DNA of 64,000 nt from Piromyces finnis finn (taxonomy: Eukaryota > Fungi > Neocallimastigomycota), in contig MCFH01000015.1 in the NCBI GenBank assembly GCA_002104945.1, positions 620,001 to 684,000 of the forward strand, given 5' to 3'. Each line of letters begins with the position of its first letter. Position 1 is the stretch's first letter. Shown in pieces: positions 1-64,000 of this stretch. Position numbers and translations under genes: made by a program. The notes under the pieces are model-generated. The model was not told the DNA's origin and did not search any database. It saw only the letters and a program-made list of their open reading frames with translations.

Positions 1-2349
1 CCACAACCTTCAGCAATAGCACCAAGAGCTAAAATGGCACATTCATTATCCTTCCAATCTGGACTATTTAATTTTTCTTGGAGAGGTGGAAGTAAAATTT
101 CTAATAAATTACTACTGTAAATAGTAGAGAATTCATCTAATGTGAAAGCAGCACACTTTCTAAGATTCCATTCATAGGCAAATTCATCTTCATCTTCATC
201 TTCATCTTCTTCATCATCATCCTTTCCTTCCTTTTCTTCACCCATACCGTGAGCATTCTTTGATTTGTGATGCATTGGTTTAATATCTTGTTCAGTATCT
301 TGGTTATTATCGTCTTGTTCAAGCATATCAATTTCTTCTTCACTGTAAATCATACTCTTTAATAAAATTTGAATAACCCTAGAATAATATCAATTTTACA
401 CATGTCGAAATAAATAAATATATATATATATATAATTATACAAAATTAAAAGGATTATATTATAAAATAAAAAATGTTAGAATTACGTAATTTAAGCAAG
501 AGAATAAAGTATGTCAATTAAAAATGATAAATAAACCAGTCTATTTATTTTATCCATAAAATAAACACTGATTATTGAATAAAATATAATTTTTTCCTCC
601 ATTATTCTTTTTAAAATTATTTCCTTCCAAATAATAAAATAATAACAGGCAAAAAAAAAATATTTATCAAAGAAGTTAACTTACTTTGGTAAGAATGGTT
701 CAATGTATTGACTTAATTCGTATTTTTCAGCGAAAACAAGCCAGAATTCACAAGCTTCAAGAGCAACAGATTCGTCTTCATCATTAGTACAGTATAACAT
801 AAAATTGACAACATTTTCAATTTCTGGAATTAATTGATTTGGATAGACATCAAGGATATTAACAAGAGATTGACAAAGGTATTTACGAACTTCTTGATCG
901 TTATCACTAGTTCTTTGATATAATCCTTGAACGTAATTGTTAATGTTGGCATTGAGAGCTTCAGAGTTTGAAGTAATGAAATGATTAATACATTTAATAG
1001 CATCTCTTCTAACCTTAGCACTTGGGCTTTCGAATAATTTAATAAGCTTTGGAATCATATAGAATAATGGTTTACTGGCATCTTCATTTAATTGACGAGT
1101 GTTATCTTCACAAATCTTTTCTAAAGCGTTAATACTAGCCTATTTTTTTTAATGATTTTATTTTTAGGTTATACCGATGATGTTAATATGGATAAAAGAA
1201 TGGAAATGGGTTAAAACAGGAAATATAAATGCAAATTTTATTGTATAGTAGTATTTGATAATAAAAATTGAATATCAATAGGTGATTATTGGGTTGTATT
1301 ATAATAAACCAATGAATATGTAAATATTTATAAAAATTGGAAATAGAATAGAAATATGGTGAGATAATAAAAAAAAATAATTTTTTTAGTTAAAAAAATG
1401 GTATCTATCTAAATTAATTTTTGTCTATCACTACTAAAACTAATATATATATATATATTTTATCATGGTAATAATAAAAATGGATTTATTTCTATTGTGG
1501 TGAGTAATATAGCTTATATAACAATAACAAAGGAATATACATACTTCAACAACATAAGCTTCTGGATGATCTAATAATTTATCAAGACCTGGTAAAACTT
1601 CTGGCCATGATTCTAAACCGTAAATATTAATGATAGTAGAAATAAGAGTACCGGAAGTTAATCTTATCATCTTATCCTTGTCGACAAGAGTTTGAATGGA
1701 AGCTTCCTTAGCACGTGATATGATTTCTGGAGTAATGTTATTGTTGGAGTTGACGATATTATTCTTAAGATATAAACCAGATTGATTACGAATGAAAAGG
1801 TTAGTTTGTGGAAGGTCAGCATTAGCGAAAATGTACATTAAATAGTTGTTAAAATCTGGAATGGCATTGAAAGATTGAAGTTGCTATTTTTATAAAGGTA
1901 TGAAAAATGTCGAGTATTTTATATATATTTTTAAATTTATTTCAAGGAAGGTGGATAATAAATAAATAATAGATAAAAAAAAAAAGTTAGAAATATATGC
2001 TCGAAAGAGATAACTATTACTAAATTTTTCATTTTGTCCTATATTAAACCTTAAACTATTTATATTATAAATTTTTATTGTATATTTATATCTAGTCTAG
2101 TCTATATATAATTATACTATTTTCATAATTCAAAAATTATTATTGAATTATAGAGATATATGACGTTCAACTAGAGTCTTTTTTTTTTTTGTACAATTTA
2201 TTATTTAAACCATATATTAAAAATAGTAATATTTAAATCGTGATAATTACAGTGTAAACCATCATTTGAACAGTACTATCTGGAGATTGAGCCTTATTTA
2301 AAAGGTCAATTAATTGACTTAAACTAGTGGGATCTGGTTGCCAACTCAT
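1..2349 (-). CDS. KAP104: Transportin-1 / karyopherin beta-2 (importin-beta family HEAT-repeat protein); 3' part lies beyond the left window edge
   Basis: Manually spliced minus-strand exons 2349-2251 (MSWQPDPTSLSQLIDLLNKAQSPD...), 1883-1545 (QLQSFNAIPDFNNYL...), 1139-685 (ASINALEKICED...EACEFW) and 378-<1, all with GT..AG junctions that keep the frame. Contains the acidic H8 loop followed by WNLRKCAA and ILALGAIAEGC, typical of transportin-1. Confidence 0.93.
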
Positions 2350-3903
2350 TTTTTTTATTTATTTATTTATTTGTTATAAATTAATTTCAAAAAAGAGATT
2401 AAGTAAAATTTTAAAGAGTGTATAAACTTGGATAGAAATAAATTAATAAATAAATTCTAAAGTTTTTTTTTTTTTTTAAAAAAAAAAGTAAATTTTAAAC
2501 CTTTATAATTTATTATTTATAGGTTTATATCTATAATATTAAAGAAATTCTATAATTGTATATATTTATAAAAAAAATAAACTTTAGAATGTCTAATTCA
2601 AAAAAAGAGGAATATTGGTAAAAAAAAAAAAAAATTAATTTTTTTTAGGACGATATTGAATAGAATTATGATAATAATAAATAAATAAATAAATAAATGT
2701 AATAAATAACTAAATAAATAATATATAAATGAATGAATAAATAAATATAAATTAAATAAATAACTAATAGATGATTATTTAAATAAAGATTTTTTTTTTT
2801 TGATAATCATTTTAAGCTTAATAATAAACAATATATTAAATTGTATTATTTTAATTTATTTTAATATATAGAAAAATATTAAAATCTTGAAAAAGCAATT
2901 TTTTTTTTTAATATTAACCATTGTCATGGTCGGTGTCATTAACAACTTTTTATAGTAATAATTTATTTTTGAAAAAATAAAGGTAGGATATAAAAAAAGT
3001 AGTAGATACAATAGGTAATAAAAAAAAAAAGAAAACTATAAAAATAGTAATACTATATTTTCTATAATAACCTAATAACTTCCATCAGACTATTCATTTC
3101 ACTCTTGGTTCTTTAGTGCAAATACATTATGGTGCTTCTTTTACATTGAGTGGCTTATTATTAATCTACAATAAAATAAAATGATTGGATAAATTTCTAA
3201 ATATTATTTATTTAAACTTTAATGTATCAAAGATTTAATGTAATTAAAAAGATTTAATTTATTTCAAAAGTCAATGGATAAAAAAATAAATAACTAAATA
3301 AATTGTAAAGTAGGAAATCTGATATTAGAAAAGGAGGACTATGCAAACAATAATGTTGGAAGGAATGGGTGGAATGGTTAGTTTATAGAAAACTTGATAT
3401 GATAAATATTAATTCAAAAGAGGTCGAATAGAATTTGTAATTTTTTTTTTTTTTTAAAAAAAAAGTTTTTTAAAATCTTTGTTTTTATTATTTTTCTTTT
3501 TTTTTATTTTTATTTTTATTTTATTTTGAAATTATATTTAATAACCTTTTTTTTTTTTTTAATATAGAATAATGTTTAAATTTTAATTATTTAAAATAAA
3601 AACAAATAGTAATTGATATACTTTATATACCAAACTCGTTTTTTTTTTTTTCTTTTTGTTAATAATAAATTAAATAAATAAATATTATTATGAATACTTC
3701 TTTTTAAACGAAATCGATTAATATACAAGATATTCTATGTATTTTTTTTCTTCAAGAATAATTATCTTTTTTTTTCTTTTGTTGGTCATTAATAATATGG
3801 TATATATTAATAAACCTTTTATCCTTTTAGTAATTAATTACTAAAATGAAATGAAAGGGTTTGTTTTTAATTGGTTTTAATGATTGATCCCATTTTTAAT
3901 AAT

Positions 3904-6111
3904 TTAGGCCTTGTGTTCTTCACCAATAATGTCCATCCAAGTTTTGCCTTCCTTGTTTAAGGCTTCAACAAGATCCTTCTTGATGGTGGTTAAAAGACAT
4001 GGTCCATCAAATTGTGGCTTGTAGCATTCGTAAGAAAGTCTGGTGAAAAGTTGAACCATAGTAGCACCAGCTCTAGCGAAAGCAAGAACTTCCTTAGCAG
4101 AAGAAACACCACCACAACCCATGATTGGGATCTTACCGTTGGTTAACTTGTAGAACTTTCTAACAACTTCAATAGACATTGGGAATAATGGTTCACCAGA
4201 TAAACCACCAGCTTCCTTTAAAAGTTCTGGGTCTATAGTTGGAATTTTTTGATAATGAATACAATAATTATTATTGTTTGGTTTTCAGAATTAAAATTAT
4301 GTACATATTAATTTTGATTATGAATAGAGATAAAAATTTAATTGAGAATTAAAAAAAAAATAAAACATAGAATAATAAATAGTAAAAATTAGTAAAATGA
4401 AAACGCCTATTTTCTTTCAATTATTATATTTATAAAATTTATATTAAAAAAAAAAAACTTACCACTCTTAAGAGTGGATGGACGCTTAGTAGAAGTGTTG
4501 GTAAGAACAACAGCATCAATTCTACCGATTTCCATAAGAGTGTTAGCAATGTTTTCTAATTCATCATCAGTAACATCTGGAGAAATCTTGACAACAAATG
4601 GTGGTTGTCTTGGTAATTCATCTCTAGCCTTAAGGACCTATATTTCCAAAACAGCACAAAATTAATAAAGGAAAATGAAAAAAAAAAAAAAAATCATATT
4701 TAAAATCTCAAAAAATATAAAATGTATTGGAAAAAATATACGCCATTATAATTATATCATAATTCATATTATATATTACACCTTAATATTATAATGCTAT
4801 ATTTTTTCTTTTTTTTTTTTCATATAAAAAAAATCAATTTTATATACTTACAGCATTAAGTAAGTTCTTTAAGGTATCCTTTTCTTGTAAGGCACGAAGA
4901 CCTGGTAAGTTTGGACAACTGACATTGATGACAATGAAATCAGCGTACATACCTAATTCCTTGACACCAAGAACGTAATCATCAAAGGAATCTTGTGGAG
5001 AAGCCTTATTCTTACCTAAGTTAATACCGAGCATCTTACCTTCACGGAAAGATAAGTTACCAGATTCATTTGGAGTAGTTGGGTCATGGTGGTAAACATC
5101 TTGAGCACGCTTGATAAGGTTTTCCTTAAAAACAGCATGACCCTTGGAGTTGAAACCGTATCTGTTAATGGCAGCGTGATCTGGCTTTAAAATGAAAAGA
5201 ACTGGTGGTGGGTTACCTGGCTGTTTGTTTTAACAATAATATGATTTGAATTGACAATTAATGATGAAATTCATTATTTAATCCATTAGTGAATATGAAA
5301 TAATAATAAAAAAATCCAGATATATAAATTGTTGGTAATAAGCATTTATGATAAATAAACCGATTATGTATTTTTTTTTAACGATAATATTGTAGTTATT
5401 ATTTAAACAAAAAAAAAGTTTTTTTTTTTTAATTTGAAGTAATGGAATATTATAGGAATATTATATTTAATTGAAAAAAAGTAAAAAAATATTAAAAAAA
5501 AAAAGAGATAGATATTATACATATAAATATTAAGTATAAAATAATATATATTTTTATAATATAGCTAAAATAGATATTTATTTAATAGTATTTTTTTTTG
5601 TGATAGAAACTTACTTGTGGAAGTGGAGTAACACTACCAACTTCAACAGCACCAAAACCAAGATCTAAGAAATCTTCAATAGCTTCAGCGTGCTTATCAA
5701 AACCAGCAGCTAAAACGAGTGGGTTAGAAACGTTCTTACCGAACATCTTTACAATTTATCAAAATATAAATATTATTAATAAGTTTTTTTAATAGATATG
5801 TATATATATATTTTCATCAATATAACATGTTTAATATTTATTTATTGCTTATTTAGTTTTTTTTTTTTTTTTGTATAATAATTTAATTTATATATATATT
5901 TTTGAATATATTTTTTTATGGTGGTGATATTGATTTGAAATGCAAAATTTATTGCTCCTATCTTTTTTTTTTATTATTATTATTCTTCTTCTTATTAATA
6001 TTATTCTTATTGTCAAAAGAGTTTCATTAGATAAAAAATATTTACTTTAACTTCAAGAACTTTATCGTCCTTGCTTAAATCTCTTGGGTAGTTATCAGAA
6101 ATTAAAACCAT
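3904..6111 (-). CDS. URA9: Class-II-type dihydroorotate dehydrogenase, N-terminally truncated, Cys active site (356 aa)
   Basis: Five exons 6111-6046, 5746-5615, 5220-4852, 4637-4463 and 4232-3904 join in frame (357 codons including stop). Motifs [58 protein letters not shown] and GATMVQL. Confidence 0.96.
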
Positions 6112-6829
6112 TTTCGTTTATAAAGAAATATAATATTTAAATTTTAAGGTGTAAAGAAAAAAAAAAAAATTTTTTTTTGTTATATATATATTTTTAATAT
6201 AAAATGCATATATTAAATCTTTTTTTTTTTTTTTACTTTTTTGCTAATTTCATCCTAAATCTTATTTAAAATTATTTTTAAAAAAATATTAATTTTTAAC
6301 CAATCATGTTTCAATATATATTTTAAAATTTGGAATATTGAATATTAAAAAAAAAAAAAAAAAAGATGACATTGAGTTTATAAAGTAGATGATGCACTCT
6401 TTTATTAACCGTAGTTTTAATAGTAATGGTATCAATGTTCATTTTTTAAATGTATAAACCATGATTAATAGTTTTTTTTCTTTTTAATAAATTTTTAAAA
6501 AGTATAAATAATAATTTTAAAAAACTTTAATTTGTTAAAATTAATATGAATTAACTTTCAAAGTTTTAAAGATGATAATAAAAGGAATAAAAGAATAATA
6601 AAAAGGAATGAATAATAAATATAGAAAAATATATAATTATTAATATTAAATCAATTGTTATATATTTTAAAATATGTAAATATTTATCTCTCTATCTATA
6701 GCTATAATAGTTTTTATAAATATATAACGTCTTTAATTTTTTATAATAACGTGTCAATTTATATAAAGTGTACTTTTTTTTTTTATTTAAAAAAATTTAT
6801 AACGCTATAACAAATAATAATGATGATAA

Positions 6830-7436
6830 TAGTAATAGTAATAGTCAAAGTAATAGTAATAGTCAAAGTAATAGTAATAGTCAAAGTAATAGTAATAGTA
6901 ATAGTAATAGTAATAGTAATAGTCAAAGTAATAGTAATAGTCAAAGTAATAGTAATAGTCAAAGTAATAGTAATAGTCAAAGTAATAGTAATAGTCAAAG
7001 TAATAGTAATAGTAATAGTAATAGTAATAGTAATAGTAATAGTAATAGTAATAGTAATAGTAATAGTAATAGTAATAGTAATAGTAATAGTAATAGTAAT
7101 AGTAATAGTCATAGTAATAGTAATAGTAATAGTAATAGTAATAGTAATAGTAATAGTCATAGTAATAGTAATAGTAATAGTAATAGTAATAGTAATAGTA
7201 ATAGTAATACTATGTATTATGTATTCGTATGTAGTAATTGTAATTGTAGTAATAGTAATAGTAATAGTCAAAGTAATAGTAATAGTAATACTATGTATTA
7301 TGTATTCGTATGTAGTAATAGTAATAGTAATAGTAATAGTAATAGTAATAGTAATAGTAATAGTAATAGTAATAGTAATAGTAATAGTAATAGTAATAGT
7401 AATAGTAATAAACATAATAATAATAGTAATAGTAAT
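6830..7436 (+). repeat. (TAGTAA)n composite satellite with AGTCAA variants and two embedded copies of ACTATGTATTATGTATTCGTATGTAGT
   Basis: About 100 hexamer units visible directly; embedded 27-nt motif at ~7210 and ~7290. Confidence 0.95.
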
Positions 7437-8374
7437 AAATATAATAATAATAATAATAATAAAACAAACCTTCTAAAACCCTTTATAATTTCAATATAAA
7501 TTAATGATTGCATTTATCTTTTGATATTACCTGAATAAAAAAAAAAAAAAAGGCATTTCCTTCTACCAAGAATTAAAAAAAAAAAAAAAGACTTTTTATT
7601 TCTTAATTTTCATGGAATACAAGAAACCATTTTTCTCCATTTCATAATAAATTTCTCCTAAAACCAAGAGTTAAAAAAGACCTATATTTTAATTTTTTTT
7701 TTTTTTTTTTTTACAGAAAATAAATAAATTAAAAAGTGTAAAAATTAAAAAGTATTATATTTGTCTCTATTCGAATATAAAGCTATCCTGTTTTAAAATA
7801 GGATCCACAGAAACTATAATGGATAAATTATCCATCCTTGTAATGGCACTTTTTTTTTTTTTTTTTTTTTAATAAATCATCTCTCAAATTGCCATTCTAT
7901 GTCATCTTATATTACTTCCTAAACACAATAAATTTACCACATTTTCCTATTTAATTCATAACCTTTAGTACACTTTTTCTACTTTCCTCCCTTTCAAACT
8001 ACCACACTATCCAGTTTAATATAAAAAAAAAAAAACACCAAATACACATTAATTTTTTAAATTCAATCATACACCCATTTCTTTTTTTTTTTTTATAAAT
8101 ATTAATAAATAAAAAGTAGAAAAACAAAATATTTTTCTTTGTTCTTTACTTTTTATTCTTTATTTATTTATATTTTTTTATGATAGTACAAAAATTGAAT
8201 TTTTTGTTAAAAAAAGTTTTTCTAAAAATAATTCTATAGAGAATGTATTAAAATTCTAGAGCGTATTGTTTAGAGATATTTACATTTGAAGGAATGGAAT
8301 AAAAAAAAATTTCTTTTTTTTTTTTAAACCTTCCATCATATGTTCTTTTTTTTCTAATAGTAATGTAAAAAAGT

Positions 8375-8641
8375 TTAGTTCTTGTTAGCCTTGGCTAAGA
8401 TTTCTTTTTGAGTTTCAATAAGGAATTGCTTGAAATCTTCTGGAATTTCACCCTTGAAAACCTTAAGATCTTCTGGGATTTCACCATTTGGGAAAAGAGC
8501 CTTTAACTTTGGTGGCATTTCTCCTGGCTTAGCACCTTCAAAGTATTCTGGACCTGGTGGACCATTTGGGAAAAGCTTCTTCCAGGATTCTGGAGCACCG
8601 TTTGGGAAGTATTTCTTAATAATGGCTGGAACTTCAGACAT
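8375..8641 (-). CDS. 88-aa Pro/Gly-rich microprotein with internal FPNG(E/A/P)xPE repeats, function unknown
   Basis: ATG after a poly-A leader, clean TAA stop, a GC-elevated island within AT-rich DNA, and codon choices (AAG, AAC, TTC, GCT, CCA) like the URA9 exons. No signal peptide. Confidence 0.7.
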   Translation of the reverse strand: MSEVPAIIKKYFPNGAPESWKKLFPNGPPGPEYFEGAKPGEMPPKLKALFPNGEIPEDLKVFKGEIPEDFKQFLIETQKEILAKANKN

Positions 8642-10553
8642 TTTTATGTTTTATTGTTGAATTTAAAAAAAAAGTCAAAGGAAAAAAAAAGGTTTATTTA
8701 TACTCTTTTTTTTTTGAAAACCTTTTTTTTTCTGTAAAGCTTGAATAGAATATATATTTAATATATGATAGAATATATTATGAAATATAATCAAAATATA
8801 ATCAAAATATATTCTTTTTCTTTTAGAAAATTCATTTTCTATTAAATTCTATATAAACGTTTTGTTTATTTTTTATGTTTTCTTTTTGAAAGCTCTTTTC
8901 AATTTTATTAGTCATTAAACTTTTTTCTTTTTTTGAAAATTTAATATGGATAATTCATTTAATGTTAGTCTATGGATTCATATATTATTTATTTTATTTT
9001 TTTAATTTAATAATTCAATTATAATATATGATGAAATAGCATTGACAATAGATTATGAATCAATTACAACTTATGATTTTCTCATTTTAATAAAAAATAA
9101 ACTTTTTTTTCTTTTATTAATTATATTAATAAATTAATTTTTAATTTATTTTTTCAAAATGTTTTGTTTGATGTCGCCATACCTTGAAAGCCAAAAAAAG
9201 ATTTTATCATGGGAAAAAGTCTGGCAAAAACTTTTATTCCTTAGGGAAAAAAGTCTAGCAAAAAACTTTTTCATTGTGTGTGTGTGTGTTTTTTTATTAT
9301 TTATTATCAACATTTTATAGTAAAAAAAAAAAGGAAATGTCATCATCTTTTAGTTGATAAAATGTAAAACATAAAACAAATTCAATTTCATACCAAAAAA
9401 TATGGTGATAATTTTGTTTTTGTTTTTGTTTTAGATTTTGTATAAAACAATTTTATTTTGTACATATCTATATAAATATAAAAAATAATATATCTTTTTT
9501 TTTTTTTTTAAAAAATAAATCTTTAAATTTTATTATTCATTCATTGCTTTTTTTTTTATTTTATTTTATATTTTTTTTGTAAATAAAAAGAAAGGATAAA
9601 TTCTCTTTTGAGACCTTTTAAACCATACATCTTGTTGAGACCATTGCCTTTTCAGTAAGCAGTGGCCTTTCAGTAAGCAGTGACTTTTTTGTTTATTTAC
9701 AAACTTTTTTAAATTTCCATTTTTTTTTGCATTATTAAATAATTCTATAAATTAATTAAATTAATATATTCTATTTATATTGAATTCATATATTATTTAA
9801 TGATTAAATATAAATTTAATTTATTTGTTTCATTTTGTACCAAAAGAAGATTAAAATCAATACTTAAATTACACCAATAACAGTAGGTGAAAAACTTTTT
9901 TTTTTTACCTAGTCAATGACCTAGACAAAATAGTAAAGAGGTGAAGAAAGAAATGTGGTAAAATAATGTTGAATTATTAGATGTAAATTAAAATAAAAAG
10001 AAAAAATTTATTATTTATAGTATTGGTATTGGTATTAGCATGGCTATGGGCAGGTGCATTGATATTACATTATTAGAGTTAATGTAACAACATGTTTCTA
10101 AAATTCATTTCCATTTTAGTTTTTAGTTTTATTTATAATTAAAAAATTTTATAATTAATTAATTAATAAATAAAAAAAAGAAATTAAATTTTTTAAAGTT
10201 TATTTTATAATAAAAATGGGATAATAAAAGTATACTTTTTTATAGTAGTAATGGTAGTGTAGTGAGTGGTGGTGATGGTAATGGTAATAAGGATGATGGC
10301 GAGTGGTAGCAGTAATAAATTATTAGTCTAGTCTATTTTGTTAAATTTCTATTTAATAATTATTATTTCATTAACTTTTCTTCCCACTTTGAATTTGTTG
10401 GATCAATTTTATTCCTAAAAATTTTCTATGCATAAATTTAAGGTATTTAAAGTTAATTTTTTCATTAAAGAATGGAACAATTTGTAGACCATTTTGGCTT
10501 AGGGATTTGTTTGTTTGTTTACTTTTCTACACAAGGCAATTCCATCCTTGCTT

Positions 10554-10586
<33 letters not shown>

Positions 10587-11548
10587 CACACAATCCTTTA
10601 AAGATAAAAAGGAATGCCATTCTTTTCTTTCTTTTTTTTTTTCTTTAAAATTAAAAAGTAACCAAATGGATAAGCAGAAAAAATACCAAAAGAAATTATA
10701 TAAAAAAAAAACATTTTTCCTTTTTAATTTATTTTGTGCTTATTAATAAATAGTAAAAGAATTATTCCATGAATGGTGAAAGTTTCATTTGAAAATAAAC
10801 GATGATAGTAAAACATTTTAGAATGGAAATAAAAAGAATAAGAAATTTAAATGATTTATAAGGTGTGAATCTTTTTTTTTTAGCTTTGTTCTAATAACAC
10901 AATCAGAGTACCAACAAGTAGTAATAACATAATTTCCTCTCTTTTTTTATCCTCAATTACTTTTTCCTTTTTTTTTTTTATATATAAAGTTCTAAAAAAG
11001 AAATCATGATTTTATTTAAACTTTTTAAAGTTAAATTCTACAAAAATGGTAAAAAAAAAAGGAAAAGGTTAGATTATAAACAGGGATAGAAAAGCGGGAT
11101 GATCTAGAAAAGATGCGTTTATTTTGAGCGGTTTTTTTTTTTTTTTTTTAAAAAAAAAAAGAAATATTAATGCTTATGGCTTTTGGTTTATTATTATTTT
11201 AAAGATAATAAATAGAAAGAAAGGATTGTGTAGTATTACTGTTAATACAATAAATATACTTTATTTTTTTTTTTCTAAAAAGAAAAGTTATTTTAATTTC
11301 ATTAGTTGGAAGATTCATACGATCAAATTTGTAGTTGACCTAAATCATGATTTTTCATAAAAATAAAAAAAAAAACATAGATAAACATTGGTAAATATTT
11401 ATTAATGTATTGTATTCCTGAAATATTATTATCTTTTTTTTTTTGTGATAAAACATATTCTCAAGATAAAAAGAAAGGAAAAACATAATCCATTATCAAT
11501 ACAATAATGTATTAATATTACAATGATTTATGTAGATATGTTTAATAT

Positions 11549-11600
11549 TACAATATGTTTACCTTCTACAATGATTTATGTAGAAGGTAAATATATTGTA
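11549..11600. other. 22-bp inverted repeat (hairpin) with 8-nt loop
   Basis: TACAATATGTTTACCTTCTACA (11549-11570) pairs with TGTAGAAGGTAAATATATTGTA (11579-11600) with one mismatch (a G.U pair in RNA). Confidence 0.8.
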
Positions 11601-12319
11601 GATTGTATACAAATTGTATACATCTAAAGGGATAAGTATTAAGAAAAGGTGGAAAGAATATATTATTAAATAGAAATGTAAAATAATTTCATGTTGTTGG
11701 TAGGGGTAAAAAAGGAATAGTAGTGATGTTTTATTTATTAATGAATGACTATTTTTATTTGTTTATTTATTAGAGATATTGATGATTATTGTAAAAGATT
11801 ATTGATTATAACAATATTAAGTATTATATATATAGATATTATTTTTTTACACTAGAAATGATTATTTATAAAGTTAAGAATACAAGTTATTATAGTTGTA
11901 AAAGATGACTATTTTTAATAGTTTATATGACATCCTTTTTTTTTTTTTTAATATATAAAAATAAATTGTAAAAATTGATAATAATACTAAAGAATTTTAT
12001 TAAAGAGTTATAATAATTCTTTTTATATATAAAAGTTTGGTCTTTTTTTTTTTTTTTTTTAAACTATTTATTTTTAATGACCAACTTTGTTATTTTAATT
12101 TTTTTTTTTTTTTTTTTTTTTAAAAAAATTAAAATTAATATCTATTAATTAATTATTAAGGATTAAGTAATAATAATAATAGTAATAGTTGAAAAAACAA
12201 AAGAGGATTAAAAGTAATCTCTCTCTCTCCCCTATTATTATTATTATTATATCTATATATACGGTATATACATATTTTATTATGAAAATGATGTTCTGTT
12301 TTTTTCACAAAAGTATTCT

Positions 12320-14473
12320 TTAATCTAGACCAATCCCTTCGTTAATATCATCGGTGGGTTCTGGGATGAGTAGTGGATCGTCGATTAAAGTGACAGAAAA
12401 AGTTTTATCATTTTCATTGAAAATTTCTTCTTCATCCTCGGGTTCGAAAAAAAATGGATCGGTGGTGATCCTTTCTTCGTTCTTTTCATCTGATTCATCA
12501 TACCATTCAGGAAACTCCGTCGCTTGATCATCCGTTGTACTGTAGTAGGATAGGAAAGGAAAATCGAAATCAAAATCAAAATCAGGAAAATCATCTTTGA
12601 TGATAGGATTCGATTTTTCAAGTTCTATTTCTCCATTTTCATTAATACAATATCCTTCTTCAGAACAGGTGCTCTTTGGATTGGAACAGGTATGATGTCC
12701 TGAATGATAACCACAACCATAATACATACCATCGGAAGAATAAACCATGGATTTTCCATTATTAAGAAACACATTATTTCTACCTGGATCAAGATTGGTA
12801 ATCCTATTCTTTTCACCTAATCGAATTAAAAAATCATTCATGGAATAGGAATCAAATTTAATGGCTTTAAATTCACCCATAATGGTGGCAGCTACCCCTG
12901 CGACAATAGGTGCTGAAAAAGAAGTACCATAGAAATAATCATCATGATCTCTTCCTTTCTCATCTTGATAACTACCATACACATAAAATGGTGCATAAAT
13001 ATTTACTGTTTCACCACTATTGGAATACGCGTCTACTTCATAATGATTAGAGAATATAGGATGAATATCTTTAATACCACCAACACAAATTACTCCATAA
13101 AAGGAACATGGACAATACTGAAAATTATGCTTTCGATTATAGGTAAGGGCACCATCATTACCGGCTGAGGCAATGACCGTGGCACCCTTTTCAACTAATC
13201 GACGAATCAATAATTGATAGTGATGATAATTATCCCCAGGTTCTGAAATTGGATAATAAATTCCGGAAGAAAGATTAATAACCGTTTTATGAGGTCGAAT
13301 CAAGGTATCAATAATGTATTGTAAGGCTAAAAACATATCTTCTTCTAAAAACTTACCCTCCTTGGAATGAACCGCAATACCATAAATATTGGCTTTATTG
13401 GCCACGCCACTCTCTAAACCTCCAACAATATCTGCTACAATTTCACCGTGATAGGAGGCTTCCCTATGTAAACCACATCTGCTTTCCTCTAGACTCTCGG
13501 ATAGTATGGCATTTTGGATTTCTGCAACACATCGAACCTGACGCTCCTTGCCGTGATTGGAAAACTCTTCATTTTCAAAGTTAAACCCGGTGTCAATCAG
13601 GATAATGTCTATGTCTTCTCCTGCTGAACTAGGATAATAATAATTATAATCAAAGGAACCTATAATATCATGATTCACAATTCCTTGTGAAATTAGAGAA
13701 AGATGCATATAGGTATCTTCTCTAACAGTAACATTTTTCCATCCAGTTTCTCGTTGAATTGTTCTTATTTTGTAATAGTGTTCTTCTCCCTCCTCCTCCT
13801 CCTCCTCCTCCTCCTTTACGGCATTATTCCATTCCATCTCTCGTTTTACCACTTTTCTATTATAATCATCGTCCTCTTCCATCATGACATCATCCCATTT
13901 TATTTCTTGTTTTACCACCTTTCTGTCATAATTACCATTTTCCATAACATCAATATTAATTTGTTCACCTATTCTCACACTAGAAACATAGGAAAGTTCC
14001 TCTACTTTTTTTACTAAATCTTTAGAAAGATAGGCATATAGTACGGTACTATCCTCAACAGAAGAAATTGGAAAAACATACGGTGATCTCACCGTATTTT
14101 CTAATGCTGTTGGAATAGATGAATCGTCATCCCTTCTTTTTATCAATATATTTGTTTTTAGGGCTTCAAAATTTTCAGTATTTACATAGGTATCTTTATT
14201 ATTTAAAATTAAGGAATGAATTTCATCCACTTTCCCATTAATAAATTCCGTGGTATTGACGACAGGAAAGGACAATTCTTGTCGTTTTTCAACTCCAAGA
14301 GAAGATTTAATAAATACCATGTAATAACGTTCATTTTTTGATTCTTCTATATACGCTACATTATTTGAAAAGGGTAAATCAGCTATACGTTGACGACGAA
14401 AACCATCTACTTTTGCTATTAAAAGTAGGATAACACTTTGCCATATAAAATATAATTTATAAAAATTTTGCAT
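12320..14473 (-). CDS. Secreted S8 subtilisin-like protease 1 (I9-like prodomain, mini-hevein module, acidic tail), 717 aa
   Basis: Single-exon ORF with hydrophobic N-terminus. Triad motifs ILIDTG, YHGEIVAD and GTSFSAP, oxyanion SAGND. C-terminal CGYHSGHHTC...CSEEGYC followed by a D/E/F-rich tail. Confidence 0.92.
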   Translation of the reverse strand: MQNFYKLYFIWQSVILLLIAKVDGFRRQRIADLPFSNNVAYIEESKNERYYMVFIKSSLGVEKRQELSFPVVNTTEFINGKVDEIHSLILNNKDTYVNTENFEALKTNILIKRRDDDSSIPTALENTVRSPYVFPISSVEDSTVLYAYLSKDLVKKVEELSYVSSVRIGEQINIDVMENGNYDRKVVKQEIKWDDVMMEEDDDYNRKVVKREMEWNNAVKEEEEEEEEGEEHYYKIRTIQRETGWKNVTVREDTYMHLSLISQGIVNHDIIGSFDYNYYYPSSAGEDIDIILIDTGFNFENEEFSNHGKERQVRCVAEIQNAILSESLEESRCGLHREASYHGEIVADIVGGLESGVANKANIYGIAVHSKEGKFLEEDMFLALQYIIDTLIRPHKTVINLSSGIYYPISEPGDNYHHYQLLIRRLVEKGATVIASAGNDGALTYNRKHNFQYCPCSFYGVICVGGIKDIHPIFSNHYEVDAYSNSGETVNIYAPFYVYGSYQDEKGRDHDDYFYGTSFSAPIVAGVAATIMGEFKAIKFDSYSMNDFLIRLGEKNRITNLDPGRNNVFLNNGKSMVYSSDGMYYGCGYHSGHHTCSNPKSTCSEEGYCINENGEIELEKSNPIIKDDFPDFDFDFDFPFLSYYSTTDDQATEFPEWYDESDEKNEERITTDPFFFEPEDEEEIFNENDKTFSVTLIDDPLLIPEPTDDINEGIGLD

Positions 14474-14589
14474 TTTTTTTTTTTTTGAATTTTAAATTTT
14501 GAAAATGAAATTTAAATTTTTTAAAATTATTTATATATTATATATAAATGTATTTTTTTTTTATTAAACTAATTGTTATAAAAATACAT

Positions 14590-14622
<33 letters not shown>

Positions 14623-16084
14623 CCTTCAAGGAAATATATATACAGGTTATTTAATAAGATTGATAATTTATTGGTATATAAAATTGGTATGTATCATTAA
14701 AAAAAATTTAAAATTTCTTTTATGGTTTTTTTTTTAATGAATAAGGATATGAATTATTATTATTATTCAAATTGTTGTCATTCTTGTTAATTATTAATAT
14801 ATATTTTATTTATTTATCTTGTTATTATTGCTGTTATTTTATTTTTTATTTTATTTTTTTTTTTTTTTGAATTTAATAAACTTTTTTTTTTGGAAGAATA
14901 GCTTTTTTTCTTATTTATAATTATGATTGAAATATTACTATTAATTTAAAAGAATAATTGGTACGAAATAAATAAAAATACAATTTATTTATTTTTTTTT
15001 TATCTTTTTATATTCGTTGTTGTTGTTACTGTTGTTATTGTTGAAATTTATTTTAAATTTAAAAGAATTTTTTAACAATTAATTGAGAATTTTTTTTATT
15101 TTTCCTGTTTTTTCTTTCTTTATATATTAATAATTAATAATTAATACAATTTATTTGTTCATTTCTTTTTATTTTTTTTTATTTTTTTTTTTTTTATATT
15201 ATTACTGTACATTCAAATGAATATTTAAAAAGAAGTAAAAAAAAAAAAAAAAACATTTTTTCTTTTCTAATTTCCTTTTTTTTTTTTTTTTTTTTTTACT
15301 TTTTTTTTATATATATATATTTTTTTTTTAATTTTTTTTTGTAGGGGACAAAGCTTTTTTTTAATTAAAAATAATGATTTACAAATATGAAACTTAAAAA
15401 TTTATATTAAATTTTATTAATTAAAATTTTTATTATAAATTAAATTTTTTTTTTTTTTTTTAAAAAAAAAAGTAAAAACGAAGGAAAAAAAAAAAAAAAA
15501 GTATAATACTAGAAATAGGTTTATCTCTCTCTATTTATATATTACGTATTCGTATTATTTTTTTCTAAACATTTATTCATTTTATATGAAAAAAAGGCAT
15601 GTCTTTGATATTCTTTTATTAAAGTATTACTATCTGATAAAATAAGGTTACACAACTATAAATTGGGCTAAATCAATAGTTTTATTAATAAATAAAACTA
15701 ATTAAAAAAAAAAAAACTTTGAATATAATACTAAAAATAGTATTATTATATAAAAACAATAATAACAATAATACTAATAATACTAATAATGATAAGATAA
15801 TAATACTATTTAAAAATATTTTATAAATAATATATAAAATTTATAAATAATACACACACCATACCATCCATATATATAAATATATAAAGTATATATACAA
15901 AAACAAAATATGATTTTTTCTTTTATTCTTTATACAATAATTATTATTTTTCTATAAACTATAATTTATTACCTATAATATATAATGTACTTTTTTTTAT
16001 TTTTTAATTCTATTATTATATTTTTTTTCTATTCTATTTTTATTTATTCATTTTTTTTTTTTTTTTTTTACTTCATTTGATTAA

Positions 16085-18175
16085 TTATTGGTAGTAAAGG
16101 CTTTTCCATTGCATTTTCATTATTTTCTTGGCTATTAAAGTTTTTATTCTGTATTCATTTATTTCATGTCGTTCATTTCCTTCTTCATCTAAATAAAGAT
16201 CAAGATCAATAACTTCTTCTTCATCCTCTTCTAAATCAATCTCATCTTCCTCTATTTCAATATCACCAACATCTATGGGTGGCGTATCTGTTTCTTCATC
16301 TATAATATCCTCTTCTATGCTTGTTGTGATGGTATCATAGGATTCCATAAATGTGAGGGTGATGGAAATAGTTGGATTGTCATTCATGATACTTTCTACC
16401 ATGGTTTCTACTGGATTAGGAATAGTATTTAAAGTTGAGGTGACTTCTATCATGGTGGCTTCAATAGTAGAAGTTGGAAAAACAAGTGTTGTAGTTGTAT
16501 TCATTTCGATGATTGTACTTTGTAACATGATTTCTGTAGTGGTGGTGGTAGTAGTAGTGCTGTTATTATAGGGTATCTCCAAATTTCTACAGAAACCATC
16601 TTCGGAACAATATTCATTAGAGGGGCATTCTAGGTTTCCCGAGTGTATACCACAACCATAATAAATATCATTAGAGGAATAATTAATATGTTTACCATTA
16701 TTAATAAAAATATTATTTTCCTCTTTTGGTATATTGCTGATAATATCTTTAAGGCCAAGTTCAGTTAACCATGTTAACATTATTTCGGTGGTAAATTTAA
16801 TCTCAGAATGTTCACTCATAAGGGTAGCTGCAACACCAGCAGTTAATGGAGATGAGAATGAAGTTCCTTCAACACTTTTTTCTTTATCCACTCCATTACT
16901 ATCTTGATAAAGAAGATCCATATCAAATGGTGCATAAATATTAACATTTGAACCATGGTTAGAATCTACTGCTTTTCTATAATCATTGGATGTGTTTGGA
17001 TCCATGACTTCAACACCTCCAACACATATAACATTTTCAAAAGAACAGGGGTATAAAGCTTCTTTGGATGCCTCTTTCACCGTACCTGATCCATGATTAC
17101 CGGCTGCTGCAAAAATAATACCTCCTTTAGTTGTAATTTCATTTATTAATTTTTCATAATGATCCAATTCACTTTTTTGTTCTTCATAATGATAGTATTT
17201 ACCGAAAGAAAAATTGATGACTGTTTTGTACGGTCTTATTAAATGATCACTAATATATTGTAATCCGGCAATAATATCAATATATTTAATACTGCCTAGT
17301 AATGGATCAATATCTATTTTAACTCCATAAATATTTGCTTTATTGGCTACCCCTCTGTCTAACCCACCAGCAGCATCTGCGACACATTCTCCATGATTTT
17401 TAATATAGATATCATCAGATCGACAATCTTTATCGGAAATGTCTACCGGTATACCATCTTTTATAAATGTGGAACAACGGGCGATACGATCATTCGTATT
17501 GGAAAATTCTGAATGATTAAAGTTGAAACCAGAATCCATGATAATCATATCTATATTTTCCCCAGCAGACGCTGGATAATAATAATTATAATCGTATTGA
17601 TCTATATGATCCAATGAAAATTTTCCTTGAGAAAGTAAGGATAAATGCATATGGGTATATTCCTTTACTCCAACACCCTTCCATTTTGTTTCCTTTTTAA
17701 TATCCTCTTCATTATAGTTTGTTGCTAATTCTGCATAACTATCGGGTAGACAATCTTTAACATAAGCTATCGCTTTTATTTTTCTTACAAGATCATTAGA
17801 AAGGTAGGCATATAATACAGTACTGTCCTCTACGGTTGATACGGTATACACTAGATTTGAAATCCATGATTCATTTTCTCTTTTATTATATTTTGATGAT
17901 GATTTCTCTATTTCAACTAATTTTTCAGGATCTTTATAGGTATCTATATTTTCAATAATTAACCCTTGAAGATCATGAACAATATTATTAATTAAGACAT
18001 GCGTTTCTTGACGCTTTTCAAAAAATTGCTTTTTTTTACTTCCATTATTTACAAAAATCATATAATAATTATCTTTTATTTGATCATCATCCTTGTCATT
18101 CATAACATAACTATACGCCATCCAATTCATTATCATTATACTCCATAGGAGTAAAATTTTATTATTTTTAAGCAT
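16085..18175 (-). CDS. Secreted S8 subtilisin-like protease 2 (mini-hevein, Thr-rich linker, acidic tail), 696 aa
   Basis: Single-exon ORF with signal-like N-terminus. Motifs IIMDSG, NHGECVAD, AAGNH and GTSFSSP; CGIHSGNLECPSNEYCSEDGFC, then T-rich and D/E-rich segments. Confidence 0.92.
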   Translation of the reverse strand: MLKNNKILLLWSIMIMNWMAYSYVMNDKDDDQIKDNYYMIFVNNGSKKKQFFEKRQETHVLINNIVHDLQGLIIENIDTYKDPEKLVEIEKSSSKYNKRENESWISNLVYTVSTVEDSTVLYAYLSNDLVRKIKAIAYVKDCLPDSYAELATNYNEEDIKKETKWKGVGVKEYTHMHLSLLSQGKFSLDHIDQYDYNYYYPASAGENIDMIIMDSGFNFNHSEFSNTNDRIARCSTFIKDGIPVDISDKDCRSDDIYIKNHGECVADAAGGLDRGVANKANIYGVKIDIDPLLGSIKYIDIIAGLQYISDHLIRPYKTVINFSFGKYYHYEEQKSELDHYEKLINEITTKGGIIFAAAGNHGSGTVKEASKEALYPCSFENVICVGGVEVMDPNTSNDYRKAVDSNHGSNVNIYAPFDMDLLYQDSNGVDKEKSVEGTSFSSPLTAGVAATLMSEHSEIKFTTEIMLTWLTELGLKDIISNIPKEENNIFINNGKHINYSSNDIYYGCGIHSGNLECPSNEYCSEDGFCRNLEIPYNNSTTTTTTTTEIMLQSTIIEMNTTTTLVFPTSTIEATMIEVTSTLNTIPNPVETMVESIMNDNPTISITLTFMESYDTITTSIEEDIIDEETDTPPIDVGDIEIEEDEIDLEEDEEEVIDLDLYLDEEGNERHEINEYRIKTLIAKKIMKMQWKSLYYQ

Positions 18176-19664
18176 TTTTTTTCACTTTTTTTTTTTTTTT
18201 TAATTTGTATATATTTAATGCGTATATTTTATTTACTTTTTTTTTTTTATAATTATTACGTTTTAAAAAATAAAAAAAATGTATAAATTATCTTTAAAAT
18301 TCCTTACTTTAATTTTTTAAAATTTTCATGCTTATAAGGAATAAAAACTTTTCTGTTGTTCGTACTTGTGTATCGTGTGGATAATTAAAAAAAAATAAAT
18401 GGTATTATAAAATTATTTAATTTGTTTTTATATTATATTATATAGAGTATACATAGTTTCGTTGTTATGTTGCTAAAAATAAATGATATTTGTATTTTTA
18501 TATATTCAAGTTTTTTTTTTTTTTGTTTAAATTGATTTTTGTTAACTGTAATTTCAATAAAAAAAGAGATTTAGAATAAATAATAGTAAAGTAGAATTAG
18601 ATGTTTTCAATAATAAAAGAATAACTATTATATATTAAAAAATGGTTTGAACTAAATTCCTAAATGCCTTTTTTCTCTCTTGTTCTTTTTTTATTTTTCT
18701 TAATCCTGTAATTCTTAAATTTCTTTAAAAAAAAAAAAAAAAAAAAAAAAGAAATAATAAAGTGATGATATATTCAACTTTATTTTATAATAAAATCCTT
18801 TTTTTTGTCATTATTAAAAAATAAATCATTTTTTAATTTATTTTAATAACAAGAAATTAATTTAAATTGATGGAAAATAGTGTTACACAAACAAAATAAA
18901 ACAATAGTAACCAATGAAATTTTAAAATATTTAAACTTTAATAATTAAACTTTTATTTTGATAGGTTTCACAAATTAAAATTTTAATTTATGATTATCAT
19001 AAAAAATATGAGTTTATCCTATTTTAATTAAATTCATTTTTATTAATAATAATAATAGTATCAAAAAAAAAAAGTTTTACTAATCTTTATTTTTATGGTT
19101 AAAATTACCTAGATAAAATTTTTACTTTCCTATAATTTAACCTATTAACTATTTAATAAATTTCGTACTCTTTTTTTTTTTTTTTTCTATTCTAATAATA
19201 ATTAGAATAATAGAATTAATAGTGTTATTAATAGTGTTGTTATAATTATTATTAATAAAATAAATAATCAATACTATATAATTATTAGCAATAGGAACAA
19301 AGCTTATTTTTTAATATATGTTATATTTGTTGTTTTATTATTGTTGTTATTATTTTACTCACTTCACAATACTTACACGATAAGAAATTATTAATTAAAA
19401 TTAATAAAATTTCTAGGAAAATTTTCAACCATACAAAAAAATATTGTATACATAAATCTTATTATTTATATAAATGGAAAAAGATATTTATAATAAATAA
19501 TAATATCTTATTAAAAAGTATTAAAACTTTATAAACCTTATTCATTATTAAAAATAGACTTATGTATAACACGTGTATATTATATTTTTATGATTAGTAT
19601 GCATTTATATATGTAAATAATAATTTTTTTTTTTGGCGTACTGGTAGTCCCTTGATTAAACTAA

Positions 19665-19809
19665 CTAATAATGTAACAACACTACTTTCTTCTAAAATAA
19701 TAAATTAATAATAATAACCTAATAATGTAACAACACTGCTTTCTTCTAAAATAATAAATTAATAATAATAACCTAATAATGTAACAACACTGCTTTCTTC
19801 TAAAATAAT
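19665..19809. repeat. 54-bp minisatellite, about 2.7 copies
   Basis: CTAATAATGTAACAACACT(A/G)CTTTCTTCTAAAATAAT... starts at 19665, 19719 and 19773. Confidence 0.9.
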
Positions 19810-20148
19810 GAATTATAAATAATAAATAAAAAAAAATCAATAATAAAAAGGGAAATAAAGAGAATAAAGAATGAAAATTATTTGTTAAGAAATAATTGTA
19901 ATAAAATAGGTTCTTTTCTACGATAGTATTAAAATATAAGGTAGTATTTATATATAATATTTATTCTTGAAAAAAATATGTTATATTACCACCATATAAA
20001 TAAAGATAAAAGAAAAAAATGAAAAAAATATTAATATTAAACGCTTCATTAATATATATTCAATTAACAAAAATTTTAAAAATACAAAATACTTTATTTA
20101 ATATACATTTTTATTGAAATGAATTCATCCTTTGTTTTTCTTTTAAGT

Positions 20149-22296
20149 CTATAATTCTAAAGACATTGAAATTGTAGTAGTTGATACTTTTTTAGTTGTA
20201 GATTTTTTAGTTGTTATTTTTTTTGTTGTTGTCTTTTTAGTCGTAAATTTTTTAGTTGTTGTTGTTTTCTTAGTAGTAGTTTTTTTGGTTGTTGTCTTTT
20301 TAGTAGTAGTAGTTTTTTTTGTTGTCGTCGTTTTTTTAGTTGTTGTTGTCTTTTTGGTTGTTGATTTTTTAGTAAGCGTAGTTGTAGCAGTAGTAGTGAT
20401 CTTTGTTGATGCTTTTTTAGAAGTAGTAGTAGTTTTTTTTGTAGTTGTTGATGTTTTTTTCATTGACGTGGTGTTAGTTTTTGTAGGGGTTGTAGCGTTA
20501 CTAGTAGATTTAATAGAATAAGTGGTGGTTTTGGGGGGTTCATTTGTGGTAGTAGTTGAAGTTATTTCTGGAATTATAGATTCAATTAATGTAGAATTAC
20601 CAGGATTAGAATTTAAATCATTTTCTTCTAATTTTATTTCTTCACAAAATCCTTCATCTGTGCAGAACTGATTTTCCGGACATTGTATCGTTTTTTCAAT
20701 CAATGGATCACAACGAATATACGTATTCTCTTGATAATATATCCGCTGTTTGCCGTTATTAACAAATAGATTTCCTGGTCCTGATACCATTCCATAAATA
20801 ATTGATTTTTGACCCAACTCTGTTAAATAATCCATCATGGTTTTAATGGTAAACCGGGTATCGGGATTTTCACTCATAAGGGTAGCAATAATTCCAGATA
20901 CAATTGGGGATGAAAAGGACGTCCCTTCAGGATAGGCTTCTAAATTCATACCTTTTGAATTTTGGTATAAAACATTAACTTCATAGGGTGCATATATATT
21001 TACAGATTCTCCATAATTTGATTCCATGGCTCTTTCATAGGTATCCTTATTAAACCCATTGACTCCATTTACACCACCAACACAAATAACTTGATCAAAG
21101 GAACATGGATAAAAGGCATTTCCAGAGACTTCATCATAAGCAGATAAACCATTATTACCTGAAGCAGCCACAACTATTCCCTTTTTCTCTATAATTTCAT
21201 TTATTAATTTTTGATAGTGTAAAATGGCTTCGGTTTCTTCAGCCATGGCATAAAAACTACCAAAAGATAGATTAATTACCGTTTTATATTCTCTTATTAA
21301 ATGATCAATGATATATTGTAATCCAGCAAATATATCGACCTCTTTAATATCTCCAAACCATACTTTAAGAGCAATACCATAAATATTAGCTTTACTAGCT
21401 ACACCCTTTTCTATTCCGGCAGCGATATCTGAAATCATTTCTCCATGATAATCCGAATATCGATCAGTTGTACCGCAAAAACGTTCATCTGAAACAGTTT
21501 CTACTTTACCATTACTAATTTTAACAACACATTTTACTATTCGTTCATCTGTATTATTGAATTCGGGATGCTTAAAATTAAAACCAGAATCTAAAAATAT
21601 CATATCAATATCTTTTCCAGCAGTCTTTGGATAATAATAGGTCGTATCATAATGTCCTATATTTTCTTTCGAATATTTTCCCTGAGAAATTAAGGATAAG
21701 TGTAATGGGGCATTTTCTTTAATACCAACTTCCTTCCATTGGGTTTCCTCTATAATTTCATTGATATTATAATTTGCGGTGAGTTTAACAAATCTATTGG
21801 GTGTAATTTCATTAATTCCTTTCATTTTTTTAATTTTTTCCACTAAATCATGTGAAAGATAGGCATAAAGTACGGTGCTATTCCCAACAGTAGAAATCGG
21901 ATAAACAAAATTTGTATCTCCATAATCCATGGCATAATGACTTTCTTCACCTTCTTCTTTTCTTTTCTTTTTTCTTTTTTTTTCATCTTCATCCTCTTCT
22001 TTAATTTCTTCAAATTTTTCAATATCTCTATACGTATCTTTATTTTCAATAATCAAACTATGAATTTCATTTACCATTAAATTAATGAAACCATCAACTT
22101 CTTGACGCTTTTCTTTTTTATTATCGGAATTCCCATTATCCATAAAAATCATATAATATTTATCATCTTCTGATAATTCATATTTATTTTGCCTCTCTAA
22201 TTCATAGTCATTGGCATCATCTTTGGCATAGACCCATTTTATCCATAAAATAATAATACTCAATAAGGTATAAATTCTACTGTATAACTCTTTCAT
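20149..22296 (-). CDS. Secreted S8 subtilisin-like protease 3 (mini-hevein, Lys/Thr-rich basic tail), 715 aa
   Basis: Single-exon ORF with signal-like N-terminus. Motifs IFLDSG, YHGEMISD, ASGNN and GTSFSSP; CDPLIEKTIQCPENQFCTDEGFC, then (TTTKK)n. Confidence 0.92.
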   Translation of the reverse strand: MKELYSRIYTLLSIIILWIKWVYAKDDANDYELERQNKYELSEDDKYYMIFMDNGNSDNKKEKRQEVDGFINLMVNEIHSLIIENKDTYRDIEKFEEIKEEDEDEKKRKKKRKEEGEESHYAMDYGDTNFVYPISTVGNSTVLYAYLSHDLVEKIKKMKGINEITPNRFVKLTANYNINEIIEETQWKEVGIKENAPLHLSLISQGKYSKENIGHYDTTYYYPKTAGKDIDMIFLDSGFNFKHPEFNNTDERIVKCVVKISNGKVETVSDERFCGTTDRYSDYHGEMISDIAAGIEKGVASKANIYGIALKVWFGDIKEVDIFAGLQYIIDHLIREYKTVINLSFGSFYAMAEETEAILHYQKLINEIIEKKGIVVAASGNNGLSAYDEVSGNAFYPCSFDQVICVGGVNGVNGFNKDTYERAMESNYGESVNIYAPYEVNVLYQNSKGMNLEAYPEGTSFSSPIVSGIIATLMSENPDTRFTIKTMMDYLTELGQKSIIYGMVSGPGNLFVNNGKQRIYYQENTYIRCDPLIEKTIQCPENQFCTDEGFCEEIKLEENDLNSNPGNSTLIESIIPEITSTTTTNEPPKTTTYSIKSTSNATTPTKTNTTSMKKTSTTTKKTTTTSKKASTKITTTATTTLTKKSTTKKTTTTKKTTTTKKTTTTKKTTTKKTTTKKTTTTKKFTTKKTTTKKITTKKSTTKKVSTTTISMSLEL

Positions 22297-23575
22297 TTTT
22301 AATCATTCTATAGTTTCTAATATTTATATGTTTTCTTTTATAAAACCAATTTTTTTTTTTTTTTTTTGTATTAATGAAACTAAAAATTATTTAGTATAAA
22401 ACATTCCTTTCTACCTAATATTAATTTCTCACAATCTTTTACATTATTATCTTATTTTTAGTAATTCCTTTCTAATATTTATATATATTTATATATAATA
22501 TATATAATAGTAATTATACTAATATTGTATTTTTTTGATAAAAGATTATTGAATAATTTAGTTATTTACAATTAATTGAAATTATAAAATTTAAAGTTTT
22601 TTTTTTTTTTTTTAATTCATTATTATTTTTAATTAAAGATAAATTATGTGGTTTTTAAGCAAATAAAGCATCAAATTAAAAATTAAAAATAAACCTCAAC
22701 CTTTTTTTTTTTTTTTAAAATTGATAAACATCAAATATAATGTTCCATTTTTTTTTTTTTTACATTATAATTATTTCTTTATTTAAATAATAAAGTAAAA
22801 AAGAAAAAAAAATTAATGATAGCCAATACAGTCAACTTTTTTATATTTATTTTTTTCTATTCTATTACTCTATTATTTTCTATTTTTTTCTCGTAATCAT
22901 ATCAAGGAGACCTTATAATTGTTAAGGAAAACTTTATAGCTTTTTTTTTTAATATTACTTTTTAGAATATAAATTTTTATTTTATTTTATTTTATCGTTT
23001 GTAATAAATATAATGGAAGATGAAAAAGAATGCTTTTTCCATGTTTTTTTTTTTTTTTTTTTTTTTTAATTAGTAAATTTCATAAAAAACAAAAAAAAAA
23101 AAAAAGATTCTAATAGAACCTTTTTTTAACAAGACATATGACATATTAGATTTTCATATTATAGAAAAGTTTCTAGAGATGATTTGTTTATAATTAAGAA
23201 AAAAAAAAAATAAAACACATTTATATAAGAATGAAAAAAGAAATATTTCCATACACTGAAATGTATTTATTTTTCCCACTTTAAAAATAGTAATAAATTT
23301 TTAATAGTTTTAATTGTCATAATATATATTATACAGATTATTGTTGTCTTTATTTATATGGTATTGTATTGTATTATATTTTAAAGTATTTACATTATTA
23401 CTTTTTATCATTATGAAAAAAAAAAAAAAAAAACTATAATCAAAAGTATAATATATTTTATATCAATTTTTTTTTAATATTAATTTAGTATTATTTTTTT
23501 TTTAAAAAAAGAATATAAAAGGAGTATTTATTTATTTATTTTTTTTTTTTTTATTATTTTTTGTTTTTCGTTTTT

Positions 23576-26505
23576 TTAGTCTTGAATTTCTTTTGCAAAA
23601 TTGTAAATTCTGGAAGCACTTCTTTCTAATTCTTCCATCTTTAAATTCTTCTTCTTTATTGCGTTTAAAATGTCATTATAATCATCCTTTGAACCTGGCA
23701 TATAAATATCACCAGAAGCTTTAATTACTTTATATGGTGTTGGACCAGAATATCTACTTTTGTTACCTAAAGTAGACATACCAACAATCCAATCGGTCAC
23801 TACAATACCATCAAAATCAAATTCATTTCTTAAAATGTCAATAATTAATTCTTCACTTTCATTGGTGTGAACACCATTAATTAAATTGTAGGAGGTCATG
23901 ACCGCCTTTGGATTTGATTCTTTGATACAAATTTCGAATCCTTTCAAGTATATTTCTCTGAGGGCTCTTTCTGAAATATTACTGCTACTGGTATAACGAT
24001 TATATTCTTGGTTATTAGCAGCAAAATGTTTTATGGAAACAAAAGCATTTTTGTGTTTTTGAACTCCCTTGGTAATAGAAGCGGCAAAGTAACCACTAAT
24101 TAATGGATCTTCAGAGAAATATTCATAATTTCTACCACATAAAATACTTCTATGGATATTTAAGGCTGGTGCAAGCCATAAATTAATATTGAATATTTCC
24201 ATTTCAGTACCGACAATATCACCACAAATTTCAGCAAATTCTCTATTCCAACTTTGAGCAATAGCTGTACCAATTGGAATGGCAGTTGTGTATTGGTGTA
24301 ATATAACAGCATCCTTTGGTACTTTTGGTGTCATTAAATCAAGAATCCATTTAATATAACTTGGAAGGGTATCTAACATTGATGAAGGAATACTTCCCTC
24401 CGTGGAGTGGTAACCATCTTTATCTTCATAATAATCCTTGGCAATTCTTATTCCAGCAGGACCATCAGACATAATTATTGGCTTTAAATTAGCAACTTTT
24501 GCTGTTTCACCAGCAGCACCTGCAACAGATGAAGCGGCACTACCAACAACACTTGCAATACCTCCATCTGGATTGAAGGCACCAACCACTAATTTTGCTT
24601 TATCTTCTTTGGATAAATTTTTAACTTGTTCATTAATTTCAAATACTTTATCGTAGTTTTCAGTTTCACTCTTAATGCTATTAACGTTAAGTATGTACTT
24701 TTGAACATTCATTAAATCATCTTTTTTCATTGATTTAAAGCTAGCATCGGTAAAACCTGGATTTCCCATTTTATTTTGGAGTTGTTTCACCATAACTCTT
24801 GATGGAACAGTAATGACAGCACATGGTTTAGTGTTTCTACTAGAATTACCAACACGAACAATGTACTCTCCTTCATCTAAAATGTAGGAAGCACTTTCAG
24901 TATCGTAACTAGCAAATTCAGATAGTTTAAAACTTAATGAAAGAATTTGGCTTTCATTTGGCATTAGTTCCTTTGATTTAGCAAAGTTGACTAAAATTTG
25001 GTAAGGCTCATCTAAATTTGTATTTGGCTTGGATAAGTAAAGTTGAAGGACTTCTTTTCCATTAAATTTACCAGTATTTGAAACAAAAGTATTGATGGTA
25101 AATTCATCCCCATTTAAATAGGAAGACTCGATATTGAAGTTGAAATCAGTGTAAGATAAACCAAAACCAAATGGGAACATAACATCTACGTCTAAAGTAT
25201 CAAAGTAACGATATCCAACAAAAATACCTTCTTTATAATTGGTATCGGAGACTTCTCCAAAATCTCCAATAGTTGGGTAATCTTCTTGTTTACTCCAAGT
25301 TGTTGTTAATTTACCGGATGGATATTTTTTACCTGAAATAATATCTACTAAAGCTTTTGAGGTACTGACACCGAGTTGAGAAAGAATCAAAATATTTTCA
25401 ACTTCTTCAAGACCAGATAAATCAACAGGTCCACCAGTATTTAAAACAAGCATAAATTTTTTGTAACCTCTAGCCATGGTTAAAATATTCTTTTTTTCAG
25501 TATCGGTTAATAAAACATCACCCTTTACAAATTTTCTATCTGTTCCTTCACCAGAAATTCTGGATAAAACGTAAATGGCAATGTCACCAGTTTCTGGGAA
25601 TTTAATGGTATATTCAGGTTCACTCATAATGACACCCAAATTACCCATAATACTAGTAATTGGATGGAATATAGCATCAAATTGTAACTTTTTATTAAAT
25701 TCTTCACGAGCCTTGGCATATACTCTGTCGTATTCGTCTAAAAAGTCTTTTGATAAAATTTCAAAACCTTCTTTAATGAAAGCTTCTTCAATCGTGTCAA
25801 AGGAACGTGAATTTACTTCACCAGAACCTGTACCACCTTTAACTGTATTTCTTATACCATTACCATACAAGTATACTTGTTTGTCATTTTCATTAAGAGG
25901 AAAATCCCCATTTTTTCTTAATAATACAGTACATTCTGATAAATAATTTTCTAAAATATTACGATGTTTTATTTCATAATCATTCCATTCTTCGTTATTC
26001 CTCGTATTGTTATCTAAGTTGATTATATATTATTATATATTGTTATATATCATCATAAAATAAAGTGATATTAATAAAATTATTATTAATTAGTCATCTT
26101 AAAGTTGATTGGACGGCAAGCTAATTTTTACTATAATTTCTTTTTTAAAATTTAATTATATGAAAAGCTAAAAAAAACCGTTTTTTTTTTTTTTTTTTTT
26201 TATAGGGAATAGTATGATAGTAAAACAAATGTTACATTTTAAATAAACTTTTTAACTATTTTTTTTTCTATGAAAAATGAAAATAATAAATATTCCATAT
26301 CCTATTTATTTTCTCTCTCTTTTTTTTATCGATAGTCTTTTTTAATATTAACAATATTACTTTATATTTTTTTTATTTATATATAAATAATTTTTTTTTT
26401 TCCTATTCAATTTCTATTTTATAAGAAATAGTTACCATTAACTGGAATGGATGATACAAAGAATAGATTAAAAACAGCTAAAGCAATAAAATTAATTATT
26501 TTCAT
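23576..26505 (-). CDS. GH3 beta-glucosidase, domain-permuted bacterial type, with spliced signal-peptide exon (about 835 aa)
   Basis: Exon 1 26505-26436 encodes MKIINFIALAVFNLFFVSSIPVN (GT donor). Exon 2 26013-23576 follows a TAG acceptor, and the frame is kept (2508 nt). Motifs VLLRKNGDFPL, GGTGSGEV, SRISGEGTDR, GYRYFD and FPFGFGLSYT come first; SDGPAG, RNYEYFSEDP, KHFAANNQE, MTSYN and nucleophile VVTDW come last. Confidence 0.93.
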
Positions 26506-28143
26506 ATTTCGATAGTTGATATTGTAATATTCTGTTGATTTTTGAAGTTTTTCTTTTTTTTATTTTTTTTTTATTTTAAAACCAAAATAAATTTAATGGT
26601 TTTTTTCCAATATATTGAAGAGAATGAACTTCTTTTAGTATTTCCTTTTTAATTTTATCTTATTGTTGTTGCTATAGTTGACTCTCTTACTGTATTATTA
26701 TTATTATAATTTTTTTTTATTTTTCTTTAATAAAAAAAAAAAAAGAAAAAAGTATTATTTATATAATATTTATAATAATTAATAATAACATTTATAGCTT
26801 AATATTTTCATATAATAATTTATTATGATACTCATCCTATTTATATTATTATTTTTATATTATATTATTATAAATATTATTCATTGATCATTTATATTAA
26901 ATATTAATTAATAAACTTTTAAGTATTTTTATTTGTATATTAAAAAAATCGGATGATAAAAATTATCTAATCCTTACAACTGAAATATTACTAATAGGAA
27001 AAAAAGTAATAAAATAAAATAATAAAAAAAACATTATTATTTCAATAAACACAAAAATATTATTATTCAAACCATTCTAAAACTATTATAAAGCTATTAT
27101 AAAAGCTATTAAAACAGTTCATACTTTATTTCCTATCGGACTATTATTAAAAGAAAATTGTTTTTTTTTTAATTAAATTTCATTTATTTTCCCAATTTTT
27201 TATTTCTATTATTTAATATAAAATAATATATTTAAAGTGCAATGTAATATATAATGAATCATATATTAATTTAATTTTTGTATTTTTTTTAATCATTTAT
27301 TATTTATTAAATCAAAACTTTAATTATTATTAAAAAATTAAAATATTTAAATTAACATTTTATTTAATATTTAAAATATTTTTTAATTCCCAGCAGCAGT
27401 AGTCAGTCATCGTCATTAGTTTTTTGACTCTTTATTACTCCTTAACCATCAAAATAAAACAATAGTTAGCCTAGCTGTGAAAGGTGTAACTCTATTAGGG
27501 ATATTAAGGATGGTCATGACATTTACTTTATTAATAAAAATATAAAGAGTCATCTATAATTAAGTAAACATTACTAATTAATTTTTATATTCATCAATTG
27601 ACAGTAAAGCAAAGTAATTCATTAAATAATAATATGAACTGTTTATACAATATTTTTATAATACTAATTATACTATTTATTTATTAGTTGCTTACAATTT
27701 ATTCTATTGTAGTCATCAATAATGTTACTTGTTTTACATTATTATTGATTATTATGTGTATTTATATTTATTCTTATAAAAAAAAAAAAAAAAGAAATTA
27801 TTGTTAATTATTTTACATTCTAATTCCTTCAATTATTATTTATAAAATGATAAAGAAACCAAGCCAATATTAAACAATAAAAGTCAATACATATTTGTTT
27901 TATTAGAAACCATATTATTCCATAATCATATTCACATACTTTTAATCAACTAAAAAACATCGAATTTTTCCTTTATAATAGAGTAAAATTTTCTTTTTTT
28001 TTTTTTATTTTTTTCTTTTTTTACTAATGAATAATAAATTATTAATGATAACTTTTTATAAATCAAAATGTATAATGCTTTTATTCTTTTTACAATTTCA
28101 TTTCATTAAATAACAGGTTTTACACCATTTTAATAGGAAACTC

Positions 28144-28176
<33 letters not shown>

Positions 28177-28937
28177 ATTAATTATATATATAGTTATTAA
28201 TTAATGAGGAATGTATATGTAAAAATAATTTAACATTTTAGAAAATGAACTTTTGACAAAAAGCAAAAATTTTGATAAATGTCTTATTAAGAGAGAGAGA
28301 TTAATTTTAATAGATGTATTATTTATATGATAAAACAAATATAACGTTAATAATATTTATTGTTATTTCTTAAAGTTTGAGGTTCTTACTGTAAAAGATT
28401 TAAAAGAAAAATTCATATAACAGGAATGCTATGAATTTCATTTCTTTATTTCTAAGGATTAATAGAAATTCATTATTGATAAGATAAAATTTCAATAATA
28501 ATTAATACTTAATTTCAAATATCCATCCAATTTATAAAGATATTGTTTTATTATTGACTATTTTATATCAATATTCAAGCAATTAAAACAATAAAGAAAA
28601 CATAGAATATAATTATTATAATCTCTAAAAATGGGTTCTATTGCCAATCCATTAAGTAATTCAATAAATTAATTTTTAATGATTAAAAATATATTCAATT
28701 AAACTGCTCTAATTGTTCCTTCATTTTCTATTCCAATTTAATAAATAATAAATAGTTTTAAAGACCACATTCAACTTTATTTTTAACTATCCATTTCTTG
28801 AAAAATATAAAATTTAAGCATCTTTTTTGATTTTAAATTACTTCATTCTAATATCTTTTTTTTTAAAAATAAAACAAAAAACCATATTTTCAAAGTAAAG
28901 ATATTTTATTTAAAATAAAAAAAAAAAATTTTTTTAG

Positions 28938-29700
28938 GTGGTGGTAGACATTTTTGTGTTACCAAATATTAATGAATTTTTAATTAAATTTAATAAAACA
29001 TAAAACTTTGAATCAATACAAATTATTATATATTTCTTTATATTTTAATAAATGTACAATACCCTATCTCAATATAAATAATTTTAATGGTCTTAGTATA
29101 GGATAAATATATAATGTATTAATAAAAATGTTAAATTTACATATAGTTCAATATAAATATATCTAATAATAATACTCTCTAAATAAATTATTAAAGTAAC
29201 AAATACAAAAGTATTATTATTAAACTGTCGAAAAAAGGAATAATAATCATTATTACTATATCATAGTATTAAACGAATTAGTTATCAATGTATAACCTTT
29301 TTCATTTAATTTTTAGTAATAATTTATAATTACATTAATTAATGTAGTCAAAAGACGATCACTATATATGTAAAATACTGCGCCATACTAAATAATAAAT
29401 TTATGTAACAAAAAAATAAAAAATTAATTTAAATATCTTATATAAAAGTTTTGGTGAAACGTTATTTTAATGAAATTACTGTTACACTAAAATTTTATTA
29501 ATTAATAATTTTATTAATTAAAAATCTTAACCAATGAATACAAAATAGATAATAATATAAAAGAAAGAAAAAAGAACTACCTTTTTTTAAACAAAAAAAA
29601 TTAAAAAAGAAATAAAAAACTTTGTATTAAAAAAAATGAAGTTCTTTGCTAAAGCTTTATTACTTGTAGCTTCCATTGCTGAAATTAACGCACAAATTAC
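28938..29700 (+). repeat. Copy A of a local segmental duplication (upstream region and start of the GPI-protein gene)
   Basis: 28938-~29080 matches 35006-~35147 with 3 mismatches in about 140 bp; weaker similarity continues to the start codon region. Confidence 0.9.
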
Positions 29701-30409
29701 TGCTAATAGTGTTTCAGAAAAATGTTCTGCTGCTATTGATAAATTTAACAATAGTAGTGCAGGTAAAAGTCTTGCCAAGTGTTCAACTTTGAGTCAAGCT
29801 AATGATGTAATAGGTTTTTGTGCTGATTCTAATTGTGTAAATATAAGTATTTCAAGTGAAATCAAGTCTGCATGTTCTGATGATCCATTAGATAAATTAG
29901 TAATAAATAATGCAGAAAGACTTTTGACAGAGTTTAGAGAAATTATCAAGGAAGTATGCAAAGATCCTTCAAAAATCCAACAAGAAGTCAATAAAGAACA
30001 AAAAGAAAAACAAGAAAATAAGCAAGAAAACAAACAAGAAAACAAACAAGAAACTAAGCAAGAAACTAAACAAGAAAGCAAACCAACTAATACTCAATCT
30101 TCAACTAGCAACAATTCTTCTAACAACACTTCTTCTTCCACAACTAACAATGTTTCCACTAATACTGATGCTTCCATTAATACTTATGCTTCCACTAGTA
30201 CTGATGCTTCCACTAATACTGTTGTTTCTAACAATGGTGCTGTCACAGACAATGGTAACAACGTTAGTCTTAACAATGTTATTCCAGGAAACAGTACCGT
30301 TGCTGGCCCAAACAACACTAACAACGCTGATACTACATCTGCTAGTTCAAAGTTAACCTATTCTTTAGTTACTGCTTTTGCTTTAGTTGCCTTCAACTTT
30401 TTATTATAA
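29636..30409 (+). CDS. Secreted, probably GPI-anchored cell-surface protein (Cys-containing N-domain, QE(N/T)K repeats, S/T/N-rich stalk), 257 aa
   Basis: Signal-like MKFFAKALLLVASIAEINA, six Cys in the N-domain, a low-complexity stalk, and a C-terminal small-residue site plus hydrophobic tail (TSASSKLTYSLVTAFALVAFNFLL). Confidence 0.8.
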   Translation: MKFFAKALLLVASIAEINAQITANSVSEKCSAAIDKFNNSSAGKSLAKCSTLSQANDVIGFCADSNCVNISISSEIKSACSDDPLDKLVINNAERLLTEFREIIKEVCKDPSKIQQEVNKEQKEKQENKQENKQENKQETKQETKQESKPTNTQSSTSNNSSNNTSSSTTNNVSTNTDASINTYASTSTDASTNTVVSNNGAVTDNGNNVSLNNVIPGNSTVAGPNNTNNADTTSASSKLTYSLVTAFALVAFNFLL

Positions 30410-31839
30410 GTAAACTTTGTATCATAAAAGATATTCAATAATAAACAAATAAGAAAAGTTATAATAAACAAATAAGAAAAGTTATAATCTTTTATTATTA
30501 CTATTATACATATCATAGATGAAATAAAATAAATAAAAATAAAAAAAAATCAAATAAAACAACAACAACAATAAAAAATATAATAATGAAAAAATAAAAA
30601 TGTTTAAAAAAATATAAATAAAAAAAATAAAATAAATAAAAATTTTTTTTTAAAAAAAAAAGATATTTTTCATTAAAAAGCATATTAGTTTTAATTTTTG
30701 TTGTCAATATTTTTTTATTTTAAACTCTTTATAAAAAAAAAAAAAAGAATATTAATGGTATTAGTGTAATGAAATACATTTGAATAGTCCTATCCTTAAT
30801 AATGATAATATTAATAATAGAAATAACAGTAATATTAATAGTTTTTAAAAGAGTAAAGATAACTTTTTTTTTTTTTTTTAAATTTGAATTACTATTCTGA
30901 CTTAAATGGTAGGTTTGAATAATCTTGTGAATATTAATGTGTATAATTATTCAACTTTGCATGTGTAAATAAATAAATAAAAAAAAAACCTTTCTCAGTT
31001 ATTATTACTGTAGTTCCTCTACCTCAACCATTAAGAATCTGTCCTCTATCACTACTATTACTATAGTTTTCACCAAAAATTAATATTACTACTACTACTA
31101 TTACTACTACTACTACTATTATTATTTTACTAGATCTAGAAAAGACACTCCACTTTTTGGAGGTATGAAAATTTAAATGATTGGTTGTTATTCTTGTATA
31201 GTGCATACATACACTAGCTTTCAAATGTCAACAAATAAATTTAAAGATCTTCTAATAAATTTTATATATCAAAATTTAAAGAATTTTATATAATTATATT
31301 TTTTTTTTTTTATATTGTAGTTTACACATCAAATAATAATATATTGATTTTTATTTGCATATATAATAATAATATATTTTTATATTTTATTTAATAAAAC
31401 GATTAAAAATAAATAATAATAAAGAATAATAATATAATAATAATTATTATTATTGCTATTTTCTTATAAGGTGATATAATGTAATAATAATTAAATTATA
31501 GATTAATAATATATACAATAGAAACACTCTGTGAATATGTCATTTTAAAATGATTTACAAATAAATTTTGAAACTTTGTACGAAAAAGGAAAAGAAAGAA
31601 TAAACATTTCTTTTATAGACATAAAATTGATTAGTTAATTTTTTTTTTTTATAGTAAAATAGAACTATAAATTTTAAAGACAGAATAAAAATTTTTTAAT
31701 TATTATATTGTATAAATTACACAAACTAAATTATATAATAATAGAAAAATTAATGACCAATACATACTATATAATAAATCATTTTTTCTTTTTCTTTTAC
31801 ATATACATCTTTTTTTTTATAATAAAATCAATCCCAATA

Positions 31840-32736
31840 ATGGAGGTAAATGATTTCGATTTAAAAAATACAGTTTATAATATTCTATTATTCTTTATAA
31901 AGGGATATTATAGTAGTTGTGATAGTCATTATTGTTGGTATTGTATTTATAATAATTGTATAAAAAATAAAAAAGGAAAAGATAAATATAAATATGTTGA
32001 GGATTTAAAAAAAATTTATACTTGCTTTGAGCAATTACAAGAATTTTTAGATCAAAAAATAAATAGTCGATGTAATGAGCAAAGATATATAAAAAAATTT
32101 TTTTACCCAGAAAGTACAAAAAAATATTTGGAATCTAAGTATATGCTTCAAGGTTTACAAGATCATGAGAAGTTATTAATTGTGTCTATGAAAGGCTTCT
32201 CTTCAAAATGTCAGAAAATTTCTCAATTAAATCAAGAAAAAATAAGGAGTGCTGAACCAACTATTTACAAAATAACGGAGTTTGAGAATTGCTTTTTTAA
32301 AAATTATTCTGTCAAAAATTTTGAATGGAATTTCAATTCAAATAATAAAGGAAAGGAACCTGAGAAGGAAAAAAAGAATAAAAAGGAAAATGTATTATAT
32401 TATTTCATCATCTTCTCTGAAAAAACAAAAAAAATAAAAATTTCTGATATATTTAAGTTTGTTACTGATAAAGAATTATATAAAAGAGATGAATCAGTTA
32501 TTAGATATAATTACCTAGATTTTATTTTGGGAAAAGAAAATGATTTAAAATATTATATGGATGCACTTCTTGAAAAAAACAATAAAAAGAACAAAAATCC
32601 AAAATATAGAGAAAATTTTCAATTTGATATAAATTTTTATGAATTAGACATAACCAAAGATAAACAAAAGAATTTAAATTCTAGTATTCAAAATCAAAAC
32701 AATGATGATTCATCATGTTCTTACAACCCTAACTGA
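31840..32736 (+). CDS. Hypothetical Lys/Asn/Tyr-rich protein (about 298 aa) with an N-terminal Cys/His cluster
   Basis: Long stop-free frame in very AT-rich DNA. The likely start is the ATG at 31840 (MEVNDFDLK...); the upstream extension in the ORF track is low-complexity. No family recognised. Confidence 0.55.
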   Translation: MEVNDFDLKNTVYNILLFFIKGYYSSCDSHYCWYCIYNNCIKNKKGKDKYKYVEDLKKIYTCFEQLQEFLDQKINSRCNEQRYIKKFFYPESTKKYLESKYMLQGLQDHEKLLIVSMKGFSSKCQKISQLNQEKIRSAEPTIYKITEFENCFFKNYSVKNFEWNFNSNNKGKEPEKEKKNKKENVLYYFIIFSEKTKKIKISDIFKFVTDKELYKRDESVIRYNYLDFILGKENDLKYYMDALLEKNNKKNKNPKYRENFQFDINFYELDITKDKQKNLNSSIQNQNNDDSSCSYNPN

Positions 32737-32959
32737 AACTAGAAAACATTTCTTCATAAAAAATAATAGGCTAATTATTTTATGAAATTCTTTTATTTTC
32801 AATATTTTTAAATGATTTTTTTGGATATTTATATATTATTAAATAGTATTTAAATAAGATATTGAATAGCAATATTTTATTGTATTAGTATAAATATCAT
32901 AATTTATTATTTTTTTTATTAATATGCTTTTATTGTTATTATTAAATATTATTAAATAT

Positions 32960-33063
<104 letters not shown>

Positions 33064-33424
33064 ATGTATTTATTATTTATTAAAAGAAATAATAAACTTT
33101 TTTTTTAAAAAAAAGGAAAAAGAAAAAAATATATAGTATAAAATTATTATAATTTATATATATATATATAAATTATATTTTTGTTTTTTTCAAAAACAAT
33201 TTCTAATCAAATTAGTTATTAATAAGATAGTAATAAGAAAAAGTGTTTACCCATTTGTTCATTAAAATTTCATTTTATTACGTTTGTGAAAGAAAATAAT
33301 ACTATTTTTATCTTTATATAAATAAATAGAGTATAAAAAGTTTTTCAGAATGTAATCATTCACTTAATAATAATTGAAGGGCTGTTCCTCACTTTGAAAC
33401 TTTTCAATTTTCAATTTTATTTTA

Positions 33425-33500
33425 TTTTTAATATAAAATAAAGTTTTAAATATGTAAAGAAAATTTATCCATTTTTACAAAATATTTGAGACATTTAAAA
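33425..33500 (+). repeat. Short dispersed repeat fragment, second copy at ~40688-40750
   Basis: Both sites share TTTTAATATAAAATAAAGTTTTAAA...ATTTATCCATTTTTA...ATATT(T/C)GAGACATTT. Confidence 0.55.
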
Positions 33501-35005
33501 TATAAAATTATTTACAATTAATTAAATCAAAACTTTAATTATTATTATAAATTATTTATCATGATTAAAAATTTAAAGAAAGAGAAATGCTTTTTATAAA
33601 GAGAAATTAATGGTTTAACGAAAGACAAAAAATTTCGATTAATGACTTGCTAAGAAAGAGATTACTTTTAATATGTTTTTTTTATGAAAAAAATAAATAT
33701 AGTATTAATAAAAATACTTAATATTTATGATGATATAAATCACAAACTTAAAAAAATAAAAAAGCTTTTTTCAAAGAGGAATTCATGTAGTGAGAATGAA
33801 ATAAATACTATTTCTTTTGTTATGTATAAAATAAAATTTCAATAATAATTAACATCTAGTTTTTTATCTAATTTATAAAAATATTATTTAAAATATTATT
33901 TTATTAAAAAGTATTTTAAGTTTATATACTATTAATAACAAAAAGTAATTATAATTATTAATAAAAATTTCTAAAAATGAATCCAATTGGCATGGTCCAG
34001 TTTTTTTTGCTTCATTATCCATTAAGTAAATTAACATATTAATTTTAATGGAACTTATGAAAGAATATGTATCATCGCATTGAGTAATTGAAACCTCTTG
34101 ATTCAAAGCACAGCATATTGATCCATAGATGCAATTATTATATATATCCATTAAATCCTTGTTCCAAAGGTACTACAATTATATACGATTATCTAATGAA
34201 TAGGTATTAATATTATATGCTTATAAATTTTCTTTTATAGTACGGAATATTTATATAGTATCATTTACATAAATGTTAGCGTCATTTGAATAAAATCAAA
34301 AAATCGTCTTTTACAAAAATAATTAATATTAAATTTATCAATAAAATTTAAATACTTATTGTTTTAATACTTTAAAAAAGTATTTTCTAATTTAAATAAA
34401 ATATATTTTTGGGTTTAATACACCATTATTTAGTTTTTTTGTTTATAATAATACATTAAATGATAATTAATATTCAATAATTTTTTTTTAGACATTTCAT
34501 ATATCCTCAACTTACCCCCTGAGATATATATGGTGAGTGATTGTACATTATTTTACATGTTATATCAGTACAACTGGCACGGCTAATAAGGAAAGGCTTA
34601 CTGTTCTTAATGGTCCCATTTTACATGACCGAGCTACCAACCCTAGTGATTTCCTTGAACCTTTATAGAGAGAGATGATTAACGATAAGAGCATCCTTCA
34701 AAGACCATAGTTAGTAGTCATGCAGATTTATAATACTCCTTCCTAATTATACTCTAAACTTCAGAGGAAAAACCAAATACTACGAAGAAAAAACTGCCAT
34801 TCTGAATTATTGCTTAGGGTAGAATTCGATGGTATGATTATATTTATTTGAATTGACCTTTAATCCCTATTTTTTAACGCAAATTCCGAGACAGGGAAAA
34901 CCGCTAAAGAACTGCCAATAGCGGGAATCTTAACAACCAGAATTTCAATAATTATTTAAAGATAACAAAATATAAAAAAATTTTTTATATTTTGTATTTA
35001 AATGA

Positions 35006-35995
<990 letters not shown>

Positions 35996-36029
35996 AAGTG
36001 AAGAAGAGGTATTAGAAATTACTGATGAA

Positions 36030-36539
36030 ATGGAAATTAATTATTATTGTAAAGATAATATATGTAGTTTTTCGAATGATAATATTTATGTTAGTCATAC
36101 TGATGGCCATGGAAATATAAAAGAGTACATTCATGATACTTTCAGTTCTCACCAAAAGATTACCCAATCGAAATCAAAATGTACTAAAGATTCACAATGT
36201 TTAACCAATAAATGTATTGATAATTATTGTAGATTTAATGATGAAGTAATAATAATACATTGTGGAGAAATAGCTTCATTTAATGCTTTCAAAAATAAAT
36301 ACAATACATATACACATACGCATTGTGGTAAATTATATGGAGATACCTGTAATAATGATGATGAATGTTCTTCCAAGAGTTGTACCAACGGAACGTGTAA
36401 CAGATTAACAAATAATTATAGTGATAATGCATTTTCATCTTATGCTGTACTTTTTATTTTAAATTTCTATTTTTACCTTTGTATTATTTCATGTTGTTGT
36501 ATATGTATAATAAAAATAAGTAAAAATATAAAACAATAA
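36030..36539 (+). CDS. Cys-rich protein with C-terminal hydrophobic (TM-like) segment, possibly 5'-truncated, 169 aa
   Basis: Two C-x4/5-C-x4-C-x4-C clusters (CTKDSQCLTNKCIDNYC; CNNDDECSSKSCTNGTC) and a C-terminal hydrophobic Cys-rich stretch. No signal peptide. Confidence 0.6.
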   Translation: MEINYYCKDNICSFSNDNIYVSHTDGHGNIKEYIHDTFSSHQKITQSKSKCTKDSQCLTNKCIDNYCRFNDEVIIIHCGEIASFNAFKNKYNTYTHTHCGKLYGDTCNNDDECSSKSCTNGTCNRLTNNYSDNAFSSYAVLFILNFYFYLCIISCCCICIIKISKNIKQ

Positions 36540-37346
36540 TAAAATAAAAAAAATGAAAAGAATTAAACTATAGTATACAAATTAAATATATATATATATA
36601 TATAAATAATAAAAATATTAAAATTTAAATAAAATTAATCAATATTAAAACAATTTTATTATTATTATCTCAATGATATATATATTATTAATAAACAAAA
36701 AATAAAGCTTTTATATATATTTGTATCTTTATAACTAAATTATTATATATCAATGTATGCTTGCATAGAATAATAATTATTATAATACTCTATATTTTAT
36801 AATTTTAATATTAAATATGTTTTTATAGGGAAAAAAAAAACATTATTAATTCTGATGCTATAAAATATTATCCTATTTTATCTTTTTAAATATTTTAACT
36901 TTTTCTTTATTACTATAAATGTATTTATTAAAGAAATAACAGACTTTTTTTTGTATTTTAAAAAATAAAATATGGTATAAAATTATTTTATTGATGCGTT
37001 TTGTTTATTATAATTTCCAAAGTTATTAATAAAATGGTAGTAATAATAATAAGAAATAAAAAAAAAAAAAAAGGTATGAGGATTATATATTTATTTTTTT
37101 TTTTTATTAATGACAATATTATAAGGTATGAGGATTATATATTTATTTTTTTTTTTTTTATTAATGACAATATTATATCTATAAATAAAAGGTTGATTAA
37201 TTTTTTATTAAAAAAAATTAAAAAATAATCTTTATTTACTATCATAATAGTAAAATAAAAATAAAATAAAAATTATTTAATCTCAAAAAGAATAGTTTAT
37301 TCGGTTGATTGTTAAATAGTTAAAAACTTTTTTTTTTTTGTAAAAT

Positions 37347-39047
37347 TTAATTACAGAATCCAAAATTTGGTTGACATCCATAATCACAAAATTCGGAACC
37401 AATACCACAATGTCCATCCTTTGAACAACATTCATTATTTGGACATTTTTGATTACCGGCGAGATGACCACAACCATGATATTTTCCATTTTTAGAGTAA
37501 ACCATATGTTTACCATTATTAAGTAAAACATTTGGAACTCCTTCCGGTAAACCTTTAATGACATTCTTTTGACCAATTTTATATAGATAATCAAGCATTA
37601 AGGTTTTATTAAATTTAATCTCTGGAAATTCTGACATAATGGTAGCAGCAACACCAGCTGCAATTGGAGAAGAAAATGAAGTTCCTCTGGAAACAACATC
37701 TTTAAGAATAGTTGTATTGTAAGGTTGATATCTAAAATGAAAACTGAATGGGGCGTATATATCAACTCCTTCACCATAATTAGAATCTTTATCCCGGGTA
37801 TAATAAATTACATCAGAATTGCGAACGTGTGTTTCTAAATTTTTATAATTGACATTACTTATTCCACCAACACAAATAGTATAATTTTCTAAGCAGGGAA
37901 TGGATTGTTTATTATAGGTTACATTATAAGATAATTCTCCTTCATTACCAGCAGAAGTAAATATAACACTACCAGCTTCTGTTAACTCTTCAAATAATTC
38001 GTTCACACGAGAGGTAGTTTTACTAATTGGGGAACTTCTTTGGATTTCTTTAATATATCCATACGATAAATTAAAAATAGATTTATAGGGTCTGAATAAA
38101 TTTTCTTTAATGTATTCTAAAGCAGAAATGACATTAGCCGAAGTAATATCTTCAAAGAGAACAGCATAAATGTTAGCTTTTCTTGCAGCACCATGTTCTT
38201 TACCAGCTGCTGCTTCAGCAACAGTAGTTCCATGACTACTTTGTTTTTTATTAAAACAATAGATATCTGAGTTTGCTTCCACCACCTTAGCCTTTGTGAT
38301 ATTAAATAAACATTTAATGATACGTTCATTTTTATTAGAAAATTCTGGATGATTGAAATTGAATCCAACATCTAAAATATATAAATCAATATCTTTACCC
38401 GCAGATTCCGGGTAATAATAATTTTTGTCATATTTATCTACTCTACTTTCATTAAATTCACCTTGAGAAATAATGGAGAGGTGAAGAGGAGCATTTTCCC
38501 TTACCATAACATTATTCCATCCAGTTTCTTCTTTAATTTCTTCGATATCATAAATAGAGTTTGGTTCATAGACTTCGTTTGGAACAACGTCAATTACCTC
38601 AGGTCTTGATTTAATCATTGAAATTAATGAATTTGAAAGGTAGGCAAAAAGAACGGTTTTAGATTCTGTTTTTGAAATTGGATAGACATAGTTAGATTCC
38701 CCGTAATCAACTAAATATTTAACTTCGCTATCTCTCTTTCTTAACCTAGCATCTTCTTTATCCAATTCATCTAAAACCTCTGGATCTTTAAAAGTATCAA
38801 TATTATCAACAATTAAGTTGTGAATTTCATTAACAAAAGAATCAATAAATACTGAGGTATCTTGACGTTTATGATGAATATTTTTTTTAGAATTATCAAC
38901 ATATATTAAATAAAAATCATCCTCAAATTTATTATCCTGTTCAATCTTATTAACATTTGATAGATCAATACTTAACGTATTAACTAATGTGATAAAAAGA
39001 GTAATAATACTCCAAAACGTTTGTTTATTTAGGATATGACTTTTCAT
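37347..39047 (-). CDS. Secreted S8 subtilisin-like protease 4 with C-terminal 8-Cys hevein/CBM18-like domain, 566 aa
   Basis: Motifs YILDVG, SHGTTVAE, SAGNE and GTSFSSP; C-terminus CGHLAGNQKCPNNECCSKDGHCGIGSEFCDYGCQPNFGFCN. Confidence 0.93.
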   Translation of the reverse strand: MKSHILNKQTFWSIITLFITLVNTLSIDLSNVNKIEQDNKFEDDFYLIYVDNSKKNIHHKRQDTSVFIDSFVNEIHNLIVDNIDTFKDPEVLDELDKEDARLRKRDSEVKYLVDYGESNYVYPISKTESKTVLFAYLSNSLISMIKSRPEVIDVVPNEVYEPNSIYDIEEIKEETGWNNVMVRENAPLHLSIISQGEFNESRVDKYDKNYYYPESAGKDIDLYILDVGFNFNHPEFSNKNERIIKCLFNITKAKVVEANSDIYCFNKKQSSHGTTVAEAAAGKEHGAARKANIYAVLFEDITSANVISALEYIKENLFRPYKSIFNLSYGYIKEIQRSSPISKTTSRVNELFEELTEAGSVIFTSAGNEGELSYNVTYNKQSIPCLENYTICVGGISNVNYKNLETHVRNSDVIYYTRDKDSNYGEGVDIYAPFSFHFRYQPYNTTILKDVVSRGTSFSSPIAAGVAATIMSEFPEIKFNKTLMLDYLYKIGQKNVIKGLPEGVPNVLLNNGKHMVYSKNGKYHGCGHLAGNQKCPNNECCSKDGHCGIGSEFCDYGCQPNFGFCN

Positions 39048-41718
39048 AATAGAATTGATTATTTTTATTTATGTCCTTTTATAATTTCCAAAGGTAACGA
39101 ATTTTTTTTTTTGTTTATGACTATTACAATATAATCTTTAAATAATAGGATTATGTTTATATCTGAAAATAAATAAAAATAGTTATAATACTAATAATTA
39201 TTTATTGAAAAAATAAACTATTTTGTTTGTTTTTCTCTATAAATTTAAAAATAGCAATAAATAAATAGGTGTGTCAATGGTTTACTATTTATTTTTAGTA
39301 AAGGAAAAAAAAAAAGATTAACAAGTTGCCCTTACAATTCTTTTCATTATTTCAATTATTGATTTAAAAACTTTGATTAACCTGGAATTTATTTCTATTT
39401 ATAATAAAAAAAAATTTTTTTTTTTAATAATTATCAAACTTTTTAAATTTTTTATTATTAAAACTAAAATATTAAATAATATATTGTATAATATATTATT
39501 AAATTAAAACCAATACAATCAAGTTTTTTTTTTATTTAAAAAAAGTTTATGATTGAATAGACTTTGACACAATAAAATATTTAATATTATTAATATAAAT
39601 GATAAAATAAAAAAAGATTGAAATTAAATATTATATTATTATTAAATATTAATAAGAATATAAAATATCACTTTTATTTTTATTACTAATTTCCAATTAG
39701 TATAGTTTTATTAATAGCAAAGTAACTTTGCTTTTTTTTTTTTTTTTTTTTTTAAAAAAAACAATATTCTTTCTTTGATATTGGATAAATGGTAAAACAA
39801 AACAAAAAACAGAAAAACATTTTTTACTACTAATTAAAATTAATTTAAAAAAAAGAAATGAACCAATTATATTTTATTATATATTAAAATTGACAAAAAA
39901 TCATTTCATTGGTTTAATATGGAAAAAAAGAATAAGTTTTTTAGAAAATTGTCACCAAATTTTTATTCAACCAAGAAATCAATGGGATACAAATGTTACA
40001 CAATAAATGTTTTAAATTTTTTAAAAAAAAAGATTTTTATAAAAGTGTAGTCCTTACCACAGCTTTTTGCCACTTTTTTAAAATTTCTCTGGCTAGAAGA
40101 TATTATATTTTATGTAAAGAAAAGATGTACTAAAAAAATAAAAAAGTATAGAATTTTGATTCAATTAAACTAATTAGTAAAAAAAAGATAAATAAAGAGT
40201 TAAACTAAATATAAAAAGAGTATATAATATTTTTAGAGTCATACTAATTATTATAATTTATTTTTATATATCAATAGTAATTTATTTATCAAAACAATTA
40301 AAGGTTAATATAATTTTAAGCTATCATTATATATCAATTTTTTAACTATAATATATATCAATGATTAAAACTTTTTTTTCTACTTTTTACCATTTCCTTT
40401 ATATGAATGTGTTTAAATAGATCAATAATAAAAAAGTTTTATACATTAAAAAATTCAAATAATAACTAATGAAATGAATTAAAAATAATATTATTATAGT
40501 ATTAAATTGTTAAAAGATTCTATATATTGAAAAAATTATTATTATAGTAATGATATTAAAAGAAATGAGAATAAAATAATGTGAAATCAAATTTAACAAC
40601 AAAATCAATAAAGTTGAAAAAAGTTTTATTTTTTTTTTTAGTTTTCATTACCTTTAAAATGGTTCTTTTGAATTTATTTAAAAAATATTTTAATATAAAA
40701 TAAAGTTTTAAACATTTATCCATTTTTATAACATATTCGAGACATTTTTAAATTTTTAATTTAAATTTAATTTAAAAACAAAACAAAAAATTAAATTAAA
40801 TTTATTATTAAAAATTTTTTTAAAATCTGAAATTAAAGATAGAATAATTTTTATAAAAAATAAAAATCATTTTATTATTATTTATTAAATTCTATATGAA
40901 AAAGAAAAGAAAATAAAACATCTTTGATAATGCACAATTTTTATAATAAAAAAGCTAATATAAAAAATAATAAAGAGATAAAAATTTTTTATTTAAAGTG
41001 ATTTAAAATTTTAAGAATTGGTTTGATGTTCTATTACTTTGTTTTAAAAAGAAAATATTAAAAGATGATCATTAAAAATTAAAATTTAATTTTTATTTAT
41101 AAAATTTTCTGTATTATATAATCCTTTTTTTTTTAATAAAAATGATTACATTATCCGTTTTTAAATCAAACGGCACCTACTTTAATTGGTATGATTTTAA
41201 TGATTTATAGTAACACAAGATTTATTGAAAGTGGGTTAATAAATAAAATTAATTAATTTTTAGTTTTATCTCCCTTTTAAGATCAAGCTTAAATTTTTAT
41301 TATTGATCATATTATTACCAAATGTATAATAATATTTTTTAAAGATTATGATATTCAATAAACCTTAGAAGAATTAATGAATTTCCAATTATTTTCTATT
41401 TTTTTTATATGTAAATGCCAAAGGTCGATTTAATTGTTGAGTAAGATGGACTCTTCTTCTAATAGATTATTTTTAATACACAAGACAGTAATATCTTTTT
41501 ATTTTATTAAAAGCTTTGGAAAGATTGATTAAAAGTCCCTTCGGATGTTATATAGAGTTGTTTAAACTGTTAAAGTCTTCTATATATGAATTAAAGTATT
41601 TTAAATCCTTTCTTTTTCTAATAATAAGAAAATTTACAATATTAAATTTTTGATTTGAATAATTAATGACCATTTGGTATAATATTTTATTGAAAATATT
41701 TTAAGAAATAATGAAAAT

Positions 41719-41905
41719 AAAAAACTCTAAAAGGTAACAGGTTTAATTATTCCTATTGCTTTAAATAAAAAACTCTAAAAAGTAACAGGTTTAATTATTC
41801 CTATTACTTTAAATAAAAAACTCTAAAAAGTAACAGGTTTAATTATTCCTATTGCTTTAAATAAAAAACTCTAAAAAGTAACAGGTTTAATTATTACTAT
41901 CACTT
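41719..41905. repeat. 48-bp minisatellite, about 3.8 copies
   Basis: CTCTAAAA(A/G)GTAACAGGTTTAATTATTCCTATT(G/A)CTTTAAATAAAAAA starts at 41725, 41773, 41821 and 41869. Every frame contains stops. Confidence 0.92.
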
Positions 41906-43100
41906 TAAGGATATAAAGATTAAAATGTATATATTCTATCTAGAATTATCAATAATTTTTTAATATTATTTGATTCTCTATACTTTGGCTTTTTTTGTGA
42001 CCATTGTTTTCGTTCATTTTAAACTAATTATTGTGTATTGTTATTCTTTTATCCATCAAGTAATAGCTTTATTATAGGTAATATTTATGGGTATACCAAT
42101 ATTGATATATGATTCATAAAAAGAAATAAATAAATAAATTCTAAAGTAAAAACTTTTGTAATACAAAAATACAAAAATAAAATTCTAATTAGTTGTTTAT
42201 TAAATTTCCTCTTTAATAATTATGACCGACCTTTCTAATCAAAATTTTCAACTTTTGTAAATGTAATGAAATAACTGTCATTGTACTGTTCTTTTTCAAT
42301 GATCTTCCCTTTTCTTTTTATAATACCTCGGCTAGAACCTATAGACAAAAAGATTATGATCAAATGAAGAAAAAAATCCTTTTTTTTTTCTATCATTAAT
42401 AAACTATGAATTTTTACTTAACTCTTTAATAATATACATTATTCATATTAATAGTATAAATGATTAGTTTCTATATTTAAATTGATTCCAATAAAATAGA
42501 AAAAAAAATAATAAAAAAGAAAATAACACCAGTTTATTTCAATTTTTATTTAAAAAAAAAAAAGCTTTTTAAAGTCTTAGTAAAAGTATAACTATTATTG
42601 ATATTTATATGACAAAATATTATAATTTTTTTTTAAAAAATAAACTTTAAAAATTTAATAATATAAATTATTCAAAGTATTATTATAAATAGTATTAAGT
42701 AATAGCTGTGATAATGTGTATTCTTTTGTAATTGTTAGTGTAGTAACATTGAGGTAGCCAAAGTAGTAATGGTTAATTAAATTTAGTGGTAGTAGTGTAG
42801 TAACATTGAGGTAGTAGTGGTCATTATTCGTAGTAGGTAATAATAATAAAAAAAGGATGAGTAATCTAACAATTGGGTGACAAATTATAGTATATAAATG
42901 TTTCTATCAAAATCTTTAATTCCTTTTATTTTATTGGTTCATGGTATGACAATTTTTCTTAAAATTTACAATTTTATATTTATTAAAGTTTTAAAGATCT
43001 TTAATTTTAAATTACTAAATTTGATTGATGTAGTACTTTATTTTTTTTCAAAAGTTAAAATTTTAATAATAAAGCAAGACTAAAACAAAAAAAGGCTAAT

Positions 43101-43725
43101 ACTACATACGAATACATAATACATAGTATTACTACTACTATTACTTTGACTATTACTATTACTATTACTATTACTATTACTATTACTATTACTATTACTA
43201 TTACTATTACTATTACTATTACTATTACTATTACTATTACTATTACTATTACTATTACTATTACTATTACTATTACTATTACTATTACTATTACTATTAC
43301 TATTACTATTACTATTACTATTACTATTACTATTACTATTACTATTACTATTACTATTACTATTACTATTATATTACTATTACTATTACTATTACTATTA
43401 CTATTACTATTACTATTACTATTACTATTACTATTACTATTACTATTACTATTACTATTACTATTACTATTACTATTACTATTACTATTACTATTACTAT
43501 TACTATTACTATTATATTACTATTACTATTACTATTACTATTACTATTACTATTACTATTACTATTACTATTACTATTACTATTACTATTACTATTACTA
43601 TTACTATTACTATTACTATTACTATTATTATTACTTTGACTATTACTATTATTATTACTTTGACTATTACTATTACTATTAACTACCACTAATACTAATT
43701 TATAATACATAGTATTACTACTACT
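43101..43725 (-). repeat. Second copy of the (TAGTAA)n composite satellite, inverted relative to 6830-7436
   Basis: (TTACTA)n with TTACTTTGACTATTAC variants (reverse complement of the AGTCAA variant). ACTACATACGAATACATAATACATAGT at ~43101 is the reverse complement of the embedded motif. Confidence 0.95.
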
Positions 43726-45508
43726 TCTACATACTAATTACTAATAATTAGAATAATAATGATGATGATGACGATAATATTATTATTCAAATAACAAATT
43801 TTCATTATAATCATATTACTAATATATTTGAATAATATTTTTAAAGTCATACTATTATTTATTATAAATAGTTATTATTATGTATGTATGACATTATTAT
43901 TATTTAAAAGTTGAATATTTTTTCATTACCCTTTGACATTCTATCAATATATAATTTATATATATTTAAAAGGAATACATAAACTTTTTTTTTTTAAAAA
44001 TATCATCATTATCATTTGACATGACATCAATATTGAATTTGCGGTGTTGAACCTTTTAACTTTTATTTGAAGCCTTAAAACGTCACTTTAATTGATTAAA
44101 AAGGAAGTAATTATAAAAAGATAGCTTACAATAAATAATAATAATTCTATAGAATTAGAAAAGAAAACGACAAAACTACAACAATTTCTTATTGCTAAAA
44201 TGTCGATTTTATTATGAATGAAAAGTTCAAGTTTACTATTAAAAATTAAACATTATTTAAAAATTTCTAAAAATGGAGAAATTAAAAAAATTTAAAATTT
44301 TAAATTAATAAAATTGGAGAAATAAATTTTAAATTAAAAAATTTTATTTTTTTTTTTTTATTTTTATATCAAAAGGTTTTCATGCTTTTACTGTTACTGT
44401 TTTATTTTTTTTTTTTTTCTAATGAAATTAATAATGATGAAAAGAAGGAAACTCTTTTTTATATATTTAAATTTATTATTATTTAATTTGAATTTAAAGT
44501 TTAAAAAAATTTTTTATAAAGTTTAATAGAATTGAAAATATTTAAATTTAAATTTAAATAGGCATAAAAGATGTTTTACAATGAATAAATCAATAAAAAG
44601 ATGTTTTTTTTTTTTTTTTAATATAATAACTAAAAGAATAATAATAATAGAATAATAATAATAATTAAAAGATTAATAACTAAAAGAAGAAGAATAATAA
44701 TAGAATAATAATAATAATAATTAAAAGATTAATTAAAAATTCTACTAAAAGTTTCATTATAATAATAAGAATTTTTAATTTAAAAACTAATTATTTTTTT
44801 TTAATATTATTCTTTTTTTTTTTTCAAATTTTTAATATAGAATAGTAGGAAGGGAAATTTTGTCAAAGAAGAAAAAAAAAACATTTAAAGATTCTACACC
44901 TAAAATATAACTTTCTTTATTTTGTATTGATGATCTATTCCATTAAAAGGATTGTTATTAAAAAGTTTAATCCTTTTCATTATACAAAATAATTATAAAA
45001 TAATAAAATCATCCATACTACTTTTATAATAATAATCAATAGATAAATAGTACCAACACCATTAGTATATATAAATGTATTTAAAAAAAAAAACTACTTT
45101 TTTTTTTTTTTGAAAATTTTTCTTTTTATTTATTTATTTTGTTTTTATTTATTTTCCCAATTTTTTTTTTTTTTTTTTTTTTTTGTATTTAGATATGGGT
45201 AATTCATAAATAATGATTATATAATGATGAATTTTTTTTATTAATATTATCTTTATATACTATAGGATAGTAAGGAAATCTAAACTTTTTATTTTGAGAA
45301 ATTACATCTTTTTTTTATATATATATAAAAAAAAAAGACTCCCAAAATACAAAGTTGGATTGGTTTACTTTATAATTATTTATAAAATAAAAAAAAATTC
45401 TATAGATACTATGATTTAGTATATACTTTAAAAAAAAAATAAATATTCATCAAGAATAGTTAAAAAAAAAAAATAATTTTTTTTTATTTATTATTGATTT
45501 TCAACACT

Positions 45509-47140
45509 TTATTTGGTACAAGTACCGTATAAAGTTTGACATCCATTATCAATTTTACAACTGGAAGTACCATACTTTTGACAGTAACCCAAGATGGAAC
45601 AACACTTATTATCACTACACTTTGATTCACCAGCATGGATACCACATCCATTATAAACACCATTCATAGAATATACAATAAGTTTGCCATTATTAACAAA
45701 TAAACCTGGGGTATCGTAGGTAATGTTTTGGACTCTATTTTCTTGACCATATTTTTGTAAATAGTTTTTAAGCATAATACTAGTATTAAATGTTTTTCCT
45801 ATATTTTCACCCATAAATAAAGCGGCAACACCAGAAACAATAGCAGAAGAGTATGATGTTCCTGAAGGATTGCTTCTCATATTAGTTTTATCATCCATAG
45901 TTCTATAAGCAATACTGAAATCAAATGGAGCAAAAATATCAATACCATTACCATAATTAGATAACTTTGCTCTATATATATATTGAATATTTGATGAGGT
46001 TTCACTGTTAACCCCCCCAACAGAAATGACATTATTGAATTGGGATGGTAAATGGTATAAATCATTTTTGACATCATTTACTAAGGTACCGTCATTTCCT
46101 GCTGAAGCAACAAAAACAGCACCAACTTGAGCTAATGAATTGATAATTTCTTGTTCACTAGAATATTCACCTTCCACTTGACTAGAGTACTTATAACCTC
46201 CATAAGAGAAATTGAAAATAGCTTTATTAGCTCTTAAATACTTCTTTTTAATGTATTGTAAGGCGGCAACTTCATTAGCTGCAGTGAATTCTTTAAAGTT
46301 TATACCATAAATATTGGCTTTCTTTGCAACACCATCAGTAGTACCTGCTATAACGGCAGCAACTTTTGAACCATGATTAACAGAAGAATCCTTATTACCA
46401 CAAATCTTTGAATTAATTTCGGTAACCTTACTTTTATCTACGCTTAAAAGACATCTAGCTTCACGATTAGTATTTGAGAAATTTGGGTGGTTAAAGTTAA
46501 AGTCTTGATCAAATATAAAGACATCAACATCAGTTCCAGCAGTAACTGGATAATAATAACTGGTATCATATTCTTCAACAAACTTACTACTATATTCCCC
46601 TTGAGAAATGGAAGAAAGATGGAATGGGGTTTCCTTTCTTACTAAAAGATCACTCCATCCAGTATGCTTTAAAACTCTATTGTAACTATAGTGAGCTTCT
46701 GCTTGATAAACAAAATCTTTTTCAAATCCTAAAACATCTGGAAATTCTCTAATGGTATCAACTAAATCCCCGGTAAGGTAGGAATAAAGAATGGTTTTAT
46801 CATTTACATTAGCAATTGGATAGATAAATGGAGATTCTCCATAATCAATTTCAGTATTTTCTGAGTCGTCTCTCTTTCTTAGGTTACTTTCTTCTTCCAT
46901 TTCTTCTAAAACAGTAACATTTTTATAGGTATTAAAGTTTCCTACAATTAAATTATGTATTTCATTGATGGTAGCTTCAACATTATCACTAATTTCTTGA
47001 CGTTTTTTATTATGGTTTTCTTCACTTGGATCTCTAATATATATCATATAAAAACCTTCGTCATTATTTTCAATTTTATTTGAAAATACTGAGTTTATTA
47101 AAAATATGACTAGTATGGATAAAATATAGAAATTCTTCAT
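45509..47140 (-). CDS. Secreted S8 subtilisin-like protease 5 with C-terminal hevein/CBM18-like domain, 543 aa
   Basis: Motifs FIFDQDF, NHGSKVAA, SAGND and GTSYSSA; C-terminus CGIHAGESKCSDNKCCSILGYCQKYGTSSCKIDNGCQTLYGTC. Confidence 0.92.
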   Translation of the reverse strand: MKNFYILSILVIFLINSVFSNKIENNDEGFYMIYIRDPSEENHNKKRQEISDNVEATINEIHNLIVGNFNTYKNVTVLEEMEEESNLRKRDDSENTEIDYGESPFIYPIANVNDKTILYSYLTGDLVDTIREFPDVLGFEKDFVYQAEAHYSYNRVLKHTGWSDLLVRKETPFHLSSISQGEYSSKFVEEYDTSYYYPVTAGTDVDVFIFDQDFNFNHPNFSNTNREARCLLSVDKSKVTEINSKICGNKDSSVNHGSKVAAVIAGTTDGVAKKANIYGINFKEFTAANEVAALQYIKKKYLRANKAIFNFSYGGYKYSSQVEGEYSSEQEIINSLAQVGAVFVASAGNDGTLVNDVKNDLYHLPSQFNNVISVGGVNSETSSNIQYIYRAKLSNYGNGIDIFAPFDFSIAYRTMDDKTNMRSNPSGTSYSSAIVSGVAALFMGENIGKTFNTSIMLKNYLQKYGQENRVQNITYDTPGLFVNNGKLIVYSMNGVYNGCGIHAGESKCSDNKCCSILGYCQKYGTSSCKIDNGCQTLYGTCTK

Positions 47141-50100
47141 TTTGAATAGTTTTTTTTTTTTTTTACAAAATTTTATTTATATAAATTAGTTTTATAGTTT
47201 TTTCTTCCTTTTAATAGTTTTTTATTTTTTGTTATTTCTTTATTATATATATATAACTATTATTTCTATTATACAGTATTGTAATATTATATATATATAA
47301 TATTTTTTTTTTCTTTATTTGTCACTTTTTATATATACATACAATTGAGTTTTTTTTTTTAATACTATTAAATATTATAAATAGTATTATCTTTTTTTTA
47401 CAATTGTTTATTTACTTTTAATTTTACCTAAAATCTTTTAAAAAAAAAAGAAGGGGACTTTTTCTCTTTTATATATAAATCTTTTTTTTTATTTTTATTT
47501 AATATTGTTTTTACAATGATTATTTGTGCTAAAATTTACAAAATTTAATTTACAGTTTCACTATTATATAAAATTAATATTCACACATTTCTTTAATTAA
47601 AAATATTAAACTTTATTTATTATATTTTTATATATTAAATATTATGAAATTAAACTTTAATTAATATTGTTTCAAAAGAGATTAAAAGTGTATTTTTAAA
47701 AAATAAATGAAATATTAAAAAAAAAAGGATTTTTTTTTAATTAATTTATATATATAATTTATATAGAAATAAATAATATTAATATAAACTATTATATAAA
47801 ATAATATAATATAAAAAAAGGATGTATTCTATATATTATATAAAACAAAACTATTATATACAATAACAATTTAATATATAGAATAATAAATATATAATAA
47901 ATATATAATAAAACCAAAAGTCGTTAGGATGAATAATTTTTATTATTTATAATTAATAATATAGGCATTTCTTTATCAATAATAATTTTTGTCCTGGTAA
48001 AGTAACCTATACTTGTTCATTTCAAATACTACATTTCAACAACAACATGACTATTTAATAGTAATATTATTTATTTTTTAACAATAATAACAACAATAAT
48101 AACAATAACAATGATAATAATGATAATAATAATGATAATAATAATAATAATAATAATAATACTATCATTTAATAATAAATATAAATAGTTAATACTTTTT
48201 TTTAATAATACTATAATTATAGGATTGTTTTAAATAGAATGAATTTTTTTTTAATTAATATTTCTTAATTAAAAATCTCTGTATATAAAAAATATATTGT
48301 AATTCTATTATTGTCTATTATTTAAAATATATTATATTTATATTATTTATATGACATACAATATATAATTATTATAAAAATAATATTTTTTAATTTAATT
48401 TAATATAATATTAAAAAATTAAATATTATAATATAATAAATTAAAAAAAAATATGCATTTAATATATTAAAATAGTGAAAAGATTGAAAATCTTAAAAAT
48501 TAATATTTATTATTTGATATTCATTTCCTTTTAAAAAAAAAGGAAAATAAGCCTTTTATTTTTTTATTTAGTTATATTATTTATATATAAATTACATGCA
48601 TTTTTATATTCTTTTTTTGGATAATAATACTTTTTTATAATTTATTTATAATGAATACATGAATACATGAATACTCTATAATTAAAATTTATTTTTTTTC
48701 TTTTAAATTAAATCTTATCAACTTTATTTTTAATTAAAAACATGCATTTTTTTTTTCTTACTATTATCACTTTTATATTAATTTCTTATTTAAAAAAAAA
48801 AAAAGAATTAAAAATTTTCATGAATCATTTTAATTTTTATAATAAATAAACTTTCTACTTATTCATCTAACCCTTTTAATATTTAAAAAAATTTTTGTAA
48901 CCAGAATTTGTAGCAATTTCATTGATGGATGACTTTTTTTATTTAATTAAAAAATTTTTTTTTATTTATTTTATTTTTTCGTATCAAACTTTATTTATTA
49001 ATAAATATTTTGTCTTTCCTAATTTGTACGACATCATTTTAATTTATTTTTTTAAAAATCATTAAATTAAAAAATAAATTTTTTATGTGGTGGTTTCATT
49101 TTAAATGTATAAAAAAGGATGATTGACATAATATTAATAATTAAAGTTTGTAGTCTTTTTTTTAAATTTTTTTATTGGTATAAAATAAATGAATAAAAGT
49201 TTTTACAATAAATTTTATAGACAAAAAATTAAATGTTTGTATATCAATATATAAATCCATCTTATGTAAAATAGTAAACAAGGAAGATCCGATTATAGAA
49301 ATTCATAAAATTTTAAAAGATAAATAGCTTTTAAAGTGAATAAACAACTTTTCATTATATATGCAAGAGATGCATTAAAAAAAAAAGTATAAATCATTTT
49401 TAATAACAATAAAATAAAAAACTTTTAAAAATCTAATTTCATGGTATAAAACATTTTTATTTACCTCGGAGACTATCTTTTTTCCTTTTTTAAAATAGGG
49501 GTGAATGTTTGATATTCATATAAAATAATTAATTTAATAGCATTTTACTATTAAAATAAATAATAAAATCTTTTAAGATTTTTCTTATTAATAAATAAAA
49601 AAGGGACATATTTCAATTAAAAACTAATAAAAAATAGTTGATAGCTTAAACAATAAATAAAAAAAGTAAAATATACAGTATTATTCTCATTTCTTCTTTT
49701 TAACTATTAAAAAATAAAAGAAAGGATTCTGTCACAAAAAAATAAAAAAAATTTCAAAGTGCCACATTAATTAAAACTTTCCTAATATATAAATTTTCCT
49801 AATATGTTTTTTTTATTTTTTTAGGAAATCATAAAAATAAATTAAAATTAGTTATGATAAAGTTTGTGTAACAAATTATAAATAATAAGTTAAATTAAAT
49901 TGAAACGAATAAAAATAAAAGTGATTAAAGTGTTTTAAAACTGCTTTTTTTTTTTTTTTGACTTTTTAATCTTGGCTATGATAGTTAGGAGAGGAAAAAG
50001 TTTCTCCTCTACAAAGACATGGTTAAAAATGGATGATTTCTTTTTTATTTTTTTTCATAGAGATAATAAAATTATAAGAATAAAAAAAAAAAAGAAAAAA

Positions 50101-51531
50101 TAGAAAATTAGGTATTTTTATATCATTTTAGGTATAGTAAAAGTTTTTATACAAAATTTTAAAAAGTTAGTAACCTTTTTGGTGAAAAATAAAACTTAAA
50201 TTTTACTATACAACATTTAAAGTAATATTAAATAACGTTAAAGAAAATTGATAAAATTCTCTTTTTTTTTTTTTTTTAATTAAAAATTGTAGTAAGAAGA
50301 AAAGGAAAAAGAAGAGTAAAGTGTGGTTTAACGATTTAATCAAGAATTCATAATATCTTTTTTTTTTTTTTCAAACTGTTATTATAATACCTTTCATTTT
50401 TACAAAATATTGTACTTTAATTTTTTCACGTCTTATGTAAGATGGTTGTAAAATGTAATGTATAAAAAGTTTTTATCTAATCGAAAAATACTCAATGTCT
50501 TTTTTTTTTTTTTTTTTTTTTGTATCCCTTGTTTAAAAGTATCACATCACATTGTCATTATGATGATATTTTTTTTAAAAAGTCAAAATGTATACCTTTG
50601 TATGTGTGGAAATATAATATATAGTAATATTAAGGCTTAATAATAAATCTTTTAATAAGAAAGGAATATTCAAGGTAAAAAAAAAAAAATACAATGGTAT
50701 TAACAATTAATCAGGGAATTTTTTTTTTTTTTCATTGTAAGGATGAATGAATGGTAAAAACTTTGATGAAAGCAATAAAACATTAAAATACCTTTTTAAA
50801 GAAATATATGGAATAATAAAATTTTCAATACCAAAATAATTTGACTATTTAAAAGAAAAAATAAAATATATAAAAAAATTTATAATTATAATGTTATGAA
50901 AATTTATGAATGAATTAGGAATGAGATGAAACAGATAAAACATAAATTAAAGAATAAAAATATAGATATGCATCCATACTTTTATTTTTTAGTATTTATA
51001 TATTTCTATAAAATACTATCATAATAATTATATTAATCATAGAAATTTCTGTTTTTTTTTTTTTTTTATAACAATCATAATAAATAATTATAATAAAGAA
51101 TCATAATAAATAATCTTTAGAGATTAGTTATTAATATATTTATTAAAAATTATATATAAATTATCCAATCCATAATGCGTTTTTATTAAATATTTTGTAA
51201 TGTGTAAAGGAAGATAAAGATATAATATTTTTACTATGTTATATTAATTTTTTTTATTATTTTATTATTTTATTATTTTATTATTTTATTATTATATTAT
51301 TATTTTATTATATTATTTTATTATTATATTATTTTATTATTATTTACATTCATTTCTCAATTATAGTATGATATTATATTTTTGATTGAATTTTTTTTTT
51401 TATTAATTATTTCATAAAGAATTCCTTCATTTTTTTTCCTCTTTCTCTTTCTTTCTTTACTGATAGAAAAGAGATTAAAAATTAATTAAATCAAAAAAAA
51501 AAAGGAAAGGATTTATTATTAAGATTTATTT

Positions 51532-53577
51532 TCATTTACATACACCAAAGTTACTTTGACATCCAGCATCACAATATTGTGATGAAGTACCACAGTATCC
51601 ATAATATGAACAACAATATCCAGATTTACAACTACCATATCCTTTACCACATCTTGTATTACTACCATATACTACGGAACAATAACCATAGTTTATTTGA
51701 CAACCTTGACTGGTTTTACAATAGCTACTACTTGATTTATAGCAATAGCCATCATCAGAACAACATTTACTACTACCGCAGGATTTAAGTCCAGAATTTA
51801 TACCACATCCATAGTAGACATTATTCATCGAATAAACAATTTTTTTACCATTATTAACAAATAAATTCTTAGTATTGCTTGGTAAATTTGAAATTCTATC
51901 CTTTTGACCAATTTTTGTTAAATAATCAATCATAGTATTTGTATCAAAATACATTGTTGAATTTTCTGCCATAACTAAGGCTGAAACACCAGCAACAATT
52001 GGTGAAGAAAGAGAGGTACCACTACCAGTGTAGGAAACATCCTTACTATCTCTTGTACGGTAGGACAATTTAACTGTGTATGGGGCAAAGATATCAATAC
52101 CATTTCCATAATTAGATTTGTCTGCTCTTTTTAAACTGGAGGAAATGTCGTTTAATTCTTTGGAGGCTACACCTCCAACAGAAATGACATTATTTAATTG
52201 AGATGGCATATGGTATCGATCATTGGTAGTATCAGAAACTAAAGCATTATTATTACCAGCTGAAGCAACAAAAACGGCACCTTTATTGACCATTGAATTG
52301 ATTAATTCTTGTTGAGATTTAAAGTCTTCACATGCCTTTGAATTGTAAAAACCGCCATAGGAAAAGTTAAAAACTGATTTGTTGGACCTCATCTTATTAC
52401 TTTTAATGTAGGTTAATGCCGCATTGATATTTTCGGTACTATATTCCGTCATTTCTATACCATAGAGATTAGCATTTTTGGCAACACCATCATAAAGACC
52501 TCCAAGAATAGTAGCCACCTTTGTTCCATGATCATTACTGGAATTATTATTTAAACAAGTTTTACCGGAAATTGAACTTACTTTTCCCTTATCTACCTTA
52601 ATAAGACATCTCACCGTACGACTATCGGTATTTGAAAAGTTTGGATGATTAAAATTAAAACCATTGTCAAATATAAAAATGTCTATGCCTTTACCACCAC
52701 TCTTTGGATAATAATAATTTGTATCGTATTTACCAATAAGCTGACTATTATATTTACCTTGAGAAATTAAGGAAAGATGAAGTGGTGAACTGGCACTGAC
52801 ATTGACATCATTCCATTTTGTTTGACTGGTAATATCCGATGCTTTATAGTAGGTGGTACTACTATCCTCTGGCTGGAAAACCACTCTTTTTTCAAAACCA
52901 ATAATATTTGGGAGGGTTAATACGGTTTCAAGTAAGTTTCCAGTAAGATATGAAAAAAGAATAGTTTTTCCATTGACATTGGCAATTGGATAGACAAAAG
53001 AAGATTCACCATAATTTTCTAAATGATGCTTAGGATCTCTTTTTCTTAAATAACTATCGGATTGATTCAATTCTTCAAGAAGAGTGATATTCTGATAAGT
53101 ATCAAAATTACTAACAATTAAATTATGGATTTCAGATATAGCAGCTTCAGCATTACTACTAATGATCTGACGCTTTTTTTTCTTATAACTAATTTCATCG
53201 GAGGTATCATTGACATGAATTAAATAGTAATATTCTTCATATTTTGCTCTTAATGGATCGATAGGTCCATTATCATTCAATAATGGTTTCAATGGTTCCA
53301 TAGGGCCAATATCATTGAATGGTTCTAATGGTTCATTAATATTCAATGGTTCTATAGGACCAATATCATTGAATGGTTCCATAGGTTCATGATGATTTAA
53401 TGGTTCTATAGGTTCATGGTTATTTAATGGTCCTAATGGTTCATTAATATTCAATGGTTCCATAGGTTCATGATTATTTATTGGTTTTTCTTTTAAAGGT
53501 TCCTCAGTCTCTACACCAAAAACTGAATTAATTAAAAGAATTATAATAATACTTAATAATATACAAAAGTTTTTCAT
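51532..53577 (-). CDS. Secreted S8 subtilisin-like protease 6 with N-terminal 9-aa repeats and two hevein/CBM18 domains, 681 aa
   Basis: Motifs FIFDNG, DHGTKVAT, SAGNN and GTSLSSP. Two 8-Cys modules, the second canonical (CGKGYGSCKSGYCCSYYGYCGTSSQYCDAGCQSNFGVC). Confidence 0.94.
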   Translation of the reverse strand: MKNFCILLSIIIILLINSVFGVETEEPLKEKPINNHEPMEPLNINEPLGPLNNHEPIEPLNHHEPMEPFNDIGPIEPLNINEPLEPFNDIGPMEPLKPLLNDNGPIDPLRAKYEEYYYLIHVNDTSDEISYKKKKRQIISSNAEAAISEIHNLIVSNFDTYQNITLLEELNQSDSYLRKRDPKHHLENYGESSFVYPIANVNGKTILFSYLTGNLLETVLTLPNIIGFEKRVVFQPEDSSTTYYKASDITSQTKWNDVNVSASSPLHLSLISQGKYNSQLIGKYDTNYYYPKSGGKGIDIFIFDNGFNFNHPNFSNTDSRTVRCLIKVDKGKVSSISGKTCLNNNSSNDHGTKVATILGGLYDGVAKNANLYGIEMTEYSTENINAALTYIKSNKMRSNKSVFNFSYGGFYNSKACEDFKSQQELINSMVNKGAVFVASAGNNNALVSDTTNDRYHMPSQLNNVISVGGVASKELNDISSSLKRADKSNYGNGIDIFAPYTVKLSYRTRDSKDVSYTGSGTSLSSPIVAGVSALVMAENSTMYFDTNTMIDYLTKIGQKDRISNLPSNTKNLFVNNGKKIVYSMNNVYYGCGINSGLKSCGSSKCCSDDGYCYKSSSSYCKTSQGCQINYGYCSVVYGSNTRCGKGYGSCKSGYCCSYYGYCGTSSQYCDAGCQSNFGVCK

Positions 53578-54961
53578 TTTGTATAATTTTTCTTTATTTT
53601 TATAAATTAGTTTAATTTATATTTAAATAAGATTTTTGTTAATTAGTTAAATATTAATAATCTATATTAATATGTCACTTTTTTTTTTTCCTTCTTCTTC
53701 TTAAATAAAATAAATACAAATTTTCTATATATATATATATTATTCTTATTATTAATATTATATATATTTAATGTTTATACAATTAATATTTACAAAATTC
53801 CAATATTTTCATAAATATAAAATATCTAAAAAATATTTATATAATTATTGAAATTTTTCTTTTTTTATATTTATTTTATTATTTGGAGGTTTAAGGAAAA
53901 AAAAAAAAAACCAATTTAAAGAGAAATTCCAATTTATATATATATTCTCATTTTTCAAAAAAAAGTAATAATAATAATAATGAACAATATTTACGATTAT
54001 CCATTGACATTTTGAAACTTTTAATTAAAATGGCTTCACTTCAAATTATTATTAAATAAAATTAAATTAAAAAGAAAATTATCATTACTAAATAAATTAA
54101 AAAAGCATATTTTTTATGAAAAGAATAAACATAAACTTTATTTATTATTATTCTTTAAAGATGACGAATCATAAAATAAATTAAAATTTTATTTTAATGA
54201 TTCTATTATTACAATAATGAAAAAAAATATGACCTCAAATTTTAAAATCATTTAATATTATTTTGGAAATAATATAATAATATATTTTTTAATAATTGAT
54301 AGTTTAATTATATATGGTAGTATTCTTATTATAAGCAATTTTATCTTTAGAAATAAAAATATTCAACTATATTCCATCAAACTTTTCTTATGGTGTAAAT
54401 TAAAAAAAAAGTATGATATTTTTCTCAGTCATAATGAGTTAAACCTTGATTCTAATGATTTTAATTATATAGTATAAATTTTATTTTATTTTATTTAATT
54501 AAATTAAATTAAATATCATAATATGAAACATTTACATGGCATGTTTATCAAATATTTATAATAAATAAAATTTATAAATCTTGTCATATTTAATTTATAT
54601 GTAATATTATTATCATAATTTTTAATTAAATTGTTTTAGATAATATGTTGATCTGATATTTTATTTCTTTTTTTAAAAGATTAATAATTATAATAAAAAG
54701 ACAAATTACATTTTACTACATTTTTATACTTTTTTTTTATTATTAAATGTTATTAATATTAAACTGTATCAATACTATTCAATAGTATTATTTATTATTA
54801 TTATCTATTATTTATTATTCTATTCTTTTGTTATTATTATGATTATAATTAATTTAATTAAAAAATAAAAAAAAGAATTCATCTTTACTTTTTTTGGCGT
54901 TTTTGTACAATATTAAATTTATCTTTTTTTTATTAATAATTTAAATTTTAATAAGCTTTTT

Positions 54962-55001
<40 letters not shown>

Positions 55002-56128
55002 TCTGGTAAAAATTCTTTGACTATTCCTATATAAAAGTTTTTTTTTTTTTTTTTCAATATATATATTCTTTTATACATTTGTTTTTATATGGTTAATATC
55101 ATAAAATCATAAAATATAATAATTATATATGATATTAACAAATTATTCAAAATGTATTTATAATATTCATACTATAATGATACTATAAAAAAAAAAAAAA
55201 AAAAGAATCACGATATTCCATAGAAATCTACCTCCCCATCAAATGTTTCCATTTAATTACTATGGGAAGAAAAAAAAAATTACTATTATCTTTGTTTCAT
55301 CTTTTCATATAACTTTTTAAAACATTACTTAGCCTTTTTAATCCTAAATACCACACACATTGAAAACATTTATAATAAAAATTTTAAAAAGTACATTAAT
55401 TCATAAAATATATCTTTTATTTACATAAAACTTAAAATTATGCCTAGCTTAGTATACTTTTTTAATAAAATTACAAAACGTTTATGCTAACAACTATGAT
55501 TTAAATTGTTACGATGATAATAAAATTTTTACTAGAAATAATAAACCAAGAAATATTGAAACTGTTAGAAAAATAAATAATAAATGCCTTACTGATTGTT
55601 GGATTTAATGAATATCCTAGGTCGTTTTTTACCTATATTTTGAAAATGCTTGGTTAAGGATGTTTTTTTTTTTTAAGTCATAAAATTTAATAATAAAAAT
55701 CAATATATAAAAAAAATGAAAAGATTTAAAATATTTCATTTCATTCCAATGTATTTAGAGTTGTTAATAAATTCTTTTATTCTATTTATTTTATTTTGTT
55801 ATATATTTATTCTATAATGATCATAAGAAAGAAGGGGAAAAAAAAAACGGATTCTATATCTTTGTTTTTTTTTTTTTTTAAATATATCTAATTTATATTA
55901 AAATAATATTTAATATTTTATGTTCTATAATAGAATAAATAGTTCTATAAATGAAATAAAATAAAAAAAAGATATTTTTTTTATATATTATTTCATTTTA
56001 ATACATTATAAATAATAAATGTTTATTTAATGAAATATATATATACAACTATTATAATTTCCTTTTTTTTTTTTTCAAGATATAATTTTTTTTTTTTTTG
56101 GTAAAATAAAAAAGATAGGAATAGTTAT

Positions 56129-58081
56129 TTAATAGCATATACCATAATGCTCTTTACAGTCATTTTTTATTCTACATTTACTATTTAAATAATAATGACA
56201 TTTATTGTCACTACCACAACAATAAGGGAAGAAACATTTTGTATTTCCGGCTTGAGGACCACATCCAATATATTTATTATTACCGGAATAAACAATATGC
56301 TTACCGTTATTAAGAAGAAGATTTTTGGTATTAGATGGTACATTTTCAATTACATCTTGAAGTGCATTAGCATTTAAATAATTTTTCATTAGTGTATCTG
56401 TAAAATTAGTGCTTTTGTATTCACTCATGATGGTGGCTACGACACCAGCAGTTATAGCACAAGAATTAGATGTACCCAAGGTAGTTTCAGTTATATTTTT
56501 ACTTCCGTTATTATAGGTTACCGTGACACGATTTGGTGTAAGTATATCAACCTCGGGTCCACGACATGATGTATTATGGAAACTATATTCATTTGGATCA
56601 TTTTCATTAACATCCATTGAGCCTACACAAAGAGTATGATTTGAATAACATGGATAACTTTTTAACTTATTTTCTTCATCATTAACATCTGATTTGGAAT
56701 TACCTGCGGCAACCACAACAATTACTCCTTTTTGATTTAATTCATAAAGAACTTCATCTAATTTTTCAATGTGTAATAAATCATCTTCTTTTTCGGTAGA
56801 ATAGGCATTACCAATGGCCATTAAAATAACTGTTTTATAGGGTTCGGCATAATCCGTAAGTACAGCATTTAATGAACTGATAAGATTAATGGAAGTTAAT
56901 TTCATGGCAATAGTGTAAATATTAGATTTGGATGCAGAACCATTTATGGTCCCAGCAGCAATAGCTGCCATTTTTGTTCCATGTTGATTCGTTGGATCAA
57001 GATGACAGGTCAATGGATTAAAATCAATATTACCATTGGCAACATTTGCTATACACTTTATTTCACGATCTTCATTTAAAAATTGGGTATGGGTAAGGGT
57101 AAAAGATCGATCAATAACAATAATATTTATTCCTTCACCAGCGGTAGATGGATAATAATAATTGGTATCGTACATTCCAACTAAATTTTTATCAAATTTA
57201 CCTTGAGAGAGCGCTGAAAGGGAATAACTACCATTTTTCAGAGATACTTCTTCCCATTGAGTTTCTAATTTAATTTCATCAACGTTATAGTTATACGCCT
57301 CTAATTCAATATCTGGAGCACATCCTTCCACATTTGGAATGTTTTTTACGTTATTTGCTAGGTTTGGGTTAAGATAGGCACTAAGTAAAACTTCATTTTG
57401 TGTATTGGCTATTGGGAAAACAAAAGATGATTTACTAAATTCACTGAATTTATCTGTTTGTCTCTTTTTTAATGCATTTTCTTGTTTAAGTTCTTCTAAA
57501 GCTTCTGGATTTTTAAAGGTATCAATATTGGTCATAATTAATTCATTGATTTCATTAATAATGAAATTGACATCAATATCTTGACGCTTAACAATACCAT
57601 TTGAGGTGATCACCTCAACGGTCTTGCTAACAACGACTAAATAAAAACCATCGTTACTTGTATTATCGACTGCAGTATTATCATTTATTATACTATTATC
57701 TATTATACCATCATCATCTACAGTATTATCGACTGCAGTATTATCATTTATTATACTATTATCTATTATACCATCATCATCTACAGTATTATCGACTGCA
57801 GTATTATCATTTATTATACTATTATCTATTATACCATCATCATCTACAGTATTATCGACTGCAGTATTATCATTTATTATACTATTATCTATTATACCAT
57901 CATCATCATCTACAGTATTATCATCATTTAATGTACTATCATTTATAATATTATCATTTATTGTATAATTATTTATAGTATTGTCATTTACTGTATTATT
58001 ATTATCTGCATTGACCAAAGAAAAAAGAAAAATGAATAAAATTGGTATAAAAAAAAAGGTGAAATAATTTGAATTCTTCAT
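56129..58081 (-). CDS. Secreted S8 subtilisin-like protease 7 with N-terminal 21-aa acidic repeats and a degenerate hevein-like domain, 650 aa
   Basis: Motifs IVIDRSF, QHGTKMAA, AAGNS and GTSNSCA. Four 63-nt repeats at ~57661-57912. C-terminal 8-Cys module. Confidence 0.9.
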   Translation of the reverse strand: MKNSNYFTFFFIPILFIFLFSLVNADNNNTVNDNTINNYTINDNIINDSTLNDDNTVDDDDGIIDNSIINDNTAVDNTVDDDGIIDNSIINDNTAVDNTVDDDGIIDNSIINDNTAVDNTVDDDGIIDNSIINDNTAVDNTSNDGFYLVVVSKTVEVITSNGIVKRQDIDVNFIINEINELIMTNIDTFKNPEALEELKQENALKKRQTDKFSEFSKSSFVFPIANTQNEVLLSAYLNPNLANNVKNIPNVEGCAPDIELEAYNYNVDEIKLETQWEEVSLKNGSYSLSALSQGKFDKNLVGMYDTNYYYPSTAGEGINIIVIDRSFTLTHTQFLNEDREIKCIANVANGNIDFNPLTCHLDPTNQHGTKMAAIAAGTINGSASKSNIYTIAMKLTSINLISSLNAVLTDYAEPYKTVILMAIGNAYSTEKEDDLLHIEKLDEVLYELNQKGVIVVVAAGNSKSDVNDEENKLKSYPCYSNHTLCVGSMDVNENDPNEYSFHNTSCRGPEVDILTPNRVTVTYNNGSKNITETTLGTSNSCAITAGVVATIMSEYKSTNFTDTLMKNYLNANALQDVIENVPSNTKNLLLNNGKHIVYSGNNKYIGCGPQAGNTKCFFPYCCGSDNKCHYYLNSKCRIKNDCKEHYGICY

Positions 58082-60072
58082 TTTTAAATTATAATTGAAA
58101 TTCAGAAATTTATAGTTTTATAATATAAAAAAAGGTATTATATTTTTGAATTTACCATTGAATTATATTTTATATATAAAATATAACTAAATTTTTACTT
58201 TGAAATTTAGTTGTTGTTTTATTTTAAATCTAGATTTTATTGAAATTTTAAAGTGCCCTTTCTTTCTGACTAAAAAATTAATATTTTTTATATTAAATAA
58301 ATAAATATATTACATTATATTATAATTATATAAATAAATATATTTTTACTATTTTTTTACGATTTTACTATTTATTTCTTCCAATATCCGTTTTTTTATT
58401 GTTTCACAAAAATTGTACCACCCTAAATTTAATTTAATTTTTTTTAATTTTATTAGACTAAAATACTAAAAAACAAATATAGAATTAATCTATTTTAAAA
58501 CGAATTTTTCTATTAATTCTTCCCAGCAAAGGTAAAAATTCATAATCTAAAAATAAATCTTTGAGTAATAATAAAAAAAAAACGATTTGTTACTATTTCT
58601 ATTGCTATTATTAAAATAAATTTTATTTTGATTAAAACAATAAATAATAATAATAATAAAAAAATTATAAAGTATTTTTATTTTTTATTATTTTTTTATT
58701 TTTTTTTAATAATTTTTCCCAAAAAACGTTTTTTTTTAGTGTAACACAAACTTTGATTTTAATTTAATTTTTAAACCTACCGTTGATTCAATTTAAATTA
58801 AATTTTTTTAAAGTAAAAAAATTAAAAAGTGGGAATTTTCTTTCCATTATATAAGGAATAAGGAATAAGGAATAATGGTAATTTGTAATATTTCATAGAT
58901 AGAAAAGTGGTTTATTTTTACAATTCTTATAAATGTAATTTGATTTTGAATAATATATTGATGGTTTTAAACTTGAATGCTTTTATAAGCATTTGGTAAA
59001 AGAAATAAATTATGGACAAAAAAACTAAGACGATTATTAAGGGTTAGATAAATTAAAAAAGTATTTGAATTTGATGTATGAAAAATCTACTTTTTGAAAT
59101 AGGTAGGTTATAATATTAATAAAATTTTGACCTCTTAAACACTTAAATTCCTATGAGATTTGTTTTTAAGGTATTAATGATTTATACTACTAAACTAGCC
59201 TTTAATATCTATATAATGAAAATATATCTGTCCATACATATTCATTGAGTTTATTGATGGGAATGTAAATTTAGAAAATGACAAAAAATTAACATTTAAA
59301 TAGTTTAAAACTAATTTTTTTTTTACATCTTTTACAAGATGGGTTTTCATTATATTAAATTAGAAAGAATGTTTAACTAACATAATATTTTCTTTCTTAT
59401 TATTTTTATTGTTGTTTTGAGATTAGAAAGAAGTCCATTTACTAACATATACTTGAATTGATGATATGTAGTGTTTTATTTTTTTTTACAAAATAATATT
59501 GATTTCTAAAGGGAATCATATTCTGTCAAAAAAAAAAATATTGATATATAATAATTAAATAATAATAATATACTCTATGAATATCAAGTATTATTAAATC
59601 CTTTTCAAATAATGGAAAAACATTTTCAAGTTTTTTTCTGTTTTTTTTTTTTTTACAATAAAAAATAATAAAAATATAAATTTTAATCTCATCTAATTTT
59701 TATAAGTAAGATTAAAGTATTTGTTTTTTTTTTTTTAAAAAAAAATTAATAAATAATTATTATTATTATTAAATATTTATTTATTTATTAAATCCTTTCG
59801 TAGTTCATCATTTCATAATCATTTTCCTATCCTTCCATAGTTCTAATTCATCCCACTTTACATTTCAAATACTTTTTTCCATATTAATTAAAATTATAAT
59901 ATTTTATATTTTATAATTTTATACGTTTATATTATTATAGGAAAATTTTATTTTTAAACTTTTTTAAAATTTTATTTAAAATTAAATAATAAAGAGGCAT
60001 TTTAGTATTTTATTCCAAAAAAAAAAAAAAAAAAAACGAATGTCCCATTTTAATTACATAAATTTGGTATTA

Positions 60073-60365
<293 letters not shown>

Positions 60366-60670
60366 AGTGGTTAATTTTTAAAACTAATTTTAAAAATCTT
60401 ATTTATTTGTAATAACCTTTTTTTTTTTATAAAAGAATTTTAAAAAGAAAACTAAAAAATTATTTATTATTATTGATGATTAAAACCATAATTACATAAA
60501 TAAAAATAACTCTTTTTTTATATTTATATATTTTTAATTTTTTAATAATAAAATTTCTTATTTTTTTTATTTTTGTTAAAAAAGCTATTTCAAGAATAAA
60601 AGCTACTACTTCATAAGAATAGTTTTTTTTTATAAGAATAAAAAACAAAAATAAAATTAAATTTTAAAAA

Positions 60671-63600
60671 ATGAGAATACCACTTTCTTTATTTATTTTT
60701 CCTATTATGGATATAAAATCCATATGGGGAAGAAATATTCTAAATAGTAAACGTAAAACAATAATAGAGGAATGTAAATTTGTGAATGATTTACTTGAAA
60801 ATGATGAATCCTACGATTGTTGTTCAGTTTCCGGTATTAATTGTAATGATGATGGACATATTTTATCTATATTTCTGTAGGGATTTTTTTTAATGATCTT
60901 TTATTTTTATTTATTATTAAAAAAAAAAAAGAAACAAACAAATAATTAATATTTTTTTATCTATAAATATATTTATTGTTTTATTACTAAATATTAAATA
61001 TAATTAAAAAAAAAAAAAAGTGGAGATAATATAAAGAATTCTTCTATGCCTAATTCTTTTGGATTAATGCCTTTTTTGAATACCTTGTAATGAAAAAAAA
61101 TATTTATTTTTTATATATTTATTAAAAAATATTATTATTACTTTTTTTTTTTTTTTTTACTAAATATAACTATAATATTTTAAAAATAAAAGAAATATTA
61201 CCAACGGTGAATTAACTGGCTCAATACCTAAAGATATTGAAAATTTAAAAAATCTGGAATATTTGTAAATAAAAGAAAAAAAAATTATGATTATAAAATA
61301 TTAAAATAAGATTTCAATAAACCTCGTTATTTATTCCAATATTTATACTTGTTATTGTGTAAAATAGGGCTTTAGGAGATAATTATTTAACTGGTACTAT
61401 TCCCTCAGATATTGGAAAATTATCAAATTTAAAATATTTGTAAAATACTATGTTATTTAATTATTATATATAGTATCAGAAAAATATTAAGGATTAAAGA
61501 TTTAATATACCTTTTTTTTTTTTTATCCTTCATTTTTTTTAATTATATATTTTGATGGAAAAAATAGAAATTTAGAATATAATCAACTCACTGGTTCGAT
61601 TCCCTCAGAAATTGGAAATTTAAAAAATTTAGAATATTTGTAAAAAAAAAAAAAAATCATTATTTTAACTTTATATAGAATTGTTTTTAACTTTTTTTTT
61701 ATCCTATTCCATTATAGATACTGAATATTTTATATTTATTTTAATTATTATGTTTGATTAGGGGTTTACAAGTGAATCAATTAACAGATGTCATTCCTTC
61801 TGAACTTGGAAAATTAACCAATTTAAAATATTTGTAAAAAAATAAAAAACTTTATTAATTTCAAATATATACAGATAAATAAATTTTATTATATTAATTA
61901 TATATTTGTATATTTTATTATTTCCATTATTATATTAATAGAGATTTATACGAAAATCAATTAACAGGTTACATTCCTTCTGAAATTTGGAATTTAACAA
62001 CTCTAGAAGAATTGTAAGAATATATTTACTTTAAACGTATATATATACATTTAAATTATTTTTGATAAAATTTGCTTTTTTTTAGTATTACTATTTCTAA
62101 TTATTATTATTTTTACTGTTGCTATCATTTTGTTAATAGATATATCCCACATAATCAATTAATTGGTTATATTCCTACTGAAGTTGGAAATTTAACAAAT
62201 TTGAGAGTTTTGTAAATTTTTATTTCAAAATTTTAAATAGTTTTACATTTGTATACTTATTAAATATTGTGTTACCTTTTTTTTTTTTTTTTTCTTCAAC
62301 ATTATATGACTTTAGATATTTAGATGGTAATCATTTTGTTGGTTCTATTCCTTCTGAAATTGGAAAATTAAAAAACTTGAAAGAATTGTAAAATATATCT
62401 ATAATTTTAACTTTATTTCTTTTTGATTTTTTGTTTATTTTAAAATAAAAAAAAAGTTCTTGGACGTTTTTTATTCTTTATTTACATAGTTATAATTTAT
62501 AATTTCATTATAATAAAAATAGAGCTTTATATGGTAATCAACTTAATGGCACTATTCCTTCTGAAATTTGGAATTTAACAAATTTGGAAATTTTGTAAGA
62601 ATATATATTTATAAATGGATATATCGGTTAAACTAATTCTTTTACTAATAAATTTTAAAAAATTTTTTTATATAATAATAAATGATATATATAGGTATTT
62701 AGATAATAATCAATTCACTGGTTCCATCCCCTCTGAAATTGGGAAATTAACCAATTTAAAAGAATTGTAAAAATTTGACATTTAAAGATTGTTTTTTTTT
62801 TTTAAAAAAAAAAATAATTTATATTATTACTTTTGTTTACTTAATAATTATTTTATTAATAGATCTTTATATAATAATCAATTTAATGGCACTATTCCTT
62901 CTGAAATTTGGAATTTAACAAATTTGGAAATTTTGTATGAATATATATTTATAAATGGATATATCGGTTAAAATAATTCTTTTACTAATAAATTTTAAAA
63001 AATTGTTTTATATAATAATAAATGATATATATAGGTATTTAGATGGTAATCAATTCACTGGTTCCATCCCCTCTGAAATTGGGAAATTAACCAATTTAGA
63101 AGAATTGTAAAAATTTGACATTTAAAAATTGTTTTTTTTTTAAAAAATAATTTATATTACTACTTTTGTTTACTTAATAATTATTTTATTAATAGAATTT
63201 TATATGATAATCAATTCAATGGTACTATTCCTTCTGAGATTTGGAATTTAACAAAATTACAATATTTGTATGAATATATATTTATAAATGGATATATCAG
63301 TTAAAATAATTATTTTACTAATAAATTTTAAAAAATTATTTTATATAATAATAAATGATATATATAGGTATTTAGATGGTAATCAATTCACTGGTTCCAT
63401 CCCCTCTGAAATTGGGAAATTAACCAATTTAGAAGAATTGTAAAAATTATGATTTAATTTCAAAAAAAAAAAAAAAATACGCTATCATTATATATTTATT
63501 TATATATTTATCATCTTTTTCTTTTTATAATTATTATATTAATAGACACTTAGGAAGTAATCAATTCACTGGTTCCATCCCCTCTGAAATTGGGAAATTA

Positions 63601-64000
63601 ATCAATTTAGAAGAATTGTAAAAATTTGACATTTAAAGATTGTTTTTTTTTTAAAAAAATAATATATATTATTACTTTTGTTTACTTAATAATTATTTTA
63701 TTAATAGAACTATATATGATAATCAATTCAATGGTACTATTCCTTCTGAGTTTTGGAATTTAACAAAATTACAATATTTGTATGAATATATATTTATAAA
63801 TGGATATATCAGTTAAAATAATTATTTTACTAATAAATTTTAAAAAATTGTTTTATATAATAATAAATGATATATATAGGTATTTAGATGGTAATCAATT
63901 CACTGGTTCCATCCCCTCTGAAATTGGGAAATTAACCAATTTAGAAGAATTGTAAAAATTTGATATTTAAAGATTTTTTTTAAAAAAAAAATAATTTATA
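60671..64000 (+). CDS. Multi-exon extracellular-type leucine-rich-repeat protein, one 24-aa LRR per 72-nt exon; continues past the right edge
   Basis: Exon 1 60671-60876 (N-terminus and Cys-rich cap) and exon 2 61021-61086. Then 72-nt exons at 61193-61264, 61368-61439, 61568-61639, 61762-61833, 61942-62013, 62140-62211, 62316-62387, 62523-62594, 62695-62766, 62863-62934, 63035-63106, 63196-63267, 63368-63439, 63546-63617, 63708-63779 and 63880-63951. All have AG/GT borders in phase 2 and fit LxLxxNxLtGxIPsEIgxLtnLxxL. Confidence 0.93.

Follow-up and report, generated by a model that had tools for sequence, protein, structure and literature searches.

We describe an array of seven intron-less, minus-strand subtilase genes (S1 to S7, 543 to 717 aa) on Piromyces finnis contig MCFH01000015.1, each of which joins an intact catalytic domain of the proteinase K type to a disulfide knot derived from hevein (CBM18), or to the remains of such a knot. 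With a probability of roughly 0.6, we read the products as secreted S8A protease zymogens with exchangeable C-terminal "addresses", which would break down proteins outside the cell, on the fungal surface or close to it.

The array and its protease domains

A sequence-only reading of the window, the 64,000 nt stretch of this contig that was analyzed, had reported seven minus-strand ORFs carrying Asp/His/Ser motifs and an oxyanion Asn. All seven were recovered, and all matched the Pfam family Peptidase_S8 (PF00082) at 70.6–106.5 bits, against a gathering cut-off of 21.8 bits. The genes, all on the minus strand, are S1 (12320–14473; 717 aa; 76.5 bits), S2 (16085–18175; 696 aa; 75.8 bits), S3 (20149–22296; 715 aa; 70.6 bits), S4 (37347–39047; 566 aa; 75.5 bits), S5 (45509–47140; 543 aa; 93.2 bits), S6 (51532–53577; 681 aa; 106.5 bits), and S7 (56129–58081; 650 aa; 77.6 bits). 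S4 carries one complete hevein module and S6 carries two (37 and 34.3 bits, respectively, to Chitin_bind_1), while S5 and S7 each carry one eight-cysteine module. Within the array lies one more long minus-strand ORF (23576–25870), which according to Pfam encodes a GH3 glycosidase and not a subtilase. Two further family genes lie just beyond the window end, giving a total of nine subtilase genes. A search of the window at E 1e-3 revealed no additional subtilase fragments, pseudogenes, or stand-alone propeptide genes. The seven paralogs are as highly diverged as had been supposed, with pairwise identities of 27–53%.

In an alignment of the seven proteins, no substitution occurs at the catalytic Asp226, His272, and Ser457 or at the oxyanion Asn368 (S4 numbering). 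Across 122 family members, the Asp is conserved in 118, the His in all 122, the Asn in 120, and the Ser in 120 of 120. An AlphaFold2 model of S4 (pLDDT 90.8, pTM 0.81) gave as its best Foldseek matches in the PDB a fungal cuticle-degrading protease (3f7o) and proteinase K (2prk), with an E value of 3e-21 and TM scores, by target, of 0.84–0.85. As modeled, the domain has the subtilisin alpha/beta fold, with proteinase K (S8A) as its nearest subfamily.

The N-terminal regions are consistent with secretion in an inhibited form. Each of the seven proteins begins with a hydrophobic, signal-peptide-like stretch (12-aa Kyte-Doolittle mean 1.9–3.7), which supports the predicted signal peptides. In S6, the N-terminal region contains a Pro/Glu repeat (a 27-nt unit present 7.4 times at 53288–53486), and in S7 it contains four copies of a 21-aa repeat (a 63-nt unit present 4.1 times at 57660–57922, with 98% identity between copies). 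The proposal that the genes share a related prodomain was likewise supported. In the S4 model, this region is ordered beta-alpha-(alpha)-beta-beta-alpha-beta, which resembles an I9 propeptide with an extra helix, and an ESM-Atlas shape match to a cluster of Ascomycota proteins with the I9+S8 architecture spanned query residues 5–514. The Pfam scan that had been suggested as a check found Peptidase_S8 in every gene but did not match I9 to any of three prodomains, even up to an E value of 10. Two Lys-Arg pairs in exposed propeptide loops are strongly conserved, Lys60-Arg61 in 90 of 98 family members and Lys104-Arg105 in 94–95 of 99. We infer that these are putative cleavage sites for a kexin-type convertase, which would help to remove the inhibitory propeptide.

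A graded C-terminal knot

The junction NNGK-x-VYS-x4-Y-x-GCG follows the protease domain in six of the seven genes, so the conserved YxGCG-like start that had been reported for the whole array holds for all but S3, which has YIRCD instead. Tyr523, Cys526, Cys535, Cys541, and Cys547 of the module are invariant in the seven-way alignment. Beyond this common beginning, the modules differ widely. The eight-cysteine pattern C-C-CC-C-C-C-C is present in five of them (S4, S5, both modules of S6, and S7), while S1, S2, and S3 have four cysteines only.

Only S4 and S6 exceeded the gathering cut-off of the Pfam family Chitin_bind_1 (PF00187; 27.8 bits). The S4 module (aa 526–565; 37353–37472) scored 43.5 bits when scanned alone, matched wheat germ agglutinin (WGA) domains at E 1e-19, and was modeled with a pLDDT of 95–97. 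S6 scored 41.5 bits over two stretches, one in its proximal module (aa 591–633; 51679–51807) and the better one in its distal module (aa 643–680; 51538–51651), which covers profile positions 1–37 of 38. Of the eight modules that the window contains, the other five did not reach the cut-off. The S5 module (aa 499–541; 45518–45646) reached 21.0 bits (E 4e-4), and the S7 module (aa 607–649; 56135–56263), although its cysteine spacing is in register with those of S5 and S6, had no Pfam match even at E 10. The half knot of S1 (aa 587–609; 12647–12715), with the spacing C-x8-C-x6-C-x5-C, aligns with hevein Cys1, Cys2, Cys4, and Cys5; it is followed by an acidic tail and had no Chitin_bind_1 match. 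The half knot of S2 (aa 508–529; 16589–16654) scored 20.1 bits over profile positions 2–23 of 38 only. It lies in a confidently modeled segment (pLDDT 96 at aa 501–530), past which the Thr-rich and acidic tail is disordered (pLDDT about 30 at aa 541–660) up to a terminal helix at aa 670–695. The half knot of S3 (aa 529–551; 20644–20712), in which RCD replaces GCG, is degenerate and had no match; the S3 tail contains Thr/Lys-rich repeats (20178–20408). In all three genes, Cys3, Cys6, Cys7, and Cys8 of the knot are gone and a long disordered tail follows. No hidden Cys-rich exons that might complete the half knots of S1 to S3, or account for a longer public model of S6, were found within 900 nt downstream. 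A hevein origin is thus supported for the C-terminal module, but to describe all seven genes as subtilase-hevein fusions goes too far, S5 being below the cut-off, S2 matching half of the profile, and S1, S3, and S7 not matching. Fungal dockerin (CBM10) was also considered as the identity of the Cys module and was ruled out, since what it matches in Pfam and in the PDB is hevein and WGA; the dockerin family PF02013 was found only in one relative, P0085 from Orpinomyces.

We then compared the residues that contact sugar in hevein, namely Ser19 and the aromatic residues at positions 21, 23, and 30. The distal module of S6 (Ser19, Tyr21, Tyr23, Tyr30) is the only one in the window with the full canonical set. 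The proximal module of S6 has Ser19, Asp21, Tyr23, and Tyr30; S4 has Ser19, Asp21, His23, and Phe30; S5 has Ser19, Leu21, Tyr23, and Ser30; and S7 (Gly19, Asp21, Lys23, Lys30) lacks Ser19 and all three aromatic residues. Asp thus occupies the aromatic position 21 in S4, S6-proximal, and S7. His at position 23 is tolerated for binding in wheat germ agglutinin domains, two of which have it in the alignment with the S4 module. In a census of the family, Asp or Asn was found at position 21 in 18 of 27 proximal modules and the full canonical set in two of the 27, and 24 of 33 distal modules had at least two of the aromatic residues.

S6 and S4 are likely to target chitin, and it is doubtful that S5 and S7 do so; in S1 to S3 this ability has apparently been lost. 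Tethering of the proteases to the wall, as had been proposed, is plausible in S6 and S4 and only weakly indicated for S5 and S7, and CBM18 lends it no support in S1 to S3, because S1 to S3 have lost knot cysteines and only the distal S6 module has the full contact set. The same series, from complete knots in S6 and S4 through doubtful ones in S5 and S7 to lost and replaced ones in S1 to S3, indicates that the array is an old tandem expansion.

These features suggest how the proteins might work. Each would be made as a prepro-enzyme with a signal peptide, sometimes a low-complexity repeat, and then an I9-like propeptide, from which a kexin-type convertase would help to free the enzyme by cutting at the two Lys-Arg sites. 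The catalytic domain, with its intact triad and oxyanion Asn, is followed directly by the knot. The first half of the knot (Y-x-GCG-x3-GN-x2-C ... C) is a fixed, ordered extension that most of the family has kept; the second half and any further modules are exchangeable. A complete knot with contact residues, as in the distal module of S6 and in part in its proximal module and in S4, would most likely enrich the protease at polymers of GlcNAc, chiefly the chitin of fungal walls, whether of the fungus itself or of another. For S5 and S7 such binding is questionable, and S1 to S3 have lost it, with long disordered tails in its place that are acidic or Thr-rich and, in the latter case, probably O-glycosylated.

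Relatives and competing readings

At least 115 relatives were found, every one of them from Neocallimastigomycota or from rumen-type samples. CBM18 is present in about 40% of them and about a third have no Cys tail, although some of these "no tail" relatives may be truncated contigs. On a family tree of 119 rows, at least 41 changes of tail type were counted. The closest relatives outside the window are P0001 for S4 (72% identity), P0030 for S3 (73–75%), P0032 for S6 (61%), and P0033 for S2 (53%). P0001 comes from Piromyces sp. E2 and is orthologous to S4, and an S5/S6-like gene lies upstream of it in that species; P0030 has lost the Cys stub entirely. The protease-hevein architecture is real and common in the phylum, and the combination has already been flagged by automatic annotation. 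A full-text literature search did not find a functional description of the family, in agreement with the sequence-only reading.

In the public P. finnis proteome, the exact products of S5 and S7 are present as P0121 and P0122, respectively, S4 is split into two models, S6 is over-extended (723 aa), and the exact products of S1 to S3 were not found on the public record. For a stretch with a coding share of 0.61, three runs that we guessed to be RNA contained 0.51–0.55 of its words, compared to 0.97 for the DNA run; these word shares, from three studies and with the RNA nature of the runs guessed, suggest transcript contigs. A transcript-sized contig, L005, has an ambiguous poly(A) sign.

The broken or odd public models of S4 and S6, the missing S1 to S3 products, and the low identity between neighbors could all be expected if the genes were decaying or silent duplicates without present function. 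We consider this very improbable, since stop codons are expected at 9.7% per codon given the base composition (20% GC), or about every 10 codons, yet the frames are open over 543–717 codons, an outcome expected by chance with a probability of only 1e-24 to 1e-32. The invariant catalytic residues, the orthologue-like relatives conserved for each paralog, the apparent transcript contigs, and the lack of subtilase debris between the genes also argue against decay. The proposal that all seven proteins are tethered to the chitinous wall through a CBM18-like module, and act in remodeling or shielding the wall of the fungus itself, draws on the single conserved position at which the module begins in all seven genes, on the huge expansion of CBM18 (288 in P. 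finnis and 640 in Piromyces sp. E2; PMC6004548), and on the strong response of Caecomyces churrovis CBM18 genes to co-culture, for which the authors suggested wall remodeling (PMC8665504). We nonetheless regard it as improbable for the array as a whole, given the absence of the second domain half and of four of the eight cysteines in S1 to S3, the missing contact residues of S7, the failure of S1, S3, and S7 to match Chitin_bind_1, and the many relatives that do without a Cys tail.

Alternatively, the proximal knot may be purely a disulfide-stapled, C-terminal structural cap that has ceased to bind sugar throughout the family, in which case the enzymes would be free, soluble, nutritional proteases and lectin function would be confined to distal modules that were added, as in S6. 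It is the junction and the first knot half, with their five invariant residues, that are conserved; the S2 half knot is modeled as ordered by itself, the high pTM of the S4 model suggests rigid docking, and canonical contacts are rare in proximal modules and mostly present in distal ones. Against this, the proximal module of S4 outscores all others in the window against the Pfam CBM18 profile and keeps Ser19, His23, and Phe30, and the proximal modules of the relatives P0010 and P0011 are canonical (CCSKYGYCG...YC). We consider a purely structural role rather unlikely. More speculatively, the 27–53% identity between neighbors, the frequent tail changes, and the fresh, 98%-identical N-terminal repeats point to a surface arms race in the gut, in which a hevein knot domesticated into a phylum-specific protease family would have been repeatedly trimmed, doubled, and replaced, and the array would be a diversified arsenal for defense and interaction and not for feeding. 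From a position on the chitin of the fungus itself, the proteases could possibly break down chitinases or lectins that arrive from ciliates and bacteria, or might target partners that bear GlcNAc, for example the walls of methanogens; we hold this scenario to be rather unlikely. We favor secreted zymogens with exchangeable addresses as the reading of the array.

Comparison with known systems

The S08 peptidases of Neocallimastigomycota are expanded and their function remains to be described (PMC8778642), and the array belongs both to this expansion and to that of CBM18. The papers reporting these expansions (PMC8778642, PMC6004548, PMC8665504) tally the families separately and do not describe the fusion, the half-knot variants, or the tandem array. 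The locus shows the two expansions of these key fiber degraders overlapping in one fused architecture, and it corrects public gene models (S4, S6, and the S1 to S3 products). It also offers a natural series of double, single, degenerate, half, and absent knots with which the part played by chitin binding in protease placement and stability could be tested. Since proteases of the proteinase K type and hevein domains are both well known and their combination had been flagged automatically, the advance is descriptive rather than conceptual.

A similar design is found in the cellulosomal S8 proteases of Clostridium thermocellum, which carry double dockerins (PMC12484212) and likewise combine a subtilase with a small non-catalytic module for surface anchoring. 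The anchoring module, the target, and the lineage are different, so the analogy is one of design only. In Batrachochytrium, the partner of CBM18 is a chitinase, a deacetylase, a tyrosinase, or a lectin repeat (PMC3569864), whereas here it is a protease.

The eight-cysteine modules resemble hevein, WGA, and CBM18 in their cysteine pattern and in the core CGxxAGxxxCPNNxCCSxxGxCG, and those of S4 and S6 score above the cut-off. The family differs from hevein in having Asp or Asn at the aromatic position 21 in most proximal copies, and in that three genes keep only a half with two disulfides. A parallel to S1 to S3 is the truncated hevein HEV32 (PDB 1t0w, which was among the sequence matches of S4), a shortened domain without the C-terminal part. 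With three disulfides and the aromatic triad retained, HEV32 is still able to bind chito-oligosaccharides. In contrast, the stubs of S1 to S3 stop short of position 30 and have just two presumed disulfides, Cys1-Cys4 and Cys2-Cys5.

Proteinase K and the cuticle-degrading subtilases (MEROPS S8A; 2prk, 3f7o, 3f7m) are like the array proteins in fold, in the order of Asp, His, and Ser, and in the oxyanion Asn. These enzymes also have an N-terminal inhibitory propeptide and are secreted, and both features are predicted for the array proteins. However, identity to proteinase K is only about 22%, with a phmmer E value of only 3e-8. Unlike proteinase K, the array proteins have an extra Cys246-Cys264 loop, and their propeptide has an extra helix and the two conserved Lys-Arg sites. 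The matched proteinase K chains, of 277–284 residues, end with the catalytic domain, while in the array the hevein-derived knot follows it.

The array and its neighborhood

The window has a G+C content of ~20%, rising to ~30% within its eight long minus-strand ORFs. Over 7421 bases it is identical to Piromyces finnis assembly GCA_002104945.1, contig MCFH01000015.1, with record coordinates offset from those of the window by +620000. Seven of these eight matched Pfam Peptidase_S8 with 70-106 bits: S1 (12320-14473), S2 (16085-18175), S3 (20149-22296), S4 (37347-39047), S5 (45509-47140), S6 (51532-53577), and S7 (56129-58081). The sequence-only reading had proposed seven minus-strand subtilase ORFs that are highly diverged from one another, and both points held, with 27-53% identity among the proteins and S5/S6 as the closest pair. 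Since stops would make up 9.7% of codons at the window's base composition, open frames of 543-717 codons are improbable by chance (probabilities of 1e-24 to 1e-32). The eighth long ORF, located between S3 and S4 on the minus strand (23576-25870), encodes a GH3 glycosidase outside the subtilase family according to Pfam; its domains are permuted, in the order GH3_C, Fn3-like, GH3_N. When the window was searched by tblastn with the seven proteins, no further subtilase copies or fragments were found, nor any stand-alone propeptide gene. The ORFs listed at 43146-43682 and 43369-43710 are explained by a (TATTAC) microsatellite at 43127-43697, which has 95 copies with 95% identity.

Two more members of the family, P0035 of 546 aa, which lacks a Cys tail, and P0012 of 623 aa, which carries CBM18, lie just beyond the window end, past an LRR gene. 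They were found on stretches L002/L004, at 686580-692064 of record MCFH01000015.1 (window-equivalent 66580-72064), and no additional subtilase genes were present over the next 10 kb. Together with the seven window genes, they make up an array of nine subtilases spanning ~60 kb.

The public P. finnis proteome contains exact sequences for S5 and S7 only, and for S1-S3 the exact product is absent from the public records. The public model of S4 (37347-39047; 18523-19794 on L003) falls into two pieces, one of 253 aa with S8 and one of 52 aa with CBM18, with the reading frame continuous across the split. The public S6 model (50707-53577; 3564-6434 on L003) is 723 aa long and runs 825 nt beyond the S6 stop into AT-rich DNA, an extension in which we found no Cys-rich exon. 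The public models of both S4 and S6 look wrong.

Of the words sampled from 51500-58100, a stretch that is 0.61 coding, a share of 0.51-0.55 occurred in three sequencing runs from three studies that we guessed to be RNA; in the DNA run the share was 0.97. The shares are suggestive of transcription of this stretch. One relative, P0004, occurs alone on a 2075-nt sequencing-run contig that is transcript-like, with short flanks and ambiguous ends.

Protease domain and prodomain

In a seven-way alignment (S4 numbering), the catalytic residues Asp226, His272, and Ser457 and the oxyanion residue Asn368 were invariant, as were Lys60-Arg61-Gln62 and Arg105 of the prodomain and the pair Cys246 and Cys264. 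After the protease domain, Asn510-Asn511-Gly512-Lys513 (NNGK), Tyr523, Cys526, Cys535, Cys541, and Cys547 were likewise invariant, and each of the seven proteins begins with a hydrophobic stretch fitting a predicted signal peptide. The array had been described as encoding secreted proteases with a complete triad and oxyanion Asn, a related prodomain, and a Cys module directly after the protease domain; given these invariant residues and hydrophobic N-termini, that description is accurate.

An AlphaFold2 model of S4, built from a 122-sequence family alignment, reached a pLDDT of 90.8 and a pTM of 0.81, with 95-97 in the C-terminal module. The nearest Foldseek matches of the S4 catalytic domain, at E 3e-21 and TM 0.84 by target, were a fungal cuticle-degrading protease and proteinase K, with ~22% identity. 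Three prodomains scanned against Pfam I9 had no match up to E 10. In the model, the order of prodomain elements is beta-alpha-alpha-beta-beta-alpha-beta, an I9-like topology but with one helix more than the I9 propeptide, and a shape match in the ESM Atlas, an Ascomycota I9+S8 cluster, covered S4 residues 5-514. Two Lys-Arg motifs of the prodomain are kept in 90-95 of ~98 family members. We infer that S1-S7 encode proteinase-K-type zymogens that are predicted to be secreted, to act on substrates outside the cell, and to have their propeptides processed at Lys-Arg.

A Cys pair of the catalytic domain (S4 residues 385 and 392) covaries across the 122 members of alignment A2. Both positions are Cys in 104-105 members and both are Ser in 11, S5 and S6 among them; in 4 they are Ala or Val. 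Such a pattern would be expected of a disulfide lost as a pair. Around its propeptide/mature junction, S1 (aa 170-250, window ~13724-13966) carries three tandem copies of the short motif ..K.E..W..V.. interrupted by a poly-Glu run; the motif is single-copy in the other six genes. Tandem repeats also occur in S7 (57660-57922, between signal peptide and prodomain; 4.1 copies of a 63-nt unit, 98% identical), S6 (53288-53486, a 27-nt Pro/Glu unit x7.4), and the S3 tail (20178-20408, Thr/Lys-rich units). All three are coding and lie outside the folded domains, and the S7 repeat is a recent expansion.

The C-terminal modules

The C-terminal modules were scanned alone against Chitin_bind_1 (cut-off 27.8 bits). 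S4 (43.5 bits) and S6 (41.5 bits, two stretches) exceeded the cut-off, S5 (21 bits) and S2 (20 bits, profile positions 2-23 only) fell under it, and S1, S3, and S7 had no match. The Pfam scan suggested by the sequence-only reading recovered Peptidase_S8 in all seven proteins but not I9, and the hevein/CBM18 assignment made for the whole array stood at profile level for S4 and S6 only. The S4 module aligned with all four wheat germ agglutinin domains (overall E 1e-19).

Eight-Cys modules number one each in S4, S5, and S7 and two in S6; S1-S3 have four Cys, in register with hevein Cys1, Cys2, Cys4, and Cys5. Hevein disulfides pair 1-4, 2-5, 3-6, and 7-8, so the half knots of S1-S3 keep two self-consistent predicted disulfides. 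The half knot of S2 was modeled at pLDDT 96, matching the confidence of the protease, and is followed by a 120-residue Thr-rich/acidic tail that is disordered (pLDDT ~30) with a terminal helix.

At the sugar-contact positions (Ser19, Trp21, Trp23, and Tyr30 by hevein numbering), the sole canonical set in the window, S/Y/Y/Y, was that of the distal module of S6. The remaining modules had S/D/Y/Y (S6 proximal), S/D/H/F (S4), S/L/Y/S (S5), and G/D/K/K (S7). In proximal modules across the family, position 21 is Asp or Asn in 18 of 27 and the contact set is complete in two of 27; at least two aromatics are present in 24 of 33 distal modules. S6 and S4 are likely to target chitin; for S5 and S7 this is doubtful, and sugar binding itself is putative throughout. 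S1-S3 appear to have lost targeting and to carry instead disordered tails that are probably glycosylated.

The best view of the hevein-derived knot is a twofold one. The first half forms an ordered extension, conserved at the protease's C-terminal end, and the complete hevein domain, along with added distal copies, may serve as exchangeable address labels.

A lineage-typical family

A word-index search with S4 yielded at least 115 relatives with E-values no higher than 6e-39. Those with a name all belong to Piromyces, Neocallimastix, Anaeromyces, or Orpinomyces, whereas the others are on metagenome contigs or contigs of transcript size. After the family, the matches continue with bacterial S8 proteins (E 5e-9). 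PF00187 and PF00082 occur together in ~40% of relatives. Two ESM Atlas clusters hold this pair, which their automatic names reflect, and no others combining S8 and CBM18 were found among the nearest clusters.

Downstream of the NNGK junction, the relatives carry one to three full knots; a two-Cys stub leading through a Thr linker to a distal CBM18; a half knot of four Cys with an acidic or Thr-rich tail; a tail without any Cys; an unrelated 12-16-Cys domain of ~240 aa with no Pfam name (P0040, P0053, P0054, P0056, and P0061); or, in one case (P0085, Orpinomyces), the fungal dockerin PF02013. In a tree built on the protease part, these classes switch at least 41 times. The window paralogs fall into different clades and each has a close relative of its own, and array neighbors cluster (S1-S3; S5-S6). 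The S4 orthologue of Piromyces sp. E2 has an S5/S6-like gene upstream of it, and the array is therefore older than the split of the two species.

The sequence-only reading was not aware of a functional description, which agrees with our search, in which we found no account of a subtilase-CBM18 fusion in the literature covered. S08 proteases are expanded in Neocallimastigomycota, with functions that remain to be described (PMC8778642), and P. finnis has 288 CBM18 (PMC6004548). In Caecomyces churrovis grown together with a methanogen, CBM18 genes showed the strongest induction, and the supplement of that study lists three genes with near-consecutive numbers, identified only as subtilases, that were repressed ~eight-fold (PMC8665504). 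The subtilase-CBM18 architecture is typical of the lineage, a combination already flagged by automatic annotation with its function not described; in Batrachochytrium, the partners of CBM18 are tyrosinase, deacetylase, or none (PMC3569864).
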